Assembly: GCA_030649895.1 (NCBI GenBank)
Contig: JAUSEX010000020.1
Span: 23,109 to 87,108, forward strand
Direction of reading: 5' to 3'
Length of the DNA: 64,000 bases
Source of the DNA: Candidatus Omnitrophota bacterium
Lineage (GTDB): Bacteria; Omnitrophota; Gorgyraeia; Gorgyraeales; Gorgyraeaceae
Shown: positions 1 to 64,000 of the stretch, piece by piece
Numbering within the stretch: position 1 is the first letter of the stretch
How the letters are laid out: every line of letters starts with the position of its first letter
Position numbers and translations under genes: made by a program
Notes under the pieces: generated by a model
The model's database searches: none
What the model saw: the letters and a program-made list of their open reading frames with translations, nothing else
What the model was told of the DNA's origin: nothing

Positions 1-512
1 GCGGAATTATTTTTTTGTCATTATGCGCTCTTAAGAATTATTACGCGAACTATTTGCCAGGGGCATTTGAAAAGCATATAGGAGTGTGCATGAAGAAGGA
101 CCAAGAAGGTGCGGCAAACTATGTTGCGAAGAATTTTCAAAAGGGGGACATCATCTTTCATGCCTGCCTCAATACTGTCCCTTCATTTGAATATTATTTT
201 AGTAAAGCAGGCAAAAGCGATTTTTCAATCAGAAAAAATTTGCTATTAAAATTTTCTAAAAAAGATAATAATTTAATGCCTTTCGAGTACAATAGCGCGC
301 TCCATAAATTTATTGATCAATCCGAGTGCATCGATCTTGAAAATAAAGAAAGAATCTGGCTGATTTTTTCAGGATGGGATTTTGAAGAGGCTAAGCAGCC
401 GTATTCTCCTGAATCAAAAATGATTCGATGGATGAATGAACATTATGCCGAGAAGGATAATAAAGAATTTTCAGGCATTATCGTATATTTATATATAAAA
501 GCAGGTCTATAA
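1..512 (+). CDS. Hypothetical protein, 5'-truncated by the window edge. Its frame is open back to position 3; the ORF track starts it at TTG 15.
   Basis: Open frame from the window start with no upstream stop. No recognisable motif. Lies next to O-antigen-ligase and GT2 genes, so it may be envelope related. Confidence 0.35.
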   Translation, partial: GIIFLSLCALKNYYANYLPGAFEKHIGVCMKKDQEGAANYVAKNFQKGDIIFHACLNTVPSFEYYFSKAGKSDFSIRKNLLLKFSKKDNNLMPFEYNSALHKFIDQSECIDLENKERIWLIFSGWDFEEAKQPYSPESKMIRWMNEHYAEKDNKEFSGIIVYLYIKAGL

Positions 513-660
513 AAAAGTAAAACTTTTTTGAGCGCTATTCCAAAATCTTTTGGAATAGCGAAGCGAACCAGATCCTGAACGAAGTGAATTTCGCGTTAAC
601 TTGAATTGAGCGAGGAGGGGCACTCTTAATTAACCCCGAGCTTATCATAACTCAATTTTC

Positions 661-1863
661 TTAAAATGCCAGCCCCATCAATATCCACCAAAATAATCCT
701 GCTTCAGGGATAAAATAGGTATTGTCTATCAGATTGTGCAGCAGGAAAGCTATGATGGCCAGAAGTATAAATTTTTGCCCGTCTTTTTTTAACCCTTTCA
801 GAAACAGGCTGAATAGCAAAAAGGAAATCCCGGTAAATCCCAGGACCCCAGCTTCTGACCATATATGCAGGAATATATTGTGGGCGTACCTGGTGTTGGT
901 GCTCAGGCCTGTCTTGTATTTTAAAAATACTTCCTGAAAATTTCCAGGGCCTACCCCTAAGAAAGAATGATCTTTTATTATACCTATGGCGGCGCGCCAG
1001 TAATTCAGGCGCTGGGTTATGGAATTCTCGGGATTTTCCAGATTCATAAGGTATTCCCGTCGGTTTAATATGATAAAAAGTAGTATTAAAAATATGAGAA
1101 TAGAAGATATGGCGATTAGCCATCTTTGTTTTTCCAGGCGGTTATAAGAAACAGCGATTAACACGATTAGTGTTAATATAACGCTTAACCATGTACCCAT
1201 AGATTTTGTAAGCACCATGGCAGTGGCAATTAAAAAAGAAGAGATAAGCCATTTTTTATCAGATATCTTGTTTTTTACAGTCGCTAATGACAGGAAGAAC
1301 ATCATTATCAAATATCCGCCTAGAATATTCGGCGAAGGAAATGTGCCTATCGCCCGTTTTGAAAGCAGAATATCCCTGCTATAAGATGAAATTGATAAAA
1401 GATCCATGTTTGTCTTTTTTATATAGTTTAAGGTATGCTGATACCCCCAGAAATATTGATATATAGAATACAGGCTTATTATCGACGCGGTTACGACCAT
1501 GGTTTTTATAAGGATTATTTTTTGCCTGCCGTCTATTTGGGAGACTATAAAAAAGACAGAGATGTAACTCAGTAATTTCAGCGTTTCTTTGATGGAATTG
1601 TAAATATTTATGGATGTTACGGTTGAGATTACGTATGAAGCTAAAAGCAGTAAGATCGGAAATATAAGCGTATTAATTTTTAATTCGCGGAACCGTTGAG
1701 CGGAAAGAAGCAATACTGCGAGGGCGATTGATATTATAAAGCTTTCGTAATAGGTTTCGAATGCGGGGTATGCGAGCCCTGAGATAAAAGGCCTGAGAAA
1801 AATAACGGATAATAAAAGATAAAACACCGGGAACGATAAAAGTTTAGGATTTTCTTTTTCCAT
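661..1863 (-). CDS. O-antigen ligase / Wzy_C-family polytopic membrane protein
   Basis: 400-aa protein with about 10 hydrophobic helices. Has the O-antigen-ligase-like loop motif NIFLHIWSEAGVLGF. Diverges from a GT2 gene. Confidence 0.6.
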   Translation of the reverse strand: MEKENPKLLSFPVFYLLLSVIFLRPFISGLAYPAFETYYESFIISIALAVLLLSAQRFRELKINTLIFPILLLLASYVISTVTSINIYNSIKETLKLLSYISVFFIVSQIDGRQKIILIKTMVVTASIISLYSIYQYFWGYQHTLNYIKKTNMDLLSISSYSRDILLSKRAIGTFPSPNILGGYLIMMFFLSLATVKNKISDKKWLISSFLIATAMVLTKSMGTWLSVILTLIVLIAVSYNRLEKQRWLIAISSILIFLILLFIILNRREYLMNLENPENSITQRLNYWRAAIGIIKDHSFLGVGPGNFQEVFLKYKTGLSTNTRYAHNIFLHIWSEAGVLGFTGISFLLFSLFLKGLKKDGQKFILLAIIAFLLHNLIDNTYFIPEAGLFWWILMGLAF

Positions 1864-1877
1864 GATATAATAAAAAC

Positions 1878-2810
1878 ATGATATCAGTAATTATTGTAAA
1901 TTACAACAGGAAAGATCTGTTAAGGCAATGCCTTGACTCTTTAAGAAGCCAGAGTTTTAAGGATATAGAAATTATAGTGGTGGATAATGCGTCAAAAGAC
2001 GGCAGCCTGGATATGCTGAAGGATGTTTATCCCGAGGTTAAATTGATACAAAATACGGATAACCTGCTTTTTTGCAGGGCGCAGAATCAGGGGGTAGAGG
2101 CGTCAACCGGCGATTTTATATTATGTTTGAATAACGACGTTATTCTGGACAGGGATTATTTGAAAGAGATGGTGTTCAGCGCAGGGTTAGAAGACAGGAT
2201 AGGCATGATTAGCGGCAAGATTTTAAGAACCGGCGGAAAGGTAATAGATTCTACAGGTTTATTTTTAGGCAGGAATAGAAAGGCGGTTGAAAGAGGTTAT
2301 GGTGAGATTGATAATGGGCGGTACGATAAGCCGGAATTTGTTTTTGGCGTAAGCGGATCTTGCGCGTTTTTAAGAAAAGGCATGCTGTTGGATCTGAAAG
2401 ACGAAAATGGCTATTTCGACGAAAGATTTGGGATGTATTACGAGGATCTGGATTTATGCTGGAGGGCGCAGAAAAAAGCCTGGAAAGCGTATTATAATCC
2501 GAATGCATTAGCGTATCACATGAGGGGAGGCACTGCAGCCGGCAGCAATCGCAAAACCTGGCCAGTATTTCATTATATAGGCCGGGATTTGAAAAAAAGA
2601 TATATTGTCAATAGATACAGATGCATAAGGAAAAACGATTCATTTTTAGGCTTTTTAATAAACTTGCCGTTCATATTATTTTACGAAATAAAGATGTATG
2701 GTTATTTAGCTCTTTACTTGGCCTTTGGCTTTGCTCGAACAATATTCTTCGAGCGAGCGAAGCGAGCCGAGAAGAAGAAAAATTTACTTGACCGTAATCC
2801 TTATGCATAG
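1878..2810 (+). CDS. Family 2 glycosyltransferase
   Basis: N-terminal VIIVNYNRKDLLRQCLDSL...IIVVDNASKDGS followed by DxD-region NNDVIL, typical of GT-A/GT2. The C-terminal 25 aa and the stop codon are encoded by a REP-like repeat (2714-2775). Confidence 0.8.
   Translation: MISVIIVNYNRKDLLRQCLDSLRSQSFKDIEIIVVDNASKDGSLDMLKDVYPEVKLIQNTDNLLFCRAQNQGVEASTGDFILCLNNDVILDRDYLKEMVFSAGLEDRIGMISGKILRTGGKVIDSTGLFLGRNRKAVERGYGEIDNGRYDKPEFVFGVSGSCAFLRKGMLLDLKDENGYFDERFGMYYEDLDLCWRAQKKAWKAYYNPNALAYHMRGGTAAGSNRKTWPVFHYIGRDLKKRYIVNRYRCIRKNDSFLGFLINLPFILFYEIKMYGYLALYLAFGFARTIFFERAKRAEKKKNLLDRNPYA
2714..2775. repeat. REP-like nested-palindrome element, copy 1 (CTTGACTTGGCCTTTGGCTTTGCTCGAACAATATTCTTCGAGCGAGCGAAGCGAGCCGAG)
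   Basis: Inner stem GCTCGAA/TTCGAGC around CAATATTC. Shares more than 80% identity with copies at 26705, 40507 and 24931. Provides the C-terminus and stop of the GT2 gene. Confidence 0.7.
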
Positions 2811-2835
2811 TATAATTTGAAATCGGAGGTAAAAA

Positions 2836-3102
2836 GTGATAGTAAAGGAAAGAAAAAAAGAGGTAATAAAGAAGTTTGCCGAACACGAAAAAGACACTGG
2901 CTCCTGTAACGTGCAGATAGCCATACTTACGGAGAGGATCAACGGCCTTACAGACCATTTTAAGTCCCATAAAAAGGACTTTAATTCAAGGGTCGGGCTT
3001 TTACGTATGGTTGGCAAGAGAAAAAAGCTTCTAGATTATCTTAAAAAAGAAAACCCGGAAAAATATCGCGAACTCGCTGATAAGTTGAGTTTGAAAAAAT
3101 AA
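2836..3102 (+). CDS. rpsO: 30S ribosomal protein S15
   Basis: 88-aa protein with GTG start. Sequence DTGSCNVQIAILTERINGLTDHFKSHKKDFNSRVGLLRMVGKRKKLLDYL is canonical S15. Followed by pnp, the conserved rpsO-pnp pair. Confidence 0.92.
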   Translation: MIVKERKKEVIKKFAEHEKDTGSCNVQIAILTERINGLTDHFKSHKKDFNSRVGLLRMVGKRKKLLDYLKKENPEKYRELADKLSLKK

Positions 3103-3107
3103 TGGAA

Positions 3108-3176
3108 GGCGGATTTAACGACCTGTTATTTGTTTTTAGATTTCAGGAGTAAAGGTCTTTAATTCCGCTTTTTTCA
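3108..3176 (+). terminator. rpsO terminator / pnp leader hairpin: nested stem-loop ending in a TTTTTTC run
   Basis: GGCGGATTTAA at 3111 pairs with TTAATTCCGC at about 3160. An inner GACCT/AGGTC stem is present, then a T6 tract. Placement matches the rpsO-pnp attenuator/RNase III hairpin region known in other bacteria. Confidence 0.4.
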
Positions 3177-3299
3177 TGATATCTGCGCAGGCTACCCGTT
3201 TCGACGAAGGCGTTGAGGCGAGGCGAAAAATCCGCTACATCAAAGCATAAGGGAATAGCGAATTTTAGTCTGCGTCTAATACAATAAAAAAGGAGACAT

Positions 3300-5381
3300 A
3301 TGATTCATAGAGTCGAAAGAAAAATAGGCAAAGAGACAATTATTATAGAAACAGGAAAGATGGCAAAACAGGCAAATAGCGCCGTGTGCGTCCGGTATGG
3401 GGGCACAGTGGTCCTGGTTACGGCTGTTTGCTCAAATGAACGAAGAGAAGGCATTGATTTCTTTCCTCTCACAGTGGAATATCAGGAAAAAACATACGCA
3501 GCGGGCAGGATCCCCGGAGGATATTTTAAGCGCGAAGGAAAACCCACTGAAAAAGAGATCTTAACCTCAAGGCTTATAGACAGGCCCATAAGGCCTCTTT
3601 TTCCGAAAGGTTTTATTAATGATGTCCAGGTTGTCGCTATGGTTCTTTCAAGCGACGGGCAAAATGATTCCGACATACTTGCGATCATAGGCGCTTCCTG
3701 CGCTTTAGCTATTTCCGATATACCTTTTATGGGGCCTATGGGAGCGGTAAGGATTGGTTTAGTGGCCGGAGAATTTGTGATCAACCCTACTTTCAAAGAA
3801 CTGGAAGAAAGTTCATTAAACATGGTTTCGGCGGGGCTTAAGGACAGGATTATAATGTTAGAGGCAGGAGCGAATCAGGTGTCGGAAGAGAAGATGCTTG
3901 AGGCGATAGAACTAAGCCAGGAATTTATAAAACTAAGCATAGAGCTTCAGGAAGAGCTTCAGAAAAAATGCGGCAAAGAGAAGATAAAGCCGGAATTGAA
4001 GCTTGTGTCCGGAGAACTGCTCGAAAAAGTAAAAAAACTTTCCCTGGAAGAGCTTAAAAAAATAAATTTGCTGCCCGCTAAAGAGCAGAGAGAAGATGCG
4101 TTCAATGTTTTAGCCAAGCAGATTGTGGAGAAAATGACTAAGGATGATGAGAATCTTAGCGAGGCTGACATTAAGAATGCGTTGCATGAAGTGGAAAAGA
4201 CCGAAGTCAGGAAGCATATTCTGGACAAAAAGATAAGGATAGACGCCAGGAAATATGAAGAAATAAGGCCGATAACCTGTGAAGTCGGGATTCTACCCAG
4301 GACTCATGGTTCAGGGCTTTTTACAAGAGGCCAGACCCAGAGTTTATCGATAACTACGCTTGGCACCAGCCAGGATGAGCAGAGGCTGGATACTCTTGAG
4401 GGCGAGAAATTCAAGAATTTTATGCTGCATTATAATTTTCCTCCTTTTAGCGTTGGAGAGGCAAGGCCGATGAGGGGCCCTGGCAGGCGCGAGATCGGGC
4501 ATGGCGCGTTAGCGGAAAGGGCGCTCAGGGCAGTTATGCCTTTAAATGCGGAATTTCCTTATACCGTAAGAATTGTTTCAGAGATACTTGAATCAAACGG
4601 TTCAAGCAGCATGGCAACTGTCTGCGCCAGCACTCTTTCCCTGATGGACGCAGGCGTCCCTATAAAAAAACCTGTTTCAGGTATAGCCATGGGCCTGGTA
4701 AAAGAAGGAAATGACGCGGCTATATTAACCGATATTGCCGGGTTAGAGGATCATTACGGGGATATGGATTTTAAAGTGACGGGAACCGACGCAGGCGTGA
4801 CTGCTTTGCAGATGGATCTTAAGATAGACGGGATAGACATGGACCTGATAAGAAGAATAATGAAACAGGCAACCCCTGCGAGGGCGTTTATTTTAAACAA
4901 GATCCTTGAAACGATAAACGCTCCCAGGACGGAACTCTCAGGGTATGCGCCCAGGATAACTACGCTGATGATAGACAAGGAAAAGATAGGCGCTTTAATA
5001 GGGCCCGGAGGCAAGATAATAAAAAAGATAATACAGGATACCGGCGCTACGATAGAAGTGGATGACGAAGGAAAGGTTTCAGTCGCTTCTGATAATGAAG
5101 AGGCTTCCAAAAAGGCGATCGATATGATAAAAGGTATTACAAGCGAGCCTGAGGTCGGGACGATTTACGAAGCTACTGTAAAAAAGATAATGAACTTCGG
5201 GGCGTTCTGCGAGATACTGCCAGGCAAAGAAGGCCTGGTGCATGTTTCCGAGCTCTCGGACAAGTTTGTTAAAAACGCAGAAGACGTTGTCAAGATCGGA
5301 GATAAAGTAAGAGTCAAGCTTATTAAAATAGATGAAATGGGCAGATTGAACCTGAGCATAAAACAGGCGATGGCCAGTTAG
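3300..5381 (+). CDS. pnp: Polynucleotide phosphorylase
   Basis: 693-aa protein with two RNase PH domains, KH and a C-terminal S1 domain (GKEGLVHVSELSDKFVKNAEDVVKIGDKVRVKLIKIDEMGRLNLS). Conserved position after rpsO. Confidence 0.96.
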   Translation: MIHRVERKIGKETIIIETGKMAKQANSAVCVRYGGTVVLVTAVCSNERREGIDFFPLTVEYQEKTYAAGRIPGGYFKREGKPTEKEILTSRLIDRPIRPLFPKGFINDVQVVAMVLSSDGQNDSDILAIIGASCALAISDIPFMGPMGAVRIGLVAGEFVINPTFKELEESSLNMVSAGLKDRIIMLEAGANQVSEEKMLEAIELSQEFIKLSIELQEELQKKCGKEKIKPELKLVSGELLEKVKKLSLEELKKINLLPAKEQREDAFNVLAKQIVEKMTKDDENLSEADIKNALHEVEKTEVRKHILDKKIRIDARKYEEIRPITCEVGILPRTHGSGLFTRGQTQSLSITTLGTSQDEQRLDTLEGEKFKNFMLHYNFPPFSVGEARPMRGPGRREIGHGALAERALRAVMPLNAEFPYTVRIVSEILESNGSSSMATVCASTLSLMDAGVPIKKPVSGIAMGLVKEGNDAAILTDIAGLEDHYGDMDFKVTGTDAGVTALQMDLKIDGIDMDLIRRIMKQATPARAFILNKILETINAPRTELSGYAPRITTLMIDKEKIGALIGPGGKIIKKIIQDTGATIEVDDEGKVSVASDNEEASKKAIDMIKGITSEPEVGTIYEATVKKIMNFGAFCEILPGKEGLVHVSELSDKFVKNAEDVVKIGDKVRVKLIKIDEMGRLNLSIKQAMAS

Positions 5382-5398
5382 TGGTAAAAATATAAGAT

Positions 5399-6148
5399 AT
5401 GGGGTTATTGCAGGCGATAATTTCAGGGGTAGTGCAGGGCGTAGCTGAGTTTTTGCCGATTTCAAGCTCAGGCCATTTAGTTATTTTACATAAATTAATG
5501 GGCCTTAAAGAGCCTGAAATGCTTTTTGATATATTTTTGCACCTCGGAACCCTGGCGGCTGTATTTATAGTATTCGGCAGGGATATAGTAGAAAGTGTGA
5601 CTACTAAAAAAAGAATAGGTTTTTTGATTTTATTAAGCAGCGCCGTAACGTTTATTATCGCCCTTATTTTTATAAAAAATATAGAAGCGGCTTTCAGCAA
5701 TACTGGAACAGTCGGCGTTATGCTTGTAGTGACAGGCGTATGGCTTATAGCTGGCAATTTTATAAGGCTGGGGACGGAAGGCATGACGGTTTTTAAGGCC
5801 AGCCTGATTGGCCTTGCTCAGGGTATAGCGGCTTTACCAGGCATATCCAGGAGCGGCGCTACTATTTCTACGGGATTATTTTTAGGGCTTGACGGTCAGG
5901 CTGCAGCAAAATTCTCATTTCTATTATCCGTTCCTGCGATAATCGGCGCGTTTTTATTTAAAGTAAAAGAATCAGGGTTTGATCTTGCCGGCATAAATGT
6001 AAATTATTTTATCGGATTCTTTATATCTTGCATTGTAGGGGTTTTGTCATTAAAATTATTGTTAAAAGTTCTTTATAAGAACAAGTTTCACTGGTTCGGG
6101 GCGTATTGCATCTTGTTGGGGATAACAGCGTTATTGTTCATAAAATAA
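5399..6148 (+). CDS. uppP: Undecaprenyl-diphosphatase
   Basis: N-terminal GVVQGVAEFLPISSSGHLVIL and PGISRSGATISTGL are BacA/UppP signature motifs. 8 TM helices. Confidence 0.9.
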   Translation: MGLLQAIISGVVQGVAEFLPISSSGHLVILHKLMGLKEPEMLFDIFLHLGTLAAVFIVFGRDIVESVTTKKRIGFLILLSSAVTFIIALIFIKNIEAAFSNTGTVGVMLVVTGVWLIAGNFIRLGTEGMTVFKASLIGLAQGIAALPGISRSGATISTGLFLGLDGQAAAKFSFLLSVPAIIGAFLFKVKESGFDLAGINVNYFIGFFISCIVGVLSLKLLLKVLYKNKFHWFGAYCILLGITALLFIK

Positions 6149-6202
6149 TAATTTCTTACCCAATTTACACTTCGTAAGTGTAAATTCAGAGGCGACTATA
6201 CA

Positions 6203-8461
6203 TTGAGCAAGGATAGAAAAGATCTCATGGTTTCAATAGGTTTGTTTGTCCTGGCGCTGTTACTATTGGCCGGGATGATTTCCTACTCGTCTTACGATAT
6301 CGGTTTCGAGACATCCACCCCTAATATACATATCCGCAATTATATAGGAATAACAGGCGCATATACTGCGTGGGCTATATTCAAGCTGATAGGCTATGCC
6401 GGATTTTTTATCCCGTTTCTCTTTATTGTATGGGGCATAGGGATTCTGGCAGAGAGGCTGACCGGAAAACTATTATACAGAATCCTTGGAATTTTATTTT
6501 TATTTTCAGCCAGTTCTGCGTTTTTCAGCTTGACGGCAAGGCCTGATTCGGTTTTGATGGTTGCAAGAGGCGGGCTTTTAGGGTATGTATTAGCGGACAG
6601 GTTTTTGCTGGATTATCTTGGGGCTATAGGCGGGTACATAGTTACGGTAAGTTTAACAATACTGGCGCTTTTAGTAGCCACAGAATTTCTAATAGTGCCT
6701 GTAATCTCTATTTTATTAATGAAAACATGGGCTATAGCGGATAAGATAGGCAGGCAAAAAAGAGAAAAAGGCGTTACCGGTCATGCAAAAACTGAAAAAT
6801 TTGTCAGTGGCCCGAGATTGAGGCCTGCTGTGAAGGTGGAAAAAGCAGCTCAAGGCTCAAGGCTCAAGGCTCAAGGGGAAGAGATAGAAGACAAAAAAGA
6901 GACCAATTCTAAGGACAGGCCGAGGATAAATATAATGTCGAAGCCTGCGGCTAAACCTAAACCCGCGCCTGCAAAAGCAGTAAAGCTTGAGCCGAGAGTC
7001 GTAGGCGATTATAAGCTTCCAAGCCTTGATTTATTGGACTCTCCCGTATTTAAGCCGGGAAGTATTTTTGGAGAAAATCTGGAAGAAAGCGCGAGAATAC
7101 TTGAAGATACGTTAAGGGATTTTGGAATAGAGTCAAAGGTCATTGATATAAGCAAGGGACCTGTTATCACAAGGTATGAGTTGCAGCCCGCGCCTGGGGT
7201 GAAAGTGAACAGAATCACTAGCCTTAACGATGACATAGCCCTTACCATGAAGGCAACCACCGTGAGGATAGTGGCGCCTATACCCGGAAAATCATGCGTC
7301 GGCATAGAAGTGCCTAACGCGGATACCTCAATGGTTTTCTTGAGGGAAATATTGGAATCCAGCGAGTTTCAGAAGATGGCGGCTTCTTCAAAGCTTGCAA
7401 TGGCTTTAGGAAAAGATATCTCAGGTAAATCTGTCGTAACGGATCTTGGAGACATGCCTCATCTTTTAATAGCGGGCACTACCGGTTCAGGAAAAACTGT
7501 TTGCGTGAATTCCTTGATAATGAGCATGGTCTATAACGCTACGCCTGAAGAATTGAAATTTTTAATGGTTGACCCTAAGATGGTGGAACTTGCTATATAT
7601 AATGGACTGCCGCATTTATTGTGCCCTGTTGTTACTGACGCTAAAAAAGTCGCAGGCGCGCTTGGGTGGGTTGTAGGCGAAATGGAAGCAAGATATAAAA
7701 TGCTGGCCAAGATAGCCGCGAGGAACATAACTTCATTTAATCAAAAATCAGAAGAAAAGCTCCCTTACATAGTTGTCATAATAGACGAATTGGCGGACCT
7801 TATGATGGTTGCCCAGGAAGATATCGAGAACGCTATTACGAGACTAGCCCAACTTTCAAGGGCGGTTGGCATTCATATGATACTCGCTACGCAAAGGCCG
7901 TCAGTGGATGTGGTAACCGGCGTAATAAAGGCGAATTTTCCTGCAAGGATCTCGTTTAAGGTTGCCTCAAAGGTTGATTCCAGGACAGTTCTTGATATGA
8001 ACGGCGCAGATAAGCTGCTGGGAAAAGGCGATATGTTATTCTTGGAACCGGGAAGCCCCAAGCCTGTAAGGGCTCAAGGCACGTATCTTACGGACCCTGA
8101 GATAGAAAAGGTCGTAAATTTTATAAAAGCCCAGCAGGAACCGGTATATGACAATGAGATACTCGAGCACCAGAAAAAAAGCGTTTCAGGAAGAGGCGGT
8201 TTTGAAAAAGATGATTTTTTTGAAGAAGCAGTGCAGATGGTGCTTGAAACAGGCCAGGCGTCTGTTTCAATGCTTCAGAGAAGATTAAGGCTTGGCTATA
8301 CGAGGGCTGCCAGGATAGTGGACGCGATGGAAGAAGAAGGCATAATAGGCCCTTTCAGAGGCTCTAAGCCCAGAGAGATATTGATACAGGAATACCAGCC
8401 AAAAGAAGAAGAGGCTGTTGCTAAAAAAGAAGAAGAAAACCAGGAACAGATATCTAGCTAA
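6203..8461 (+). CDS. ftsK: DNA translocase FtsK. The start could instead be ATG 6227.
   Basis: N-terminal TM helices and a Pro/Lys/Ala-rich linker. FtsK/SpoIIIE ATPase with GTTGSGKTV Walker A, then a C-terminal gamma domain (QASVSMLQRRLRLGYTRAARIVDAMEEEGIIGP). Contains an in-frame GCTCAAG x4 heptamer repeat at 6848-6875. Confidence 0.92.
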   Translation: MSKDRKDLMVSIGLFVLALLLLAGMISYSSYDIGFETSTPNIHIRNYIGITGAYTAWAIFKLIGYAGFFIPFLFIVWGIGILAERLTGKLLYRILGILFLFSASSAFFSLTARPDSVLMVARGGLLGYVLADRFLLDYLGAIGGYIVTVSLTILALLVATEFLIVPVISILLMKTWAIADKIGRQKREKGVTGHAKTEKFVSGPRLRPAVKVEKAAQGSRLKAQGEEIEDKKETNSKDRPRINIMSKPAAKPKPAPAKAVKLEPRVVGDYKLPSLDLLDSPVFKPGSIFGENLEESARILEDTLRDFGIESKVIDISKGPVITRYELQPAPGVKVNRITSLNDDIALTMKATTVRIVAPIPGKSCVGIEVPNADTSMVFLREILESSEFQKMAASSKLAMALGKDISGKSVVTDLGDMPHLLIAGTTGSGKTVCVNSLIMSMVYNATPEELKFLMVDPKMVELAIYNGLPHLLCPVVTDAKKVAGALGWVVGEMEARYKMLAKIAARNITSFNQKSEEKLPYIVVIIDELADLMMVAQEDIENAITRLAQLSRAVGIHMILATQRPSVDVVTGVIKANFPARISFKVASKVDSRTVLDMNGADKLLGKGDMLFLEPGSPKPVRAQGTYLTDPEIEKVVNFIKAQQEPVYDNEILEHQKKSVSGRGGFEKDDFFEEAVQMVLETGQASVSMLQRRLRLGYTRAARIVDAMEEEGIIGPFRGSKPREILIQEYQPKEEEAVAKKEEENQEQISS
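6848..6875. repeat. Perfect heptanucleotide tandem repeat (GCTCAAG)x4 inside ftsK
   Basis: Read directly. Encodes AQGSRLKAQG in the FtsK linker. Confidence 0.9.
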
Positions 8462-8462
8462 C

Positions 8463-8515
8463 GCTGTTCGAGCGAATCCTTAGGCCTAGCTCAGGACAGG
8501 TTTCGACTTGCTCGA
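8463..8515. repeat. REP-like element, copy 2, diverged, immediately 3' of ftsK
   Basis: GTTCGAGCGAATCCTTAGGCC...GGACAGGTTTCGACTTGCTCGAA shares the TTCGAGCGA / TTGCTCGAA arms and the GGACAGG core. Confidence 0.5.
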
Positions 8516-8527
8516 AAAATATTAATT

Positions 8528-9319
8528 ATGCCAGAGTCCTTAGGTAAGATATTAAAAAGAGCGAGAGAATCAAAACACCTTTCCCTGGAAGATGTATCCG
8601 AAAGAAGCCGCATACCGAAGCATATTGTCTCAACCATAGAGGATGACCGGCTAGGTGAAATTAAGCCTGTTTTTTATGCAAAAAGTTTTGTAAAAACATA
8701 CGCTGTTTTTTTAGGCGCCCTGAATGAACCCGGCGTAAAAGAATATCTAAGTAGAAATACGCAAGAACCGCAAAAAAAGCAGGAGATAGTCTTAAAGCCC
8801 GCCCCTAAAACCCATGGTGAAAAAATAGATTTTTCCGGCATAGCTAAGTATAAAAATCAGATGATAGCCATAATTATAGGGATATTTGCATTATGGGTGC
8901 TGTCTTTAGCTATTGGCCAGGCTGTTAAATTTGTTAAAAACAGGCCTGTAAAAAAACATGAGAAAACAACCAAGGTTAAAAAAGAGGCTTCCAAGAAAAC
9001 AGAGAAAGAGAAACCAGGGGATGCAATCGCGGTAAAAGACGTAAAAAAAGATGCCTCCGGCGGGAAATCTAGTTTTGTGGAATTGGAGATTTTCGCTTCC
9101 GATAATACATGGCTCCAGGTGACAGGCGACGGAGAAATTGTGTTTACGGGGTTGTTTAAAAAAGGCGGTAAAGATATTTGGAAGGCGAAAAAAGAAATTA
9201 AACTGGAAGCGGGCAATTCAGGCGTTGTTAAAATAAATGTAAATGGAAAACCTGCGGATTTTTCTGGTAAAAAAGGCGAAAAAAAAGAAATTATAATTAC
9301 GAAAGATGGAATAAAGTAA
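8528..9319 (+). CDS. rodZ: RodZ-like cytoskeleton protein (HTH-XRE, one TM, C-terminal DUF4115-like domain)
   Basis: N-terminal XRE HTH (LGKILKRARESKHLSLEDVSERSRIPKHIVSTIE), one TM segment (MIAIIIGIFALWVLSLAIG), a Lys-rich linker and a beta-rich C-terminal domain. Confidence 0.65.
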   Translation: MPESLGKILKRARESKHLSLEDVSERSRIPKHIVSTIEDDRLGEIKPVFYAKSFVKTYAVFLGALNEPGVKEYLSRNTQEPQKKQEIVLKPAPKTHGEKIDFSGIAKYKNQMIAIIIGIFALWVLSLAIGQAVKFVKNRPVKKHEKTTKVKKEASKKTEKEKPGDAIAVKDVKKDASGGKSSFVELEIFASDNTWLQVTGDGEIVFTGLFKKGGKDIWKAKKEIKLEAGNSGVVKINVNGKPADFSGKKGEKKEIIITKDGIK

Positions 9320-9335
9320 TGCCCCTCCCGCCCTA

Positions 9336-10601
9336 ATGCAAAAAACAATCAGCGTTATAAGCCTTGGTTGTCCGAGAAATCTCGTAGATTCTGAAAAACT
9401 CGTGTCTAATTTTATAAAAAAGGGTTACAGGTTTCATGAGGGTATATTAAATTCTGATACTGTAATCGTGAATACGTGCGCTTTTATAGAAGACGCCAAG
9501 AGAGAGTCGATAGACAGTATTCTTAAAGTAATAGACGCCAAGAAAGCAGGCCGCGTTAAAAAGGTTATAGTGGCGGGCTGTTTATCGGAGAGATATAGAA
9601 ATGAACTGGCGGATGACTTAAGAGAGGTGGATGAGTTTAGAGGGGTCCTGAATTTCGATGAATGCGGGGGGCGGTCGCGGCCGTCTGCCGTAAGGCTTAC
9701 GCCAAGACACTATGCGTATGTCAAGATTTCAGAAGGGTGCGCCAACAGGTGCGCTTATTGCGTGATACCTTATTTAAAAGGTAACTATAAAAGCAGGGCT
9801 ATAAGGCCTATAGTTAACGAGGTAGCGCAATTAATCGATAAAGGCGCGAGAGAGATTATTTTAGTAGGCCAGGACACTTCTTTATACGGGATAGATTTGT
9901 ATGGAAAAAAGAGACTGGGAGGCCTGTTAAAAGAGTTAGTTAAGATTTCAAAAGATGCGTGGATAAGATTATTGTACCTGCATCCGGCGAATTTAGATGA
10001 AGAAATTATCAAGGTTATAAGGGATAATAAAAATATATGCAGGTATATAGATTTGCCACTTGAGCATATTAATGATAGAATATTAAATAAGATGCGCAGG
10101 AGGATAAATAAAAAGGAGATAGCGTCTCTTGTAGAGCTTATAAGAAAAGAAATACCGGGTGTAGGCATAAGGACTTCATTTATAGTAGGTTTTCCTGGAG
10201 AAACGGAAAAAGAATTCAAAGAGCTGGCGTCTTTCGTGAAAGAGAAAAAATTTGAGAGGCTCGGTGTTTTTAAATATTCAAAGGAAGAAGGCACCCCGGC
10301 CTATTCGTACAAAAACCAGATCTCAGAAAAAGACAAAGAAAGAAGATTTAACAGGTTGATGTTGGAGCAAAAGGGCGTGTCCGTAAAAATAAACGAAGGT
10401 TTGGTGGGCAAGGTGCTGAAAGTGCTTGCAGAGGAAAAAGGTAAGGATTATTATATAGGCAGGACAGAATACGATGCGCCTGAAATAGACGGACTTGTGT
10501 ATATTAAAGGCAAAGATTTGAAGATAGGGAATTTTTATAATATCAGAATAACCGATGCGTATGAATATGACCTTGTAGGTAATTATGAATCTGGCGAATA
10601 A
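9336..10601 (+). CDS. rimO: Ribosomal protein S12 methylthiotransferase RimO (MiaB-family radical SAM)
   Basis: N-terminal ISLGCPRNLVDSE, radical SAM CANRCAYCVIP, a C-terminal TRAM domain. About 420 aa, typical of RimO rather than MiaB. Confidence 0.7.
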   Translation: MQKTISVISLGCPRNLVDSEKLVSNFIKKGYRFHEGILNSDTVIVNTCAFIEDAKRESIDSILKVIDAKKAGRVKKVIVAGCLSERYRNELADDLREVDEFRGVLNFDECGGRSRPSAVRLTPRHYAYVKISEGCANRCAYCVIPYLKGNYKSRAIRPIVNEVAQLIDKGAREIILVGQDTSLYGIDLYGKKRLGGLLKELVKISKDAWIRLLYLHPANLDEEIIKVIRDNKNICRYIDLPLEHINDRILNKMRRRINKKEIASLVELIRKEIPGVGIRTSFIVGFPGETEKEFKELASFVKEKKFERLGVFKYSKEEGTPAYSYKNQISEKDKERRFNRLMLEQKGVSVKINEGLVGKVLKVLAEEKGKDYYIGRTEYDAPEIDGLVYIKGKDLKIGNFYNIRITDAYEYDLVGNYESGE

Positions 10602-11151
10602 ACTTACGATTTCCAGGATAATCCTGGCGGCTTTTTTTATATTATTTTTGTTTATAAAAGGCCCTGGAGCCAAGTGCATGGCAATGGCTATTTTTCTGGC
10701 AGCCTGCATAACGGATTATTACGACGGTTATTTTGCCAGGAAGACAGGCAGTGTTACAGCTTTCGGCAAATTAATGGACCCCATAGCGGATAAGATACTT
10801 ATTTTAGGGGCGTTTCTGGCTTTTGTGGAACTGGAGATAGTGCCGGCATGGATGGCTATGATAATCATAGCCAGGGAGCTGGTTATTACAGGGATAAGGA
10901 TACTGGCGCTTTCGCAGAAAAAAGTCCTTGCTGCGGAAACCGGAGGGAAACATAAGACGGTTTCACAGATGGTGGCAGTTATCTCTATATTGGTATTTTT
11001 GATAATAAGGGATATGGGGTTCGGTTTCAGGCATATGGAAGCCTTTGGGACAGCGGTATATTTACTCATGCTTATAACAGTGGGCATGACTCTGACATCG
11101 GGCGTTTCTTATATGCTTAGAAACAAAGACATCTTTATGGGGGATCAATGA
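10585..11151 (+). CDS. pgsA: CDP-diacylglycerol--glycerol-3-phosphate 3-phosphatidyltransferase
   Basis: CDP-alcohol phosphatidyltransferase motif DYYDGYFARKTGSVTAFGKLMDPIADK. Polytopic membrane protein. Confidence 0.8.
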   Translation: MNLANKLTISRIILAAFFILFLFIKGPGAKCMAMAIFLAACITDYYDGYFARKTGSVTAFGKLMDPIADKILILGAFLAFVELEIVPAWMAMIIIARELVITGIRILALSQKKVLAAETGGKHKTVSQMVAVISILVFLIIRDMGFGFRHMEAFGTAVYLLMLITVGMTLTSGVSYMLRNKDIFMGDQ

Positions 11152-11609
11152 GAGACCGTATATATAAAATGATAGCAAGCATTTTTTATATAGGCTATCT
11201 GCCTGTTGCGCCTGGCACGCTTGGGAGCCTTGCCGCGCTTATCCCGTATTATTTTATAAATCATAATCCTGTCATAAACGGGATAGTCATATTGATAATT
11301 ATATTTCTTGGTTTCCTAACATGCGGTAGAGTAGAGAAGATATTCAAAGAAAAAGATCCCGAAGAAATAATCATAGATGAATTCGCAGGCATGTTAATAA
11401 GCTTATATCGTTTGCCTCCCACTATGGGTTATATAGTGGCGGGATTTTTATTGTTCAGATTTTTTGATATAGTAAAACCAAGGCCTCTGAAAAATCTTGA
11501 AAAATTAAAAGGCGGCGTGGGCATAATGTCTGACGATATAGTAGCCGGCGTATATGCAAATATAATACTGCAGCTTGTTTATATGGCGAGCTTATTGTGC
11601 TGGCGTTAA
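11148..11609 (+). CDS. pgpA: Phosphatidylglycerophosphatase A
   Basis: YIGYLPVAPGTLGSLAAL is the PgpA signature. Coupled to pgsA by a 4-nt overlap. Confidence 0.8.
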   Translation: MRDRIYKMIASIFYIGYLPVAPGTLGSLAALIPYYFINHNPVINGIVILIIIFLGFLTCGRVEKIFKEKDPEEIIIDEFAGMLISLYRLPPTMGYIVAGFLLFRFFDIVKPRPLKNLEKLKGGVGIMSDDIVAGVYANIILQLVYMASLLCWR

Positions 11610-11657
11610 TTGTAAACGGGCTGTTGGCTGCGCTGCATGATACAGGAGATCTATAGT

Positions 11658-12206
11658 TTACAGCTTGGAATAGATAGCGCCTTTTGGAGTGAGGGTGCTT
11701 TGGAAAAGAGCGAGTTCATTAACTATAGCGCCTGTTTCAATGGAAAAAGGAATTTCTTTTAATAGTTTTACGAGATTATGTATGTTTCTGGGTGCGCGGA
11801 TCCTGCCTAAAGTAAGATGAGCTGTAAATTCCCTTGATTTCTTTGCGAATCCAAGTTTTTCCATAGCTGTTTCTATTTTTTCTGCCAATATTTTCAAAGA
11901 AGAGGCCTCTTTGTTTATCCCTATCCATATGACGCGGGGATGGTCAATGTTTGGAAACGCGCCTATCCCTGAAAATCCGATCGTAAAAGGTTTTAGGGCG
12001 CTTGATATGACCGATAATGCATCTGAAATCTTTTTAATATCGTCCTCTGCGATATTCCCCAGAAATTTTAGCGTAAGATGCATCTGATCTTCAGTTATCC
12101 ATTTGACATCAGCGCTGGATTGTTTAAGGCAGGAAATAAGCTTGGATATTTTTTGCTTGACCTGAGGATCGATTTCAACCGCTATAAAGGCGCGTATAGA
12201 TGACAT
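11658..12206 (-). CDS. thpR: RNA 2',3'-cyclic phosphodiesterase (2H family, LigT/ThpR)
   Basis: Two H-x-T-x motifs (HLTLKFLG and HLTLGRI), about 180 aa. Confidence 0.8.
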   Translation of the reverse strand: MSSIRAFIAVEIDPQVKQKISKLISCLKQSSADVKWITEDQMHLTLKFLGNIAEDDIKKISDALSVISSALKPFTIGFSGIGAFPNIDHPRVIWIGINKEASSLKILAEKIETAMEKLGFAKKSREFTAHLTLGRIRAPRNIHNLVKLLKEIPFSIETGAIVNELALFQSTLTPKGAIYSKL

Positions 12207-12237
12207 GTTTAGAGTCGCCTCGATCTTGCAGGATGCC

Positions 12238-13539
12238 TTAAGTCACCCGCGAGATTTCTTTTCTGAGCAGGTTTAAGGCGGCTTGGGTAGATTTGTATTT
12301 TATCAGGCTGCGCGTGCCGGTAAAGCGAAATTTTTTACAGGTAATTTTGGATTTACCGGATAGCGCAATATAAACAAGGCCTACGGGTTTTTGCTTCATA
12401 GCTCCGCCTGGGCCTGCAATACCTGAGACGCTTATTCCGTAATCAGCGCGGGCCAGCACCCTAACGTTTTTTGCCATTAAGCGTACAACTTTTTTTGATA
12501 CCGCGCCGTATTTTTTTATTGTTTTTATGGGAACGCTTAGAAGGTTGCTCTTGGACTCATTGCTATATACCACAAGGCCAAGCTTGAAATAATCCGAGCT
12601 TCCGGGAACATCCGTGATTCTATTCGCCAGAAGCCCGCCTGTGCAGGATTCAGCCGCAGCTAAGGTTTTTTTAGATTTTTGAAGTATCCTGCCTGTAATT
12701 TCTTCGAGTTTTTCATTGTCATATCCGAAGATGTATTTTTTAAGGCGCGATTTGATCTGTTTTTCTATCTTAAATATTATTTTATCAGCTGATTTTTCGT
12801 TTTTTTCAGTAACGGTAATTTTTACATGTATCTCTTCAGGGTGCGGGTATATGCCCATCTGGACATTACCGCTTATTTTTAAAATATCCTCAATTAGTTC
12901 GTTTACCTTTGATTCAGCCAGGCCTGTGATTTTGATGACCCTGGATTTTATGATCAGGCCTGCGGAAAATTTTTTCCTGAGATAAGGAATAGCGGTTTCT
13001 TCGAGCATTGGATACAGTTCAAAAGGTACGCCTGGGAATGCGATCAAAACCCTTGCCCTGGCTTTCTCCTGTTTCTTTGAAATAGCAGAGGCGAGGGGGA
13101 CGATTAAGCCCGGGGCTGTGCCTATATCGTTATCAATCGGTATTCCGCCTTCCGGTACCAGTGCTTGGCGCATATTGTTCGCAGGCATTCCTATATTGCG
13201 CCTCTTAAAATGAGCTTTTATACGGCTGGCTATTCTTTTGCTGAAGACTAATTTTTTATTTAATGCCTTTCCAATGCATTCTAATGTAAGATCGTCAACG
13301 GTAGGGCCGAGCCCGCCGCTTAAGATCACTATCTCTGATTCATCGAGGGATTTTCTTATAGAGGATATGATAACATCTGGATTATCCGGTATGTCCAGGT
13401 GTTTAGAGGTTTTAATGCCTATGGCAGCTAGTTTACTTGAAACAAACCGGGCGTTTGTGTTCGTGATATGGCCTAACATTATTTCATTGCCTATGCAGAT
13501 TACCTGAGCGCTTATTTCCATAGGATTTATTATAAGCAA
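12238..13539 (-). CDS. cinA: CinA (competence/damage-inducible protein, NMN deamidase)
   Basis: N-terminal MoCF-biosynthesis domain (VICIGNEIMLGHITNTNARF) and C-terminal CinA domain (LAAAESCTGGLLANRITDVPGSSDYF). Positioned next to recA, as is common. Confidence 0.85.
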   Translation of the reverse strand: MLIINPMEISAQVICIGNEIMLGHITNTNARFVSSKLAAIGIKTSKHLDIPDNPDVIISSIRKSLDESEIVILSGGLGPTVDDLTLECIGKALNKKLVFSKRIASRIKAHFKRRNIGMPANNMRQALVPEGGIPIDNDIGTAPGLIVPLASAISKKQEKARARVLIAFPGVPFELYPMLEETAIPYLRKKFSAGLIIKSRVIKITGLAESKVNELIEDILKISGNVQMGIYPHPEEIHVKITVTEKNEKSADKIIFKIEKQIKSRLKKYIFGYDNEKLEEITGRILQKSKKTLAAAESCTGGLLANRITDVPGSSDYFKLGLVVYSNESKSNLLSVPIKTIKKYGAVSKKVVRLMAKNVRVLARADYGISVSGIAGPGGAMKQKPVGLVYIALSGKSKITCKKFRFTGTRSLIKYKSTQAALNLLRKEISRVT

Positions 13540-13872
13540 TCTATGTTATATAATCAAGAGTTTTTGGGGACATATCCCGCTTTAGCCCTAGAGCCGTTCA
13601 TCTTTTTTGAGATTTTTTGAAAGAAAATGCTTGCGAAATGTGTCTACTATAGCGAAAGGAGGCGAATACAATTTGTGCTTTACTTTGAGATATGGCGAAG
13701 GTATAATTAAATCTTAAAATAAGAGAGTTTCTTGCCATACAAAGTAAAGTTATGGCGGTTCCGGATTTCTGCCTGGCGGCAGAGGAAGTTTTGTTTTATC
13801 CCGCCTTTTTTGGGCGGGCATCTGAGAATCTTCGTCAAAGGGGCGGGGTTTCGCAAAATTTAGGAGGAGAAA

Positions 13873-14922
13873 ATGGTTAAGAAAGAAGAAAAGAGAGAAG
13901 AAAAAAAGACAGTGGCGGCAAAGACTGACGATAAGCAAAAGGCGATCGAATCAACTGTTTTGCAGATAGAAAAACAGTTTGGTAAGGGGTCTATCATGCG
14001 CCTTGGGCAGGGCACTAAGTTTGACGTGGATGTTATTTCTACGGGAGCGCTGTCTTTGGATCTGGCGTTGGGCGTAGGAGGAGTACCTTACGGAAGGGTT
14101 ATTGAGATATTCGGGCCTGAGGCAGGAGGAAAAACCACGCTTACTTTAAGCATAATTTCGCAGGTTCAGAAGGCAGGGGGCGTAGCTGCTTTCATAGACG
14201 CTGAGCATGCTCTTGACCCTACATACGCAAGGAAGCTGAAAGTAAACCTTGATAATCTTTTAATATCCCAGCCGGATACGGGTGAACAGGCCCTGGACAT
14301 TGCAGATATGCTCGTGAGAAGCAATGCGGTTGATTTAATTGTAATAGATTCTGTGGCAGCCCTGGTTCCAAAAGCAGAAATAGAAGGCGAAATGGGGGAC
14401 AGACATATAGGGCTACAGGCAAGGCTTATGTCCCAGGCATTGAGGAAGCTTACGGCTATAATAGCCAAGACTCATACCTGCGTTATTTTTATCAATCAGA
14501 TAAGAGAAAAAATAGGTGTTATGTTCGGGAACCCTGAGACAACTACAGGTGGAAGGGCGCTGAAATTCTATTCTTCCGTTAGAATTGACATGAGGAACAT
14601 AGGGGCAATAAAGACAGGCGATAAGGTTATAGGTAACAGGGTCAGGGCAAAGGTTGTGAAAAATAAAGTTGCCCCGCCGTTCAGAAACGCTGAATTTGAA
14701 ATAATACACGGCGAAGGTATTTCAAGGGAAGGCAGTATGCTGGAGCTTGGCGTAGAATCCGGAGTTTTGACCAAATCCGGTTCTTCAATAAGTTTTGGAA
14801 ACGAAAAATTAGGCCAGGGCATGGAATCCGCCAGGGGGTTCCTGAAAGGTAACCCAAAATTGTCCAATGAGATAGAAAAGAAGATAAAAGAAACTCTGGC
14901 AAAGGCAGCTGAAGGAAAATAA
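13873..14922 (+). CDS. recA: Recombinase RecA
   Basis: Canonical RecA: ALDxALGVGG.[21 protein letters not shown] Walker A and [22 protein letters not shown]. Confidence 0.98.
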
Positions 14923-14946
14923 ATAGCATTAGCGGAGGCGCGCATA

Positions 14947-16383
14947 ATGAAAAAAAATATAATAGCGGGTTTGATTTTTTCATCGGTTTTAATAGCATCT
15001 TCCGTAAGCGCTGAATCGCCAAAAGAGGCGTTGAATCTACAGGATGCGTTTGTAAAGGTTTCAAAAGATGTCGGCCAGGCAGTTGTAAGCATAAGCACCG
15101 AACATACGGAGCGCTATCAGACAAGATATTATCCTTTTGCGCAATTTCAAGACCAGTTTTTTAATGAGTTTTTTGTAGAAGGCCCTGAGAGGGAATTAAA
15201 AAAGATAGGACTTGGATCAGGCCTTATTATTAATAAAGAGGGATATATAATTACCAACGAACATGTGGTACACGGGGCGGATAAGATCACCGTTACTTTG
15301 CCTGACGCCAGGGAGTTTGACGCAAGGCTTACGGGTTCTGATATTTATTCTGATCTGGCTGTTATCAAGATCGAGCCGATAGGAGAATTGCCCTTCGCGA
15401 GGCTTGGGAATTCAGATGACATCCAGATAGGATACTGGGCGATAGCGATAGGAAATCCTTTCGCTTTTGCGGTAAAAAGCCCGGAGCCTACAGTGACCGT
15501 AGGGGTTATCAGCGCCCTCCACAGGAATCTTCCGATGACGGATAAAAGGGCCAGGGAATATTCAGATCTTATACAGACAGACGCTGCCATAAACCCAGGC
15601 AATAGCGGCGGGCCGCTTGTAAATATTTATGGGGATGTTATAGGTATTAATGTGGCTATATTTACGCTGAGCGGAGGATCGGAAGGCATGGGGTTCGCGA
15701 TCCCTATAAACGCGGCGAAGAAAATAATTGATGACCTGATGCAGGGTAAGAAGATTTTATATGGATGGCTTGGCGTGATTATCCAGGATATAGACGCTGA
15801 TTTGGCTTCTTATTTTGGATTGAAAGACAATAGCGGGGTTCTCGTTTCCAGGATAGTGAATGCGAGCCCTGCTGAAAAAGCAGGGCTGAAACCAGGCGAT
15901 ATAGTTATTTCCCTGGACAATGAAAAAATAAAGAATACAGAAGGTCTCGTAAGGACTGTTTTGAAAAAGGATATAGGAGAAAAAGTTGCCCTGGGTATCG
16001 TAAGGAATAAGAAGCTTTATTCCGCTGTTGTGGAAATAGGAGAGCGGCCTGAAGATAAAACTACGCTGGTTGAGCAAAAAAAGCCGGAACCTGCTCAAGA
16101 GGTTCAAAAAATTGTTAAATCGTGGAGAGGCATAGAGGCATCCGACATTACTTCTGATATAGCCCAGCGTTTTAAAATTGTCGCAGAGAGCGGCGTTATT
16201 GTTTTGTCTGTCCAGCCCCAGAGCCTGGCTGAACAGGCTGGTATCAGGCCGGGAGATGTGATTTATGAAATCGATAGAGTCCCGGTTAAAAACATGAGAG
16301 ATTATTCAGTTGCCGCAGGCAGGGTCTCGGGCGATGCGTTGATAGGGACTTACAGGGGATATGTAGTGCTTAAAGAAAAATAA
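14947..16383 (+). CDS. htrA: Periplasmic serine endoprotease DegP/HtrA with two PDZ domains
   Basis: Signal peptide, trypsin-like catalytic triad with GNSGGPLVN, two C-terminal PDZ domains. Confidence 0.9.
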   Translation: MKKNIIAGLIFSSVLIASSVSAESPKEALNLQDAFVKVSKDVGQAVVSISTEHTERYQTRYYPFAQFQDQFFNEFFVEGPERELKKIGLGSGLIINKEGYIITNEHVVHGADKITVTLPDAREFDARLTGSDIYSDLAVIKIEPIGELPFARLGNSDDIQIGYWAIAIGNPFAFAVKSPEPTVTVGVISALHRNLPMTDKRAREYSDLIQTDAAINPGNSGGPLVNIYGDVIGINVAIFTLSGGSEGMGFAIPINAAKKIIDDLMQGKKILYGWLGVIIQDIDADLASYFGLKDNSGVLVSRIVNASPAEKAGLKPGDIVISLDNEKIKNTEGLVRTVLKKDIGEKVALGIVRNKKLYSAVVEIGERPEDKTTLVEQKKPEPAQEVQKIVKSWRGIEASDITSDIAQRFKIVAESGVIVLSVQPQSLAEQAGIRPGDVIYEIDRVPVKNMRDYSVAAGRVSGDALIGTYRGYVVLKEK

Positions 16384-16396
16384 ACACAGGCTGCGC

Positions 16397-19006
16397 ATGA
16401 ATGTTGACGAGATAAGAGAAAGATATTTAAGTTTTTTTAAGGCAAGAGGCCACAGGATCTATCCGAGCGATTCGCTTGTGCCGGCTAATGATCCGTCGCT
16501 TTTGTTTACAGGCGCTGGCATGAACCAGTTTAAGGAAGAATTCCTGGGCAGGGTTAAGGGGTCGGCTAGGGCGGCTACGTGCCAGAAATGCATCAGGACG
16601 GGAGATTTGAAAAACGTAGGCAGGACAGCTGGGCATCATACATTTTTTGAAATGCTGGGCAATTTTTCTTTCGGGGATTATTTTAAGAAAGACGCTATCT
16701 TATGGGCGTGGGAATTTCTTGTAAAAGAGCTTGGCATTAAAGAAGAAGATTTATGGATTTCTGTCTATAAGGAGGATAAAGAGGCGTATGAGATATGGAG
16801 GGATACGGTAAAAATCCCGGAGCGGAAGATTTTAAAGTTAGGCGAAAAAGATAATTTCTGGCCGTCCAATGCCCCCAGCGACGGGCCTGACGGACCATGC
16901 GGCCCGTGTTCCGAGATATTTTTCGGCGGGCCTGACGGCGCAGAGATATGGAATCTTGTTTTTACGCAATTTGACAGAAAAGACGGAGGCAGATTAGAGC
17001 CGCTGCCCTGCAAGAATATAGATACCGGCATGGGCCTGGAAAGAATTGCCAGGGTAATGCAGGGCAAGAAGACGAATTTTGAGATAGATTCTTTTGTAAC
17101 TATCATAGAAGCTATAATAAACCTATCCCGTTCTCCGAACGGGAACGGAGAAGAAGACCTTTCTGTTCCCGTTCGGAGAACGGGAACCGGTCAAAATGTG
17201 AATGCGATTGCGGACCATATAAGGGCTGTGACTTTTGCAATATCTGACGGGGTCCTGCCTTCAAATGAAGAAAGGGGTTATGTAATACGAAAACTTATAA
17301 GGAAGGCATTTTGGTACGGGAGAAGCCTGGGCATTGACAAGCCCTTTTTATACAAGATAGTCCCTGTGGTGGCGCAAGTTATGAAAAGGCCTTATCCTGA
17401 AGTTGCGGATCACAGGGAGAGTATAAGCCAGATAGTGATGGAAGAGGAAAAAAGATTTAAAAATACAATAGACGAAGGTACCGAAAGATTGAAAACAATG
17501 CTGACCGAATCCAAGGAATCAGGCGTTTTATCTGGAGAGCATATATTTAAATTGTATGACACTTACGGATTTCCATGTGAATTAACGCAGGAGATAGCAG
17601 GCGTTGAAAATATAAAAGTGGATATAGAGGGTTTTAAAGCGCTTATGGAAAACCAGCGCTCTATATCAAAACAAGGGAGTAAGATCGCGGGCAATATATT
17701 TAACGTGGAAGGGAACATCAATATAAAGCTGCCCGATGCCGCTCGTTTTATAGAAGATAAGGAAGACATAAAAACCCAGGTAGTTCAAATAATTTCAGAA
17801 GGTGACTTGAAAAATGAGATAGGCAAAAGGGACAAGGCCAGCATTTTTTTAAAAGAAACTGTTTTTTATGGCGAAAAAGGCGGGCAGGTAGGCGATAAAG
17901 GGGTAATTTTAAAAGACGAAAAGATAATCGCGGACGTGATAAACGTTATTGATATAGCAGGCAGGGCGCAGCATGAAATAGAGATGAAAGAAGGTGTTTT
18001 AAAAACCGGGGACAGCGTTACCGCAAAGGTTGATATCGGCCGCAGGGAAGACATAAAGAAAAACCACACCGCTACGCACCTTCTGCATAATGCACTGAGA
18101 AAGGTTTTGGGCATGCACGTAAAACAGGCAGGGTCCATGGTAGCGCCGGACAGGCTGCGTTTTGATTTTTCGCATTTTAAGGCAGTCACAAAAGAAGAGC
18201 TTTTAAGAATAGAAGAGATAGTAAATGAGAACATAAGGAAAGATTCCGTGGTCAGCATAGATGAGCTGAGCATGGAAGAGGCTAAGAAAAAAGATGTAAT
18301 AGCGCTTTTCGGAGAGAAATACGGGGATGTGGTGAGGATGGTGTCCGCGGGCGATTATTCCAGAGAGTTATGCGGCGGGACTCATGTAAAAAGGACAGGC
18401 GAAATAGGCGTTTTTAAAATTATCTCCGAGTCTTCTATCGCCAGCGGGATGAGAAGGATCGAAGCTGTTACAGGTAGAACAGCTTATGAGCGGATAAAAC
18501 AGGAAGAGGCTGTTATAAAGGATATTGCGCGGGAATTAAATGTAAAACCGGAGGATATAGCTAAGGAAATAGAAAAATTGGCAAACAGATTAAAACAGAT
18601 GGAAAAAACCCTCGAAGTTTTTATCAATAAAAACGCTCAGGATAACGTAAATAGCCTTTTTGGATCGATGAAAAAAATAAAAGGCATCGATGTGATAATC
18701 GGCAGCATTAAAAATGCAGATTCTTCTTTATTGAGAAAAAACGCGGACCTGTTAAGAGACAGGCTTGTAAACGGTATATTTATGCTTGCGGCTGAAGCGG
18801 ACGGAAAGATCGCGATTATAGTAGGCGCTGGAAAATCGCTTCAGCCCGGAAAGATCGATGCGGTGAAAATTTTAAATGATATAGGTGCTGATTTTGGGAT
18901 AAAAGGCGGTGGCAGGCAGGATTTTGCTCAAGCAGGCAGCCGCTCAGGCCCTAGGCTTCAGGATATATTAAAAAAAGCGGAAGGGATTATAGAGGGGTAT
19001 ATATGA
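16397..19006 (+). CDS. alaS: Alanine--tRNA ligase
   Basis: 869-aa canonical AlaRS: catalytic domain, editing-domain HxxxH/CxxxH (HTATHLLH...CGGTHV) and C-Ala domain. Contains an in-frame 58-nt palindromic element at 17127-17184. Confidence 0.97.
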   Translation: MNVDEIRERYLSFFKARGHRIYPSDSLVPANDPSLLFTGAGMNQFKEEFLGRVKGSARAATCQKCIRTGDLKNVGRTAGHHTFFEMLGNFSFGDYFKKDAILWAWEFLVKELGIKEEDLWISVYKEDKEAYEIWRDTVKIPERKILKLGEKDNFWPSNAPSDGPDGPCGPCSEIFFGGPDGAEIWNLVFTQFDRKDGGRLEPLPCKNIDTGMGLERIARVMQGKKTNFEIDSFVTIIEAIINLSRSPNGNGEEDLSVPVRRTGTGQNVNAIADHIRAVTFAISDGVLPSNEERGYVIRKLIRKAFWYGRSLGIDKPFLYKIVPVVAQVMKRPYPEVADHRESISQIVMEEEKRFKNTIDEGTERLKTMLTESKESGVLSGEHIFKLYDTYGFPCELTQEIAGVENIKVDIEGFKALMENQRSISKQGSKIAGNIFNVEGNINIKLPDAARFIEDKEDIKTQVVQIISEGDLKNEIGKRDKASIFLKETVFYGEKGGQVGDKGVILKDEKIIADVINVIDIAGRAQHEIEMKEGVLKTGDSVTAKVDIGRREDIKKNHTATHLLHNALRKVLGMHVKQAGSMVAPDRLRFDFSHFKAVTKEELLRIEEIVNENIRKDSVVSIDELSMEEAKKKDVIALFGEKYGDVVRMVSAGDYSRELCGGTHVKRTGEIGVFKIISESSIASGMRRIEAVTGRTAYERIKQEEAVIKDIARELNVKPEDIAKEIEKLANRLKQMEKTLEVFINKNAQDNVNSLFGSMKKIKGIDVIIGSIKNADSSLLRKNADLLRDRLVNGIFMLAAEADGKIAIIVGAGKSLQPGKIDAVKILNDIGADFGIKGGGRQDFAQAGSRSGPRLQDILKKAEGIIEGYI
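17127..17184. repeat. Double-hairpin palindromic element CCCGTTCTCCGAACGGGAAC-N18-GTTCCCGTTCGGAGAACGGG inserted in frame in alaS
   Basis: The two 20-nt arms are perfect reverse complements, and each arm is itself a hairpin (CCCGTTC/GAACGGG). Encodes SPNGNGEEDLSVPVRRTGT within AlaRS. A relative lies at 21474. Confidence 0.8.
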
Positions 19007-20223
19007 AAATCTTAAAGTTGTCATCCAGGGAAATGCAAAAGCTTTTTGAGCGTTATTATACGAATAAAAGGCATGTCGAGGAAAAGGTCAGGAGGATAGT
19101 CGATGATGTCAGGAATGAAGGGGATAAAGCTGTCCTGAAGTACACGAAGCGTTTTGATAAAGTAAGGCTTACCTCCAAGGATTTAAGGGTTAGCGCGAGT
19201 GAGATTAACGGATCTTTTCAGAATATAGACGCGGCTTTTATAACAAGCCTTAAAAATATCATCGAGAATATACAAAGGTATTACAAAAAAGAACTGCCAA
19301 AGACATGGAAGATAAAATACGATGATGGCGCGGAGCTTGGAGAAATCTTCAGGCCTGTTGAGAACGTAGGGATATATGTCCCTGCAGGCACGGCGCCTCT
19401 TGTCTCGAGCGTTTACATGAGCGTTGTTCCGGCGAAAATGGCCGGGGTTAAAAAGATAATATTGGTCACCCCTCCTAACAAGTACGGGAGCGTGGATTCG
19501 CATATACTGGCTGTCGCGAATCTTTTGAAGGTAGACGAGATTTATAAGATAGGAGGAGCTCAGGCTATAGCAGCATTGGCATTCGGCACAAAGACTATCC
19601 CTAAAGTTGATAAGATAGTCGGCCCGGGGAATGAATATGTTACAGAGGCGAAGAGGCAGGTATTCGGTTTCGTGGATATAGATATGCTGGCAGGCCCGAG
19701 CGAGGTTGTGATACTCGCAAATCATTTTTCAGATAAGAATTATGTCGTGCAGGACCTCAAGGCTCAGGCGGAACATTTTAAGGGGCTGGCGGTGCTGGTG
19801 ACTACATCCAAGAAGTTTGCGAAGGCTATAAAGCAGGAAGACGTAAAAGGATATATAGTCTTGGCGAAAAATATCGACCAGGCGATAGAGGTCATAAACA
19901 GGATTGCGCCGGAGCATCTTGAGATATTGATTAAAAGGCCGAACAGGATACTGAAAAAGATCCAGAATGTCGGGGCGATATTCATAGGGCCGTATTCGCC
20001 TGTGTGCGTAGGCGATTATGTAGCAGGGCCGAGCCATATATTGCCCACAGGCGGGACCGCAAGATTTTTTTCAGGCCTTGGCGCAAGGTCGTTCTTGAAG
20101 AGCATCCACACTATTTCTTATTCCAAAAAAGCGCTTGAAAAAGAGAAGGCTGCTATCGAAAAGATGACAAAAATAGAAGGGCTGCAAAAACATTTAGAAT
20201 CATTCAAAGAAAGGTTTAAATAA
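19003..20223 (+). CDS. hisD: Histidinol dehydrogenase
   Basis: 406-aa protein with HisD-typical [17 protein letters not shown] and AGPSEVV motifs. Start overlaps the alaS stop by 4 nt. Confidence 0.9.
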
Positions 20224-20225
20224 TC

Positions 20226-20852
20226 ATGAAAAAACGTATAGCTAGGATAGCCAGAAAAACTAAAGAAACCAATATAGTCGTTAAACTATCTATTGATGGC
20301 AAAGGTGAGTCGGATATTAAAACAGGCGTGGGTTTCCTGGATCATATGCTTACGCTTTTTGCGAAACATGGCTTCTTTGACCTGGAGATATCCGCTAAAG
20401 GCGACCTGGACGTGGATATTCATCATACCAATGAAGACGTGGGCATCACGCTCGGAAGCGCATTTAAAAAAGCCCTTGGGGATAAAAAAAGCATAACCAG
20501 GTTCGGGGATAGTTTTGTCCCTATGGACGGTTGTCTCGTGAGGGTAGTCGCGGATATAAGCAACAGGCCGTCTTTGCATATACACTATAAAACAAAACGC
20601 GACATAGAGAACCTGTTAACCAATCTTGCGATAGGCGATAGCGTAAAATACTCTTTTGTTAATCTGGAACAATTCAGCCAGGCGTTTGTCGCGAATGCGG
20701 GCATTAATATGCATATAGAAATTCTCGCGTTTGATAAGGACCTGCATCATTTAATAGAGGCTGTTTTTAAGGCAATGGGCCGTTCTCTTGACGAGGCGAC
20801 TCAGATTGATAAGAGGGCAAAAGGCGTTCCGTCTACCAAGGGCAAGCTTTAA
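20226..20852 (+). CDS. hisB: Imidazoleglycerol-phosphate dehydratase
   Basis: RKTKETNIVVKLSIDG...GFLDHMLTLFAKHG...DIHHTNEDVGITLG are IGPD signature motifs. Confidence 0.9.
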   Translation: MKKRIARIARKTKETNIVVKLSIDGKGESDIKTGVGFLDHMLTLFAKHGFFDLEISAKGDLDVDIHHTNEDVGITLGSAFKKALGDKKSITRFGDSFVPMDGCLVRVVADISNRPSLHIHYKTKRDIENLLTNLAIGDSVKYSFVNLEQFSQAFVANAGINMHIEILAFDKDLHHLIEAVFKAMGRSLDEATQIDKRAKGVPSTKGKL

Positions 20853-20853
20853 G

Positions 20854-21468
20854 ATGATAGTTATTATTGATTACGGGATGGGGAATTTAAGGAGCGTTCA
20901 GAAGGCGTTTGAAAGATTCTGTTCAAATGTTATAGTGAGCCGGTCTGCGAAGGATATTCAAAAGGCGGATAAGATAGTATTGCCAGGCGTAGGGGCTTTT
21001 AAGGTGGCAATGGATGAGCTGGAGAAAAGAGATTTAGTGGGGCCGATAAAAGATTCAATAAAAAATGGCAGGCCTTTTTTAGGCATATGCCTTGGGCTGC
21101 AGCTCTTGTTTTCCGAGAGCGAAGAGGGCGGGAAGATAAAAGGCCTGGATATAATAAAGGGCAAGGTTAAGAGATTTAGAGAACAACGCGGATTAAAGAT
21201 ACCGCATATGGGGTGGAATAATATTAAGCTTAATGCTAAATGCTCGAGGCTCAAGGCGATGAATGAAATCAAGAGCGGGAGTTATATGTATTTTGTGCAC
21301 TCGTATTATGCGGCGCCGAAAGACAAAAAAGTGATTTTATGCGAAACAGATTATGGCGGAAACTTTACCTCGGGCATTCATAAAGATAATGTATACGGTT
21401 TTCAATTTCATCCTGAAAAAAGCCAGGGAGCTGGTCTAAAGATAATAGAAAACTTCGTTGATTTGTGA
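20854..21468 (+). CDS. hisH: Imidazole glycerol phosphate synthase glutaminase subunit
   Basis: MIVIIDYGMGNLRSV...LPGVGAF...GICLGLQLLF (Cys nucleophile)...HPEKS are class I glutamine amidotransferase motifs. The ORF track begins earlier at an internal Met; ATG 20854 follows the hisB stop. Confidence 0.9.
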   Translation: MIVIIDYGMGNLRSVQKAFERFCSNVIVSRSAKDIQKADKIVLPGVGAFKVAMDELEKRDLVGPIKDSIKNGRPFLGICLGLQLLFSESEEGGKIKGLDIIKGKVKRFREQRGLKIPHMGWNNIKLNAKCSRLKAMNEIKSGSYMYFVHSYYAAPKDKKVILCETDYGGNFTSGIHKDNVYGFQFHPEKSQGAGLKIIENFVDL

Positions 21469-21473
21469 CCGAA

Positions 21474-21517
21474 TCCCGTTCGTCGATCGGGAACTATTTC
21501 CCGATCGACGAACGGGA
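21474..21517. repeat. Palindromic element of the same CCCGTTCG/CGAACGGG family in the hisH-hisA spacer
   Basis: TCCCGTTCGTCGATCGGGAA-CTATT-TCCCGATCGACGAACGGGA is an 18-bp perfect IR with a 5-nt loop. Confidence 0.75.
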
Positions 21518-21528
21518 TAGGTGTAAAT

Positions 21529-22257
21529 ATGATAATAATACCAGCGATAGACATTATTGGCGGCAAGGTTGTAAGGCTTGAAAAAGGCGATTTTGGCAAA
21601 GAGAAGGTTTACGCTTTAGATCCCGTGGAAACTGCAAGAGTGTGGGAATCCAAAGGCGCAGAATTTTTGCACATAGTTGATCTGGACGGGGCAAAAGAAG
21701 GCAAAATAAAAAACGCCAAGCTGGTGGTTAAAATCATAGAAGCCGTAAAGATACCATGTGAAATAGGCGGCGGCTTAAGGGATATAAGCGACATAGAGTA
21801 TTTTTTGAAAAAAGGGGCGGCTCGCGCAGTGGTCGGCACAAAGGCCTTTGAAGACACCGAATATTTCGAGAAGATTGTGCATAAATTTAATAAAAGAATA
21901 GTCGTTAGCGTGGATTTTTCAGATAACAAGGTTGTAAAAAAAGGCTGGCAGGAAAAGATAGACCTGAAACCGCTGGATGCCATCAGGTCCATGGAAAAGA
22001 TAGGCGTGGCGAGGATCGTGGTTACTGATATTAAGACGGACGGGATGCTGAAAGGCCCGAACTTAAAAAGATTAAGAGAGATTCTTGGCGCGACAAAGAT
22101 TTTAATAATAGCGTCCGGAGGCATTTCGTCTTTGGAAGACATAAAAGAGCTTAAGGAAATAAAAAACAATAGATTAGAGGGCGTTATTATCGGCAAGGCG
22201 CTGTACGAGGGCAGGATGGACCTGCGGAAAGCCATAGAGATCGCGAGACAACGATGA
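21529..22257 (+). CDS. hisA: ProFAR isomerase
   Basis: IIPAIDIIGGKVVRLEKGDF and (beta/alpha)8 HisA motifs. Confidence 0.9.
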   Translation: MIIIPAIDIIGGKVVRLEKGDFGKEKVYALDPVETARVWESKGAEFLHIVDLDGAKEGKIKNAKLVVKIIEAVKIPCEIGGGLRDISDIEYFLKKGAARAVVGTKAFEDTEYFEKIVHKFNKRIVVSVDFSDNKVVKKGWQEKIDLKPLDAIRSMEKIGVARIVVTDIKTDGMLKGPNLKRLREILGATKILIIASGGISSLEDIKELKEIKNNRLEGVIIGKALYEGRMDLRKAIEIARQR

Positions 22258-22304
22258 ACCTCGTTGGTTCTGCGTAACATTCCGCGCAGTTTAGCGGCAC
22301 CAAT

Positions 22305-23063
22305 ATGTTAACTAAGCGTATAATCCCATGTTTAGATGTTAAAAATGGCAGGGTTGTTAAAGGCGTAAAATTCCTGAATCTTAGGGACGCAGGAGACCCT
22401 GTCGAGGTTGCCCAGCTTTATGACAAAGAAGGGGCCGATGAGATAATATTTTTAGATATCACGGCTAGTTTCGAAAAAAGAAATATAATGCTGGATGTTG
22501 TAAAGAGGACCGCGGAGACTGTTTTTATGCCATTGACTGTGGGCGGAGGCATACGGAATTTAGAAGATATAAGGCAGTTGTTAAAGGCAGGGGCTGACAA
22601 GGTTTCTATAAATACGGCTGCTGTAAAAGACGTCAGGCTTGTAAAAAAAGCCAGCGAAAAATTCGGCAGCCAGTGTATAGTAGTTGCAATAGACGCCAAA
22701 AGAAGCGAAAAAGGGAAATGGGAAGTTTACATACACGGGGGCAGGACCTCTACCGGTATAGACGCTATTGAATGGGGCAAGAAAGTGGAAAAGATGGGCG
22801 CAGGAGAAATACTTCTTACAAGCATGGATATGGACGGCACAAAAGATGGTTATGATATAGAGCTTACAAGGAAATTTTCAGAAAGCTTGAATATTCCTAT
22901 AATAGCTTCAGGCGGGGCAGGAAACCTGGAGCACATATACAACGCGTTTACAAAAGGCAAAGCAGACGCAGCTCTTGCAGCGTCTATATTTCATTATAAG
23001 GAATATTCAATCATAGAAGTTAAGGAATATCTAAAAGAGAGAAAGGTGAGAGTGAGGGCATGA
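22305..23063 (+). CDS. hisF: Imidazole glycerol phosphate synthase cyclase subunit
   Basis: [19 protein letters not shown]...VGGGIR...ASGGAG are HisF motifs. Confidence 0.95.
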
Positions 23064-23404
23064 AGAGCTTAGGGTTTAAGGTTGAAGGCTTAAAGTTTGA
23101 CAAGGACGGATTGATCCCTGCGATAGTGCAGGAATATGAGACCGGAGAGGTCTTGATGCTGGCGTATATGAATAAGGATTCCCTGAAGAAGACATTAAGG
23201 CTTAAAAAGACATGTTTCTGGTCAAGGTCCAGGCAAAAATTCTGGATAAAAGGAGAAACCTCTGGAAATTTTCAGGTTGTTAAGGCGGTTTATTATGATT
23301 GCGACATGGATACCCTGCTTATCAAAGTAAGGCAGATGGGAGATTGTGTCGCGTGTCATACGGGAAACAAGAGTTGTTTCTACCGTAAAATAAAAACTGC
23401 ATAG
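23060..23404 (+). CDS. hisI: Phosphoribosyl-AMP cyclohydrolase
   Basis: 114-aa protein with GLIPAIVQ...[17 protein letters not shown]...CDMDTLL...CH is HisI-like. Overlaps hisF by 4 nt. Confidence 0.85.
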
Positions 23405-23411
23405 ATAGCGG

Positions 23412-24929
23412 TTGGAGCGGTTGAAAATGCATTATCCGTCAAAACAAGAATTTGTAAAATTAGCTGAGAAAGCTAATATAATACCTGTCTATAAAGAAAT
23501 ATTGGCAGATACATTGACGCCTGTTTCCGCCTTTCAGAAAATAGGCGGAGGATATTCGTATCTGCTGGAGTCTGTCGAAGGCCAGGAGAAGATAGCAAGA
23601 TTTTCATTTATAGGCATAGAGCCTTCTCTGATATTAAAAAGCAAAGGGAATTCTATCGAGATAAATAAAAACGGCAGGGTTAAAAAATATTTTACAGACG
23701 ATCCGTTAAAAGAAATTGAGAAAGTAATGAGTTCTTTTAAGGCAGCTGAAGTAAAAGGTCTTCCGAGGTTTTCAGGAGGCATGGTGGGGTATATGGGGTA
23801 CGATATGGTGAGGTTTTTTGAAAACCTGCCTGATAAAAATCCAGATAACTTAAAGATCCCGGATTCTGTATTCATGATGGCGGATAGCCTCGTGATATTT
23901 GATCACTCTACGCATAAGGTTAAGATAGTGATAAACGCGTATCTGGCTCAGGGCTTCCCCCGGCTTCGCTCGGGACAGGCAAGGCTCAAGGCTCAAGGGA
24001 TATACGAAAAAGCGGTAGAAAAGATAGAAGAGATTATAAAGAAATTAAACAAGCCTGAGAAAAAGCAAAAGGCAAAAATAAAAAGCAAAAAGCGCAAGAT
24101 GGAATCAAACTTTACAAAAAAAGAATTCGAAGGCTTGGTTAAAAGAGCGAAGGAATACATAAGGGCCGGGGATATAATACAGGTTGTGCCGTCGCAAAGA
24201 TTTCATACAAGGCTGAACTGCGGGCCGTTTGATGTTTACCGCTCTCTCAGGTCTTTAAATCCGTCGCCTTACATGTATTATTTAAATTTCGATGAACTGC
24301 AAATCGTAGGGTCGTCTCCTGAGCTTTTAGTAAGGTGCGAGGATGGTATAGTTGAGACCAGGCCCATAGCAGGCACGAGGCCGAGAGGCAGAAGCGAAGC
24401 TGAGGATAAAAAATTAGAGGAAGAACTTTTAGCTGACGCGAAAGAAAGGGCGGAGCATGTGATGCTGGTGGATCTTGGCAGAAATGATATAGGCAGGGTC
24501 TGCAAGCCTGGCAGCGTCAAGGTAACGGATTTTATGTTTATAGAAAAGTATTCTCATGTTATGCATATTGTTAGTAACTGCAAGGGCGTTTTGGATGAGA
24601 ATAAGAATTCGTTTGATGTTTTACGGGCGTGTTTTCCGGCGGGCACCGTATCAGGCGCGCCAAAGGTCAGGGCAATGGAAATAATAGACGAGCTTGAGAA
24701 TACAAGAAGAGGTTATTACGCCGGAGCAGTGGGGTATTTCAGCTTTTCCGGGAATATGGACACATGTATAACTATAAGGACGATGCTAGTCAAAGGGAAA
24801 GATGCTTTTATCCAATCAGGCGGAGGAATAGTGGCTGACTCTATCCCGTCTAAGGAATATCAGGAGACAGTGAATAAAGCAAAAGCAATGGTTAAGGCAA
24901 TTGAGATAGCCGAGAAAGGATTAGATTAA
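23412..24929 (+). CDS. trpE: Anthranilate synthase component I
   Basis: 505-aa chorismate-binding enzyme (SPELLVR...IAGTRPRG...GAVGYF). Carries an in-frame insert of a roughly 50-nt GC-rich repeat at 23948-23999. Confidence 0.9.
23948..23999. repeat. Roughly 50-nt GC-rich mosaic element with GCTCAAG heptamer repeats, in frame in trpE
   Basis: CAGGGCTTCCCCCGGCTTCGCTCGGGACAGGCAAGGCTCAAGGCTCAAGGG is near-identical to 45481-45534 in nadC. Translates [15 protein letters not shown]. Confidence 0.75.
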
Positions 24930-24930
24930 G

Positions 24931-25000
24931 CTTCTCGACTAAGCCGCTTCGTGGCTTCGCTTGAAGAGTGTTGTTCGAGCGAACGAAGCGAGTCGAGAAC
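24931..25000. repeat. REP-like element, copy 3, in the trpE-trpG spacer
   Basis: CTTCTCGACTAAGCCGCTTCGTGGCTTCGCTTGAAGAGTGTTGTTCGAGCGAACGAAGCGAGTCGAGAAC has outer stem TTCTCGACT/AGTCGAGAA and inner arms. Confidence 0.65.
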
Positions 25001-25013
25001 ATAGGAGCAAAAT

Positions 25014-25577
25014 ATGATTTTAATGATAGATAATTATGATTCATTTACCTATAACCTGGTTCAGTATTTGTCTGAGCTGGGAGAAAAACTGGTTGTGCGT
25101 AGGAATGATAAAATAGGTATCGAAGAAATAAAAAAACTGAAGCCTGATCACATAGTGATCTCTCCTGGGCCTGGGAGGCCGAGCGAGGCTGGTATTTCAG
25201 AAGAGGTCATAGGAGAATTCGGGCCAAGGATTCCGCTTCTGGGAGTTTGCCTGGGGCATCAGGGCATAGGAGAGGTTTTTGGCGGCAAGGTTATTCGCGC
25301 GGAGAACCTTATGCACGGCAAAACATCGATGATATACCACAATAGCGACTCGTTGTTTAAAGATGTCTCCAATCCATTCGAGGCAACCAGGTACCACTCA
25401 TTGATAGTTGAAAAAAAATCACTGCCTGATATTTTTCAGGTCATAGCTTGGACAAAGGCTGATGAGATAATGGGTATTAAACATAAAAAATTTCCGATAT
25501 GGGGAGTGCAGTTTCATCCTGAGTCAATATTAACTAAGGAAGGAAAGCAGCTGTTGAAGAATTTTATTAACATATGA
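25014..25577 (+). CDS. trpG: Anthranilate synthase component II (glutamine amidotransferase)
   Basis: MILMIDNYDSFTYNLVQYL...GVCLGHQ...FHPES is the classic TrpG/PabA triad. Confidence 0.9.
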   Translation: MILMIDNYDSFTYNLVQYLSELGEKLVVRRNDKIGIEEIKKLKPDHIVISPGPGRPSEAGISEEVIGEFGPRIPLLGVCLGHQGIGEVFGGKVIRAENLMHGKTSMIYHNSDSLFKDVSNPFEATRYHSLIVEKKSLPDIFQVIAWTKADEIMGIKHKKFPIWGVQFHPESILTKEGKQLLKNFINI

Positions 25578-25636
25578 TACATTTTTCGTTCGGCGATCGG
25601 AACATTATTCTAATCGCCTAATGGAATTAGATCAAA

Positions 25637-26701
25637 ATGGAGATTGTTATGATTCGTGAAGCTATAGGCAAAATAGTAGATGGGTTGGATCTAACGCGAG
25701 ACGAGATGATTTCCTGCATGAATGAAATCATGACTGGCATTGCAACCCAGGCCCAGATAGGAAGTTTTATTACAGCCCTTAGGCTTAAGGGAGAGACAGT
25801 GGAAGAGATTACAGGCGCTGCTATTGTGATGCGGGAAAAAGCTACCAGGATAAACATTGCCGCTAACCTGATAGGCGCAAGCAAGGATGATATAGCTATA
25901 GACAGGGGGACGATTATAGACACATGCGGGACAGGCGGAAGCGGGGTCAATACCTTTAATATTTCAACAACGGTTGCTTTCGTAGTCAGCGGCGCAGGTT
26001 TGAGAGTGGCTAAACATGGAAATCGGGGCGTTTCAAGTGTATGTGGAAGCGCGGATGTCATCAAGGCACTAGGCGTAAACATAGAAATCCCGGCTGAAAA
26101 GGTAAGAGAATGTATAGAAAAGATAGGCATAGGATTTTTATACGCGCCTTCTTTTCATAATGCAATGAAGTTTGCGATAGGGCCCAGGAGAGAGATAGGC
26201 ATAAGGACGATATTCAATATACTCGGCCCTCTTACGAATCCTGCGAATGCCACGTGCCAGGTCCTGGGAGTATATGAAGAAGAGCTTACGGATAAGCTGG
26301 CAAATGTACTTAATAACCTGGGGACTAAAAGGGCGTTTGTTGTATATGGCATGGATGCGCTCGACGAGATAACTATAACAGGCAAAACTAAAATCAGCGA
26401 GCTAAAAAATAAAAAGGTAAAAGGGTATTACATAAAACCTCAGGACTTTGGCATGAAGAGAGCGGATCTCTTAGACATAAAAGGCGGGACTATAGAAGAG
26501 AACGCCGGTATTGTAAAAAAGGTCCTTGAGGGAGAAAAAGGCCCGAGGCAGGATGTAGTGCTGTTAAACGCGTCTGCCGCGCTTATTGCAGGCGGGATGG
26601 CAAAGGATTTTAAAGACGGGATTGAAATAGCCCGGGATTCGATTAAATTCGGCAGGGCAAAAGAGAAACTGGACAAGCTGGTAGAGCTTACAAATAAATA
26701 G
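25637..26701 (+). CDS. trpD: Anthranilate phosphoribosyltransferase
   Basis: IDTCGTGGSGVNTFNISTTVAFVVSGAG..KHGNRGVSS is the TrpD signature. Confidence 0.9.
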   Translation: MEIVMIREAIGKIVDGLDLTRDEMISCMNEIMTGIATQAQIGSFITALRLKGETVEEITGAAIVMREKATRINIAANLIGASKDDIAIDRGTIIDTCGTGGSGVNTFNISTTVAFVVSGAGLRVAKHGNRGVSSVCGSADVIKALGVNIEIPAEKVRECIEKIGIGFLYAPSFHNAMKFAIGPRREIGIRTIFNILGPLTNPANATCQVLGVYEEELTDKLANVLNNLGTKRAFVVYGMDALDEITITGKTKISELKNKKVKGYYIKPQDFGMKRADLLDIKGGTIEENAGIVKKVLEGEKGPRQDVVLLNASAALIAGGMAKDFKDGIEIARDSIKFGRAKEKLDKLVELTNK

Positions 26702-26704
26702 TTT

Positions 26705-26790
26705 GGTTCTCGACTTGGCCTTTGGCCTTGCTCGAACAATATTTTTCGAGAGGATATTTTCGATTATACATGTAAGCCTAGTCGAAAAGA
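26705..26790. repeat. REP-like element, copy 4, in the trpD-trpC spacer
   Basis: GGTTCTCGACTTGGCCTTTGGCCTTGCTCGAACAATATTTTTCGAG...GCCTAGTCGAAAAG. The track ORF 26703-26903 here is an artefact of the repeat. Confidence 0.7.
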
Positions 26791-26796
26791 CAAGAT

Positions 26797-27594
26797 ATGA
26801 AAAATTTTCTGCAGAATATAATTATATTAAAGAGAAAAGAAATAGAAGCGTTAAAATCCAAAAGGCCTATTACGGAATTCATCGATTCAAAGCGTCTCTC
26901 TAGGGGTATAAGGCCGTTCAAAGAAGCTATCTCCGGAGGGGACGGCCTGAATCTTATCGCAGAGATAAAAAAGAAATCTCCTTCTTTCGGGAGGAATTTT
27001 TTCAGAAAACTGGACATAGCAGGAATAGCCAATACCTATAAAAAAGAAGGCGCCAGCGCCATGTCGGTCTTAACGGATAAGAAGTTTTTCAGCGGGAACA
27101 TCCTGCATATAAACGAAGTGAAGCGCGCCGTAGACCTCCCTGTACTGAGAAAGGATTTTATAATAGATGAATACCAGGTTTACGAGTCCCGTTATTTCGG
27201 CGCGGACGCGATACTTTTGATCGCCAGGATCTTATCAGTGGACCAGATAAAGAGTTTTATGCTTCTCGCGAAAAAGATTAATATGGACGCCATTGTAGAG
27301 ATCCATAATGAGAATGACTTGCAGAAGGCTTTATTGGCCAGTCCGGAGATAATAGGCGTGAACAACAGAGACCTGGACACTATGGAGATATCCATAGAAA
27401 ACACCTTAAGGCTTGTTCCTAAGATTCCTAAAGAGATAGTGACGGTAAGCGAAAGCGGTATATCCAACAATGAAGACATAGAGAAAATAAAGAAAACAGG
27501 GGTAAGCGCGGTATTGATAGGCGCGGCATTTCTTGAATCAGAGGATATAGCGGGCAGGGTGCGAAAGGTGATGGGTAATGAGAGTAAGGGTTAA
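26797..27594 (+). CDS. trpC: Indole-3-glycerol phosphate synthase
   Basis: IAEIKKKSPS...LRKDFIIDEYQVYESR...NNRDL motifs of IGPS. Confidence 0.9.
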   Translation: MKNFLQNIIILKRKEIEALKSKRPITEFIDSKRLSRGIRPFKEAISGGDGLNLIAEIKKKSPSFGRNFFRKLDIAGIANTYKKEGASAMSVLTDKKFFSGNILHINEVKRAVDLPVLRKDFIIDEYQVYESRYFGADAILLIARILSVDQIKSFMLLAKKINMDAIVEIHNENDLQKALLASPEIIGVNNRDLDTMEISIENTLRLVPKIPKEIVTVSESGISNNEDIEKIKKTGVSAVLIGAAFLESEDIAGRVRKVMGNESKG

Positions 27595-28225
27595 ATTTTG
27601 CGGGATAACGTCGGTTGAAGACCGCGACAGCGCAATAAGCGCGGGCGCTGATGCGATAGGGATTGTGTTTTTTAAAGATAGCCCTCGTTTTGTGCCATTG
27701 GAAAGAGCGGAGATAATAGTAAAGGATCTGCCGCCTTTTATAAGCGCGGTAGGCGTTTTTGTTAATGAAGATTTGAGGTTTATAGAAGAATGCGTGGAGA
27801 GGTGCAGCCTGAACGCCGTGCAGATACACGGCGATGAAGACGTTCAATATTGTTTAAAGTTTAAAGGTTTAAAATTGAGAGGCGTAAAACTAATAAAGGC
27901 TATAAGAGTCAAGGATTGGGAAAGCCTGGCAGCTATAGAAGATTGCCCCGCTGACGCTTTTATATTGGACGCATATAAAAAAGGCTTGTATGGCGGCACA
28001 GGAAAAGGCTTTGATCCTTCGCTGGCTACCATAGCAAATGAATACGGGAGAAATATTATCATATCAGGCGGGTTAAACCCTGATAATGTGTATAGTATAA
28101 TAAAGGAAGCAAAGCCTTACGGAGTGGATGTTTCCTCTGGTATTGAATCCTCTCCAGGGAAGAAAAACATAGAATTAATGGAGCGGTTCACAGTAGAAGT
28201 CAGGCTCGCAGAACAAGAAATATAA
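27578..28225 (+). CDS. trpF: Phosphoribosylanthranilate isomerase
   Basis: VKFCGITSVED...VQIHGDE...SGGLNPDNV. Overlaps trpC by 17 nt. Confidence 0.85.
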   Translation: MRVRVKFCGITSVEDRDSAISAGADAIGIVFFKDSPRFVPLERAEIIVKDLPPFISAVGVFVNEDLRFIEECVERCSLNAVQIHGDEDVQYCLKFKGLKLRGVKLIKAIRVKDWESLAAIEDCPADAFILDAYKKGLYGGTGKGFDPSLATIANEYGRNIIISGGLNPDNVYSIIKEAKPYGVDVSSGIESSPGKKNIELMERFTVEVRLAEQEI

Positions 28226-28485
28226 CCTTATCTAACGCAGTATATTAATCATACCCAAAATTGCCGGAATTCCCTCGCCGCAAACATAAATAGTCATAAT
28301 ATGGAAAAACTGGCTCGGTCAGTTCCGCCATTTGCTCGCTGTAATTTCTTGCGGACTTTTGCCGAAATTTTTCTAATGCGCCTCAGACCTGCTTGACAGG
28401 ACGAGTGACCCTTCGACAAGCTCAGGGTTCTTGGTCCCGAGCAAAGCTGGGGCGTCTTTTCGTAGGCCTAGTGGTAGGAAAGACA

Positions 28486-28513
28486 ATAAGCTGACTTGAC
28501 AAACCGCATAAGA
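28486..28513 (+). promoter_or_regulatory. Sigma-70-like promoter for the downstream nine-gene operon: TTGACA, 16 nt, TATACT
   Basis: TTGACA at 28486-28491 and TATACT at 28508-28513. Lies in a 340-nt noncoding gap after trpF and about 50 nt upstream of the GTG of the HTH gene. A second TTGACA lies near 28395. Confidence 0.35.
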
Positions 28514-28563
28514 TCATTATACTTCTTTATACTGCGACTTAAAGAGATATAAAGGGGTTTAAC

Positions 28564-28758
28564 GTGACTAAAGCCAAGCAGGTAATGACGGTTAAGGAAA
28601 TAGCGGAATATCTGGGCGTGCACCCTATGACAATATACAAGTATGTCAAGGACGGCAAGATCCCTGCTTTTAAAATAGGGACGAGCTGGCGTATTAGGAG
28701 AGATTCCATAAAGAAATGGATGGATGAGAATGAATACAAAAACCAGGGAGGTGTTTAA
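28564..28758 (+). CDS. Excisionase-family helix-turn-helix DNA-binding protein (putative transcriptional regulator)
   Basis: 64-aa protein. MTVKEIAEYLGVHPMTIYKYVKDGKIPAFKIGTSWRIRRDSI matches the MerR-superfamily excisionase-type HTH. GTG start with AAGGGG Shine-Dalgarno. The stop abuts the ATG of the next gene. Confidence 0.6.
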   Translation: MTKAKQVMTVKEIAEYLGVHPMTIYKYVKDGKIPAFKIGTSWRIRRDSIKKWMDENEYKNQGGV

Positions 28759-30054
28759 ATGTTTAAGCGGGCTGCGATTGTCGCGTTTTTATCTTTTATC
28801 TTAACGGTTTTATCTTGCAGCGCTGTTTTTGCGAATGGTTTTAAGAATGACGCGCTTTTGGACACAGAAGCTACTGGTATGGCTACTTTATTTGTGGCGC
28901 AGGCAGATTCTCCTGCGGCAGTGCAGTTTAACCCAGCCGGACTTACTCAATTAAAAGGAAATCATGCAAGGGTGGGATATACCAGCGCAATCCCAAGGAA
29001 TTTCCGTACGGATACAAGCGGCAATGATCAAAGCAGCTCGCAAATAGACAATTTTTTCATACCTAGTATTTATCTTGTAAATAACTTGAAATCTGAAAAT
29101 TGGAAATTTGGTTTAGGCGTGACATCGCCTTACGGCCTTGGGACAGACTGGGCAGATGACAGTTTTGCAAGATTTCAGACCACAGAATCCAGTTTACAGG
29201 TTTTGCAGATAAACCCGACAATTGCGTATAAATATAATAATACGATTTCTCTTGGGTTTGGGATAGATTATATAATGTCAGAGACATCGAGTCATAAAAG
29301 AATAGCGGATACTACGGGTTTAGGGGATTTTCACGCAAAAGGTAACGATGATGGTTGGGGTTATAATTTAGGACTTCTTGTTAAGCCTTCGGAAAAATAT
29401 AGCATTGGGGTTGCTTATAGAAGCAGAGTAAAGCTTACCTATAAAGGCACTATTTCTATGACTAACTTGTCTAGCGGCATATACGGGTCCGGTGGTTTAG
29501 GATATTTCCCGAATGATACTTATGTAACAGGCATGGAATCCAGGCTTACCCTGCCTCAGACTCTTGCGTTAGGTTATGCGTTCAAACCGGATCAAAAATT
29601 AACAATAGAAACCGATGCCATATGGACAGATTGGTCTAGCGTACAAGAAGATTTCGCGAAATATACTGAAGAAGGAGATGCAAATCGATTAGCTGTTCTA
29701 AATGACGGTAATCCATTGGCAAAGGACTGGAATGCAACTATGTCATATGGTATAGCTGCTAAGTATCAGGCTACTGATAAATTGGTTTTAAGGTGCGGAT
29801 ATTTATATGCGGAAACACCTGTGCCTGCTGCTAATTTTGAGCCTTCCATGGTTGACATGGATATGCACTGCGTTAGCGTGGGAGCGGGATATGCTCTGAA
29901 AAAAGACCTTACTGTTGATGCTGCGTACTTCGGAGGATTTTATAAGGATAGATATATTACAAATGACATAGCCCTTTCTAGCGGTTCTGATTTAGACGGC
30001 ATGTATGAATCGTATGTAAATGTCTTTTCAGTAAGCTTCACTTATAAATATTGA
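28759..30054 (+). CDS. FadL/OMPP1/TodX-family outer-membrane transporter for hydrophobic compounds
   Basis: Signal peptide, N-terminal hatch with the NPAGL motif, amphipathic beta-strand-rich sequence, C-terminal aromatic residues ...FTYKY typical of an OM beta-barrel. Confidence 0.7.
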   Translation: MFKRAAIVAFLSFILTVLSCSAVFANGFKNDALLDTEATGMATLFVAQADSPAAVQFNPAGLTQLKGNHARVGYTSAIPRNFRTDTSGNDQSSSQIDNFFIPSIYLVNNLKSENWKFGLGVTSPYGLGTDWADDSFARFQTTESSLQVLQINPTIAYKYNNTISLGFGIDYIMSETSSHKRIADTTGLGDFHAKGNDDGWGYNLGLLVKPSEKYSIGVAYRSRVKLTYKGTISMTNLSSGIYGSGGLGYFPNDTYVTGMESRLTLPQTLALGYAFKPDQKLTIETDAIWTDWSSVQEDFAKYTEEGDANRLAVLNDGNPLAKDWNATMSYGIAAKYQATDKLVLRCGYLYAETPVPAANFEPSMVDMDMHCVSVGAGYALKKDLTVDAAYFGGFYKDRYITNDIALSSGSDLDGMYESYVNVFSVSFTYKY

Positions 30055-30064
30055 TAATAGAATA

Positions 30065-30343
30065 ATGAAAAAAGCTAAAGATCTGAAGATAGCTGAATTA
30101 TCAAAGAAGAGGGAGAGCGTCAAGAAGTTAATAGCCGAAATCGCCAGGATGGATGCAGACAAGATAGATGAGAGCGATGGCATCAGGGATGATTTAGGCA
30201 TTGACTCCCTGATGGCAGTTGAGATGCTGGCAGCGATCGAAAAGAGATTGGGCGTTGTTATGGATGAAGCAAAGGCGTTTGACATAGTGACAGTAAAGGA
30301 TCTTATAGATCTTGTAATGGAGTGGTTTAAAAACAAAAGGTAA
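30065..30343 (+). CDS. Dedicated acyl carrier protein
   Basis: 92-aa protein with phosphopantetheine attachment motif LGIDSLMAVEM. Not the housekeeping acpP context. Confidence 0.8.
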   Translation: MKKAKDLKIAELSKKRESVKKLIAEIARMDADKIDESDGIRDDLGIDSLMAVEMLAAIEKRLGVVMDEAKAFDIVTVKDLIDLVMEWFKNKR

Positions 30344-30411
30344 GATATATAAAACCGTAATTAACCGTGTAGGTTGCGCGCGACAAACCTATGCGGTTGG
30401 GGTGGTAAAAG

Positions 30412-31839
30412 ATGAACCTAGGTACCTCGCTTCATTGGGTTTCAACTAAGATGAAGGATAAGGCATGCCTGATTGAAGGCGCCATAGAGGTATCTTATTC
30501 AGAGTTATGGAAAAACATAGAAACGCTGGCAAAAGGTTTCCTGAAAATAGGCATAAAAGAAAATGATAAAGCAGTTATAATCCTTCCTAATTGCAAAGAA
30601 TTTATTTATAGTTTCTACGGTCTTGCCAGGATAAATGCAATAAGCGTACCGCTTAATACTTACTTGACTTCTTATGAATTAGATAAGATCTTCAAGGATT
30701 GCGACCCCAAGGTTATTATCACTACATATCAGCTATATAAAAAGAAGATATCTGCTATATCGAATAAAAATATATTAATAATACTCACTGATGAATCGTT
30801 AGAGCCTGGCAAGGACGGCCTATTTGAGTTAGGGGATTTGCTGGCGAAAGGCGGAACCGGAAGATTGCCGCGCTTCAGCGCGAATAATAATCAAATAGCT
30901 ACTATTAATTACACATACCGCGGTTTAGGAGAGGCTATTGGCGCGGTGCTCACGCACGGCAATTACCATCATGGCGCGATAGGGTATCTGCGGCTTACAA
31001 AACTTGTTACAACTCAACGCGTGTTATTAATAACCCCGATGTCGCATATCTTTACTCTGGTAAGCTGCGTTATTGTGCCTTTGTTGCGCGGCGCAACAGT
31101 CGTAATAATGAAAAGCTTTATTCCAAGCCATATATTCAAGGCAATAGAAGATCATAAGATTGATTTTGTTATAGCTGTGCCTACTATTTACATATCGCTT
31201 CTTAAAAATTACAAAAAGGGCCGTTTTGATATATCCAGTCTTAAATATGGAATAACAGGCGGCAGTTATCTATCCGAAAGCCTTAATAAAGAGATCAAAG
31301 AAGAGATGGGCATAGAATTATTGCAGGGTTACGGCCTCACAGAGACAATGCCTATAATGTGCAATCCTCATTCAAGAAATAAGATGGGCTCTCTTGGCGT
31401 AGCGGGCCATGAGGTAAAAGTTAAGATTGTAGACGGCGAAATATTAATAGGCGGGCCTACAGTCATGAGAGGTTACTATAATAAGAACGGCGAGAACAAA
31501 AAATATTTAAAAGACGGATGGTTTAAGACAGGGGACATGGGCTACATAGATGAAGAAGGGTATGTTTATTTTAAGGGCCTGAAAAAAGATATTATAAAGG
31601 TAGGCGGCAATAATGTTGATTTAACTGAAGTAAAAAACGTTTTAAATTCTTTCCCGGGCGCGCGGAATGTGCGCCTGGATATAGTAGGGGATGAATTATG
31701 GGGTCACAGGATACACGCGGAAATAACGGGCCCTTTCAAAAAAGAAGTCACGGATAAAGATGTAAAGGCGTTTTGCAGCGAGAGAATGGCTTTATATAAA
31801 ATACCAAAAAGGATATTAATAAGGATGAGCCGGGGTTAA
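30412..31839 (+). CDS. Acyl-AMP / acyl-ACP synthetase (ANL adenylate-forming enzyme)
   Basis: 475-aa protein with AMP-binding motifs YTYRGLGEAIGAVLTHGN (A3-like), GYGLTE and GWFKTGDMGYIDEEGYVYFKGLKKDIIKVGG. Sits between an ACP and an alpha-oxoamine synthase. Confidence 0.75.
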   Translation: MNLGTSLHWVSTKMKDKACLIEGAIEVSYSELWKNIETLAKGFLKIGIKENDKAVIILPNCKEFIYSFYGLARINAISVPLNTYLTSYELDKIFKDCDPKVIITTYQLYKKKISAISNKNILIILTDESLEPGKDGLFELGDLLAKGGTGRLPRFSANNNQIATINYTYRGLGEAIGAVLTHGNYHHGAIGYLRLTKLVTTQRVLLITPMSHIFTLVSCVIVPLLRGATVVIMKSFIPSHIFKAIEDHKIDFVIAVPTIYISLLKNYKKGRFDISSLKYGITGGSYLSESLNKEIKEEMGIELLQGYGLTETMPIMCNPHSRNKMGSLGVAGHEVKVKIVDGEILIGGPTVMRGYYNKNGENKKYLKDGWFKTGDMGYIDEEGYVYFKGLKKDIIKVGGNNVDLTEVKNVLNSFPGARNVRLDIVGDELWGHRIHAEITGPFKKEVTDKDVKAFCSERMALYKIPKRILIRMSRG

Positions 31840-31874
31840 CCGCGTTTTATATTTAACAACCAAGAGGCATTAAT

Positions 31875-33074
31875 ATGCAAAAATCTCACGCAAATTTTAA
31901 GAACAGGGTTGATTCAGTAATTAAAAGGGTTAAATGGACAAAAGGTAAAAATTATTATTTTTATATGCGAAACCTTGAATCCCCCTCAGAGTCGCGCGTA
32001 AAGATTAATGGCAGAGAGATGATCATGCTCGGCTCCAATAATTATTTAGGATTAACAACGCATCCTGAAGTAAAAGAGGCTGCGATAAATGCGGTTAAAA
32101 AATATGGCGTAGGTTCGGGCGGAGTGAGAATTCTAAGCGGGACGTATAAACTGCACGAAGAACTGGAAAGAGAAATCGCCAAATTCAAGGGGACGGAATC
32201 AGCTATAGTATTTAATACAGGTTTTATAACAAACCTGGGCACTATCATAGCCCTTGTCAATGAAAATAGCGTGGTGATAAACGATGAGAAAAATCACGCC
32301 AGTATAGTAGACGGTTCTATTTCTTCCAGGGCGCAGATCAGAGTTTTTTTACATAATGATATGAAATATCTGGAAAAGATTTTACGTTCTTATCCTAGGA
32401 CTCAGGATAAGCTGATCATAGTGGATTCTGTTTACAGCATGGATGGCGATATAGCGAACCTGCCGGAGATACAAAAGCTTGCAAAGAAATATAACGCCAG
32501 GACGATGATCGATGAAGCGCATGCGTCAGGCGTATTAGGCAGGACCGGCAAAGGGGCTCCGGAATATTTCAATATGACAGGAAAGATAGATATAGTCATG
32601 GGCACTCTTAGCAAGGCCATGGGCGGCTTAGGAGGATTTATTGCTTCCACGGAGGATATAGTCACATATCTGAAACATGTAAGCAGAGAATTTATCTTTT
32701 CCGCGAGTTTACCGCCTGCGATTATCGCTGGAAATATAGCGGCAATTAAAGTTATCCGGAAAGAGCCGCATTTGCTGAAGCAGCTTTGGAGAAACATAAA
32801 ATATATAAAAAAAGGGCTGGCGGGATTAGGTTACGACATAGGCAATAGCCAGTCAGCTATTATACCGGTTTTAATCAGGGATGAGGTAAAGACATTTAAG
32901 ATGGCGCAGATACTGGATGAGGCGGGTATTTTCGTAAACCCGGTGGTCTTTCCTGCAGTAAAAGAATCAGAATCAAGGATCAGGATTAGCGTAATGGCCT
33001 CGCATAGTTTAGCGGACCTAACCAGGGCATTAGAGGCTTTTAAGAAAGCAGGAAAACAGATAGGGCTGATTTAA
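31875..33074 (+). CDS. PLP-dependent alpha-oxoamine synthase (BioF/KBL/serine-palmitoyltransferase/CqsA family)
   Basis: 399-aa protein: LGSNNYLGL, DEAHASGVLG, GTLSKAMGGLGGF (PLP lysine). The stop TAA is immediately followed by the ATG of the histidine kinase. Confidence 0.8.
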   Translation: MQKSHANFKNRVDSVIKRVKWTKGKNYYFYMRNLESPSESRVKINGREMIMLGSNNYLGLTTHPEVKEAAINAVKKYGVGSGGVRILSGTYKLHEELEREIAKFKGTESAIVFNTGFITNLGTIIALVNENSVVINDEKNHASIVDGSISSRAQIRVFLHNDMKYLEKILRSYPRTQDKLIIVDSVYSMDGDIANLPEIQKLAKKYNARTMIDEAHASGVLGRTGKGAPEYFNMTGKIDIVMGTLSKAMGGLGGFIASTEDIVTYLKHVSREFIFSASLPPAIIAGNIAAIKVIRKEPHLLKQLWRNIKYIKKGLAGLGYDIGNSQSAIIPVLIRDEVKTFKMAQILDEAGIFVNPVVFPAVKESESRIRISVMASHSLADLTRALEAFKKAGKQIGLI

Positions 33075-35279
33075 ATGATACAGCTACAACTAAGCAGCGT
33101 TTCTATCGCGATAATAATCAATATTCTTTTGGGGTTATTCGTCTATTTTAAAAACCCAAAGAAATGGGTCAATCTTTCTTTTGTGCTGATGACCTTTAGC
33201 GTTGCTTTGTGGAATGCAGGGGATGTTTTGATTGCATTTTCAAAAGATTCCTCGATTGCTATTATTTGGAGTAGAATTTCTTATGTAGGCGCGGTTTTTT
33301 TTCCAACATTTTCTATTCATTTCGTAGTTTCTATAATTAGAGACGTAGTGCATAAAAATTGGAAGAAAGTTCTTATTGTAACTTATGCCAGCACGATTTT
33401 TTTACTTTGTTTTATTTTTACGCCTTTCATTATTAAAGGCGTAATGCTTAAACCTTTCAAAGAAATACCCGGGCCTCTTTATTTTCTTTTTATATTATTT
33501 TTTATGTCCTGCTTTGCATACCTGTTTTATATCCTGATCAAAGCCCTTAAAAAATCCACAGGTTTAAAGAGAACGCAATTAGGATATGTATTATTAGGAT
33601 ATTTCACAGGCGCCATCGCCGGATTGATTTATTTTTTAATATTGCAGGGATTTAATATACCGCCTATTCATTACATAGTTGAAATAGGCTATACCCTGGT
33701 AGTGTCCTACGCTATTATAAAATACAGGCTAATGAATATAAGATCAGCAGTTACCCGCGCCGGGGTATTTGCTTTTGTTTATACGGTAGTATTGGCTATT
33801 CCTTTTATAGTGGGGGGTATAATAAAGACGCATATTTCCAGCGTATCTTCTAATTGGTGGATAATACCGCTTTTGACAGGTATTGTCCTGGCCAGCGCAG
33901 GCCCTTTTATTTATATAGGGTTACAGAGAAGATTCGAATCCAGGTTAAGAGCTATGGAGTTCAAGTCGCACGAGGCGTTGAGGCGGCTTTCGCATAATAT
34001 GCTCAGATTCACTAACCTGAATGTTCTTTTAAGGCTGATGGTGCATTATTTAGTTAAAGTTTTGAAACTTAGATTCGCAGCTATATATTTATTTGATAAA
34101 CAGAACGAAAGATATATATTAAGCAGCGTCTGGTATAGCGGTGAAAACGTTGAATTGCCGCAAGAATTTGAGGTAAATAGCTATCTTGTGGAATATATGC
34201 ATTTAAAGAAACTGCCTGTAGTAGCAGAAGAGCTATCGCTTTATGCGCCTGTATCCTTGGCCTCTAAGATAGGGAAGCTTTCTTCTGATTTATCAGCTAT
34301 CAAGATAAATACAGCGATCCCGTCATTTTTAAGAAATAATCTCATAGGTTTCTTGATATTATCTGACAGAAGGAGGAAAAATATACCATTTACCCAGGAG
34401 GACCTCAATTTTTTGATGGTCCTTTCTAACGAGGCGGCGCTTGCTATTGAAAACGCGCAGTTTCATCAAAAGGAGGTTTCAACGCTTGTTGAAAAATCCA
34501 AAAGAGAAGCTCTTGCGGATATGGCTCCCGGGGCGTCCCATCAGTTTAATAACCGCCTTGCTTCCATAAGTTCTTCAGTGGAGCTTTTACTTTTCAAAAT
34601 GGAGAATTTTAATATAGAAGCTCATTATGACGAGAAGACCAGGGCCTTGCTTAAGGATACAAAAGAAACCCTGGAATTAATAGATAACGAGGTCTATAAA
34701 GGCAAGGAAATAACGTCCGCAATCTTAAAAAGGGCTAAGGCAAAAGTGGAGTTTCAGGAGTTTGACCTGCCAACCCTTATTGAAAATACATACAAGCTTG
34801 TCATGATAAGCCGTTCCCGTTCAGGCCTGGATAGAGCAAAAGAGCTGAAATTTAATATAGTCTGTCTTAATAAGATACCTGATATATTCGCAAGCGAAGC
34901 GCTGCTGCAGGATGTTTTTTATAACCTTATAGATAACGCTTATGACGCCATACAGGACAAGGCAAGGCTTATGAGCCAGGGAGGAAACTCTTTTTATCAG
35001 GGCGATATCGAGGTTTCGCTTAGTCAAGAAGGCAATATTATAGTGGCCAAGGTGAAGGACAACGGGATAGGCCTTACAAAAGAAAACCATAGAAAGCTTT
35101 TCACGCCTTATTTTACCACCAAGGCTACGTCTAATAAGGGAAGCGGGCTGGGTTTGTGCGTAATAAGGGATTTTATAGAGATGCACAAAGGCGCGATTGC
35201 CTGCGATTCGGAATACGATAAAGGCGCCACCTTTACCATAAGATTACCGATAAAGAAGGAGAAAATCCATGGAACCTAA
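33075..35279 (+). CDS. Membrane-bound sensor histidine kinase (7-TM N-terminal domain, GAF, HisKA, HATPase_c)
   Basis: About 290 aa of multi-pass TM helices, a GAF-like region, H-box ASHQFNNRLASI, and ATP-binding G-boxes DNGIGL...GSGLGLCV. Confidence 0.8.
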   Translation: MIQLQLSSVSIAIIINILLGLFVYFKNPKKWVNLSFVLMTFSVALWNAGDVLIAFSKDSSIAIIWSRISYVGAVFFPTFSIHFVVSIIRDVVHKNWKKVLIVTYASTIFLLCFIFTPFIIKGVMLKPFKEIPGPLYFLFILFFMSCFAYLFYILIKALKKSTGLKRTQLGYVLLGYFTGAIAGLIYFLILQGFNIPPIHYIVEIGYTLVVSYAIIKYRLMNIRSAVTRAGVFAFVYTVVLAIPFIVGGIIKTHISSVSSNWWIIPLLTGIVLASAGPFIYIGLQRRFESRLRAMEFKSHEALRRLSHNMLRFTNLNVLLRLMVHYLVKVLKLRFAAIYLFDKQNERYILSSVWYSGENVELPQEFEVNSYLVEYMHLKKLPVVAEELSLYAPVSLASKIGKLSSDLSAIKINTAIPSFLRNNLIGFLILSDRRRKNIPFTQEDLNFLMVLSNEAALAIENAQFHQKEVSTLVEKSKREALADMAPGASHQFNNRLASISSSVELLLFKMENFNIEAHYDEKTRALLKDTKETLELIDNEVYKGKEITSAILKRAKAKVEFQEFDLPTLIENTYKLVMISRSRSGLDRAKELKFNIVCLNKIPDIFASEALLQDVFYNLIDNAYDAIQDKARLMSQGGNSFYQGDIEVSLSQEGNIIVAKVKDNGIGLTKENHRKLFTPYFTTKATSNKGSGLGLCVIRDFIEMHKGAIACDSEYDKGATFTIRLPIKKEKIHGT

Positions 35280-35652
35280 TCCGGGCCGCAAGGTCCTGCT
35301 AATCGACGACGAAGAAACTTTATTAAAAAACATAGGGGAATTTTTAAAGGTCGGGGGATATTCTGTTTTTACATCTTCCAATAGTACGGATGGGCTGGAG
35401 TTGCTGAGAAACCATGGCCCTGATTTATTGCTTCTGGACCTGCATCTAAAAGAAGGGCTTACGGGCATGCAGGTCCTGAGGGCCGCAAAGATGCTGAAGC
35501 CTGATTTAAAGGTTGTTATATTGTCAGGATTCGGCGAAGAAGAGGATACGAAAAAGAGCTGTATTTCACTTGGCGCAAGCGCTTTTTTAGGAAAACCCAC
35601 GTCTCTGAGAAGCTTGTCTGAGATTATAAAGAATCTTCTGGAGGTAAAATAA
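35269..35652 (+). CDS. Stand-alone response-regulator receiver (CheY-like)
   Basis: KVLLIDDEETLL...DLLLLDLHLKEGLTGMQVL...KVVILSG with conserved D, D, T and K of REC. Overlaps the HK stop by 11 nt. Confidence 0.85.
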   Translation: MEPNPGRKVLLIDDEETLLKNIGEFLKVGGYSVFTSSNSTDGLELLRNHGPDLLLLDLHLKEGLTGMQVLRAAKMLKPDLKVVILSGFGEEEDTKKSCISLGASAFLGKPTSLRSLSEIIKNLLEVK

Positions 35653-35892
35653 ATGCAAGGAAAATTAAGAGAAGAATTTCATGGTATAAACAATTTACTT
35701 AACAAAATAACTACTCAGGCAGGCATGGCTAAGTATCATCTGGAAGAAAAAGGGTTTGATCTTGCAAAGATCGAAGAGGAGAAAGAGCGGCTCATAAAAG
35801 TCCTGGATAGCATGGAAGAGAACGCCATGAATATAGGGGAGTTGTTAAGGAACCTGCGCAAAGGCATCGAAACAGGGAGATCCTGGGAATGA
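35653..35892 (+). CDS. Small helical protein, possible Hpt-like phosphotransfer protein
   Basis: 79-aa predicted all-helical protein with one His in EEFHGINNLLNKITTQAGMA (HxxxN..L..K...G, Hpt-like). Start abuts the REC stop, and its stop overlaps the next REC gene by 4 nt. Assignment is inferential. Confidence 0.3.
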   Translation: MQGKLREEFHGINNLLNKITTQAGMAKYHLEEKGFDLAKIEEEKERLIKVLDSMEENAMNIGELLRNLRKGIETGRSWE

Positions 35893-37835
35893 GTAAGAAG
35901 ATTTTGATAGTGGATGACGAGATAGACATTACCTTGGTTTTGAAAGAATTTTTTATATCGAAGGGCTATGAGGCGCTTGCTGCGTTTAACGGCAGGGAAG
36001 CGGTAGGCTTTTTAAATCAGCCTGGCATAGATCTTATTTTATTGGATATGCAGATGCCGGATATGAGCGGGTTAGAGGTATTAAAGGAAGCGAGAAAAAT
36101 ACACAAAGACACGAAGATAATAGTATTGACGGGTTTTTCAGAGGAATATAAAGAAGAAGCGGAAAAGATAGGATGTGATGCGTTTCTGACAAAACCATTT
36201 TCCATAAGAACGCTTATAACTGCAGCAGAGTCTGTCCTGACCGGTAAAGAAGAAGGTAGAAGCGATATAGCGACTCTTATGGAAGATGATAATGTATTAG
36301 CGAAGGCGAAACTCCTTTTTATTGAGCCAAACGAAATAACATACGGCTCGAAATTATCGTATTTCCGGGATTTGAAACATTGCAAAGGCAGGTATCGGGT
36401 AGCAGCGGCTTTCACGGAAAACGAGGCTATGAAAAAGCTGGAAGAATTTAAACCTGACATTGTATTGAGCGATATAGGCGTATTCAGGTTATATAAGCTG
36501 AGAGATAAGATTTTAAAGATGCAAAGCCCTGCAAAAGATATAATATTATACGGCCTTTCCCCTGACGCCAAGGATTCGTTGAAAAACGGCTATGCCTCGT
36601 TTGTCGGGGGCCTGTTTGATCCGATAACTGCTATGGTTAGCCCGGAAGAAATGGATAGGCTGGGAAAAATTGTCCGCAGGGCAGCGATGGAACATGGTTT
36701 GTATAAAAGTCAGGAAACAGAAACCGAGCAATTTTACAACTATCATAAAGTCCTCCTGGAAGCCAGTAAAGGCATGGTGCTTATAACTGACACAAGCAAG
36801 TTGTTGTATCTTATTGTATACGTAGTGAAAAAACATATGAAGCTAAAAAGCGCGTGCATATTTTATTATGATGAACAGGACAAGAGTTTTGTCCTAACGT
36901 GTAAGCGCGGAGAAAGCGATGCGCAAAGAGGCTACAGGATAGGCGATTCGCACCCTTTTATAAAATGGTTAAAGGACAGGCAAAGCGGGTTTTCATATAA
37001 TAAAGACGATTTTATGAATCTGCCTGATGTCGGAAACGAACTGGAGAAGCTTGGCTGCGCAGCGTGCGTGCCGAGTTTTAATAAAGACAAGCTTATAGGA
37101 TTTTTGATTTTGGGCAATAAACTGTCGGGTGATTCGTACGCGAGGGAGGAGCTGGAGTTATTGTTAACCATTTCTAACGAAGCCGCTATTGTAATAGAAA
37201 ACGCTAAAAATGTCTTTGAACTGCAGAAATTAAGGGAAAAAGAGAAAGAAAATTATTTTCAGACAATTCTCGCCTTAGCCAGGACAGTGGATGAAAAAGA
37301 CGCTTATACGCGTGGCCATTTGGATGAGGTTACCAGGTATGGGGTGATAGTGGCGGAAGAACTGACGGAATCTTTAAAAATAAATATAGACATGGAAGAA
37401 TTGAAGACAGCGCTTCTTCTTCACGATATAGGAAAGATTGGCGTGCCTGACGCGCTGCTTCATAAAATATCCAGCCTGACGCCCGAAGAGTTTGAAATAA
37501 TGAAACAGCATTCTGCAATAGGCGCAAGGATTATCGAGCCTATAGAGAAACTGAAAAAGATAGGCAGGATCATAAAACATCACCAGGAAAAATATAACGG
37601 CACAGGTTACCCCGACGGACTTAAAGGCGAGGATATCCCCCTTGAGTCCAGGATAGTGGCTGTGGTGGATGCGTATCACGCAATGATATCGGACAGGCCT
37701 TACAGAAAGGCCCTGCCCGAAGATACGGCCTTGAATGAGCTCAGGAGCTGCAGAGGCACGCAATTCGACCCTTTGATAGTAGATGCGTTTCTCAGGGCTT
37801 ATGAAAAAGGTAAAATAGTAAAGCGTAAAATTTAG
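35889..37835 (+). CDS. REC-(REC-like)-GAF-HD-GYP c-di-GMP phosphodiesterase-type response regulator (RpfG-like)
   Basis: N-terminal REC (ILIVDDEIDI...DLILLDMQMPDMSGLEVL), a second degenerate receiver, a GAF-like domain, and a C-terminal HD-GYP domain (LLHDIGKIGVPD ... HHQEKYNGTGYPDGL). Confidence 0.85.
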   Translation: MSKKILIVDDEIDITLVLKEFFISKGYEALAAFNGREAVGFLNQPGIDLILLDMQMPDMSGLEVLKEARKIHKDTKIIVLTGFSEEYKEEAEKIGCDAFLTKPFSIRTLITAAESVLTGKEEGRSDIATLMEDDNVLAKAKLLFIEPNEITYGSKLSYFRDLKHCKGRYRVAAAFTENEAMKKLEEFKPDIVLSDIGVFRLYKLRDKILKMQSPAKDIILYGLSPDAKDSLKNGYASFVGGLFDPITAMVSPEEMDRLGKIVRRAAMEHGLYKSQETETEQFYNYHKVLLEASKGMVLITDTSKLLYLIVYVVKKHMKLKSACIFYYDEQDKSFVLTCKRGESDAQRGYRIGDSHPFIKWLKDRQSGFSYNKDDFMNLPDVGNELEKLGCAACVPSFNKDKLIGFLILGNKLSGDSYAREELELLLTISNEAAIVIENAKNVFELQKLREKEKENYFQTILALARTVDEKDAYTRGHLDEVTRYGVIVAEELTESLKINIDMEELKTALLLHDIGKIGVPDALLHKISSLTPEEFEIMKQHSAIGARIIEPIEKLKKIGRIIKHHQEKYNGTGYPDGLKGEDIPLESRIVAVVDAYHAMISDRPYRKALPEDTALNELRSCRGTQFDPLIVDAFLRAYEKGKIVKRKI

Positions 37836-37844
37836 GAGATACTT

Positions 37845-39053
37845 ATGAAATATATTGTTCTCGTTGGAGACGGAATGGGCGACAGGCCCATTGAAGATCT
37901 TGGCGGCAAGACCGTGCTTGAGGCGGCAAAGATTCCTAATATGAATTTTATAGCTGAGAATGGCAAGGTGGGGCTTACAAACATGATCCCGTCCAGGATG
38001 TTGCCTGCAAGCGACGTGGCGAATCTTTCTATACTCGGATATAACCCTAAAAAATACTACACGGGACGCGGTCCGCTGGAAGCGGCGAATATGGGCATAG
38101 ACCTGAAGGAGGACGAGGTGGCGTTCAGGTGTAACCTTGTGACTATTTCAGGCGAGAGAATGGCGGATTACAGCGCAGGCCACATATCAAATGAGGAAGC
38201 AAAGTCTATAATAAAGGAGCTGAATTTCAAGCTGGGCTCTGATGATATAAAATTTTATCCCGGCGTAAGCTACAGGCATCTTATGATTTTTAAATGCAAA
38301 GATAAAAGTGTCCAGGAAGGGTTTGTGAATGCAAAGTGCACTCCGCCTCACGATATAGCGGGAAAGATAATAAACAGGTTCCTTCCCGCGAGGACTCCTC
38401 AGGCAGAGATACTAAAAAGATTGATGGATGAATCTAAAAAGATTTTAGCAGACCATGATGTGAACAGGGTAAGGCTTGATTTAAAAGAAAATCCCGCTAA
38501 CATGATATGGTTGTGGGGCCAGGGCGTAAGGTCTTTTATGCCGAAATTTTCAAAGCTTTATCACGTGGAAGGTTCTATTATTTCAGCGGTTGACCTTATA
38601 AAAGGCATAGGGAGGATTATCGGGCTGGATGTTATAGACGTGCCAGGGGCTACCGGATATTACGATACGAATTATTTAGGCAAGGCAGAGTATGCCATTG
38701 ATTCTCTGAAACATAAGGATTTTGTGTTTGTTCATGTGGAGGCCCCTGACGAGGCTGGCCATAACGGGGATCTGAGAGAAAAGATTTACAGCGTAGAAAA
38801 ATTTGATAAGTTCGTAGTGGGGACCATACTGAGCCATTTCAAGGCCTCTAAAGAAGAATTCAGGATAATGGTTTTATATGACCACGCTACGCCGGTAGCG
38901 TTAAAAACCCATTCCCGGGACCATGTTTGTTTCGCTATGTACGGTACTGATATTGAACAAGGGGCAATAAAGCATTTCAACGAAAAAGAAGCCCGCCTGA
39001 CAAAATTCCGCATAGATAAGGGCCACGAGTTAATGGAATTCTTCATAAAATAA
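37845..39053 (+). CDS. apgM: Cofactor-independent phosphoglycerate mutase, archaeal type
   Basis: MKYIVLVGDGMGDRP...AKIPNMNF...HVEAPDEAGHNGD metalloenzyme motifs of ApgM/PhosphMutase. Confidence 0.8.
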   Translation: MKYIVLVGDGMGDRPIEDLGGKTVLEAAKIPNMNFIAENGKVGLTNMIPSRMLPASDVANLSILGYNPKKYYTGRGPLEAANMGIDLKEDEVAFRCNLVTISGERMADYSAGHISNEEAKSIIKELNFKLGSDDIKFYPGVSYRHLMIFKCKDKSVQEGFVNAKCTPPHDIAGKIINRFLPARTPQAEILKRLMDESKKILADHDVNRVRLDLKENPANMIWLWGQGVRSFMPKFSKLYHVEGSIISAVDLIKGIGRIIGLDVIDVPGATGYYDTNYLGKAEYAIDSLKHKDFVFVHVEAPDEAGHNGDLREKIYSVEKFDKFVVGTILSHFKASKEEFRIMVLYDHATPVALKTHSRDHVCFAMYGTDIEQGAIKHFNEKEARLTKFRIDKGHELMEFFIK

Positions 39054-39104
39054 CCTGATTTTACAATTTGCGCCAGCGCTGTTCGTAAAGCCAGGATACT
39101 GTCT

Positions 39105-39170
39105 GAAAATTTTGCTGTCCGCTCAAATGCGCCTAAGGCCCAAGCCGGCTTGAGCGAATGAACGTATTTT
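39105..39170. repeat. REP-like element, copy 5, diverged, upstream of lysC
   Basis: GGCTTGAGCGAATGAACGTATTTTCGAAAGCC has inner arms like the other copies. Confidence 0.4.
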
Positions 39171-39280
39171 CGAAAGCCTGCCGGAACTGGCTATTACGTA
39201 ATATGTTATCTGGCTATTCAAATGGCAATTTCAAATATTTTAATAGATTATTTTTGGCATATGTGGTAATATTTATCGAT

Positions 39281-40504
39281 ATGGGAAAACGTTTGATTGT
39301 TCAAAAATATGGCGGCAGTTCTGTAGCGAATACAGACAGGATAAAAAGTGTAGCGAACCGCATCGCAAAATACAAAAAGCAAGGCTATAATGTGGTGGTG
39401 ATAGTTTCCGCTTTAGGCGATACTACCGACGAATTGTTGGAACTTGCGGGACAGATAACGGATAAGCCAAGCGATAGAGAATTAGATATGCTCATATCTA
39501 CTGGCGAACAGGTGTCTGTGGCGCTTCTGGCAATGGCGCTACATAAGATAGGGGTTGATGCAATATCTTTTACAGGCCCTCAGGTAGGCATAATAACGGA
39601 CCGCACTCACACAAAGGCTAAGATCCTGAAGATAAGCGCTGACAGGATCAAGGGGCAGATCAATAAGGGCAGGGTTGTTATAGTGGCGGGCTTTCAGGGT
39701 ATGAACGCTGATCAGGAGATCACTACTCTTGGCAGGGGCGGTTCGGACCTTACCGCTGTCGCTATTGCTACAACGCTAAATGCTGACATGTGCGAGATAT
39801 ATACTGACGTTGAAGGTGTCTATACAGCTGATCCCAGGATCGTAAAAGACGCGAAAAAACTTTCCGTTATCAGTTATGAAGAGATGCTTGAGCTGGCTTC
39901 TCTGGGCGCGCAGGTTATGCAGGCCAGGTCCATGGAGGTCGCGAAAAAATATTCAGTATCGCTGCATATACGGTCAAGTTTTACGAATGAAGAAGGGACG
40001 ATTATTTCAAAGGAGGTTAAGGCGATGGAAGATGTTCTTGTGAGCGGGGTGACTGCAAATAAAGGCGAGGCAAAGGTGACTATCTGCGATGTCCCTGACA
40101 GGCCCGGAATAGCAGCGAAAATATTCACGGATATAGCAAGGCATGATATAAACGTTGATATGATAATTCAGAATATAAGCAGAAAAGGTTACACGGATCT
40201 CTCTTTTACGGTACCCGTGGCTGAGCTTAATAAGGCGAAAGATATGATGTCTAAAATAGTGAGATCCGTGAAGGCGAAAGGCGTGGTGTATAATAATGAG
40301 ATTGCCAAGGTTTCTATAGTCGGCGTAGGCATGAAGACGCATTCCGGGGTCGCGGCGAAGATGTTCGGGGCACTGGCCTCAAAAAAGATAAACATAGACA
40401 TGATTTCAACCTCTGAAATCAAGATATCGTGCGTGATAAATAAAAGATATGCGGATAAAGCGGTGATCGCGCTGCATAAGGCGTTTGGATTGGGGAAGAA
40501 ATAG
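39281..40504 (+). CDS. lysC: Aspartate kinase (monofunctional, two ACT domains)
   Basis: LIVQKYGGSSV...VVVIVSALGDTTDEL and tandem C-terminal ACT domains. The ORF track starts 41 codons earlier in the same frame (39158); I call ATG 39281. Confidence 0.9.
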   Translation: MGKRLIVQKYGGSSVANTDRIKSVANRIAKYKKQGYNVVVIVSALGDTTDELLELAGQITDKPSDRELDMLISTGEQVSVALLAMALHKIGVDAISFTGPQVGIITDRTHTKAKILKISADRIKGQINKGRVVIVAGFQGMNADQEITTLGRGGSDLTAVAIATTLNADMCEIYTDVEGVYTADPRIVKDAKKLSVISYEEMLELASLGAQVMQARSMEVAKKYSVSLHIRSSFTNEEGTIISKEVKAMEDVLVSGVTANKGEAKVTICDVPDRPGIAAKIFTDIARHDINVDMIIQNISRKGYTDLSFTVPVAELNKAKDMMSKIVRSVKAKGVVYNNEIAKVSIVGVGMKTHSGVAAKMFGALASKKINIDMISTSEIKISCVINKRYADKAVIALHKAFGLGKK

Positions 40505-40506
40505 GA

Positions 40507-40600
40507 TTCGCTTCTTGACTTGGCCGATTTGTGGCCTCGCTCGAAGAATAATATTGTTCGAGCGGACACCAATGTTTTGTTTATAAGCCCAGTCGAAAAC
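40507..40600. repeat. REP-like element, copy 6, in the lysC-cimA spacer
   Basis: TTCGCTTCTTGACTTGGCCGATTTGTGGCCTCGCTCGAAGAATAATATTGTTCGAGCGGACACC...GCCCAGTCGAAAAC. Confidence 0.65.
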
Positions 40601-40617
40601 TATTAGAGGAAAATAAG

Positions 40618-42189
40618 ATGCGAGAAATCAAGATTTACGATACTACATTGAGGGATGGGTCGCAGGGAGAAGGCATCTCTTTCTCTGTAATGGACAAGAT
40701 AAAGATCGCTAAGAGATTAGATGATTTCGGGGTTCATTATATAGAAGGAGGATGGCCGGGCTCTAACCCGAAGGATATGGAATTCTTCAGGCAGGCAAAA
40801 AAGCTTAAATTTAAGAATTCCGAGATTGTAGCATTCGGCAGCACTAGGCGCCCAAAGATTAGCCCTCAAGACGACGAAAACCTTCACGCGCTTATAAAGT
40901 CAGGCGCGAGTTCGGTTGCAATTTTTGGCAAGACGTGGGATATGCATGTAATAGACGTCCTCAAGGTTTCTTTGCAGGAAAATCTTAAAATGATCAAGGA
41001 TACCGTAGAATTTCTGAAGTCTAAAAAGCTGTACGTGTTTTACGACGCAGAGCACTTTTTTGACGGGTATCTGAAAAATAAAGATTATAGCCTGGAAACC
41101 CTGCGTTCCGCTGTAAGCGCAGGATGCGATGCAGTGGTTTTGTGCGACACGAACGGCGGGATGCTCACAAACGAATTAGCTGTTATTGTCAGGACGATTT
41201 CCAGCGAATGCCACGATGTCAACCTTGGTATCCACACTCATAATGATGGCGGATTAGCAGTGGCGAATACTATAGTTGCGGTTGAAGCAGGCGCAAATAT
41301 TGTTCAGGGGACTGTAAATGGTTACGGCGAAAGGTGCGGTAATGCAGACCTGTGCGCTATTATTCCAAATCTTCAGCTAAAGCTGGGATATAAATGCGTC
41401 TCTGAATCCAGGCTTAAAGAATTAACCGAGGTGTCCAGGTATGTGAGCGAGATCTCAAACATGAAACCTCAGGATAATCAGCCTTTTACGGGCAGGAGCG
41501 CTTTTGCCCATAAAGGAGGGGTTCATATCAATGCGGTCATGAAAAATCCCGTGTCTTATGAGCATATGGCGCCTGAAAAAATCGGTAACCACAGAAGGAT
41601 CCTGGTTTCTGAATTATCCGGCAAGACCAGTATTATCCTAAGGGCGAAAGAGATGGAGCTGGATCTTACAAAGGATGATCCAAAGACAAAGAAAATATTA
41701 AGGTTGGTCCAATTAATGGAAAACCAGGGCTATCATTTTGAAGCAGCTGACGGGTCTTTTGAGCTCTTGATGAAAAAGGCATTAAAGAAATATAAGCCAT
41801 TTTTTACTCTTGAGGGATTTAAGGTGAGCATTGAAAAAAGAGAGGACGATACTCTCATCTCAGAAGCTATTATAAAGCTTAACGTAAATAAAAAAGAAGA
41901 ACATACTGCGGCTTTGGGCGACGGGCCTGTAAACGCTTTGGATAACGCGTTGCGCAAAGCCCTTGCGAAGTTTTATCCTACGCTTTCCAAGATGCACTTG
42001 TCTGATTTCAAAGTAAGGGTGCTGGATGAAAAGGCAGGCACTGCCGCTAAAGTAAGAGTCCTTATCCAATCCCAGGATGAAAATAGTTCCTGGGGCACTG
42101 TAGGAGTTTCTGAAAATATTATAGAAGCTAGCTGGCAGGCCCTTGTGGATAGCGTGGAATACAAGCTATTAAAAGATAAGGTCAGATAG
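40618..42189 (+). CDS. cimA: (R)-citramalate synthase, CimA-type (LeuA family)
   Basis: IYDTTLRDGSQGEGISFS...IEGGWPGSNPKD, HTHND..G.A.AN, and LeuA-dimer C-terminal domain. The lysC-cimA adjacency recalls Geobacter. Confidence 0.65.
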   Translation: MREIKIYDTTLRDGSQGEGISFSVMDKIKIAKRLDDFGVHYIEGGWPGSNPKDMEFFRQAKKLKFKNSEIVAFGSTRRPKISPQDDENLHALIKSGASSVAIFGKTWDMHVIDVLKVSLQENLKMIKDTVEFLKSKKLYVFYDAEHFFDGYLKNKDYSLETLRSAVSAGCDAVVLCDTNGGMLTNELAVIVRTISSECHDVNLGIHTHNDGGLAVANTIVAVEAGANIVQGTVNGYGERCGNADLCAIIPNLQLKLGYKCVSESRLKELTEVSRYVSEISNMKPQDNQPFTGRSAFAHKGGVHINAVMKNPVSYEHMAPEKIGNHRRILVSELSGKTSIILRAKEMELDLTKDDPKTKKILRLVQLMENQGYHFEAADGSFELLMKKALKKYKPFFTLEGFKVSIEKREDDTLISEAIIKLNVNKKEEHTAALGDGPVNALDNALRKALAKFYPTLSKMHLSDFKVRVLDEKAGTAAKVRVLIQSQDENSSWGTVGVSENIIEASWQALVDSVEYKLLKDKVR

Positions 42190-42196
42190 TCTCTCC

Positions 42197-44971
42197 ATGA
42201 AAGACATACCTCCAAGATATAATCCAAAAGATTACGAAGAATCCATTTATTCTAAATGGGAAAAGAGCGGTTTTTTTCATCAGGAGCCCGACCTTTCGAA
42301 AAAACCTTTTACGATAGTGATTCCTCCTCCCAATGTTACGGGTATTCTTCATATGGGGCACGCGTTAAATAATACAATACAGGATATCCTGGTAAGATGG
42401 AAGAGGATGCAGGGGTTTGCAAGTCTCTGGGTGCCTGGCACTGACCACGCAGGCATAGCCACCCAAAACGTAGTGGAGAAGAGCCTGGCCAGGAAAGGCG
42501 TAACAAGGCAATTGTTAGGCAGAGAAAAGTTCGTAGACGAGGTCTGGAAATGGCGGGAGCAGTATGGCGATACCATTATAATGCAGCTTAAAAGGCTGGG
42601 CGCGTCATGCGATTGGGAAAGAACCCGCTTTACTATGGATAAAGGCCTTTCGGAAGCCGTGCTTGAAGCGTTTGTCCGGCTTTACAATAAAGGGTTGATT
42701 TACAGGGGAAATTATATAATCAACTGGTGCCCCAGATGCCAGACAGCCCTTTCTGATGAAGAAGCGCCGCATCAGGACGTGGAAGGGAAACTGTATTACA
42801 TATTGTATCCATTCAAGGAGGCTCAAGGCGATACCCTTCAGCCTTCAGCCTTCAGCCTTCAGCCCGGTATAGTTGTGGCGACTACAAGGCCCGAGACCAT
42901 GCTTGGCGATGTGGCTGTGGCAGTAAACCCGAAAGACAGGAGATATAAAAAACTGATAGGCGCAAAACTTATGCTGCCTATCGTGGAAAAAGAAATAGAA
43001 ATTATTGCGGATGATTTTGTGGATAAAAAATTTGGCACAGGCGCTGTAAAGGTTACGCCTGCGCACGATCCCAATGATTTTGAAATGGCAAAGCGGCACG
43101 GGCTTGAACCTGTCAGGATTATGAGGCCCGATGGAAAAATGAATGAAAACGCCTCTAGGTTTAACGGAATGGACAGGTTTGAGGCGAGAAAATTAATAGT
43201 AGCTGAACTTGAAGAAAAGAAGCTGTTAATAAAAATAGAAAAGCATGATCACGCAGTAGGGCATTGTTACAGGTGCAACACCGTGATAGAGCCGTATCTG
43301 TCTTTGCAATGGTTTGTTAAGATGAAGCCATTGGCGGAACCTGCGATAGAGGCCGTAAAAAGCGGAAAGATTAAATTTTATCCAAAGAGATGGACAAAGG
43401 TTTATCTTAACTGGATGGAGAATATAAGGGACTGGTGCGTTTCAAGGCAGATATGGTGGGGGCACCGTTTGCCTGTTTACTATTGCATGGATTGCGCGAA
43501 ACAGGCAAGTGAACTCAAGGCTGATAGAGATTCTCTTGAGCCCGCAGCCTGCAGCCTGCAGCCAAATATCGGCGTTATAGTATCTAAGGTTAAACCCGAT
43601 AAATGTCCTGTCTGCGGCGGAATAGATCTGAGGCAGGATGAAGATGTGCTGGATACGTGGTTTTCGTCCTGGCTCTGGCCGTTCTCAACGCTTGGGTGGC
43701 CTGAAGAAACAAAAGACCTGGAATATTTTTATCCGACATCCGCGCTGGTGACAGCGCCTGAGATATTATTTTTTTGGGTAGCCAGAATGATAATGTCCGG
43801 AATAGAATTTAAAAAAGATATACCTTTCAGCGATGTTTATATTCATGGAACAGTGAGAGATGCGGCAGGAAAGAAAATGTCCAAATCTCTGGGGAACATA
43901 ATAGACCCGCTGGAAATAATAGACGGATTTAGCGCAGATGCTTTAAGATTCAGCATTATATCTATAACATCTGCCGGGCAGGATGTATTTTTATCTAAAG
44001 AAAAATTCGAGATAGGCAGAAATTTTGCAAATAAGATATGGAATGCGTCGCGGTTCGTGCTGATGAACGTTGCGGCGGATGACTTCTCGACTCGGCCTGC
44101 GGCCTCGCTTGGAGAATATAGCGCCCCAGGGACGAGTCTGGAGCTATCCATCGCTGATAAGTGGATTTTAAGCAGATTAAGCAGGACAATAGACGCGACG
44201 ACAAAGGCGTTGAAGATTTACAGGTTTAATGAAGCAGAGGGCCTGGTTTATGATTTTTTCTGGCACGATTTTTGCGACTGGTATGTGGAGATGGTTAAGC
44301 CGCAGATTATGACTCAGGGCTCCGGACCAGAGGACGGGGGAGCGAAAGATGTTTTGATACATGTGCTGGAGGATTCGCTGAAGTTGCTACATCCTTTTAT
44401 GCCGTTCGTGACAGAAGCTATCTGGCAGAATATCAAGGAAAGAGAAAGTATAATGGTTTCAAAATGGCCTGAGCCTGAAAAGCGCTACGTAAATAAACAG
44501 ATAGAATCCGATATAGAGGTGATGAAGGAGGCTATTGTGAATATCAGGAATATACGTTCCGATATGAACATACCCTATTCAAAAAAGCTTACAGTGAATA
44601 TTGTCCCGTTGAAGCCTGGGGTTGAAGCTATCCTGTCTGGCAGCGTGAAATATATCAAGAGTTTGGCGCAGCTTGAGAATCTGATAATAGACGCTAAACT
44701 GAAGAAACCAAAAAGTTCCCTGAGCGCAGTTACTGAGAATTTCAATATGTTTGTACCTCTGGAGGGCGTTATAGATATAGAAGCAGAAAAGGCCAGGCTT
44801 TTTAAGAAGCAAGACGCGTTAAAACAGCAGCTTTTATTGACTGGAAAAAGGCTTAAAGATAAGAATTTCATGGGCAATGCGCCTGATAATGTAATAAACG
44901 CGGAGCAGGAGAAGGCTGAAAAAATCAAAGAGCAGATAGGCAGGCTGGGGAAAACAATCAAGGATTTATGA
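42197..44971 (+). CDS. valS: Valine--tRNA ligase
   Basis: PPPNVTGILHMGHA, ATTRPETMLGD, KMSKSLGN, and C-terminal coiled coil. Contains two in-frame heptamer-repeat segments (42834-42861 and 43544-43563). Confidence 0.97.
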   Translation: MKDIPPRYNPKDYEESIYSKWEKSGFFHQEPDLSKKPFTIVIPPPNVTGILHMGHALNNTIQDILVRWKRMQGFASLWVPGTDHAGIATQNVVEKSLARKGVTRQLLGREKFVDEVWKWREQYGDTIIMQLKRLGASCDWERTRFTMDKGLSEAVLEAFVRLYNKGLIYRGNYIINWCPRCQTALSDEEAPHQDVEGKLYYILYPFKEAQGDTLQPSAFSLQPGIVVATTRPETMLGDVAVAVNPKDRRYKKLIGAKLMLPIVEKEIEIIADDFVDKKFGTGAVKVTPAHDPNDFEMAKRHGLEPVRIMRPDGKMNENASRFNGMDRFEARKLIVAELEEKKLLIKIEKHDHAVGHCYRCNTVIEPYLSLQWFVKMKPLAEPAIEAVKSGKIKFYPKRWTKVYLNWMENIRDWCVSRQIWWGHRLPVYYCMDCAKQASELKADRDSLEPAACSLQPNIGVIVSKVKPDKCPVCGGIDLRQDEDVLDTWFSSWLWPFSTLGWPEETKDLEYFYPTSALVTAPEILFFWVARMIMSGIEFKKDIPFSDVYIHGTVRDAAGKKMSKSLGNIIDPLEIIDGFSADALRFSIISITSAGQDVFLSKEKFEIGRNFANKIWNASRFVLMNVAADDFSTRPAASLGEYSAPGTSLELSIADKWILSRLSRTIDATTKALKIYRFNEAEGLVYDFFWHDFCDWYVEMVKPQIMTQGSGPEDGGAKDVLIHVLEDSLKLLHPFMPFVTEAIWQNIKERESIMVSKWPEPEKRYVNKQIESDIEVMKEAIVNIRNIRSDMNIPYSKKLTVNIVPLKPGVEAILSGSVKYIKSLAQLENLIIDAKLKKPKSSLSAVTENFNMFVPLEGVIDIEAEKARLFKKQDALKQQLLLTGKRLKDKNFMGNAPDNVINAEQEKAEKIKEQIGRLGKTIKDL
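42834..42861. repeat. Heptanucleotide tandem repeat (CCTTCAG-type, x4, one imperfect) inside valS. It is the reverse complement of CTGAAGG.
   Basis: CCCTTCA GCCTTCA GCCTTCA GCCTTCA read directly. Preceded by GGCTCAAGG. Confidence 0.9.
43544..43563. repeat. Heptanucleotide tandem repeat (GCAGCCT, about x3) inside valS, preceded by CTCAAGGCTGA
   Basis: CCCGCAGCCT GCAGCCT GCAGCC read directly. Confidence 0.85.
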
Positions 44972-45852
44972 AGCTAACAAAAGAAAAAATATTTCCGATA
45001 ATCATAAGCGCCCTGAAAGAAGATATCGGTTCGGGCGATATTACGAGTTCTGTTGTGTTTGAAAAAGACGTCAGCTTATTAGCGCATATTGTGGCGCAAG
45101 AAAGGTGCGTTTTAGCCGGCATAGATGTTGCCAGATGGACCTTTGACGCAGTGGATGAAAAAATAGCGTTTACAGCTTTATGCAAAGACGGGGACAACGT
45201 TAAAAAAGGCAAAAGGATTATATCGGTAAAAGGTTCCGCCAGGAGCGTATTGACAGCCGAGAGGACGGTTTTAAATTTTCTCAGTCACCTGTCCGGCGTG
45301 GCTACGATTACAAATATATTCGCAAGAGAAGTCAAAGGCACGGATGCAGAAATATATGACACAAGAAAAACTACCCCTGGGCTCAGGGAACTGGAGAAGT
45401 ATGCCGTTGCAATCGGCGGCGGATTTAGTTACAGGATTGGATTATGGGATGGGATTATGATAAAGGATAATCACTTGTCGGGCTTAAGGCTCAAGGCTTC
45501 CCTCGACTTCGCCCGGGACAGGCAAGGCTCGAAGGTAAAAGCCATAAAGGCGGCTGTAGAAGCATTTAAAAATAAAGGATATAAGAATATAGAGGTTGAG
45601 GTAGAAACGTTAGCAGAATTTCAAGAAGCCCTGGAAGCAGGCGCGGATATTATAATGCTGGATAATATGGAGCCGGAAGATATAAAAAAGGCCGAAAAAC
45701 TCAGAAAGGGCTCAAATGTAATTTTAGAAGCTTCCGGCGGAATCAGCACGGAGAACATAAAAAAGATCGCTAAAACAGGGGTAGATAGAATTTCCATAGG
45801 CAGGATTACCCACTCAGCTCCTTCGATAGATTTTTCATTAGAAATAGCATAG
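44968..45852 (+). CDS. nadC: Nicotinate-nucleotide (quinolinate) pyrophosphorylase
   Basis: QRPRT type II motifs: TRKTTPGLR, MIKDNH, LDNM. Carries an in-frame 45-54-nt GC-rich element after IKDNH (45481-45534). Confidence 0.9.
   Translation: MKLTKEKIFPIIISALKEDIGSGDITSSVVFEKDVSLLAHIVAQERCVLAGIDVARWTFDAVDEKIAFTALCKDGDNVKKGKRIISVKGSARSVLTAERTVLNFLSHLSGVATITNIFAREVKGTDAEIYDTRKTTPGLRELEKYAVAIGGGFSYRIGLWDGIMIKDNHLSGLRLKASLDFARDRQGSKVKAIKAAVEAFKNKGYKNIEVEVETLAEFQEALEAGADIIMLDNMEPEDIKKAEKLRKGSNVILEASGGISTENIKKIAKTGVDRISIGRITHSAPSIDFSLEIA
45481..45534. repeat. Same mosaic element, in frame in nadC
   Basis: GGCTTAAGGCTCAAGGCTTCCCTCGACTTCGCCCGGGACAGGCAAGGCTCGAAGG. Inserted between the conserved NadC motifs IKDNH and GS..KA. 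Confidence 0.75.
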
Positions 45853-45997
45853 TAATCGCGAAACTATACGGAAGCGGTTGTCCGTTATGTTTGTAACTGA
45901 CGCGGGAAAACGCGGAAATCCAAGTTTAATTTCAGCGTAATCCCGCGTTGCGTCCTGCGTATTTCTGCGATCAACAAAGGTAGCAAGGTATAGGATT

Positions 45998-48013
45998 ATG
46001 TCCAAATTTGAATTAATCAGTTCATTTAAGCCGTGCGGGGATCAGCAGCAGGCTATAGATAAGCTTATTGACGGTCTGCAAAAACGCCTGAAGCGTCAGA
46101 CGCTTCTTGGGGTCACGGGCAGCGGCAAGACGTTTACTATGGCTAACGTGGTGGCTAATATTCAGAAGCCAACGCTTGTGATCTCGCATAATAAAACTCT
46201 GGCTGCTCAGTTATACAGCGAATTCAAAGAGTTTTTTCCTCATAATGCCGTAGAATATTTTGTCAGCTACTATGATTATTACCAGCCGGAGGCGTATGTG
46301 CCGCAAGCGGATATTTATATAGAAAAAGATGCTTCTATAAATGACAATATAGACAGGCTCAGGCTTTCCGCCACCAGTTCCCTGATGTCGAGGACAGATG
46401 TTATTATAGTTGCGAGCGTTTCGTGCATTTACGGCCTTGGTTCTCCCGGGGATTACGAGGATTTATTGTTATTTTTAAAAAAAGGAGATATTATAAAAAG
46501 AAACGACCTGTTATTCAGGCTTGTAAATATACATTACGCCAGGAATGACATTGATTTTAAGAGAGGTTGTTTCAGGGTCAGGGGAGATACAATAGATATC
46601 TTTCCTGCGTATAAAGAGACCTTTTTCAGGATAATTTTTTTCGGGGATGAGGTAGAAAAGATTTCTGAATTAGATCCTGTCGGCGGAAACACCATGGCAG
46701 ATTTTATCGAAAAGATAGCCGTATATCCCGCCAAACATTTTGTTATCACCCAGGACAGGATAAACTTAGCTATACAATCAATAGAAGCGGAGCTTGGAGA
46801 GAGGCTTAAAGAATTAAGATCTCAGAATAAGTTGCTGGAGGCCCAGAGGCTTGAGTCCAGGACTCATTATGACATTGAGATGCTTCAGGAGGTGGGGTTT
46901 TGTAACGGCATCGAAAACTATTCCAGGCATTTGAGCGCCAGGGCTTCCGGCTCGAGGCCTTACTGTCTTTTGGATTATTTTCCAAAAGATTTTCTGACGA
47001 TAATAGACGAATCGCATGTTACCGTGCCGCAAATAAGGGGCATGTATAATGGAGACCGCGGCCGCAAACAGACCCTGGTTGATTATGGATTCAGGCTTCC
47101 GTCAGCCCTGGATAACAGGCCTTTAAATTTTGAAGAATTTTTAGGTATTGTCAAGGATATGATATTCGCTTCGGCTACGCCGTCGGAATATGAGCTGCAA
47201 AATTCAAACAAGATAGTCGAGCAGGTTATAAGGCCGACGGGATTATTAGACCCCGAAATAATCGTTAAGCCTACTGAAAATCAGATACAGGACCTTGTTG
47301 AAAATATAAAAGAAAGGGTTGCTAAAAAACAGAGGGTCCTGGTGACTACGTTGACAAAGAGGATGTCAGAAGATCTTGCCGGATATTTGAAAGAATTGGG
47401 CTTGAGCGTGCAGTATATACACTCGGAATTAGATACTATTGAGAGGGCGGAGATATTAAGGGATTTAAGGATGCGGAAGTTTGACTGCCTGGTGGGTATA
47501 AATTTATTAAGGGAAGGCCTGGATCTGCCGGAGGTATCTTTGGTGGCTATCCTGGATGCAGATAAAGAAGGTTTCTTGAGGTCAGAGACAGCTTTAATGC
47601 AGGTGGCGGGCAGGGCAGCCAGGAACATAGATGGCTATGTCATAATGTACGCTGATACTGTGACAAATTCAATGAGAAAGGCGATTGACGAGACGGATAG
47701 AAGAAGAAAAAAACAGGCGGAGTTTAATAAGGCGAATAATATTACGCCAAGATCCATCGAAAAGGCTATTAAGGACGGGATAGAATCGTTCAAGAAGGCA
47801 GAAGAGATCGTTATTGAGGCGGCCGGACAGAGCGAAGAAGAGTACGAAAAAGAAATGCTTATCGTTGAGCTTGAGAGAGAGATGGAGCTTTACGCTAGAA
47901 ATTTACAGTTCGAACGCGCAGCAAAATTAAGAGATAAAATAAAAGCATTAAAAGATAGGGACGGTTCTGAAGCTAATCGGAGAAGTGTCCCTGAAAAAAG
48001 GGGACAGGTTTAG
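45998..48013 (+). CDS. uvrB: Excinuclease ABC subunit B
   Basis: GDQQQAI..L..G......[14 protein letters not shown], helicase motifs, C-terminal UvrB/UvrC interaction domain ([25 protein letters not shown]). Confidence 0.97.
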
Positions 48014-48054
48014 CTTTAGCTTCAGAACCGTCCCTGGGTACAGGTATTTACTTT

Positions 48055-49017
48055 ATGCTGGATGATAAGATTTTAGAATATTTAAAAAAACATGAGCAGG
48101 GTTATGTTTCTGGAGAAGAATTGAGCTGCGAGCTTGGGGTATCGCGGGCAGCTGTGTGGAAGCATATCGAAAATCTTAGGCAGGAAGGCTATGATATCGA
48201 GGCGTTTCCGCATCTTGGGTACAGGATGATTTCCATACCTGACCGCCTGACAGAAATAGAGTTGAAGTGGAAGTTGGAAACGGATATAATAGCCAGAAAA
48301 ATTTACTCTTACAAAGAAACGTCTTCCACGAATGACGCGGCTTATCATCTGGCTGTTAGCGGGGAGAAGGAGGGTTCTGTTGTTATAGCTGAATCGCAGA
48401 CTGCAGGGAGAGGCAGGATGGGCAGGATTTGGGTTTCGCCAAAATCCAAAGGCGCTTATTTTTCTGTTATATTAAGGCCTGAGATATTGCCGAAAGAAGT
48501 TTCCAGCATTACGCTCTTTTCTGCCCTGAGCGTTGCGAAGACCATCAGAGAAATGGTTAATCTGGCCGCATTTATAAAATGGCCGAACGATGTTTTGATA
48601 AATAATAAAAAGATATGCGGCATATTGACCGAAATGAATGCCGAGACAGATAAAATTAATTTTGTTATAATAGGCATAGGGATTAATATCAATACGAAAG
48701 AAGAGCTTTTACCAAAAGGCGCTACATCTATAATGGAGGCGCAAGGCGCAGGGGTATCAAGGGTTGAGCTTGTAAAAGGTATTTTTAAAAATCTGGACAA
48801 ATATTACAAGCTTTATAATAGCGGCCGCATAGGCGATATAATAAAGGAGTATAAAGAATTTTCAAATTTTTTAGGCACAAGGGTCCAGGTGGCATATCAT
48901 GGCGCCAATTTGGAAGGTTACGCTATTGATGTTGACAAAGACGGGGCGCTTATTTTAAGAATGGATTCGGGCCTTAACGAAAGGGTTCTTGCCGGCGATG
49001 TAACAATGTTGAGATGA
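48055..49017 (+). CDS. birA: Bifunctional biotin--[acetyl-CoA-carboxylase] ligase / bio operon repressor
   Basis: N-terminal HTH, GRGRMGRIW biotin-binding motif, C-terminal SH3-like domain. Confidence 0.9.
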   Translation: MLDDKILEYLKKHEQGYVSGEELSCELGVSRAAVWKHIENLRQEGYDIEAFPHLGYRMISIPDRLTEIELKWKLETDIIARKIYSYKETSSTNDAAYHLAVSGEKEGSVVIAESQTAGRGRMGRIWVSPKSKGAYFSVILRPEILPKEVSSITLFSALSVAKTIREMVNLAAFIKWPNDVLINNKKICGILTEMNAETDKINFVIIGIGININTKEELLPKGATSIMEAQGAGVSRVELVKGIFKNLDKYYKLYNSGRIGDIIKEYKEFSNFLGTRVQVAYHGANLEGYAIDVDKDGALILRMDSGLNERVLAGDVTMLR

Positions 49018-49060
49018 ATAAAACATCCCGCAGGTGGCCTGCGGGGCGGAGGCGGTTAAG

Positions 49061-49807
49061 ATGTTGTTAGCTATAGATATAGGAAATACGAGTATTCATA
49101 GTGGAATTTTCAATAAGAAGGTTTTAAAGAAAACATTCAGGATATCCGCGCATTCCGTAAGCCTGGCTAAAGATTATAGATTAAAATTAAGGCCTTATGC
49201 CGGAAAAATAGACTCTGTTATTATAACAAGCGTAGTTCCAGGCGCTCTGGAAAGCATAGAGAAGATCATTAAAAAAATAATTAAAAAAGATTGCGTGGTT
49301 GTGGGCAGGGATGCGGACAGCGGGATTAAGAATCTTTATTCAAATCCAAGACAGGTGGGAACTGACAGGCTTGTAAACGCGAGGGCTGCCTATGAATTAT
49401 ACGGAGGAGAATGCGTAATTGTTGACTTTGGGACAGCTATAACAATAGATATAGTGAATAAAAAGAAGCAATATATAGGCGGGGTTATAGCGCCCGGGCC
49501 GGGCATTTCATTGTGGGCATTGTCGGAAAAAACAGCGTTATTGCCTAAGGTCGCTATTAAAAAGCCCAAGGGGATACTGGGCAGGGAGACGAAAGAGAGC
49601 ATGCTTGCAGGTATTGTATATGGATTCAGCAGTTTGTGCGATGGCATAGCGAATAAGCTGAAAAAGAAATATTGCAGGAACGCAAAGGTTGTGATCACGG
49701 GAGGTTTTTCTGAGCTCATAGGCCCTTACTGCGAAAGCGCGGATAAGATAGATGCCGATCTTACCCTTAAGGGCTTAAGATTGATAAGCGAAGGGCTCAA
49801 TGTTTAA
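49061..49807 (+). CDS. coaX: Type III pantothenate kinase
   Basis: MLLAIDIGNTSIHSGIF (ASKHA PHOSPHATE1) and DRLVNA motifs. Conserved birA-coaX pairing. Confidence 0.85.
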   Translation: MLLAIDIGNTSIHSGIFNKKVLKKTFRISAHSVSLAKDYRLKLRPYAGKIDSVIITSVVPGALESIEKIIKKIIKKDCVVVGRDADSGIKNLYSNPRQVGTDRLVNARAAYELYGGECVIVDFGTAITIDIVNKKKQYIGGVIAPGPGISLWALSEKTALLPKVAIKKPKGILGRETKESMLAGIVYGFSSLCDGIANKLKKKYCRNAKVVITGGFSELIGPYCESADKIDADLTLKGLRLISEGLNV

Positions 49808-50066
49808 GGTTTATTTCAACGAAAAAATAGCCGCTGGTATCTTTTGACTATTGTGGATATAGCCTAGAACTATAACTATAGGCCCGCCAGGCCTGTTTAC
49901 TGAAGGCGGTCACGTGATTGCCGAGATGGGCGCTGGAAAGCGCGCAGCACGGGTAATAGATGAATATTTGGTGAAAAATATACAGCCTGCTATTCAGTAG
50001 AGCCTATAGCTGAATTTATTGTTGAAGGCTCCAGGTGAGGGCTCCAGGGATATGGGAATTAATAAT

Positions 50067-51131
50067 ATGCGGGTTTTGGTTGCCATGAGCGGCGGGGTAG
50101 ACAGTTCAGTAGCAGCAGCTGTTTTGAAGGAAGCCGGGTATGAGGTGATAGGAGCTACTATGAAAATCTGGCCTAAAGAATTATGCGGCCAGGAAAAAGA
50201 AAAATCATGCTGCTCTTTAAAAGACATCGACGACGCTAAAAAAGTTTCAGGCGTCCTGGGTATAAAACATTATGTATTAAACCTTGAAGAGGATTTTAGA
50301 AAAGGAGTGATAGATTATTTTATTGATGAATATCTTGCGGGCAGGACGCCGAATCCATGTATTGTATGCAATGAAAAAATAAAATTCGGAAGCCTGCTTA
50401 AAAAAGCGGAAGGCCTTGGATGCAATTTTATCGCAACAGGGCATTATGCCAGAATAGAAACAAAGGGTTCTTGCAGGCTAAGAGAAGCTGCCGATAAAAC
50501 AAAAGATCAGTCATATGTCCTTTTTTGCCTGAAGGCAGGCCAGCTAAAGAAGATATTATTGCCGGTAGGAAGTTTCACGAAAAATGATGTAAGGGGTAAG
50601 GCAAAAGAGCTGGGGCTTAACGTACACGATAAGCCTGATAGCCAGGAGATATGTTTTGTGCCGGATAATAATTATTCTAATTTTATAAAGAAACACAGGG
50701 ATCTGAAACATGAGAAAGGCAATATAACAGATGTATCCGGCAGGGTGCTTGGCCAGCATGCGGGTTTTTGGAATTTTACAATAGGCCAGCGTAGAGGCCT
50801 CGGTATAGCCGCTAAAACCCCGCTCTATGTTACAGAAATAAAACCGGAGGACAATGCGGTCGTTGTAGGGATTGCGAAAGATGTAAGGAAAAGTAAATTT
50901 CTGGTAAAAAAAGTCAACTGGTTAATAAAGCGCGGAGAAAATAAAAAAAACCTGGCTGTGAAAATAAGATATAATCATAAAAAGGCTTCAGCTTCTGTGA
51001 AAGATTTGGGAGGCGGCAGGGCAGAGGTGGAATTTAAAGAAGCGCAGAATGCGATAACGCCTGGCCAGGCAGCTGTTTTTTACGAAGGCGAATACGTGGC
51101 AGGCGGCGGCTGGATTGATAAGGTTCTGTAG
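50067..51131 (+). CDS. mnmA: tRNA-specific 2-thiouridylase
   Basis: [19 protein letters not shown]-loop, catalytic Cys residues, C-terminal beta-barrel. Confidence 0.9.
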
Positions 51132-51195
51132 CGGCAATGATAAATGCTTCCTATCCGACTCATGGAGTCGGATAGGTTAAGAATGGAACGAGAAG

Positions 51196-51996
51196 ATGGG
51201 CGACATAGGTGAGTTAAAAAAGATTTTAAATAGAACGGGAAAGGTGATAGTGGCGTTTTCCGGCGGGGTAGACAGCAGCTTTTTGCTTAAGATGGCAAAG
51301 GATACTTTGCAGGATGGGGATGTTCTGGCCGTGACAGCTGTTTCAGAGACATATACCGGCTCTGAGCTTAAGCAGGCAAAGAGGTTCGCAAAAAAGCTAG
51401 GCGTAAGGCATAAAATAATTCATACAAATGAACTGAAAGATAAAAATTTTACAAAAAATCCTGAAAACAGGTGTTATTACTGCAAAAAAGAATTATTTGA
51501 AGAACTGGACAGGATTAAAAAAGAAAAATGTTTTAACTACGTTTTGGATGCGTCAAATACCGATGACATAAGAGATTACAGGCCCGGAAGCAGGGCAAAA
51601 AAAGAATTTGGAGTCAGGAGCCCTCTCATAGAAGCGGGTTTTTCAAAAGACGAGATACGGAAATTTTCCAGAAGATTAAAGCTGGATACCGCAGATATGC
51701 CTTCAATGGCGTGCCTGGCGTCCAGGTTTCCGTATGGCGAAAAGATAAATAAAAAAGCATTAAGAAAAATAGAGGCAGCCGAAGGTTTCATAAAGAGCCA
51801 GGGCGTGCAGCAGGTAAGGGTACGCTGTCATAGTAATATAGCCAGGATTGAGGTAGAAAAGCAAAGCATAAAAAGGTTTGTGAATAGTAAGTTTTGTGAT
51901 AAAATAACAAAGCGTTTAAAACAGCTCGGGTTTAAATACATAGCTTTAGACTTAGAAGGATACAGGACGGGAAGTCTTAATGAAGTGTTAAAGTAG
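51196..51996 (+). CDS. LarE-family PP-loop ATP pyrophosphatase (TIGR00268 / sulfur-transferase-like)
   Basis: VIVAFSGGVDSSFLL PP-loop, conserved Cys (MACLASRFPYG), about 265 aa. Confidence 0.6.
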   Translation: MGDIGELKKILNRTGKVIVAFSGGVDSSFLLKMAKDTLQDGDVLAVTAVSETYTGSELKQAKRFAKKLGVRHKIIHTNELKDKNFTKNPENRCYYCKKELFEELDRIKKEKCFNYVLDASNTDDIRDYRPGSRAKKEFGVRSPLIEAGFSKDEIRKFSRRLKLDTADMPSMACLASRFPYGEKINKKALRKIEAAEGFIKSQGVQQVRVRCHSNIARIEVEKQSIKRFVNSKFCDKITKRLKQLGFKYIALDLEGYRTGSLNEVLK

Positions 51997-52085
51997 GTTC
52001 TTCGGCTGCTCCTTATTCAGTCGCAGTTTTAGGATCGAAATTTTTTCAAAAATTTCAGAAATTTGAATAAAATTTTGAAGCAAGA

Positions 52086-52145
52086 AGGTCCTTCGGCAGC
52101 TAAAATGTTCGCTTCGCTCACATTTTTGACGCTGCCTCAGGATCA
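52086..52145 (+). repeat. tRNA-leader repeat (GGTCCTTCGGCAGCTAAAATG..GCTTCGCTCACATTTTTGACGCTGCCTCAGGATC), copy B, upstream of tRNA(CAU). A half-copy lies at 52015-52055.
   Basis: Shared with 59111-59170 and 59732-59790. Contains the AGCTAAAATG/CATTTT..GCT hairpin. A TTGACG hexamer lies 33 nt before the tRNA. Confidence 0.7.
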
Positions 52146-52163
52146 AATCTGCTTCGCAGATTT

Positions 52164-52240
52164 GGCGGCGTAGCTCAGCCTGGCAGAGCAGTCGGCTCAT
52201 ACCCGGCGTGTCACTGGTTCAAATCCAGTCGCCGCTACCA
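52164..52240 (+). tRNA. tRNA with CAU anticodon: elongator tRNA-Met or, after lysidinylation, tRNA-Ile2. The CCA end is encoded.
   Basis: Cloverleaf: acceptor GGCGGCG/CGCCGCU, D-arm GCUC-AGCCUGGCAG-AGC, anticodon stem GUCGG/CCGGC with loop CUCAUAC, T-arm GGUUCAAAUCC. Lacks the three consecutive G-C pairs of initiator tRNA. Confidence 0.85.
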
Positions 52241-52383
52241 ATTTTGCCGAAGGCAAAATTGATCCCGAGAAAACGACGAATAGGAATTTTCGAGGGACCT
52301 GCCGAAGGTAAAATTCGTCCCTAGCAAACCTGATTTTTAATTTGGCTGCGAGGGGCAGGTGTTATACAAATTGCAAATATATT

Positions 52384-53391
52384 ATGCCTACCACTTTTCT
52401 GGACAAAATCAAAGCTACCATAAAAAAACATAATATGCTTCAGAAGCACGATAGGATTTTGGTCGGCGTTTCAGGAGGCCCTGATTCGGTTACCCTGCTG
52501 CATATCTTGTGCGAATTAAGAAAAGAATATTCATTAAATATTACTATCGCTCATCTTGATCACAAATTCAGAGGAGATGAATCCGAAGGCGACAGGAGAT
52601 TTTGCGAAGGCCTTGCGAAAAAATATAATATAGAGATTGTCTGGGAAGAAATAGACGTGCCGAAGATTTCAAAAGAAAAAGGCCTTTCTCCGGAAGAAAC
52701 CGCGAGGTTTGAGAGGTATGATTTTTTTAAAAGGATAGCTTTAGAAAAAGGTATAGATAAGATAGCGGTTGGGCATACAAGAGATGACCAGGCCGAGACA
52801 GTGCTCATGAGAATCATGCGAGGTACTGGAATGAAAGGCCTGGGAGGCATGAGCCCGGTAAAAGAAATCTCCGGTAATAAGATAATAAGGCCTTTAATCG
52901 AGGTATCCAGAAAAGATGTGGAAGATTTTATTTCGGAATCCGGGCTTAAATTCAGAACAGACTCCTCGAACGAGAAAGCCATTTTTACAAGAAATAAGAT
53001 CAGGATGGAGCTGATCCCTTTGCTGGAAAAAGATTTTAATCCGAACATCAAGGAGGTTCTCGGCAACATGGCGGAGAACCTGCAGATTGAAAATGATTTT
53101 TTGAGCAGGTACGCAAAGAGAAAATTTAAAAGCGTGTCTAAAATCAGGCAAGGGCAGATCCTGATAGACAGCAAAAAATTTAAAAAACTCCCGGAAGCGC
53201 TAAGAAAAAGAGTTTTAAGGGTTGGCCTGGAAGAACTTAAAGGTGATTTAAGAAGGCTTACATATCAGCACTGGAAGGAGATGGAAGAATTGATCGATGC
53301 CAGGCCCGTAAATTCGATCGTAGATCTTCCGGCTGGAATAAGTATCATAAAAGATAGGGCAAATATTATTTTAAAATTAATAAAAAGTTGA
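52384..53391 (+). CDS. tilS: tRNA(Ile)-lysidine synthetase
   Basis: ILVGVSGGPDSVTLLH PP-loop, DH..RG.ES.GD motif. Conserved tilS-ftsH linkage. The track ORF begins 14 codons upstream; ATG 52384 preferred. Confidence 0.85.
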   Translation: MPTTFLDKIKATIKKHNMLQKHDRILVGVSGGPDSVTLLHILCELRKEYSLNITIAHLDHKFRGDESEGDRRFCEGLAKKYNIEIVWEEIDVPKISKEKGLSPEETARFERYDFFKRIALEKGIDKIAVGHTRDDQAETVLMRIMRGTGMKGLGGMSPVKEISGNKIIRPLIEVSRKDVEDFISESGLKFRTDSSNEKAIFTRNKIRMELIPLLEKDFNPNIKEVLGNMAENLQIENDFLSRYAKRKFKSVSKIRQGQILIDSKKFKKLPEALRKRVLRVGLEELKGDLRRLTYQHWKEMEELIDARPVNSIVDLPAGISIIKDRANIILKLIKS

Positions 53392-53439
53392 TTTATCTTA
53401 GTAAACTGTGCTAATATATTTATCTAATATAGGAGATAT

Positions 53440-55293
53440 ATGAAAATCGAGAAAAAAGGCGGAAATAAAATCAATACAAATATTCTGTTTTGGATAGGGT
53501 TATTTTTACTTCTTATCTATATCTTCAGGCTGGATTCTCTCCCTCCGGCCTCGCTTCCAAAAGAGCTTAGTTACGGCGAGTTTTACAGGCTTCTCGGGGG
53601 AAATAAGCAAACGGCAGCCATCAAGTCTGTTGTAAAAGTGGAAGATGAGCTCAAGGGTGTTCTTTCCAGCGGGGCGCATTTTACCGTGCATATGCCTCAG
53701 GAAGATTCTGAAATTTTAAGTTTGCTTAGAAACAATGTGTCTGATTTTGACGTCAAACCTCCGAAGACTCTTTGGGTAAACATTTTTTATTCTCTCGGGC
53801 CCATGCTTTTATTTATCGGGTTTTTATGGTTTTTTGTATACAGGGGCAGCCAGGGTGGCGGCAAGATACTTTCATTCGGCAAAAGCCGCGCAAAACAGAT
53901 ATCAGGCGATAAATTAAAGATAACGTTTGATAATGTTGCGGGAGTTGACGAGGCAAAGGAAGAACTGAAAGAGATTATAGAATTTTTAAAAGACCCTAAA
54001 AGATTTCAGAAATTAGGCGGCAAGATACCAAAAGGCGTATTGCTCATGGGGCCTCCCGGCACAGGAAAAACGCTTTTAGCAAAGGCAGTGAGCGGCGAGG
54101 CAGGCGTGCCGTTTTTTAGCATAAGCGGCTCGGACTTCGTGGAAATGTTTGTGGGGGTAGGGGCTTCCAGAGTAAGAGATCTTTTTGAGCAGGCCAAGCG
54201 CTCCGCAAAAATGAGCGGCAAAGGATGTATTATTTTTATTGACGAGATAGACGCTGTAGGAAGGCAGAGGTTTGCCGGAATTGGCGGAGGGCACGACGAA
54301 CGGGAACAGACGCTAAACGCGCTTCTTGTAGAGATGGACGGTTTTGATACTCAAGAAGGCGTTATTTTGATAGCGGCGACAAACAGGCCGGATGTTTTGG
54401 ACCCGGCGCTATTGAGGCCTGGGAGATTTGACAGGACGATAGTTATCTCCAGGCCTGACATTATAGGTAGAGAAGCGATATTGAAAGTTCATGCAAAGGG
54501 CATCAAGCTTAGTAAAGACGCTGATCTTAAATATATAGCAAGGCAGACATCAGGCTTTTCAGGAGCGGACCTTGCTAATCTTGTGAACGAGGCCGCTCTT
54601 TTGGCTGCGCGAAGGAACAAAGAGACCGTAGAAATGAAAGAGCTGGGGGAGTCTATTGAAAGAGTTATTGCAGGCCCTGAGAGGAAAACCAGGGTTATAA
54701 ACGCGGAAGAAAAAAAGATAGTTTCATATCATGAATCAGGGCATGCGCTTTTAGCGCTTCTTATACCAGGGGCTGACCCTTTACATAAAGTTTCGATCAT
54801 ACCAAGAGGAATTGCGCTTGGTTATACCATGAGATTGCCTTTGGAAGACAGGTACATTGTTACTAAAAAAGAACTGTTGGGAAGGATAGTAGGGATATTA
54901 GGGGGCAGGGCGAGCGAAGATCTTGTGTTCGGAGAACTTTCAACAGGCGCTCAGGATGACCTGGAAAAGGCGACTGATATCGCAAGGGATATGGTGATGA
55001 GGTGGGGCATGAGCGAGAAAATGGGGCATCTCACATTCGGAAGAAGGGAAGAGCAGATATTTCTCGGGAGAGATATTGCTGAAGAAAGAAATTACAGCGA
55101 GGCAACAGCTGTGGAAATAGATAAAGAGATACGTAAGATTATAGAAGAGTGCTACCAGAGAGCGAGGAATGAATTAAGCAGCAATGCCGATAAACTAAAA
55201 ACCCTTGCTGAGACATTGCTTGAAAAAGAAGTTTTGGATTCAGAGGAAGTGAGAAAGATAGCTTTCCCGGAGAATCCAGAGAATCAGGCATGA
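53440..55293 (+). CDS. ftsH: ATP-dependent zinc metalloprotease FtsH
   Basis: Two N-terminal TM helices, AAA+ ([13 protein letters not shown], second region of homology), HEAGH zinc site written HESGH. Confidence 0.97.
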
Positions 55294-56114
55294 TAGATTT
55301 TAAATTCGGTTCCCGCGTTTATATAATGGGGGTGCTGAATATTACGCCTGATTCTTTCAGCGGAGACGGTGTTTATCAGGATGTAGGCAGGGCAGTTGAA
55401 ACAGCGGAAAGGCTGGTTGAAGACGGGGCTGATATAATTGATATAGGAGGCGAGTCTACCAGGCCTGGAGCAGAGCCCGTTACAATTGAAGAAGAAATAA
55501 GAAGGGTAATCCCTGTTATAAAAAAACTGTCAAAAAGAATAAATACCCCTATTTCAATAGATACGACTAAGTCAGATATTGCCAGACTTGCTTTGGAAAA
55601 CGGGGCGTCGATAGTGAATGATGTAACAGGATTGGGGTCGGATTTTAAAATAATAGAAATTATCAGGGAATTTAATGCAATGGTTGTGCTGATGCATATG
55701 AAAGGCACTCCACAAACAATGCAATATAGCCCAAATTATGGGAATCTGATTCAAGAAATCAAAGATAAATTGAGAGATAGCATTGAAAAAGCTGTAAAAG
55801 GCGGGATAAAAAAAGAAAATATAATAATAGATCCTGGGATTGGGTTTGGAAAAACATTAGAACATAACCTTGAGATCCTAAACAAACTTTCTGAGTTTAA
55901 AGAATTTAAATTGCCAATACTTGTAGGGCCTTCTAGAAAGTCTTTTATAGGTAAGATTACAGGCGCAGGGCCCGATAAAAGAATTTTCGGAACAGCGGCA
56001 TCAGTGGCTATAGCAATTAAAAATGGCGCAGATATAGTCAGGGTGCACGATGTCAAAGAAATGAAAGAGGTTGCTGCGGTTAGCTATGCGATTAGCCGCA
56101 ACGGAGAAAAATAA
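55290..56114 (+). CDS. folP: Dihydropteroate synthase
   Basis: MGVLNITPDSFSGDG...IIDIGGESTRPGA...GIGFGK are DHPS motifs. Conserved ftsH-folP neighbourhood. Confidence 0.9.
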   Translation: MIDFKFGSRVYIMGVLNITPDSFSGDGVYQDVGRAVETAERLVEDGADIIDIGGESTRPGAEPVTIEEEIRRVIPVIKKLSKRINTPISIDTTKSDIARLALENGASIVNDVTGLGSDFKIIEIIREFNAMVVLMHMKGTPQTMQYSPNYGNLIQEIKDKLRDSIEKAVKGGIKKENIIIDPGIGFGKTLEHNLEILNKLSEFKEFKLPILVGPSRKSFIGKITGAGPDKRIFGTAASVAIAIKNGADIVRVHDVKEMKEVAAVSYAISRNGEK

Positions 56115-56872
56115 TGAATGATTATATATTTCTAACCAAGATGCTTATAGAGATAGGCATATTGTGGTTCGTATATTACGGTATTTTGCTATTTGCAAGA
56201 GGCACTAGAGGCGTGTATGTTTTAAGAGGTATTATTTTAATAACGCTGATATTCATTATAACTAAACAATTGGGTTTTGACAGGATAAACTGGATATTTA
56301 CGAAAATATTTGCATTGTCGATATTGGCGTTTCTTATAATATTTCAGCAGGAGATCAGGCGAGGGCTTGCGAATATAGGCCAGCGCAGATGGTCCAGATT
56401 TTTTCTTAAGGAGTCTGAGATAATAAACGAGATAACCACAGCCTGTTTCTTGCTTTCTAAAAGAAAGACAGGCGCGCTGATCGCTATCGAAAGAGAGACA
56501 AGGCTTGAAAACTATATAGAGAGCGGCATAGAAATAGACGCAAAAGTGAATTCAGAACTTTTGATAACAATATTTACGCCGAATACCCCTCTTCATGACG
56601 GCGGTATAGTCGTTGCAGGGGAAAGGGTAGCTGCTTCGGGATGTCTTTTTCCTCTTACCCAGAATCCAAAGGTTTCAACAACCCTTGGCACGAGACACAG
56701 GGCAGCTCTTGGTTTAAGCGAGGAGACTGACGCAATAGTGGTCGTTGTTTCCGAAGAGACAGGCGGGGTTTCCGTAGCGATAGGCGGCAGGCTTACGCAT
56801 GATTTGGATAGAGAGTCTCTTGAAAGGGTTTTGAGTAATCTTTACAGGCCGGACAAGAAAAATAGGAAATAA
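56114..56872 (+). CDS. cdaA: Diadenylate cyclase CdaA (c-di-AMP synthase)
   Basis: Three N-terminal TM helices. DAC domain with GALIAIERE, DGAIVV (written DGGIVV), RHRAALG motifs. Confidence 0.9.
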   Translation: MNDYIFLTKMLIEIGILWFVYYGILLFARGTRGVYVLRGIILITLIFIITKQLGFDRINWIFTKIFALSILAFLIIFQQEIRRGLANIGQRRWSRFFLKESEIINEITTACFLLSKRKTGALIAIERETRLENYIESGIEIDAKVNSELLITIFTPNTPLHDGGIVVAGERVAASGCLFPLTQNPKVSTTLGTRHRAALGLSEETDAIVVVVSEETGGVSVAIGGRLTHDLDRESLERVLSNLYRPDKKNRK

Positions 56873-56873
56873 T

Positions 56874-57056
56874 ATGAACAGCTGGATGATAAATAATTTC
56901 TGGATAAAGATAGTATCGTTGATACTCGCCATAATAACCTGGTTTTATGTTAATGAAGAACTAGTCAAAGAGAAAAGAATGGCTAAGCAGTTATATAAAT
57001 CCTCAGTTGTAAGCCAGAGTCAGAGTCCATCCTATGGTAAAAAGCCAGTGAAATAA
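56874..57056 (+). CDS. 60-aa single-TM protein in the position normally held by CdaR (YbbR)
   Basis: Starts 2 nt after cdaA. One N-terminal TM helix then a short tail. No YbbR repeats. Confidence 0.4.
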   Translation: MNSWMINNFWIKIVSLILAIITWFYVNEELVKEKRMAKQLYKSSVVSQSQSPSYGKKPVK

Positions 57057-57058
57057 AG

Positions 57059-57799
57059 ATGTTTTTAGAGGAGAAAAGCAAAGTGCCTAAGCTTGGCGTC
57101 AATATAGATCATGTCGCAACCTTGAGGCAGGCTAGGGGAGGTTTGGAGCCTGATCCTGTTGAGGCTGCTCTTATGTGCGAAAAGGCAGGCTGCGATAGCA
57201 TAGTCGCTCATTTAAGGGAAGATAGGCGCCATATAAACGATAAAGATGTCGTTGGGCTAAGGAAAGAGGTGGAGACAAAATTTAACCTTGAGATGTCAAT
57301 GAATCCCGGTATAGTGGATATCGCGTTAAAAATCGGGCCTGATCAGGTTACCCTTGTGCCGGAAAAAAGACGAGAGCTTACTACAGAAGGCGGGTTGAGT
57401 GTTATAAAATATGAAAAAAGGCTATCCGGCATAACAGCCTTATTCAATAAGAAAGGCATAGATGTGAGCGTTTTTATTGACCCGGACAGGGATGAGATAC
57501 GCTCCGCTATATATATAGGTATAGGTATTATCGAAATACATACAGGAGGCTATAGCTTGGCCAGGGATAAAAGGTCTCAGGCTAAAGAGTTTAAAAAAAT
57601 AAAAGACTCGGCTGAATACGCTATGTCTAAAGGGATTATCGTAAATGCCGGACATGGACTCAATTATACAAACGTTAAGCAGATAGCCAGTATTAAAGGC
57701 ATAAGCGAGCTGAATATAGGCCACTCTATAATATCCAGGGCTGTTTTTACCGGGCTATACAGGGCAGTAAAAGAGATGAAGTTGATTACATGCGGTTGA
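57059..57799 (+). CDS. pdxJ: Pyridoxine 5'-phosphate synthase
   Basis: LGVNIDHVATLRQARG...AHLREDRRHI...IEIHTG motifs. Confidence 0.9.
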   Translation: MFLEEKSKVPKLGVNIDHVATLRQARGGLEPDPVEAALMCEKAGCDSIVAHLREDRRHINDKDVVGLRKEVETKFNLEMSMNPGIVDIALKIGPDQVTLVPEKRRELTTEGGLSVIKYEKRLSGITALFNKKGIDVSVFIDPDRDEIRSAIYIGIGIIEIHTGGYSLARDKRSQAKEFKKIKDSAEYAMSKGIIVNAGHGLNYTNVKQIASIKGISELNIGHSIISRAVFTGLYRAVKEMKLITCG

Positions 57800-57853
57800 A
57801 GGCTCAGGGTTGAAGGAAATGTCGCGGGGCTTACAGCCAATAGGTGTTTTAAT

Positions 57854-58237
57854 ATGATTGTAGGGACTGGCATAGACATAATAGAGGTGTGCAGGATAAA
57901 AAAAGCCCTGGATATGTGGGGCAAAAAATTCCTGAACAGGGTTTTTACAAAGAGGGAACTTTCTTACGCAAGTAAGAAAAGGTTTTCTCATGAAAATCTG
58001 GCTGCGAGATTTGCCTGTAAAGAGTCTGTATTGAAAGCGTTTGGGGATACAAGGGTAGGTATCCGCTTAAAGAATATAGAAATACTTAACGATTCGAAAG
58101 GCAAGCCTGAAGTGATATTGCACAGGGAAGCTAAAGAGTTTGCTGATAAGAATAAGCTGGATAAGATAATAGTAAGCATGTCGCATACGAATAATTACGC
58201 AGTAAGCAACGCGGTCCTCTGGAGAAACGAGAAATGA
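57854..58237 (+). CDS. acpS: Holo-[acyl-carrier-protein] synthase
   Basis: MIVGTGIDIIEV...FAAKEA (written FACKES)...LSMSHT. pdxJ-acpS linkage as in E. coli. Confidence 0.9.
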   Translation: MIVGTGIDIIEVCRIKKALDMWGKKFLNRVFTKRELSYASKKRFSHENLAARFACKESVLKAFGDTRVGIRLKNIEILNDSKGKPEVILHREAKEFADKNKLDKIIVSMSHTNNYAVSNAVLWRNEK

Positions 58238-59103
58238 GGATAAGTAAAGAATTCAAAAGGCTTCTAAAAAAGCGCCCCAGAAATAGCCATAAAGGCGATT
58301 TTGGGCGCGTTTTTATTATCGCCGGTTCCAGGGGATTGACAGGTGCTGCAGCGTTATGCTCGAATGCAGCTATGCGTTCAGGCGCAGGGCTTGTAACATT
58401 AGGCACGCCTGTTTCGTTGAATTCAACAATGTCCAGAAAGCTTACGGAGGTAATGACTATCAGCTTGCCGGAAACAAATAAAATAACATTGTCTTTAAAA
58501 GCGGAAAAAGAAATATTAAAAAAAGCTAAGGCATCGGATGTAGTGGTTTTAGGCCCGGGGCTTTCACAATATCATGAAACTCAAAAATTAATAAATAGGC
58601 TGGTCCTTAATATTAACAAACCGATGGTATTGGACGCGGATGCGTTGAATGCGATAAGTAAAAATACAGCTACGCTTAAGAAAATAAAAACAGAATATAT
58701 AATCACCCCTCACCAGGGAGAGATGGCGAGGCTTATTAATAAAGGCGTAGGGTATATAAAAAATAATAGATTAATTGTTGCAAAAAAATTTTCGCGTGAT
58801 TATAATGCTGTGGTAGTTTTAAAAGGCGCGGGAACAGTGGTAGCGGCGCCGGGCGGAAAGTATTTTGTAAACAGCACAGGTAATCCTGGTATGGCTACTG
58901 CAGGAAGCGGGGATGTGCTTGCCGGGATCGTAGCGGGATTTTTAGCGCAGGGGTTTAAGGCATTTGAAGCAAGCGTCCTGGGCGTTTACGTGCATGGCCT
59001 CGCAGGAGATATTGCAGCAAAGGATAAAGGGGAAATAGGACTGATAGCAGGGGATATTTTAGAAAACATTCCATATGCTATAAAACAGATACAGCGGAGT
59101 TAA
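58234..59103 (+). CDS. nnrD: ADP-dependent NAD(P)H-hydrate dehydratase (YjeF C-terminal domain)
   Basis: HKGDFGRVFIIAGSRGLTGAAALCSNAAMRSGAGLVT and C-terminal GSGDVLAGI are carbohydrate-kinase-like YjeF_C motifs. Confidence 0.85.
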   Translation: MRISKEFKRLLKKRPRNSHKGDFGRVFIIAGSRGLTGAAALCSNAAMRSGAGLVTLGTPVSLNSTMSRKLTEVMTISLPETNKITLSLKAEKEILKKAKASDVVVLGPGLSQYHETQKLINRLVLNINKPMVLDADALNAISKNTATLKKIKTEYIITPHQGEMARLINKGVGYIKNNRLIVAKKFSRDYNAVVVLKGAGTVVAAPGGKYFVNSTGNPGMATAGSGDVLAGIVAGFLAQGFKAFEASVLGVYVHGLAGDIAAKDKGEIGLIAGDILENIPYAIKQIQRS

Positions 59104-59110
59104 AGAAATA

Positions 59111-59170
59111 GGTTCTTCAGCAGCTAAAATGCTAGTTATTGTCCGCATTTCTTAACGCTGCCTCAGGATC
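59111..59170 (+). repeat. tRNA-leader repeat, copy C, upstream of tRNA-Tyr
   Basis: GGTTCTTCAGCAGCTAAAATGCTAGTTATTGTCCGCATTTCTTAACGCTGCCTCAGGATC. A TAAAAT hexamer lies immediately before the tRNA 5' end. Confidence 0.7.
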
Positions 59171-59190
59171 TAAAGTTATTTTGTAAAATT

Positions 59191-59276
<86 letters not shown>

Positions 59277-59386
59277 CTGTTGTTTTAAATATTTGTGGGA
59301 CATATAAAGGATTCGAAGAGAGTCCTGATAGATGCGACTAACAGGAGCATCTGTTTATCAGGACGAGTGGCCGACCCGAAGCGAAG

Positions 59387-59407
59387 CGGAGGGCGCCGAA
59401 TCCTTCT
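59387..59407 (+). repeat. Direct repeat of the last 21 nt of tRNA-Tyr (GAATCCTTCTCTGCCCACCA plus the preceding GCGCC), an att-like duplication
   Basis: Exact match to 59256-59276, lying 110 bp downstream of the intact tRNA. Confidence 0.7.
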
Positions 59408-59487
59408 CTGCCCACCAAATCCGCTGAAAGCGGATTTGATCTTGAGATTGCGACTGAATAAGGAGCAATCGAAAGACCTTATAAATA

Positions 59488-59732
59488 TGGATTTTTGGCA
59501 TGTCTATATCATAGAATGTAAAGATAAGAAATTTTATGTAGGCATAGCCAAAGATTTAGATAATCGCATTAAATTACATAGCAAAGGGCTGGCTTGTAGG
59601 TTTACAAAATATAGGAAGTTTATTAGATTAGTTTATAAAGAAACTTATAATACCAAGTCAGAAGCAAGAAAAAGAGAATTAGAAATAAAAGGGTATAAGA
59701 GAGAGAAAAAGTTAGAGTTGGCAGGTGGATAG
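59488..59732 (+). CDS. GIY-YIG nuclease superfamily protein (COG2827 / UPF0213-like small endonuclease)
   Basis: 81-aa protein: WHVYIIECKDKKFYVGIAKDLDNRIKLHSKG...EARKRELEIKGYKREKK matches the GIY-YIG fold motifs (YIYxL..G..YVG..D...R...H) and conserved Arg/Glu. The longer track ORF (59295) runs through the tRNA-fragment repeat and is probably not translated. Confidence 0.8.
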
Positions 59733-59790
59733 GTTCTTCGGCAGCTAAAATGCTTGCTTTGCTCGCATTTTTTACGCTGTCTCAGAATCA
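59732..59790 (+). repeat. tRNA-leader repeat, copy D, followed by a pseudo-tRNA fragment instead of an intact tRNA
   Basis: GGTTCTTCGGCAGCTAAAATGCTTGCTTTGCTCGCATTTTTTACGCTGTCTCAGAATC begins at the stop codon of the GIY-YIG gene. Confidence 0.7.
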
Positions 59791-59805
59791 GTTTTGCTTC
59801 GCAAA

Positions 59806-59860
59806 GCTGGCGTAGCTCAACGGTAGAGCAATGGTTTTGTAATGTGATTTGAGCATTTTT
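59806..59860 (+). pseudogene. Degenerate tRNA 5'-half fragment (acceptor plus D-arm) similar to the tRNA(CAU) at 52164
   Basis: GCTGGCGTAGCTCAACGGTAGAGCA aligns with GGCGGCGTAGCTCAGCCTGGCAGAGCA of the upstream tRNA. No anticodon or T arms can be folded. Confidence 0.4.
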
Positions 59861-60227
59861 CATAACTCCTTGAAATTATTGTAACTACATTATATTGCAA
59901 TAAGTTAGAATGGGTTAAGAGCAGGCTTGAGCAGGCCCGAAAAGGCTGGTTATGGGCTGTGCATGGACAGCATTTGGACAGCAGAGTTATATTGAGTGTG
60001 TGGTGTGTTTTAAATGAGAAGAATACGATTCCCCTTGACGCTCAGAGGGAAGTCAGGTAAACTAAGCTATAATGAGTGGACATCATTCTTGCGATAGTAG
60101 GGGCAGCTATTAAAAAATATGGCTGTTATTTTTTTCTCTAAAATTGGGCAATTTTGTGGTATACTTATAGTAGGGGATAGCCGGGGGTTATACCCTAATA
60201 TTTGTCTATAAAAAGGAGGTGATAGAT

Positions 60228-60620
60228 ATGTTTAGAAAAATTTTAGGAATCAAGAAAGGTTTTTCTGGAGGTAAAAAAGTTTCTTCTCAAGTGGAATCCC
60301 TTTTAACCTGCTTAGAATATAAAGACGATGATTATTGTATAGCTCATTGTTTAGAGTTTGATATAGTTGCACAGGGAAAGACATTTGAGCAGGCTAATGA
60401 ATCTTTGGCAGAATTAATTAAAGAGCAGATAACTTTTGCTGTTGAGAAAGATTTAGAGGAGACGGTTTTATTTCATCCTGCTCCATCTAAATATTGGGAT
60501 ATAGTTCGCAACTTAAAAACAAAAATGGCTAGAAAAGAATTATTGAGCAGACCTAATATTACTACAGAGCAAATTTTAGATAGAACAGAATGCATTTCTG
60601 CCCATGCATACTCAAGATAA
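60228..60620 (+). CDS. hicB: HicB-family antitoxin (UPF0150 / RNase-H-like fold)
   Basis: YCIAHCLEFDIVAQGKTFEQANESLAELIKEQITF matches the HicB N-terminal domain. ATG 60228 sits 6 nt after AGGAGGTG; the track uses GTG 60219. Overlaps the downstream hicA by 17 nt. Confidence 0.65.
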   Translation: MFRKILGIKKGFSGGKKVSSQVESLLTCLEYKDDDYCIAHCLEFDIVAQGKTFEQANESLAELIKEQITFAVEKDLEETVLFHPAPSKYWDIVRNLKTKMARKELLSRPNITTEQILDRTECISAHAYSR

Positions 60621-60843
60621 GCCCCTCCCGTATCGTGAGATTCTCTCAAAGTTAAGAGAATTTGGCGTCCAAGAGATTAAAAGAAAAGGTGTTAAAATAA
60701 TATTATTTCATCCTAACGTTAATGGAAAGCCAGCTTCTTATCCTATGGATATTCATAAAGAGAGTCAGGTATTCAGTAGACCTGTTGTAAGGGCCATTAG
60801 AAATAGGTTCAATATTCCATTGGAGCAGTTTTATTCAAGATAG
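60604..60843 (+). CDS. hicA: HicA-family mRNA interferase toxin (YcfA-like)
   Basis: 79-aa protein: ILSKLREFGVQEIKRKGVKIILFHPNVNGKPASYPMDIHKESQVFSRPVVRAIRNRFNI fits the HicA dsRBD-like pattern (G.H..F.HP.....T.P.H....L...T...I..Q). Coupled to hicB. Confidence 0.6.
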   Translation: MHTQDKPLPYREILSKLREFGVQEIKRKGVKIILFHPNVNGKPASYPMDIHKESQVFSRPVVRAIRNRFNIPLEQFYSR

Positions 60844-60999
60844 ACATCGCAAGCCATAGCCATTCCTTCCGACTGAAAGCCAGCCAATAAAATAAGTCCT
60901 TGTGTTCATAAGAGAGAATTGATATAATTTTAGTATGAGCTTCCAGACATCTCAATTTAAATTGTGGCGGAAACGCTACGGAAAGACCCTTGTGCTTTG

Positions 61000-61029
61000 A
61001 GTCTGGATCTCGCACGGGGGTTTTTTATT
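61000..61029 (+). terminator. Candidate intrinsic terminator: GC stem followed by a T6 run
   Basis: CCCTTGTGC...GCACGGGGG TTTTTT ATT lies downstream of hicA. The stem is imperfect. Confidence 0.35.
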
Positions 61030-61039
61030 CAGAATAGGT

Positions 61040-61960
61040 TTCAGAAACTAATAGTGATATACCTTCCGACTGCGCACAGTCGGCCGAATGAGAAGATAGC
61101 TCGTCTACGGCTCGCAAGCCGTAGTTTACATAACGAAAGTTATGTAAAAGAGCTAAGCCAGTAATCACCGACCGTTATAGAGGTAATAAAGCTAAAGGGC
61201 ATACAGGCATTAAGCACGAACCCGCCTACATAGTAGACGGGACACAGTCATCACGCCGCGCGTGATGTCTGTGGGTGATTAAAGGTAAATAGTGGCATAT
61301 TCTTGAGGCAAACCACAAGAATGTGCCTCTATTTACCGCTGCCTGTATGCGTTCCTTAAATTCTTTATTACCTCTGTAACGGGAACCGACTATAGTGGAC
61401 ACTATAGGCGGTTAGGTGATGTATGGCGGTTCTTCGAATGGGCTTGTGATGTTGATGTGTTGAAGAGTTTCTATGCGTATTAACGTATGCCAGGGACACT
61501 GAGACGCTTGGAATATCGAAGACAAACGGATACACAATGGCGATGATAGTTTTTAGTAGTCGCAGCGAACCTGAACAATCGAAGCGTTCGCATTGGACAC
61601 ATTGATGGATTTGACATATCGCAGCGAACCTAAATAGTCGAAGATGTTGCCTAAGACGGCGGGCAGTTTAATTTGTTGAAGCGTTCGCATTGGACGCATG
61701 TTGGAGTTGAATATCACGCGAAACGTACTCACATAGAGTGTGGCTCGGATGAAGATGTAGCGCAGCGAAGCGCGCCTCCGAAGGACGACTCGCCGAATAG
61801 GCGAGACGGCGCGCGGAGCGGAGCGGGTCAACGCTGAAGATGTAGCGACACGACGAATAGGAGTGTCGCGGGCATAGGAAAGGAGAAGCTCGTTCTCGCG
61901 AGAAGCGAGAACGAGCGGACGACTGGCAGTTTAATTTGAAGTAATGAGCGCGAAGCGGCC
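61040..61960 (+). other. GC-rich, hairpin-dense noncoding block: three perfect tetraloop hairpins, a roughly 220-nt nested inverted repeat, then degenerate tandem hairpin repeats
   Basis: Hairpins CCGACTG-CGCA-CAGTCGG (61066-61083), CTACGGCT-CGCA-AGCCGTAG (61105-61124), TACATAAC-GAAA-GTTATGTA (61128-61147). Outer IR 61165-61208 pairs with 61329-61384. Repeated modules CGCAGCGAACCT..TCGAAG / GAAGCGTTCGCATTGGAC occur twice, and GGCAGTTTAATTTG twice. 12-bp perfect hairpin GCTCGTTCTCGC-GAGAA-GCGAGAACGAGC at 61888-61916. Confidence 0.6.
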
Positions 61961-62219
61961 GTAAAGTTTCATTGATTTTTCTTTCTTTTTAAGAACAATT
62001 TTTTAGTTTAACTTTAACACAATAAAACCGTGAAAAAAATAGAACTTTCAAGATTAAACATAGGTATGGTTCCAGCTCATACTCGGGGCAAAAACAATTT
62101 TGGGGGGAGAAAAAACAATGAATAGTTACTTGGTAACCTTGATACAAGCGAAGTAAAAAGTTTTGTTAGATGTCCAGAGAAAATAGCCTTTCATGAATAT
62201 ATAAGAGTAAGGAGCATAA

Positions 62220-62603
62220 ATGAGAAAGATCTTAGCGTTGTTATTGTGTTTGGGGTTGTGTGGATGTGCTTCTCTGAGTGGAGTTAGGACAATGAATAGG
62301 GAAAACTTATTGAAGTTATCTATTGGAATGACCAAACAAGAGGCGTTGAATGTTATGGGGACTAAGTCATTTGGAACATATACCGATGGTAGAATAAATA
62401 ATCCATATCGGAACGAAATTTTATCTAATAAAGAAGGCAAGGTCTTTGAAGTTTTATACTATTATACAGACGCAAAAAGGATAGACGGTGCTATTACCGA
62501 TGACGAACTTACTCCACTTATATTTGATAATGGAAAACTCACAGGTTGGGGTTGGAGTTTTCTACAGGATAATGTCCAGAAGTATGAATTGAGGATGAGA
62601 TAA
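62220..62603 (+). CDS. SmpA/OmlA (BamE-like) domain lipoprotein
   Basis: Lipoprotein signal with lipobox LGLCGC-A, then LKLSIGMTKQEALNVMGTK resembling the BamE motif. AT-rich codon usage. Confidence 0.55.
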   Translation: MRKILALLLCLGLCGCASLSGVRTMNRENLLKLSIGMTKQEALNVMGTKSFGTYTDGRINNPYRNEILSNKEGKVFEVLYYYTDAKRIDGAITDDELTPLIFDNGKLTGWGWSFLQDNVQKYELRMR

Positions 62604-62744
62604 ACTCCACTTTAGATACATAAAGCGAAGTTGAGAGAGGGAAAGATGCGTCAGAGATGCTGGCGAAAAGGTAATTTAATCCCTACAAGGAAATTTCAGA
62701 GAAAAGAAATTCGTATTAATTGTTAGAGTTAATTAAAAATATCT

Positions 62745-63467
62745 ATGCGAGAATCTAATAAATGTGTTATTTGTTTAAAGAATTTTAATAATTCTATTAA
62801 AGATGATTCCAAGACAGAGGAACACGTTTTTCCAAAATCATGGTATCCTGAAAGTACGCCCAATGACCTTGAAAAGTGGAAAGTTCCTTCATGCAGAAAA
62901 TGCAATAATGACTATAGCCTCTACGAGCAAAATTTATTAATTAGATTAGGTCTAGGTCTTTTTAAAAAAAATGAAAAATGTTCTGGAATAATAGAAAAAG
63001 CAAGGAGATCGATTGACCCAACATACGCAAAAAATGAGAGAGATAGGCAAAAAAGGTTAAAATGTAGAGAAGAAGTAATAAGAGATTTAAGTAGCTCAGA
63101 TAAGATATCTTCAAAAGGTATCTTGCCAAATTTTGGTGCTGATGAAAAAATCAAATATAAAGAATATCCTATTTTACTAATCAGAGCCGATTATTTAAAA
63201 AAGTTCGCCATTAAAATTGTCAGAGGGATGACATTCCTTTTTGATGGATTTTTGATAGAAGATGATTACGAGATCAATCATTTCTTTATAAAGGATGAAG
63301 AGCAAAAGCCTTTCATGGAAATTATAGATAAATTTGGAAGTACCGAACATAGAGGTCCTGGGATTGTTGTGGGACGAGCAGTAGTATTTGATGATCATAA
63401 ATCTTCTTTTTATAGAATTGATATTTGGGGGAAATTAAAAATTTTCGCAACTGTTAGAAGAAGGTGA
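62745..63467 (+). CDS. HNH-endonuclease-domain protein with about 180-aa uncharacterised C-terminal domain
   Basis: N-terminal CVIC..(22)..EEHVFPKS..(10)..NDL..(9)..CRKCNN fits the HNH pattern: CxxC, catalytic H, structural N, CxxC-N. The C-terminal region has no recognisable motif. Confidence 0.6.
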   Translation: MRESNKCVICLKNFNNSIKDDSKTEEHVFPKSWYPESTPNDLEKWKVPSCRKCNNDYSLYEQNLLIRLGLGLFKKNEKCSGIIEKARRSIDPTYAKNERDRQKRLKCREEVIRDLSSSDKISSKGILPNFGADEKIKYKEYPILLIRADYLKKFAIKIVRGMTFLFDGFLIEDDYEINHFFIKDEEQKPFMEIIDKFGSTEHRGPGIVVGRAVVFDDHKSSFYRIDIWGKLKIFATVRRR

Positions 63468-63523
63468 ATGATTTAAAATACTCTAATAAAGCGCTCATCT
63501 TTGTGTTAGACAGAAATAAAGAA

Positions 63524-64000
63524 TGATGATAAATATTACAATTACAGATATCAATGCTGTTTTAGGTATTTTATTTGGTCTCTCGGGTTTAACCCTTGCT
63601 ATTATAAATTATCATCGTGATAATCCGAAGATAGTTGTAGATTTGAGCTGGGATATGAGGATGATTGAAGTTGGTGGAGGGCCACAAAATACGGATAAGT
63701 TGCATGGTGTGATAACTGTAACAAATATTGGAAGAAGACCCATCTATATTAGTCACGTATCGTTAAAACTACCCTCAAAAGGTTATCTTCTCTTAATAGA
63801 AGGGGTATCAGGGCAGAAGCTTACTGAAGGAGATACACCAAGGACATTTACGGTTAGCCATGATCAAATAATTCAAAAAATTGGTGGGCGTTTACAAAAA
63901 CAACCGAATATGTGGAGACTAATAAGAGCTCAAGTTAGTGACTCAGCAGGTAAAGTATATTTATCAAAGAAAATAAAGAATTGCCCTGATTGGGCTAAAA
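63524..64000 (+). CDS. Single-pass membrane protein of unknown function, 3'-truncated by the window
   Basis: ATG 63524. One N-terminal TM helix (AVLGILFGLSGLTLAII) then a soluble beta-rich domain. The frame is open to the window end, so it is absent from the ORF track. Confidence 0.4.

Follow-up and report, generated by a model that had tools for sequence, protein, structure and literature searches.

Two unrelated housekeeping genes of this Omnitrophota genome, trpE and nadC, carry a near-identical GC-rich repeat, which raises the question of what exactly was inserted into them and how it arrived. A preliminary description of the whole 64-kb stretch analysed here (the window) had interpreted the repeat as a mosaic element of about 50 nt that adds 15–17 amino acids to each protein and behaves like a Rickettsia palindromic element (RPE). 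The repeat itself was recovered: in a repeat search of the window, positions 23945–23996 and 45488–45539 were 85% identical over 52 nt without gaps. Our analyses separated it into two layers, namely an older tandem array of the heptamer GGCTCAA, which lies in frame, and a younger module of 24 nt. The host genes and the parts of the repeat are as follows.

23412–24929, + strand: trpE, anthranilate synthase component I (NCBIfam equivalog TIGR00564, 608 bits), the first host gene
23945–23955, + strand: left remnant of the GGCTCAA array in trpE, GGCTCAGGGCT
23956–23979, + strand: first copy of the 24-nt module, in trpE, TCCCCCGGCTTCGCTCGGGACAGG (match to the degenerate pattern, 0 expected by chance)
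23980–23999, + strand: array segment to the right of the module in trpE, CAAGGCTCAAGGCTCAAGGG (TRF period 7, 100% matches)
44968–45852, + strand: nadC, quinolinate phosphoribosyltransferase (NCBIfam equivalog TIGR00078, 292 bits), the second host gene
45481–45498, + strand: array segment to the left of the module in nadC, GGCTTAAGGCTCAAGGCT (aligned with the unbroken array in L122)
45499–45522, + strand: second copy of the 24-nt module, in nadC, TCCCTCGACTTCGCCCGGGACAGG (match to the degenerate pattern; encodes S178–R185, SLDFARDR)
45523–45535, + strand: array segment to the right of the module in nadC, CAAGGCTCGAAGG (from the alignment to L122)

The 24-nt module and its empty sites

With up to three mismatches, the 24-nt degenerate core TCCCYCGRCTTCGCYCGGGACARG matched only at 23956–23979 and 45499–45522 in the 64-kb window, and it matched nowhere in dinucleotide-shuffled windows (n = 100), which places the similarity of the two sites above chance. 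The G+C contents of the two cores were 75% and 71%, against a window average of ca. 42%, and their consensus was TCCCyCGrCTTCGCyCGGGACAGG. Orthologue alignments provided an empty site for each copy: exactly these 24 nt were missing from the trpE of a relative with 87% amino acid identity (L121, from Hainich groundwater; P0123) and from the orthologous nadC of L122 (P0064). When 23956–23979 was deleted in silico, a continuous array of ca. 4 units was obtained, as in L121, to whose array the right part in trpE also aligned. The insertion point in the heptamer array was GGCT^CAAG, without target duplication; the module ends were unambiguous in this lineage and the insertion was clean. That the event was an insertion and not a precise deletion would follow from parsimony.

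The flanks must have existed before the module, because the orthologues possess the heptamer array without the core. Likewise, the arrays are older than the core, because heptamer-derived peptides occupy the same TrpE and NadC loops across Omnitrophota. The inserted unit is 24 nt, corresponding to eight amino acids, and the 15–17 residues previously attributed to it are the array and the module together. A single palindromic, RPE-like mosaic of heptamer flanks and GC-rich core that transposes into genes as a unit would account for the alignment over the full 52 nt and for the similar lengths of the array remnants at several sites (11–18 nt on the left, 12–20 nt on the right). This explanation is nevertheless very improbable: the empty-site alignments, in which the array without the core stands at the same codons, largely refute it, the arrays predate the core, other phyla have the core alone at exactly 24 nt with unrelated flanks, and the 66–76-nt regions comprising module and flanks showed no significant folding (z from −1.5 to +1.0).

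The palindromic character suggested initially did not hold for the module alone either (z for the solo unit from +0.9 to −1.5, not significant). With nearest-neighbour parameters, the solo 24-mers folded at −1 to −2 kcal/mol with z of 0.1 to 0.9; CYCGR and YCGGG can be paired into a stem of ca. 5 bp, although its stability was no better than that of shuffled sequence. Only the nested 72-nt form in another genome was a strong hairpin, with 25 bp perfectly paired (z = −8.8).

The inserts were found in separate assemblies, in TrpE in P0121 and P0122 and in NadC in P0001. These relatives, 99%–100% identical, were the only carriers at either site; TrpE relatives at 87% and 82% identity and NadC relatives at 66%–78% had the array alone.

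Both inserts keep the reading frame, as originally stated, and the trpE and nadC ORFs remain open through them. In TrpE, the sequence QG-S-RLKAQG becomes a 17-residue stretch (net +8 amino acids) in which the module translates as FPRLRSGQ. The two copies are translated in different frames, so a conserved protein-level motif was rejected and the description of a nucleotide-level repeat in two unrelated housekeeping genes was upheld. All six frames of the module were free of stop codons; with a length of eight codons, it therefore stays open as an in-frame insert. The extra residues of NadC directly follow the IKDNH motif, as described before, at a position where the shortest Omnitrophota orthologues have 3–4 residues. 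The module-encoded segment was absent from the PDB chains of NadC (1x1o and 3tqv), and the alignment with TrpE of M. tuberculosis (7bvd) had an 8-residue gap at the module position. In the AlphaFold2 model of NadC, pLDDT was < 50 at residues 177–186, matching the module-encoded segment, which is predicted to be a disordered loop. The inserts thus lie at loops missing from orthologues and solved structures. Their behaviour is that of a tolerated selfish repeat, as proposed earlier, and the insert is probably close to neutral.

Heptamer arrays and further copies in Omnitrophota

Further heptamer arrays and a third, diverged module were located in the window.

6848–6876, + strand: uninterrupted array GCTCAAG ×4.1 in ftsK, the same heptamer, an unoccupied potential target
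8477–8500, + strand: diverged third module TCCTTAGGCCTAGCTCAGGACAGG, intergenic, after the ftsK stop (6 mismatches to the consensus)
24060–24093, + strand: second site of TrpE prone to insertion, with an array of (AAAAAGC)n type (TRF period 7), empty in this genome
42835–42864, + strand: array CCTTCAG ×4.3 in valS, an in-frame insertion relative to ValRS of T. thermophilus
43539–43563, + strand: array AGCCTGC ×3.6 in valS, within a 17-residue insertion relative to 1gax

Four exact period-7 arrays were present in the window compared with none in 30 shuffles, and exact arrays of any other period from 6 to 12 were absent from it. All four were in frame within housekeeping genes. Read on the opposite strand, the CCTTCAG array of valS has the unit AAGGCTG, which differs from the trpE/nadC unit at one position. 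The idea that each Omnitrophota genome uses one heptamer for all its arrays was judged on the TrpE and NadC site peptides of other same-contig pairs and was not adopted, because these peptides shared no obvious unit. The sequences at the pdxJ stop (57794–57816) and in intergenic repeats, which had been taken for fragments of the inserted element, turned out to be heptamer arrays or other repeat families; the pdxJ site reads GGTTGAA GGCTCAG GGTTGAA, without the GC-rich core. The third module, in turn, was the only further match in the window at up to seven mismatches (shuffled windows: 0–1, mean 0.1). It has the shared 3′ block GCTCRGGACAGG and is flanked by the inverted arms TTCGAGC and GCTCGAA.

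Four further module copies were found in related Omnitrophota, in gltB, purL and an ABC ATPase (two copies). Together with the two window copies, all six had the same heptamer phase; under random phase, the probability that five more copies share the phase of the first is about (1/7)^5. This fixed phase could reflect a target preference, gene conversion or the movement of a slightly larger unit. At the second TrpE site, other Omnitrophota had one, two or three modules, equal to 8, 16 or 24 amino acids; the orthologue alignment contained SLDFARDK and longer inserts, the DNA of which was examined in L123 and L108, and point mutations erode these module copies. In other phyla, exact period-7 arrays adjoined only 2 of 121 module copies among the matches listed, and the association with arrays is mainly an Omnitrophota feature.

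Distribution across bacterial phyla

The preliminary description knew of no such behaviour in this kind of genome, and the repeat is not peculiar to it. A scan with a 21-nt core returned at least 120 loci, compared with ca. 4 expected by chance under uniform composition and at most ca. 30 if every genome had 65% GC. These loci spanned at least 18 phylum-level groups of bacteria, with near-identical copies in genes and in spacers and with locus GC contents of 36% to 73% among the matches listed. The cross-phylum consensus was YCCCTCGRCTTCGCTCGGGACARG. In the logo of the matches listed, the conserved block was exactly 24 nt and the flanks were random or unrelated; module positions 2–3, which lie outside the search pattern, were C in 97%–98%. 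In-frame copies were located within Pfam-confirmed ALAD, TsaD, PEPcase, HATPase_c, P-type ATPase hydrolase and T2SSE domains and, in LeuRS, close to the N-terminus of the catalytic domain. In traD of a Sphingomonas plasmid, comparison with S. aerolata revealed a clean 24-nt indel without duplication. Among 2.9 million viral contigs, six matched, and phage carriage of the module is not prominent.

Most carriers are metagenome-assembled genomes, so assembly chimeras, contamination or coincidence of GC-rich k-mers were considered, and a few matches in genomes of 65%–73% GC that lack the CC prefix (e.g., L055 and L101) may be due to chance. However, the inserts are common to independent assemblies, and copies occur in plasmids of Sphingomonas in pure culture as well as in genomes of isolates and chromosomes closed with long reads. 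Moreover, the copies diverge by point mutation, shuffles expect no matches and the conservation extends beyond the searched positions. For the window copies and most other members of the family, artefact or chance is already refuted; its overall probability is negligible.

The very strong conservation across phyla could also indicate an element selected by the host for a function, such as the binding of a conserved protein, or a hairpin in RNA or DNA through which transcription, translation or the stability of mRNA is tuned. Copies frequently lie at the tips of hairpins and near the 3′ ends of genes; among the matches listed, inverted repeats of ≥ 7 bp bracketed 17% of copies, compared with 1.9% of controls. 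In addition, the complementary strand of the G8 variant reads GCGAAGC, a motif for which exceptional stability as a DNA mini-hairpin has been reported (PMC13037366). Against a function stand the occurrence of the module in both orientations and all six reading frames of unrelated genes and linkers, the decay of copies at the second TrpE site, and the lack of any Rfam family in a gathering-threshold scan of 16 module-bearing loci, which matched only two unrelated tRNAs. Function would also leave the arrival of exact copies at new sites unexplained. A host-selected element is therefore an unlikely account of the family.

No recurrent partner or transposase gene was detected near the module in an all-against-all BLAST of 2567 ORFs from 126 module-bearing loci; the families that recurred were ubiquitous ones only (ABC ATPases, OmpR regulators, ECF sigma factors and SDRs). 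This result, the sharp ends of the same 24 nt in very distant phyla and the lack of target duplication at trpE, nadC and traD would all be compatible with repeated repair patches templated by a conserved master RNA or gene, with no self-propagating family. Yet no master or other source template was found, the Rfam scan having yielded nothing beyond the tRNAs. Genome-specific subfamilies, each consisting of the module and its own hairpin flanks, also exist (L005/L070/L097 and L006/L020/L048), and nested or tandem growth in steps of 24 nt is better explained by spread from copy to copy. Repair patches are thus a most doubtful source of these copies.

Taken together, the two sites in trpE and nadC are likely copies of a non-autonomous 24-nt module (71%–75% G+C) belonging to a selfish mini-repeat family that is distributed over many phyla.

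Relation to known repeats and possible mode of spread

Among the known systems, RPEs offer a close parallel in behaviour, as they are non-autonomous, lie in frame in unrelated housekeeping genes, add extra peptides at fold-compatible positions and also occur in spacers (Ogata et al. 2000, reviewed in PMC10969869). The module likewise occurs in frame in unrelated ORFs at structurally tolerant positions and in spacers. RPEs, however, measure ca. 100–150 bp, are palindromic and form Rickettsia-specific families with one conserved peptide each (PMC10969869), whereas the module is exactly 24 nt according to three empty-site alignments (trpE, nadC and traD), shows no significant palindrome when taken alone, is translated in every one of the six frames, is nearly unchanged across phyla and resides here in Omnitrophota, not Rickettsiales.

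Repetitive extragenic palindromes (REPs) are GC-rich stem-loops of 20–40 bp, mostly downstream of genes and sometimes in ORFs of known proteins, and they occur in several phyla, some families having no known transposase (Di Nocera et al. 2013, PMC3733652). The module is similarly short and GC-rich, falls within this length range and is found in genes and spacers. By definition, however, a REP is an imperfect palindrome with a stem of 5–13 bp and a terminal unpaired GTAG or CGTC tag (PMC3733652). Neither tag stands at an end of either strand of the cross-phylum consensus; TGTC does occur two bases into the reverse strand, the stem is only ca. 5 bp, and the 8–9-bp stem with A/T first pairs of the CGTC families is absent. 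In addition, REP families are normally lineage-specific in sequence, and the module peptides did not appear in the list of intragenic REPs of Di Nocera et al. (2013, PMC3733652). RAYT-associated REPs come with a Y1 transposase gene in the genome; among the 126 module-bearing loci, no transposase family recurred.

Miniature inverted-repeat elements (MITEs) such as Correia, ERIC and Nezha are also small and non-autonomous and can create in-frame fusions, but they end in terminal inverted repeats, are flanked by target-site duplications and measure 50–400 bp or longer (PMC10969869). The ends of the module (TCCC… and …CAGG) are not mutual inverted repeats, and no target-site duplication was present at trpE, nadC or Sphingomonas traD. 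The module thus fails the defining features of RPE, REP and MITE elements. Single-strand (HUH) mobilisation of the IS200/IS605 type inserts DNA without duplication, 3′ of a fixed tetra- or pentanucleotide. The absence of duplication would fit this type; the flanks of the module showed a weak preference only (among the matches listed, 34% had T at −1 and 69% had C at +1), and the observed targets were GGCT^CAAG and CACC^TTTG. Orientation relative to local GC skew was 67 to 44 (p = 0.04) and was not robust at higher skew thresholds; this weak bias leaves strict strand-specific single-strand transposition unsupported.

Very short GC-rich units tolerated in AT-richer coding sequence are also known from yeast mitochondria as mobile GC clusters and GC-rich hairpin inserts of the byp type; the latter are skipped by the ribosome and not translated, and both belong to eukaryotic organelles. 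They are not known to be related to the module in sequence or to have spread across phyla. For the older layer, bacterial heptamer repeats such as cyanobacterial STRR, GGGAATC of Xanthomonas and TAACTGA of Beggiatoaceae are comparable, but the arrays described so far lie mostly between genes and are depleted in coding sequence (PMC4692102, PMC4679880). The flanking layer in the window shares with them the head-to-tail excess of period 7 over other periods and differs in lying in frame in housekeeping genes and serving as landing sites for the module. A literature search with DNA 15-mers and all six encoded peptides returned no relevant paper and one unrelated Arabidopsis peptide, a search by concept returned known RPE, REP and MITE work only, and a search on Omnitrophota tandem repeats yielded nothing relevant. 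The near-identical copies in at least 18 phyla suggest that the module family is a tiny, apparently undescribed mobile element.

As regards its spread, the module was inserted cleanly, in this lineage, into pre-existing, in-frame GGCTCAA arrays at variable loops of TrpE and NadC. Spread within Omnitrophota genomes would run from one heptamer array to another, each time at GGCT^CAAG and probably through homology-guided copying (gene conversion or template switching); a preference for T^C steps is an alternative. Across phyla, intact copies would have settled in genes and spacers and, as the excess of copies between inverted repeats indicates, at the tips of hairpins specific to each genome, and the module would nest into itself in 24-nt steps. 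New sites might be made by an activity acting in trans, most likely on transiently single-stranded or looped DNA; the near-identity across phyla is hard to square with lineage-specific transposases. A bolder proposal, which we advance tentatively and regard as somewhat doubtful, is that the module is an unrecognised pan-bacterial “nano-element”, the smallest known self-propagating insert, moved by a mechanism other than classical transposition. For instance, a widespread replication or repair activity might insert a single-stranded oligonucleotide or hairpin of defined length into loops and arrays. Core proteins would in this way keep gaining octapeptide loops.

Should the family prove to be what it seems, DNA too short to code for anything would be spreading inside very distant phyla and from one to another, with eight codons that are stop-free in six frames and thus suited to landing harmlessly in proteins. 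The module would be a concrete source of lineage-specific loop insertions in enzymes and would explain peptide strings that recur in “hypothetical” metagenome proteins, such as PSTSLGTG, LVPSEVEG, SLDFARDK and CPERSRG. The clean filled and empty pair in plasmids of cultured Sphingomonas makes the question experimentally approachable, and the tie to in-frame heptamer arrays in Omnitrophota is a second layer to explain. If this is true, the idea behind RPEs, that selfish DNA shapes proteins, would no longer be confined to a single intracellular genus and would apply to a large part of the bacterial domain.

The 24-nt insert in trpE and nadC

A repeat search of the window aligned 23945–23996 with 45488–45539 at 85% identity over 52 ungapped nt, confirming that the two near-identical stretches of the preliminary description exist. 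A window scan with a degenerate 24-nt core (≤ 3 mismatches) returned 23956–23979 and 45499–45522 as its sole matches, and the core had no match in 100 dinucleotide shuffles of the window. The cores are, as had been described, GC-richer than their surroundings (75% and 71% G+C vs. ca. 42% for the window). The two host genes, both assigned by NCBIfam equivalog models, have reading frames that are open despite the inserts, as originally claimed:

23412–24929, trpE, first host gene
44968–45852, nadC, second host gene

The close homologues of TrpE and NadC were all from Candidatus Omnitrophota, and the inserts recurred in independent assemblies (orthologous proteins P0121 and P0122 for TrpE, P0001 for NadC). 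The trpE reference L121, a locus of another genome with an 87% identical product, carries the empty site GCTCAAGGCT|CAAGGCTCAAGGCTCAAGGG, relative to which the window has exactly TCCCCCGGCTTCGCTCGGGACAGG added at the bar; the nadC reference locus L122 reads GGCTCAAGGCTCAAGGCT|CAAGGCTCAAGG, with exactly TCCCTCGACTTCGCCCGGGACAGG added in the window. Against these two references, each insert is 24 nt long with boundaries that cannot be shifted, no target duplication was found at either site, and the insertion point lies at the identical heptamer position, GGCT^CAAG. Since both references carry the array without this 24-nt module, the 52-nt similarity is, as judged from the aligned DNA, the module plus an older flanking GGCTCAA array present earlier in both genes, and the repeat unit of about 50 nt proposed initially is reduced to 24 nt. 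The module is read in different frames in TrpE and NadC, so that the two copies resemble each other only as nucleotide sequence. Without it, TrpE reads QG-S-RLKAQG, a stretch that the module lengthens; in NadC, it encodes S178–R185 (SLDFARDR). A third, diverged copy (6 mismatches) was located at 8477–8500, in the spacer after ftsK and between short inverted arms.

NadC and TrpE were each aligned with 120 orthologues. After the IKDNH motif of NadC, where the insert had been correctly placed, the shortest Omnitrophota orthologues have 3–4 residues, most have a heptamer-derived stretch of 7–10 residues (e.g., GSRLKAQGS, MRVKGEGLR) and a few have larger inserts. The pattern after VNAY in TrpE was as in the NadC loop, the unit sequence of the heptamer-derived peptides varying by lineage (e.g., GQGTRDKGQG, RTEDRGQKTEDRGQKTE). 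Because the module was confined to 99%–100% identical relatives in both alignments, parsimony suggests that it was recently inserted into the two genes. The expectation of lineage-specific indels thus held for the 24 nt of the module and failed for the heptamer flanks, which are common to orthologues. Structure mapping was also in line with an insertion: the module-encoded residues are absent from the NadC structures 1x1o and 3tqv and from M. tuberculosis TrpE (7bvd), where the gap is exactly 8, and the AlphaFold2 model of NadC (mean pLDDT 85) drops to a predicted < 50 at residues 177–186, the module-encoded octapeptide.

Heptamer arrays and other repeats in the window

Three heptamers span 21 nt and encode GSRLKAQ. 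Four exact arrays with 2.5 copies or more were found at period 7 in the window, compared with none in 30 shuffles, and none occurred at the other periods from 6 to 12. Their units form a single family, represented by GGCTCAA or, in reverse complement, by AGCCTTC and AGCCTGC. Heptameric repeats are over-represented in bacteria, and whereas published cases are mostly intergenic (PMC4692102), all four exact arrays lie within genes (ftsK, trpE and valS twice). The arrays of this family outside the two host genes were as follows:

6848–6876, heptamer array in ftsK, in frame
21227–21262, degenerate heptamer array in hisH
42835–42864, heptamer array in valS, in frame
43539–43563, heptamer array in valS, in frame
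57794–57816, heptamer array at the pdxJ stop

Compared with T. thermophilus ValRS, both valS arrays represent insertions, and the orthologous loops of other Omnitrophota contain arrays of different heptamers.

Other repeats were also present. At 17126–17185, alaS (16397–19006) contains an in-frame, near-perfect palindrome of 60 nt made up of a pair of hairpin units, TCCCGTTC-tcc-GAACGGGA; at this position, AlaRS of A. aeolicus is shorter by 10 residues, and a sister doublet of the hairpin is intergenic (21470–21525, spacer after hisH). The alaS repeat is a true REP-doublet or RPE-like in-frame palindrome and has no sequence relationship to the 24-nt module. At the 3′ end of uvrB (45998–48013), a 35-nt inverted repeat (47957–48035; 80% complementary, 9-nt spacer) extends across the stop codon, its left arm encoding the last ca. 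18 residues of UvrB, past the end of the family model. Intergenic DNA of the window harbours two or more other REP-like families, and the two listed here lack the module:

2705–2753, 24957–24983 and 26702–26750, family 1, TTGCTCGAA...TTCGAGCGA hairpins with TTGGCCT heptamers
51995–52170, 59108–59173, 59435–59479 and 59729–59812, family 2, nested hairpins of ca. 80 nt with a TTCGCTTCGCTC centre

Across the window, almost every long ORF is encoded on the + strand and the GC skew stays positive (+0.09 to +0.28), suggesting a strongly co-oriented leading-strand segment.

The module in other genomes

A metagenome scan for a heptamer dimer followed by the core, with any phase allowed, yielded four further modules in the gltB linker, the PurS–PurL linker and an ABC ATPase (two, spaced 14 nt). 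All four lie at AAGGCT^...^CAAGGCTC; with the two window copies, the heptamer phase was identical in six of six, demonstrating repeated insertion at a single phase. TrpE has a second site at the (AAAAAGC)n region (24060–24093), which has no module in the window; in other Omnitrophota, it holds SLDFARDK or inserts of 16 and 24 aa. These inserts of 24, 48 and 72 nt (orthologues P0140, P0159, P0143 and P0163; locus L123) reveal growth in 24-nt quanta. The 72-nt form (L123, ca. 1000–1075, trpE) consists of three modules of alternating orientation that are nested after module position 13, and forms a perfect 25-bp hairpin (−30 kcal/mol, z = −8.8). Diverged peptides at this site (IFLDRARDKK, LCLGSRRDKK) show vertical inheritance and decay.

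Two Omnitrophota MAGs had other arrangements. At a contig start (L090:1–130), the left 15 nt of the module, CCCCTCGACTTCGCT, occur four times, followed by seven copies of the right 9 nt, CGGGACAGG, which could be a contig-end assembly effect or a real half-module expansion. In MAG020 (L082, ca. 4492), a REP-like hairpin with a GTAG tag, GTAGGAGCCGCC...GGCCGCTCCTAC, has the module in its loop; some Omnitrophota therefore have the module together with hairpins of the classical REP type.

A scan with the 21-nt core CYCGRCTTCGCYCGGGACARG, using one genome per GTDB species, detected at least 120 loci, compared with ca. 4 expected by chance at uniform composition and at most ca. 30 with a GC content of 65% in every genome. 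The matches listed span many phyla, contrary to a supposed restriction to this kind of genome: Acidobacteriota (ca. 34), Planctomycetota (ca. 20), Alphaproteobacteria and Chloroflexota (ca. 10 each), Omnitrophota (9), Bacteroidota, CPR groups, Nitrospinota and about ten more phyla, with locus GC from 36% to 73%. Most carriers are MAGs; the matches listed also include isolates (Blastomonas, Sphingomonas, Enterovirga), one single-cell genome and closed chromosomes. The sequence logo, drawn from 121 copies, has a conserved block of exactly 24 nt, YCCCTCGRCTTCGCTCGGGACARG, in which two C's outside the search pattern are 97%–98% conserved, and the flanks are random except for C at +1 (69% of copies). 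Inverted repeats of at least 7 bp, often genome-specific REP-like hairpins, flank 17% of copies vs. 1.9% of controls, an enrichment at hairpin tips; some loci have tandem copies with a 24-nt period.

The module lies in frame inside Pfam-confirmed ALAD, TsaD, PEP carboxylase, histidine-kinase ATPase, P-type ATPase and T2SSE domains, and one copy is near the N-terminus of the LeuRS catalytic domain. All six frames are used (SLDFARD, PSTSLGT, PRLRSGQ, VPSEVEG, LSRAKSR, CPERSRG) and none contains a stop codon, so that, going by the predicted genes, the module remains in frame and stop-free in intact ORFs. In a pure culture, Sphingomonas sp. NBWT7, CCCCTCGACTTCGCTCGGGACAGG is present in the plasmid gene traD; precisely those 24 nt are missing from the orthologue in S. 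aerolata, and NBWT7 traD has no duplication. Insertion of the module thus appears clean, comprising 24 nt without duplication.

Mode of spread and relation to known repeats

The module would be a non-autonomous selfish repeat, and the core of the original interpretation, a selfish repeat tolerated in frame, holds. No recurrent partner gene was found near the module in 126 module-bearing loci, no Rfam match was obtained at the modules of 16 scanned loci, and module orientation is weakly biased relative to GC skew. DNA that is transiently single-stranded or looped is probably where new sites originate. In Omnitrophota arrays, homology-guided copying is the probable route of module spread, given the 11–20 nt of homology that the array offers on each side; such copying would automatically fix the heptamer phase. 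Alternatively, the fixed phase may reflect T^C, the sole such step in the heptamer, which fits the weak flank preference. The palindromic nature initially assumed was not borne out, since the solo module had no significant structure by nearest-neighbour folding. The complementary strand of its G8 variant reads GCGAAGC, reported as an extraordinarily stable, nuclease-resistant DNA mini-hairpin (PMC13037366), whose stability nearest-neighbour folding does not capture.

The module behaves like Rickettsia palindromic elements (PMC10969869) and the intragenic REPs of Di Nocera et al. (PMC3733652). However, it is 24 nt long rather than 100–150 bp and, unlike Rickettsia palindromic elements, has no significant palindrome when solo; it also lacks the GTAG/CGTC tag of REPs, terminal inverted repeats and target duplication. 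None of its peptides is among the intragenic REPs listed in PMC3733652, and no paper containing its DNA or peptide strings was found in a literature search covering few subscription journals. The module is best filed as an apparently new repeat of the REP/RPE kind, common to many phyla and carried on in-frame heptamer arrays.

Follow-up and report, generated by a model that had tools for sequence, protein, structure and literature searches.

Within a 64-kb stretch of DNA from an Omnitrophota metagenome-assembled genome (MAG), here called the window, genes for acyl-ACP chemistry run directly into genes of a putative phosphorelay. Do these two halves form one system, and if so, what might it sense? 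The original prediction described a nine-gene block on one strand, and all nine open reading frames were confirmed on the + strand at 28564-37835, as listed there. The features are as follows.

28496..28523, + strand: candidate sigma-70-like promoter, TTGACA-16-TATACT, 11/12 match to consensus, ~40 nt 5' of the HTH gene
28564-28758, + strand: HTH, small excisionase/MerR-like protein, 64 aa, first gene of the block
28759-30054, + strand: FadL, FadL/TodX-family outer-membrane channel for hydrophobic molecules
30065-30343, + strand: ACP, acyl carrier protein, 92 aa
30412-31839, + strand: AMP-forming fatty-acid ligase
31875-33074, + strand: AOS, PLP-dependent alpha-oxoamine synthase, 399 aa
33075-35279, + strand: histidine kinase, HisKA_7TM-GAF-DHp-HATPase
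33075..33750, + strand: variable sensor module of the kinase (HisKA_7TM), codons 1-225
33751..35279, + strand: conserved part of the kinase (two more TM helices, GAF, DHp, HATPase)
35269-35652, + strand: REC, stand-alone receiver, 127 aa
35653-35892, + strand: 79-aa protein, DHp-like helical hairpin
35889-37835, + strand: REC-GAF-HD-GYP, output enzyme, 648 aa

The gene junctions are likewise as first described. The HTH stop codon abuts the FadL ATG and the AOS stop codon abuts the kinase ATG; the kinase gene runs 11 nt into REC, whose stop abuts the ATG of the 79-aa gene, and the latter overlaps the REC-GAF-HD-GYP gene by 4 nt. A second, identical copy of the block was found on an independent assembly. 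The predicted sigma-70-like promoter is present, but at 28496-28523, about 10 nt away from the position given for it (28486-28513). This site is the top consensus match in the ~11-kb region 28100-39300, where promoter-like sites occur at chance level (29 found, 29.1 expected). The stretch 28495-28763, with the candidate at its start, displays 79-84% DNA identity in related loci with either cassette type (see below). At the other end, apgM starts 10 nt 3' of the REC-GAF-HD-GYP gene. Since no terminator-like site lies between these two genes and the + strand carries nearly all of the 64-kb window, the ends given for the operon are provisional.

The domains originally assigned to the proteins were all matched in Pfam. 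The HTH protein, presumably a DNA-binding regulator, contains PF12728 (72.6 bits; TIGR01764 in NCBIfam, 68.5 bits). It is 87-91% identical in close loci of both types and 70% in L009, and it is also present in the more distant L003 and L012. FadL matches PF03349 (214.5 bits) and has a signal-like sequence at its N-terminus. ACP (PF00550, 56.4 bits) carries a DSL phosphopantetheine site with Ser48 and scores under every housekeeping AcpP cutoff of NCBIfam. The ligase (PF00501, 219 bits) is best matched in NCBIfam by a long-chain-fatty-acid-CoA ligase subfamily (298 bits, cutoff 476). By analogy with the AasR/AcpR pair (PMC9386255), it is presumed to load the neighbouring ACP.

The AOS (PF00155, 205.7 bits) had been called CqsA/SPT-like, of which the second half holds. 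Among PDB sequences, Sphingobacterium serine palmitoyltransferase (SPT) scores highest (357 bits), followed by Thermus AOS (339 bits) and KBL (~270 bits), with CqsA far lower (117 bits). The CqsA-type model NF005526 reaches 212 bits against a cutoff of 428, and a CqsA-like identity was rejected. The best NCBIfam models are SPT-CFB (464.5 bits, cutoff 640) and TIGR01825 (443.6 bits, cutoff 535), and the motifs SNNYLG, DEAHA and TLSKA are intact. As judged by these scores, the enzyme is closest to SPT and Thermus AOS, not to CqsA. Several of its nearest relatives outside the core group of 64-89% identity are PilZ-AOS fusions, one of which has genes for a 7TM kinase and REC-HD-GYP beside it. This clade of AOS is thus tied to c-di-GMP control.

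The histidine kinase is composed of PF16927 (residues 10-222), GAF and PF02518 domains. Hydropathy of its sensor indicates six strong helices and one weaker, and the H-box histidine is His489, located in SHQFNNRL.

In every examined relative with an AOS at least 64% identical and a contig continuing downstream, the AOS gene is located directly 5' of a HisKA_7TM-GAF kinase gene (L002, L003, L005, L007, L017, L018, L024 and L038). The same adjacency occurs in a distant PilZ-AOS locus, L036 (54% identity). No kinase was found near two AOS homologs that are not fused to PilZ and are at most 53% identical. The slot between trpF and apgM is occupied by cassettes of two types, namely type A (ligase-AOS-kinase) and type B (ligase-thioester reductase-B12 radical SAM-kinase), in genomes that share 85-95% identity in housekeeping proteins and ~80-90% in flanking DNA. 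Other cassettes, KAS-ACP-AOS-kinase and ACP-radical SAM-kinase, are without FadL or ligase. Conservation of the block extends to the AOS-kinase pairing, but AOS is swapped in some relatives for other acyl-ACP tailoring enzymes; as the tailoring enzyme of cassette type A, it belongs to the variable and not to the fixed part of the system.

Where does the exchanged segment end? Compared with three type B loci, DNA homology stops over 31826-33750, that is, over AOS and kinase codons 1-225, and in the sensor it is absent up to 33750-33752. In a second locus pair, homology stops at kinase codon 266. The ligase, REC, 79-aa and HD-GYP genes retain ~72-84% DNA and 78-91% protein identity across types. 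Between the window and type B locus L013, protein identity amounts to 91% for REC, 84% for the ligase, 85% for HD-GYP and 90% for the rest of the kinase, but only 28% for the sensor; the corresponding kinase values for L018 and L015 are 93% and 29%. In L007, two paralogous kinase genes share 99.3% identity over their last 1652 nt, with sensors 28% identical and different enzymes encoded upstream. In general, sensor identity is 49-74% among AOS-type loci and falls to 21-35% when cassette types are compared, and type-specific sensor HMMs part type A from type B (333-360 versus 48-78 bits). This holds for distant kinases as well. L028 has a thioester reductase upstream and a 41% identical kinase core, and its sensor reaches 199 bits with the type B HMM and 56 with type A. 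For the sensor of the PilZ-AOS locus L036, the type A HMM gives 122 bits and the type B HMM 33. Sensor type thus follows the enzyme set even on distant kinase backbones. It does not track AOS alone, since the KAS-ACP-AOS loci L003 and L038 have AOS proteins 64-70% identical, yet share only 27-32% sensor identity with type A. Enzyme and sensor genes being adjacent, a single recombination between conserved anchors moves both, whether or not their products interact.

FadL is affected by a separate break of DNA homology. Its protein identity is 81-88% among type A loci and 47-49% between the window type and type B loci of equally related genomes; DNA homology to type B is 66.6% for L013 and absent or restricted to a 100-nt stretch for L015 and L021. 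The more distant type B locus L009 encodes a third FadL variant, with identities of 44% to other type B and 42% to type A proteins. The ligase gene is situated between FadL and AOS, yet FadL splits by cassette type and the ligase does not: ligase identity is 64-84% across both types, with 79-84% between the window and close type B loci and 72-77% within type A. As FadL is a surface protein, other forces, phage or predation pressure for instance, might also drive its diversification.

AOS-kinase adjacency is conserved, and sensor and enzymes are exchanged as one; on this comparative evidence, the halves for biosynthesis and signalling belong together and are not chance neighbours. The fallback reading offered initially, in which the two-component genes were an unrelated neighbour, is contradicted. 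We propose that the tailoring enzyme or enzymes, the sensor and FadL constitute an exchangeable specificity unit, and that ligase and ACP, together with the kinase core, relay and HD-GYP protein, serve as a common chassis.

How might the sensor be connected to the output? REC (PF00072, 73.7 bits), with its acidic pocket, Asp and Lys readable in the sequence, is encoded next after the kinase in almost every related locus and is proposed to be the first phospho-acceptor. The 79-aa protein is encoded between REC and the REC-HD-GYP gene in 15 distinct loci, and its His10, which lies in the motif FHxxNNxLNKI, is invariant among them. It had been viewed as a possible Hpt. No Pfam or NCBIfam model matches it, PF01627 included, and the Hpt candidate was rejected; instead, it aligns with the DHp hairpin of the kinase itself, His10 falling on the phospho-histidine, in one profile-profile match (hhalign, probability 87%, E 3.7e-6) on which the DHp assignment is based. 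AlphaFold2 predicts two helices (pLDDT 88). HMMER search with this protein against 1.8 billion representatives matched no kinases, and fold searches gave no informative match. In P0135, and possibly in L021, it forms the N-terminal part of a fusion with REC-GAF-HD-GYP. We propose that it acts as a histidine phosphotransferase.

The output protein contains PF00072 (99.6 bits), PF13487 (128.9 bits) and GAF, in keeping with the RpfG-like REC-HD-GYP output that had been predicted. Its HD-GYP motifs, HDIGK and HHQEKYNGTGYP, are present, and the nearest solved structures are Persephonella HD-GYP 4mcw (146 bits) and cGAMP phosphodiesterase 5z7c (124 bits). The linker between REC and GAF may be a degenerate receiver. 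The output gene is split in two in L002, L005, L007, L024, L026 and L033. A His-Asp-His-Asp relay ending in this protein is plausible from its domain composition. With a DHp-like third module in place of Hpt, it resembles Spo0F/Spo0B more than a split RpfC, and the proposal that RpfC is divided here into three proteins describes analogy, not homology. The initial interpretation is thus retained in its domains, linked halves and plausible relay, and given up in its CqsA likeness, Hpt and split RpfC.

Taken together, these features and synteny among metagenomes, all of them computational, are compatible with a circuit in which a lipid signal made by the cassette is perceived by the matched sensor and relayed to the HD-GYP phosphodiesterase; we give this reading about an even chance. 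The ligase would activate a fatty acid and load the dedicated ACP, and AOS would condense acyl-ACP with a small amino acid to a long-chain alpha-amino-ketone, the product class of 3-oxosphinganine and amino-CAI-1. This hydrophobic product would partition into membranes and cross the outer membrane via the matched FadL channel. The kinase, whose gene follows directly downstream, would perceive it within the membrane through its seven-helix sensor. Phosphate would then pass from the kinase to REC, to His10 of the 79-aa protein and to the REC domain of the output protein, altering its hydrolysis of c-di-GMP or possibly 3'3'-cGAMP. Individual steps have precedents. The ligand sensed by the membrane kinase CqsS is the product of CqsA, itself an AOS, and specificities of synthase and receptor co-vary (PMC3285556, PMC3376566); extracellular long-chain AHL signals are affected by FadL (PMC9938287); SPT is fed by dedicated pairs of ACP and acyl-ACP synthetase (PMC9386255).

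The product could instead be a structural lipid of the envelope, with type A cassettes yielding a sphingoid base or aminolipid and type B cassettes yielding lipids derived from fatty aldehydes or alcohols. The sensor would then gauge how much of this lipid is present, or the resulting membrane state, and tune c-di-GMP-dependent envelope or adhesion physiology with no cell-to-cell signalling. The top AOS scores do belong to bacterial serine palmitoyltransferases, which are membrane-lipid enzymes, and ACP, acyl-ACP synthetase and SPT form a known entry module of sphingolipid synthesis (PMC9386255). Moreover, PlsC-type acyltransferase, MGDG synthase and lipid A acyltransferase are encoded in the distant kinase-family locus L012, the PilZ-AOS fusions suggest that c-di-GMP control has this lipid as an output, and co-variation of sensor and enzymes fits equally well. 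We nevertheless consider this rather unlikely: genes for 3-ketosphinganine reductase and ceramide synthase are absent from all of the at least 10 type A loci, and replacement of AOS by unrelated chemistry in related genomes is unexpected for an essential structural lipid. The matched outer-membrane channel, whose family serves in uptake, likewise splits by type, and the output is a second-messenger enzyme, not a regulator of lipid genes.

If the lipid came from outside, FadL would import it from host or prey, the sensor would detect it and trigger a c-di-GMP switch such as attachment, and ligase, ACP and tailoring enzymes would convert it for the cell's own use. FadL-family channels are importers (PMC7728783), ligase and ACP would capture free fatty acids like AasR/AcpR (PMC9386255), and channel and sensor co-vary. 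The ligase, as the first enzyme to meet an imported lipid, does not vary with cassette type, however, so that the difference between types arises after ACP loading, and the types without FadL or ligase do not fit either; we regard import as improbable. Least credible is a housekeeping BioF or KBL that adjoins two-component genes only through genome compactness. Some public sources do label homologs 8-amino-7-oxononanoate synthase or glycine C-acetyltransferase, and genes are packed closely on one strand throughout the window. The AOS reaches 400 bits with the BioF model and 416 bits with the KBL model, but this is under their curated cutoffs (426 and 460) and under the SPT-type score. Furthermore, bioA, bioD, bioB and tdh were not found nearby, related genomes lack any AOS at the trpF-apgM slot, the AOS-kinase adjacency persists to 54% identity in different contexts, and the recombination boundary lies inside the kinase gene, at the edge of the sensor domain. 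Alternative cassettes, sensor mosaic and the DNA homology break largely refute this explanation, to which we assign a very small probability.

The proposed lipid-signal circuit can be compared with several known systems. CqsA/CqsS (Vibrio CAI-1) and LqsA/LqsS/LqsR (Legionella LAI-1) likewise have an AOS gene beside that of a polytopic membrane kinase; CqsS and LqsS sense a lipid-like product within the membrane, as proposed here, and several receptors can feed one relay, reminiscent of the near-identical kinase cores in L007. In contrast to these systems, the AOS described here lies outside the CqsA clade and is replaceable by other enzymes, and the dedicated ACP and ligase imply that acyl-ACP is probably used in place of acyl-CoA. 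The HisKA_7TM-GAF sensor is set apart by description from six-helix CqsS, and the output is HD-GYP via separate REC and DHp-like proteins, not LuxU/LuxO. The Rpf/DSF system of Xanthomonas (RpfF, RpfB, RpfC, RpfG) shares with the proposed circuit a fatty-acid-derived signal, a membrane kinase, an acyl ligase in the cluster and a multi-step His-Asp-His-Asp relay to a REC-HD-GYP c-di-GMP phosphodiesterase. Unlike that system, our locus lacks RpfF, the signal-making crotonase, its relay modules are separate proteins, the third of them a DHp-like hairpin, and its output protein has an extra GAF and linker. Clustering of ACP, AMP-ligase and SPT-like AOS is the same as in the sphingolipid entry module (SPT, AcpR and AasR) of Caulobacter and other Rhodobacteria (PMC9386255). 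SPT is the best-scoring characterised family for AOS, yet the score is under SPT cutoffs; the reductase and ceramide synthase genes are missing from the locus, and the block, in close linkage with a sensor kinase, can be exchanged for a reductase/radical-SAM cassette. In the Bacillus phosphorelay (KinA, Spo0F, Spo0B, Spo0A), the order of kinase, lone receiver, DHp-type hairpin phosphotransferase and receiver-containing output is the same as proposed here. The 79-aa protein, which has no sequence match to Spo0B, is however the hairpin alone, devoid of the C-terminal domain of Spo0B, and the output is an enzyme, not a transcription factor.

The closest parallel for the exchange itself is provided by pherotype loci (staphylococcal agrBDC, Bacillus comQXP), in which signal genes and the sensor part of the kinase are co-exchanged, the kinase core and regulator are conserved, and sharp mosaic boundaries lie inside the kinase gene, as in our block. 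Those signals are peptides and vary within species, whereas the chemistry here is acyl-ACP based and the compared genomes differ by ~10-20% in flanking DNA, which indicates exchange between species. We found no paper describing such a lipid-signal circuit. The joint swap of chemistry genes and membrane sensor suggests that these bacteria may possess a previously undescribed lipid signalling system.

The nine plus-strand open reading frames of the original prediction (28564-37835) are present as described, and so are all claimed junctions: two abutting stop/start pairs, an 11-nt overlap, a further abutting pair and a 4-nt overlap. HMM searches assigned domains to all genes but the eighth.

Genes of the block with their Pfam and NCBIfam assignments
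Gene 1, +, HTH_17/excisionase-type DNA binder
Gene 2, +, FadL/TodX outer-membrane channel
Gene 3, +, PP-binding carrier protein (ACP)
Gene 4, +, AMP-binding ligase
Gene 5, +, class I/II aminotransferase-fold oxoamine synthase (AOS)
Gene 6, +, HisKA_7TM + GAF + HATPase kinase
Gene 7, +, stand-alone receiver (REC)
Gene 8, +, 79-aa protein, no family match
Gene 9, +, REC + GAF + HD-GYP protein

The DSL site of the ACP is intact. The block is flanked by trpD-trpC-trpF on one side and by apgM, aspartate kinase and cimA on the other, and an independent assembly carries an identical copy of it. The proposed promoter was recovered as the best promoter-like site, albeit at 28496-28523, about 10 nt away from where it had been placed. 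In a promoter/terminator scan, both kinds of site occurred at chance counts without enrichment, and the sequence therefore gives no basis for placing operon boundaries. No terminator was found between the block and apgM (10 nt downstream); the nine-gene operon thus stays a model of the transcript, reasonable as a candidate. Rfam and tRNA scans detected no riboswitch or other RNA element near the block, and a repeat search found no flanking repeats that would mark the cassette as a mobile element.

Elsewhere in the window, a low-GC stretch without long ORFs (59191-62700), downstream of tRNA-Tyr, may be a small integrated island. It contains a GIY-YIG-like ORF (59295-59732) and a putative HicB/HicA-like pair (60219-60843) read from translations. 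An 82-nt direct repeat (52086-52167 and 59731-59812, 83% identical) and a 45-nt inverted repeat (51995-52039 and 59435-59479) adjoin tRNA-Met and tRNA-Tyr.

The synthase is a member of the alpha-oxoamine synthase superfamily (PF00155, 205.7 bits; BioF/KBL/SPT/ALAS group) with intact motifs SNNYLG at residue 54, DEAHA at 213 and TLSKA at 244. Its family placement was derived from rankings of HMM and PDB scores.

Scores of the window AOS (bits for PDB sequences; score and cutoff for NCBIfam models)
Sphingobacterium serine palmitoyltransferase (SPT), PDB: 357
Thermus thermophilus broad-specificity AOS, PDB: 339
KBL, PDB: about 270
Sphingomonas SPT, PDB: about 263
CqsA, PDB: about 117 (117.6)
SPT, CFB type, NCBIfam: 464.5, cutoff 640
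TIGR01825, NCBIfam: 443.6, cutoff 535
KBL, NF005394: 416.4, cutoff 460
BioF, TIGR00858: 400, cutoff 426.45
CqsA type, NF005526: 212.3, cutoff 428

SPT is still the top-scoring family, with its equivalog cutoffs missed (NF047600, 464.5/640; NF047599, 360.9/500; NF047603, 305.3/670). Judged from these rankings, the AOS is a clade outside the assigned families, nearest to SPT and the Thermus AOS, and no relative of CqsA. Of the CqsA/SPT-like synthase in the original prediction, the CqsA side is therefore contradicted, both by the NF005526 score (212.3 against a cutoff of 428) and by the CqsA structure, which at 117.6 bits ranks below SPT (357) and the Thermus AOS (339). Neither does the enzyme fall inside BioF or KBL: both models score below cutoff, and no bio or tdh genes lie nearby. 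Ketoreductase and ceramide synthase genes are absent from the block and from related loci with the same cassette. Clustering of ACP, ligase and AOS resembles the AcpR/AasR/SPT module of Rhodobacteria, which consists of a dedicated ACP, acyl-ACP synthetase and SPT; by analogy, the ligase would load the adjacent ACP (PMC9386255). One AOS homolog (contig L039, 1-7923; 53% identical), with no kinase nearby, adjoins ORFs of at least 2467 and 1437 residues without Pfam matches.

Among related loci, all of which derive from metagenome assemblies, a HisKA_7TM-GAF kinase directly follows the AOS gene in L002 (AOS 81% identical) and in L005, L007, L017, L018 and L024 (72-79%). The same holds for L003 and L038 (64-70%), two loci with a FabF-type KAS and an ACP instead of FadL and ligase. 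In L036, an AOS with N-terminal PilZ (c-di-GMP-binding) domain, 54% identical, directly precedes a kinase with two tandem HisKA_7TM modules; the fusion gene (8001-9728) lies between a FadL gene and this 977-aa kinase, with an NtrC-type regulator and a REC-HD-GYP gene downstream. Such PilZ-AOS fusions (53-59% identical to the window AOS) also comprise proteins P0174, P0175, P0179, P0180 (from Candidatus Desantisbacteria), P0183 and P0188. They point to direct control of an oxoamine synthase by c-di-GMP, which to our knowledge is unreported. Two AOS homologs, 53% and 49% identical and including one from Atribacteria, lack a nearby kinase. AOS scan of a genome collection returned only three loci; L004 (Thermotaleaceae, 43%) is without a kinase. 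In related genomes, the slot between trpF and apgM is occupied by one of several alternative cassettes.

These cassettes were identified by scanning metagenomes with the kinase alignment and labelling genes against the window proteins.

Cassette types and loci
Type A, HTH-FadL-ACP-ligase-AOS-kinase: window, L005, L017, L018; also L002 and L007, on contigs cut upstream
Type B, HTH-FadL'-ACP-ligase-thioester reductase-B12 radical SAM-kinase: L013, L015, L021, L009, L026, L016
Type C, ligase-B12 radical SAM-AOS-kinase: L024

The type B reductase belongs to TIGR01746/NAD_binding_4 and its radical SAM enzyme is nearest to HpnJ/BchE/PhpK. Where the kinase family occurs elsewhere, upstream genes encode an ACP with a radical SAM enzyme, a RaSEA-like radical SAM enzyme with an unknown protein, an aldehyde dehydrogenase, a methyltransferase or another reductase. 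Whatever the cassette type, TrpD and ApgM are 85-95% identical (window, L005, L013, L015, L018, L021). FadL splits by cassette type (81-88% identity within, 47-49% between; L009 has a third variant), and it lies apart from AOS across conserved ACP and ligase genes. Ligase, REC, TrpD and ApgM show no such split. With the ligase independent of type, the cassettes diverge chemically at steps that follow ACP loading. This points to the product, rather than an imported substrate, as what channel and sensor are matched to. Against a matched channel, FadL may diversify for surface-related reasons.

The kinase itself is mosaic. It belongs to the HisKA_7TM family (PF16927, 65.4 bits against a gathering threshold of 28.6, residues 10-222), with HATPase_c at 79.6 bits and the H-box SHQFNNRL; no solved-structure relatives of the 7TM sensor were found. 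The sensor module differs between cassettes, and the rest of the kinase is conserved.

Amino acid identity of kinase parts
Window (type A) and L013 (type B): sensor 28%, rest of kinase 90%
L018 (type A) and L015 (type B): sensor 29%, rest of kinase 93%
L011 and L028: sensor 29%, rest of kinase 77%
Among types A and C: sensor 49-74%
Among type B: sensor 36-50%
Two loci with RaSEA-like radical SAM and unknown protein (L007 second copy, L023): sensor 59%
Between types: sensor 21-35%

Aligned with three type B loci, the window keeps unbroken DNA homology in the trp genes, in the stretch with promoter and HTH and in the ligase (30412-31825, 78-81%). This homology is lost at 31826-33750, which comprises AOS and kinase codons 1-225, and is back at 33751-33753, from where it extends up to apgM at 72-83%. 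The point of resumption corresponds to the C-terminal limit of the Pfam 7TM match (residue 222). L018 and L015 have flanks of 87-90% DNA identity, with homology lost over FadL and over AOS plus kinase codons 1-266. The sensors thus group by cassette type, and type-specific sensor HMMs separate the types cleanly (333-360 versus 48-78 bits). The link between sensor and cassette also holds on distant kinase backbones: the HMMs scored the sensor of L028, where a thioester reductase gene lies upstream and identity of the kinase core is down to 41%, at 199 bits for type B and 56 for type A, and the first sensor of L036, after PilZ-AOS, at 122 for type A and 33 for type B.

L007 carries two kinase paralogs 9 kb apart on one contig (2882-5092 and 11857-14088). 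Their 3' 1652 nt, extending beyond the stop codon, are 99.3% identical, and the 11 mismatches show that this is no simple assembly duplication. The first ~640 nt, encoding the sensor, are unrelated (28%), and the upstream enzymes differ. The pattern is suggestive of recent gene conversion, or of duplication accompanied by exchange of the sensor, and would let two inputs feed a common relay. Behind each copy lies the same short intergenic repeat. On the strength of these comparisons, the enzyme and the sensor are swapped jointly with the channel, as one unit.

The 79-aa protein had been proposed as a possible Hpt. This assignment was rejected: none of nine family members matched PF01627 even at E up to 10. 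Pfam and NCBIfam gave no match at default and only coiled-coil noise at E up to 10, and phmmer against PDB retrieved designed helical bundles only. Across 63 columns that cover both helices, a profile of the 79-aa family aligns with the DHp of the adjacent kinase family (probability 87%, E 3.7e-6), and His10 coincides with the phospho-accepting histidine. AlphaFold2 predicts a helix-turn-helix hairpin (pLDDT 88), a two-helix shape that fold searches cannot discriminate. The motif [F/V]HxxNNxLNKI, including the histidine, is invariant in 15 distinct loci, always encoded between the stand-alone REC and the REC-(GAF)-HD-GYP gene. In P0135, the 79-aa protein is fused to the N-terminus of a REC-GAF-HD-GYP protein, and L021 may carry a similar fusion. 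Exhaustive profile search of the family found 18 representative clusters only, the P0135 fusion among them; HMMER matches of the profile included no kinases. The most economical relay would be Spo0F/Spo0B-like, running from kinase His through REC Asp and the histidine of the 79-aa protein to the second REC Asp.

The RpfG-like nature of the last protein was borne out (PF00072, 99.6 bits; PF13487, 128.9 bits; HDIGK and HHQEKYNGTGYP present), its HD and HHx7GYP motifs being intact. In contrast to RpfG, it has an added GAF domain and linker; unlike the DSF system, the block contains no RpfF-type enoyl-CoA hydratase and no crotonase-family gene. Since the output domain is nearest to the Persephonella HD-GYP structure 4mcw (146 bits) and Vibrio cGAMP phosphodiesterase, the substrate could be c-di-GMP or 3'3'-cGAMP. 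The linker between REC and GAF shows a receiver-like pattern, LLFIEPNE ... PDIVLSDIG, and may be a degenerate pseudo-receiver; a second genuine receiver there (window 36250-36760, residues about 120-290) finds little support, with only E = 0.11 to PF00072. The output protein is a single gene in the window, L009, L013, L015 and L018, and is split at one same place into REC-linker and GAF-HD-GYP genes in L002 (4252-6203), L005 (12891-14845), L007 (6249-8222), L024, L026 and L033. Downstream of related kinase-REC pairs, L028 (12400-13902) and L011 (13043-14542) encode a 500-aa REC, PP-binding, REC protein, a response regulator with an acyl/peptidyl carrier domain. The place of the 79-aa protein, just ahead of this regulator, is taken by a 149-aa helical protein.

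We see roughly an even chance that the cassette makes a lipid-derived signal, which the seven-helix sensor of the matched kinase would detect, with FadL as matched outer-membrane passage and the HD-GYP enzyme as output. RpfC/RpfG is a known relay into HD-GYP, and the mosaic pattern recalls that of specificity-group loci like agr and comQXP. AOS enzymes are paired with membrane kinases in CqsA/CqsS and LqsA/LqsS (PMC3285556, PMC3376566), and FadL acts on long-chain AHL signals (PMC9938287). Against a signal, adjacency alone could co-transfer enzymes and sensor, and KAS-type AOS loci carry a sensor type of their own. The main rival, structural-lipid synthesis with homeostatic sensing, fits the SPT-like AOS, the lipid-gene neighbourhoods of distant kinase-family members and the PilZ-AOS fusions; we regard it as rather unlikely, though a serious contender. 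Sensing of exogenous lipids is weakened by the type-independent ligase and appears improbable. That the two halves are unrelated neighbours, the alternative raised originally, is effectively excluded by conserved AOS-kinase adjacency and joint exchange of sensor and enzymes.

Extending the signal reading, we tentatively propose, as somewhat short of an even chance, that Omnitrophota, and likely also adjacent candidate phyla, use a highly modular family of lipid autoinducer systems not recognised before. Their acyl-ACP tailoring cassette (oxoamine synthase, thioester reductase, B12 radical SAM or others), sensor and FadL would be swapped between genomes as one signal-specificity unit into a conserved chassis of kinase core, receiver, DHp-like phosphotransferase and HD-GYP, with c-di-GMP feedback on synthesis in PilZ-AOS lineages.

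Full-text searches on Omnitrophota quorum sensing, HisKA_7TM, and oxoamine synthase with histidine kinase and HD-GYP revealed no such system described. Each part is of a known kind; the combination, the putative DHp-only phosphotransferase and the exchangeable enzyme, sensor and channel unit appear new. HisKA_7TM domains are widespread in bacteria and archaea, and the portions of literature available to us list them only as sensor domains, mentioning no ligand. The cassette product would thus be their first candidate ligand class. Natural synthase/sensor/channel swaps represent ready-made specificity pairs. With them, the hypothesis lends itself to direct tests in heterologous hosts, and they could yield orthogonal lipid-sensing modules. 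What is known of the behaviour of Omnitrophota, which are abundant, uncultured and very small bacteria, comes from genomes alone. If true, our reading would give them a clear candidate signal-and-receptor system, in which the chemistry (amino-ketones, aldehydes or alcohols derived from acyl-ACP) and the wiring (putative DHp-only phosphotransferase to HD-GYP) form a combination present in no described system, and would be of high interest for signalling and Omnitrophota biology.

Follow-up and report, generated by a model that had tools for sequence, protein, structure and literature searches.

The small gene between two receiver genes in the window, by which we mean the whole 64,000-nucleotide stretch of Candidatus Omnitrophota DNA that was analyzed, very probably encodes a free-standing DHp-type hairpin of 79 residues, in which His10 would be equivalent to the phospho-acceptor histidine of a histidine kinase. 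Our preferred reading, which we hold at a probability of roughly 0.6, is that this protein acts as a dimeric histidine phosphotransferase of the Spo0B/ChpT/PhyT type, cut down to the bare hairpin, in a His489–Asp57–His10–Asp53 relay. The computational case is good both for homology to DHp domains and for the position in a relay, and the function is predicted.

The kinase, REC1, hairpin, and regulator genes form one tightly coupled unit, as overlaps or abutting codons connect them throughout (Table 1). The kinase and REC1 genes overlap by 11 nt. Translational coupling on both sides of the small gene was part of the original prediction, and both junctions can be read directly from the sequence: the ATG at 35653 abuts the TAA of REC1 (35650–35652) with zero spacer, and an ATGA overlap at 35889–35892 joins the hairpin stop codon to the start of the next receiver gene. 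The flanking genes are also receivers, as claimed, with Pfam Response_reg E values of 1.7e-20 upstream and 1.5e-28 downstream. The database entry for the small gene is identical to the 79-residue protein and bears the name 'hypothetical protein' (Candidatus Omnitrophota). A scan for promoters and terminators gave counts that were not above those in shuffled sequence.

Table 1. Positions in the window of the small gene, its conserved elements, and the neighboring genes.
Feature	Position	Strand	Basis
Sensor histidine kinase (734 aa): 7TM region, GAF, DHp, HATPase_c	33075..35279	+	Pfam
REC1, single-domain receiver (127 aa), proposed intermediary receiver	35269..35652	+	Pfam Response_reg 1.7e-20, residues 9–120
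GGAGG Shine-Dalgarno-like motif	35640..35644	+	8 nt before the ATG of the small ORF, within the end of the REC1 gene
Small gene, DHp-like helical hairpin (79 aa)	35653..35892	+	ORF list; deposited as MDO8602565.1
H-box-like conserved block, residues 5–24 (LREEFHGINNLLNKITTQAG)	35665..35724	+	Column statistics, 39 sequences
His10 codon, proposed phospho-acceptor	35680..35682	+	39/39 homologs; aligned with the kinase H-box His in all HMM and hhalign comparisons
Asn14 (His+4) codon	35692..35694	+	39/39 homologs; phosphatase Thr/Asn position of HisKA kinases
Output response regulator (648 aa): REC, degenerate REC-like stretch, GAF, HD-GYP	35889..37835	+	Pfam, NCBIfam

The upstream kinase matched the Pfam families HisKA_7TM (E 8.6e-18), GAF_3 (7e-8), and HATPase_c (2.9e-22) and, weakly, HisKA (0.014). 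Its H-box reads GASHQFNNRLASI, with Gln at H+1 of the phospho-acceptor His489 (codon 34539–34541) and with Asn kept at His+4 (HQFNN). The DHp and CA region of this protein aligned to the solved ZraS (9jfj; E 3.6e-19) and CckA (5idj), and His489 fell on the H-box histidine of both; judged by these alignments, the protein is a genuine histidine kinase. REC1 has the acidic pair Asp13/Asp14, the phospho-acceptor Asp57 (codon 35437–35439), Ser86, and Lys109, and the corresponding residues in the regulator REC are Asp9/Asp10, Asp53 (phospho-acceptor; codon 36045–36047), Thr81, and Lys102. In addition to Response_reg, which was found in two stretches, the regulator matched the Pfam families GAF, HD_5 (2.2e-37), and HD (5.4e-22), and its HD-GYP domain has HD at residue 512 and GYP at residue 573. 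The NCBIfam model 'response regulator c-di-GMP phosphodiesterase' matched at 4.2e-60, a value below that model's cutoff, and the regulator is a probable c-di-GMP phosphodiesterase. The FATGUY motif and an aromatic switch residue have been described as marks for intermediary versus terminal receivers (PMC9981736). This test cannot separate REC1 from the regulator REC, because both carry [ST]-G-F plus an aromatic residue at K–3.

A word-indexed search found 9 close relatives of the small protein at 62–99% identity, and a HMMER search of 1.84 billion representative proteins returned 19 matches, 16 of them true family representatives and 3 repeat-protein noise. The true matches were proteins of 74–91 residues, one 53-residue fragment, and one 722-residue protein, the N-terminus of which is the small hairpin protein. 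Further small proteins were gained by profile search, and a metagenome scan for subfamily A5 gave no matches. The related loci come from Omnitrophota MAGs, and the family is apparently confined to Candidatus Omnitrophota.

Conservation was scored in an alignment of 39 full-length homologs, with identity down to about 20%, which gave the family motif R-x-x-F-H-x-phi-x-N-x-L-N-K-I-[TS]-x-x-x-G. His10 and Asn14 are invariant, and Phe9 (–1; 38/39), Asn17 (+7; 36/39), and Ile19 (+9; 38/39) are nearly so; Leu at +6 was present in 30 and Gly at +14 in 35 of the 39 sequences. The position following the histidine is occupied by S, D, E, N, A, K, G, or T across the family, and is acidic in only 11 of the 39, with G in the window protein. 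The original prediction, which spoke of a single histidine, was mistaken on this point, as the protein has a second one, His29 (codon 35737–35739). His29 is replaced by Tyr, Arg, or other residues even among close relatives. Conservation of the histidine in relatives had been named as a test, and it is His10 that is kept in every homolog.

AlphaFold2, run with the family alignment, predicted a two-helix hairpin (pLDDT 87.8) in which helices at residues 2–32 and 37–74 are joined by a turn at residues 33–36, His10 lies on helix 1, and the chain stops 5 residues past helix 2. The monomer model had a pTM of 0.44, as expected for an elongated hairpin. A structure prediction had been proposed as a means of finding a four-helix Hpt bundle, and two helices were obtained instead. 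When two copies of the window protein were joined in an artificial head-to-tail tandem, which forces proximity, a compact four-helix bundle was predicted with a pTM of 0.80, compared to 0.44 for the monomer; this model shows compatibility with a four-helix bundle only. Foldseek found no matches to the monomer model in the PDB and only generic or designed bundles for the tandem model.

Several comparisons place the hairpin in register with the DHp domain of its neighboring kinase. Side by side, the two H-boxes read GAS-H-Q-F-N-N-R-L-A-S-I (kinase) and EEF-H-G-I-N-N-L-L-N-K-I (hairpin). In a search of the family HMM against 692 ORFs from the window and related loci, the best nonself matches were the co-operonic kinases, in gapless alignments that put HMM position 9 (His) on the phospho-acceptor histidine and continued through the end of helix 2. 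Co-operonic kinases were again the best nonself matches among 593 ORFs of 29 related loci, with the His-on-His register in six distinct kinase lineages and the best E value (9.3e-7) for the kinase of locus L024. In hhalign comparisons, the family scored 29.9 against orthologous kinase DHp segments, compared to 10.2 ± 2.0 for column-shuffled templates. With the 39-member family and a template profile of eight DHp segments, seven from kinases of related loci plus the solved ZraS, hhalign aligned 67 columns, the two histidines paired, at 95.6% probability and an E value of 1.2e-8. The real score of 47.6 fell to 10.2 ± 2.2 (maximum 17.3; n = 200) when the template columns were shuffled and to 16.5 when the template was reversed. 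With the H-box cut out, the remainder aligned in the same register with a score of 18.4.

Curated profiles miss this relationship. The window protein was not matched at E ≤ 10 by the Pfam profiles HisKA, SPOB_a, Hpt, or Spo0E, none of these four was among the best 25 of 61 Pfam families when 21 members were scanned, and only sub-threshold coiled-coil noise was returned by Pfam and NCBIfam for the window protein and by Pfam for the 21 members. The family profiles A1 and A3 found no kinase or phosphotransferase among PDB sequences. As a control, we searched with the neighboring kinase's own DHp segment alone, which likewise found no PDB kinase, and a homolog search with the kinase DHp segment recovered 3 fragments only. 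The missing database matches for the small protein therefore say little, because a genuine kinase DHp segment finds none either.

By profile–profile homology, the hairpin belongs to the broader DHp (His_Kinase_A-like) fold. It aligns with HisKA-type DHp domains across the whole hairpin and shares their His position, but it is unattached to a sensor or catalytic domain and does not conserve the acidic residue at His+1 of the H-[E/D]-x-x-[T/N] motif. The invariant Asn at His+4 lies at the residue on which phosphatase activity depends in CrdS and HK853 (PMC3510030). The 'Spo0B-like' fallback of the original prediction thus appears to be essentially right, in the sense of a DHp-type hairpin homologous to the phospho-acceptor domain of the kinase. 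Judged by their sequences, the members of this family are unannotated, lineage-restricted minimal DHp hairpins, sited where a phosphotransfer protein belongs.

The order GAF kinase, single REC, hairpin, and REC, the last with or without an output domain, was found, by our count of a nonredundant set, in about 17 of the 21 related loci that were informative, and across three diverged subfamilies. A receiver follows the hairpin in about 17 of these 21 loci and precedes it in about 19. Close relatives have a 7TM-GAF kinase, a single REC, the hairpin, and a REC-GAF-HD-GYP regulator; at one locus (L001), the regulator is divided into two genes. In the distant subfamilies (22–40% identity; identified by look-ups and a metagenome scan), a single-domain REC lies directly upstream with a GAF kinase before it, and at most loci the downstream gene encodes either a single REC of 125–134 residues or a protein of 280–304 residues with a REC and an unknown domain. 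The acidic pair and the phospho-acceptor Asp are kept in all REC1 and REC2 copies at 15 loci (the window and 14 others). Three lineages (L008/L014, L015, and L025/L026) have no receiver downstream of the hairpin, and locus L023 has CrcB upstream of the hairpin instead of a receiver; a relay at such loci would need a distant partner. At several related loci, a second, different small hairpin-like ORF ('MANPLPNE...WELINHHIGNDL...') follows the downstream receiver.

Two gene fusions also bear on the position of the hairpin, each seen on one short or low-coverage contig. In L022, a kinase catalytic domain and REC1 are encoded together in one ORF as a hybrid kinase, and 4 nt separate the end of this ORF from the hairpin gene. 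Kinases of hybrid architecture ordinarily require a separate protein for the His-phosphotransfer step. In L030, the reading frame of the hairpin continues into the REC-GAF-HD-GYP regulator, an in-frame fusion that we regard as tentative because only one contig, at 3.6x coverage, shows it. Conserved gene order, the invariant histidine, and these two cases support the His-Asp-His-Asp relay logic of the original prediction.

We liken the hairpin to Spo0B, which has a helical hairpin with the phospho-His on helix 1 and forms a dimeric four-helix bundle. In Bacillus subtilis, Spo0B takes phosphate from the single-domain receiver Spo0F to Spo0A, a kinase-REC-His-REC scheme that the gene order here repeats, although the spo0B gene, unlike the hairpin gene, is not sited between its two receivers. 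The Spo0B H-box is H-D-W-M-N-K-L-Q-L-I, which we take to share with the hairpin family the His, a hydrophobic residue at +2, Asn at +4, Leu at +6, and Ile at +9. The SPOB_a profile had no match to the window protein at E ≤ 10, nor was it in the best 25 of 61 families for 21 members. Spo0B adds a C-terminal alpha/beta domain derived from a kinase catalytic domain, whereas the 79-residue protein ends after the hairpin.

By description, the hairpin also resembles ChpT of Caulobacter crescentus, which acts between receiver domains (PMC3433190), and PhyT of Sphingomonas melonis, which has Asn at His+4 as here (PMC5898713); both are kinase-derived dimeric histidine phosphotransferases of the DHp type that carry phosphate from one receiver domain to another. 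The PhyT relay comprises Pak, SdrG (a single REC), PhyT, and PhyR (PMC5898713). A degenerate ATP-binding domain is still present in ChpT and PhyT, the latter of which also carries a membrane anchor and a domain in the periplasm, whereas the protein described here is a hairpin with none of these. A CA-like domain after the hairpin is absent from the window protein and from typical members of 74–91 residues, and we do not file the hairpin in the Spo0B/ChpT/PhyT family because it lacks this defining second domain.

Among stand-alone or DHp-only proteins in the literature, the sole hairpin-only precedent that we found was HmrB of Caulobacter crescentus (CCNA_03325), which is itself putative. HmrB is a 108-residue all-helical hairpin for which, as for the protein here, Foldseek matched no solved structure; the prediction for it is a dimeric four-helix bundle, its gene lies beside that of a hybrid kinase, and it has been proposed to be a hairpin-only phosphotransferase, a putative 'atypical HPT' (PMC11481889). 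Support for this proposal is genetic only, two candidate histidines are both needed, and no DHp homology was reported (PMC11481889). Compared by description, the two also differ in that HmrB is confined to Caulobacteraceae and that the family here has one invariant histidine and homology to DHp domains.

In the relay that we propose, two hairpins would pair to form a four-helix bundle, with His10 displayed on helix 1. The 7TM-GAF kinase would autophosphorylate at His489 and transfer the phosphoryl group to Asp57 of REC1, and REC1~P would dock on the hairpin dimer and phosphorylate His10. From His10~P, the phosphoryl group would pass to the REC-GAF-HD-GYP regulator at Asp53, and this regulator would in turn control c-di-GMP hydrolysis. 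For the hairpin, we infer that it dimerizes, that His10 is phosphorylated, and that phosphoryl groups flow in this direction. The hairpin may also be bifunctional and speed receiver dephosphorylation, since Asn14 is located where HisKA domains have their phosphatase residue. PhyT retains an HRxxN motif, and Asn at His+4 is therefore compatible with phosphotransfer (PMC5898713). A further idea, which we regard as rather doubtful, is that Omnitrophota possess a modular relay unit of a single-domain receiver and a bare DHp hairpin that can be chained, as in kinase-REC-miniDHp1-REC(-REC)-miniDHp2. If true, such chains would make a phosphorelay exceeding the classical four steps from the smallest known phosphotransfer proteins.

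The alternatives differ in what they make of the gene, the fold, and the two invariant residues. The ORF is short and its sole database annotation is 'hypothetical protein', which would suit a chance reading frame between two receiver genes, but full-length homologs occupy the same position on dozens of contigs, a Shine-Dalgarno motif is present, and the start and stop codons are coupled. Moreover, dN/dS for the gene is 0.06–0.10 relative to three orthologs, with synonymous sites near saturation. The hairpin gene is under strong purifying selection, and the chance-ORF reading, to which we give a negligible probability, is already refuted by the 39-homolog alignment, the related loci, and dN/dS. 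The identity originally predicted, a minimal monomeric Hpt of the PF01627 type like those at the C-termini of ArcB and RpfC or in YPD1 and LuxU, draws on the small size, all-helical character, and conserved histidine of the protein and on its location, which is that expected of an Hpt in a relay with an HD-GYP regulator as its output. Indeed, Hpt domains (the C-terminal domains of ArcB and RpfC, YPD1, LuxU, and ShpA) have the same role as that proposed here, as the His station that links two receivers. However, an Hpt is a monomer, with all four helices of the bundle in one chain, and has an HxxKG-type motif, whereas the small protein is predicted to have two long helices, carries the motif F-H-x-phi-x-N, and has specific profile–profile homology to DHp domains. 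A PF01627 search, which had been suggested as a check, left the window protein unmatched at E ≤ 10, and Hpt was not among the best 25 of 61 families for 21 members; nor does the claimed loose fit to the Hpt consensus survive, as the sequence is H-G-I-N-N and contains nothing HxxKG-like. The Hpt reading fails because profile, motif, and fold all disagree, and we consider it very improbable. A likeness to RpfC-type kinases had also been drawn, and one part of it stands: the passage of signal from RpfC (HK-REC-Hpt) to RpfG (REC-HD-GYP) is a close functional analog of this operon, and the comparison is fair at that level because the output here is a REC-GAF-HD-GYP protein. RpfC acts via a classical Hpt, however, and the likeness does not extend to homology of the phosphotransfer module. 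A Spo0E-type aspartyl-phosphate phosphatase was also considered and rejected, as the Spo0E profile neither matched the window protein at E ≤ 10 nor was among the best 25 of 61 families for 21 members, and the 79-residue sequence has no SQELD.

Two other readings accept the DHp homology and assign the hairpin a different task. As a DHp-only phosphatase, a hairpin dimer would act on REC1~P or on the REC~P of the regulator, with Asn14 positioning a water for hydrolysis, and would set the off-rate of the pathway while carrying no phosphate itself. The isolated DHp domain of EnvZ retains OmpR~P phosphatase activity, which we count in favor of this reading, as we do the three lineages with a kinase-REC-hairpin arrangement and no adjacent second receiver. 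The two activities of HisKA kinases can be separated: phosphatase activity alone depends on the Thr/Asn at His+4, kinase activity alone depends on the acid at His+1, and most phosphatase activity survives a His-to-Ala change (PMC3510030). The invariant Asn and variable His+1 residue of the hairpin family fit this 'phosphatase kept, kinase lost' signature, but His10 is present in 39/39 homologs, although in the cited kinases phosphatase activity either does not need the histidine or is only aided by it (PMC3510030). PhyT, a proven phosphotransferase, likewise keeps HRxxN (PMC5898713), and the downstream receiver gene in about 17/21 informative loci, the fusion of the hairpin to the regulator in L030, and its location behind a hybrid kinase in L022 also argue against a phosphatase. 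A separate phosphatase seems redundant as well, because the neighboring kinase keeps its own Asn at His+4. On balance, we regard a dedicated phosphatase as the main rival to the relay, possible but unlikely. The hairpin could also be a noncatalytic DHp mimic, an adaptor or inhibitor that heterodimerizes with the kinase DHp domain or sequesters a receiver and that, unphosphorylated, would tune kinase output or scaffold both receivers. Heterodimerization with the kinase is conceivable because the hairpin is homologous to the kinase's own dimerization domain, and the lack of a catalytic domain, the small size, and the restricted distribution of the family (16 true representatives among 1.84 billion proteins) are in keeping with such a role. 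An invariant solvent-facing His and an Asn at the exact phosphotransfer positions would be needless for a structural role, however, and a location between two receivers, and behind the hybrid kinase of L022, fits a relay component better. A mimic is thus quite improbable in our estimation, and we retain the dimeric histidine phosphotransferase as the preferred reading.

A phosphorelay requires a histidine station to connect two receivers. To our knowledge, the stations described to date are either monomeric Hpt domains or kinase-derived dimers with a dead catalytic domain, such as Spo0B, ChpT, and PhyT. If it acts as a phosphotransferase, a hairpin-only family of 74–91 residues would define the minimal unit of a histidine station, in which the remnant of the catalytic domain is dispensable, and would offer an appealing minimal component for the engineering of phosphorelays. 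The same reading would account for an unannotated gene that escapes standard domain searches, and because such searches miss genes of this kind, relays in uncultivated phyla are probably under-counted. In Candidatus Omnitrophota, a phylum for which we know of almost no experimental signaling data, the hairpin would connect a 7TM-GAF sensor kinase to c-di-GMP turnover through an HD-GYP output.

Loci carrying distant hairpin subfamilies encode a second conserved small ORF family (84–90 aa; consensus MANPLPNE..IHPLIWELINHHIGNDLYxINLIxG..) directly 3′ of the downstream single-domain receiver; this family is absent from the window. Apart from its own members, its HMM best matched the kinase DHp of L018, one of the related loci fetched for comparison (E 0.011), as well as free-standing DHp-like proteins belonging to the first hairpin family, and His32 of the second family fell on the H-box His in all of these matches. 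By hhalign, probabilities were just 7–14%. The second family may represent another mini-DHp station. The distant hairpins themselves have conserved C-terminal tails past helix 2 in the family alignment (A3), with IY..IDPDTGKP in one group (e.g., P0035 and P0019, ..IDPDKE/IDPDTGKP) and VY.LLKIDTSKP in another (e.g., P0025, P0027, and P0043, ..LKIDTSKP). These tails, which are missing from the window's subfamily in the same alignment, may be partner-binding peptides.

Coordinates of features in the window and the related loci
Feature	Locus	Coordinates
Strong promoter-like site	Window	28496-28523
Upstream gene run (small HTH protein; FadL/Toluene_X-like outer-membrane protein; acyl carrier protein; AMP-binding ligase; class-I/II aminotransferase, alpha-oxoamine-synthase type)	Window	28564-33074
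Kinase H-box	Window	34539-34553
REC-GAF-HD-GYP regulator	Window	35889-37835
Split regulator, first gene	L001	8245-9075
Split regulator, second gene	L001	9075-10199
Hairpin-regulator fusion	L030	2043-4211
HATPase_c-receiver ORF	L022	1-690
Mobile-looking genes	L016	3541-4855
Mobile-looking gene	L017	3-473
Second small ORF family	L010	2468-2731
Second small ORF family	L016	5735-5989
Second small ORF family	L017	1514-1768
Second small ORF family	L018	4989-5249
Second small ORF family	L020	6495-6758
Second small ORF family	L024	3941-4213

Gene fusions were found at two loci. In L030, the hairpin and the REC-GAF-HD-GYP regulator are encoded in frame as one 722-aa ORF (junction ...LRRDLTGR-MHKRVLIVDDE), and this arrangement may be an assembly error, as it comes from one 6.6-kb ENA contig at 3.6x coverage. 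The ORF 5′ of the hairpin gene in L022, on a contig of just 1.2 kb, contains the end of a HATPase_c domain (residues 7–88; E 8.4e-5, which misses the Pfam cut-off owing to truncation of the domain) and a receiver (residues 113–221); because both lie in one frame, we assign it as a hybrid kinase that replaces the separate kinase and upstream receiver genes.

Between its REC and GAF domains (residues ~125–290), the window regulator has another receiver-like stretch, which is degenerate; Pfam reports two Response_reg stretches in this protein. The L001 regulator is split into a 276-aa REC-plus-middle gene and a 374-aa GAF-HD-GYP gene, and proteins of 280–304 aa consisting of REC plus an unknown region lie 3′ of the hairpin in L010, L019, and L020, where they may be counterparts of the first half of the regulator.

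At some loci, the operon is interrupted or bordered by mobile-looking genes. The L016 assignments come from visual inspection of the sequences: a nucleotidyltransferase/HEPN-like pair lies between the kinase and upstream receiver genes, and a GIY-YIG-like 109-aa ORF between the receiver and hairpin genes. A HepT-like toxin gene precedes the receiver in L017.

The window kinase has the H-box SHQFNN, in which the position following the phospho-acceptor His is Gln instead of Glu/Asp. Gln is also present at this position in the kinases of L001, L003, L006, L007, L024, and L025, and HE is found in other co-operonic kinases. In CrdS, an E-to-Q change at His+1 abolished autokinase activity (PMC3510030). 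The window kinase may not autophosphorylate normally.

Upstream, the two-component genes end a run of closely spaced, co-directional genes preceded by a strong promoter-like site, and the kinase gene starts at 33075, directly after the aminotransferase stop at 33074. The same upstream block is carried by L001; in L003, an epimerase and a B12-radical-SAM enzyme take the place of the aminotransferase. Through this block, the sensor may be connected to acyl or lipid metabolism.
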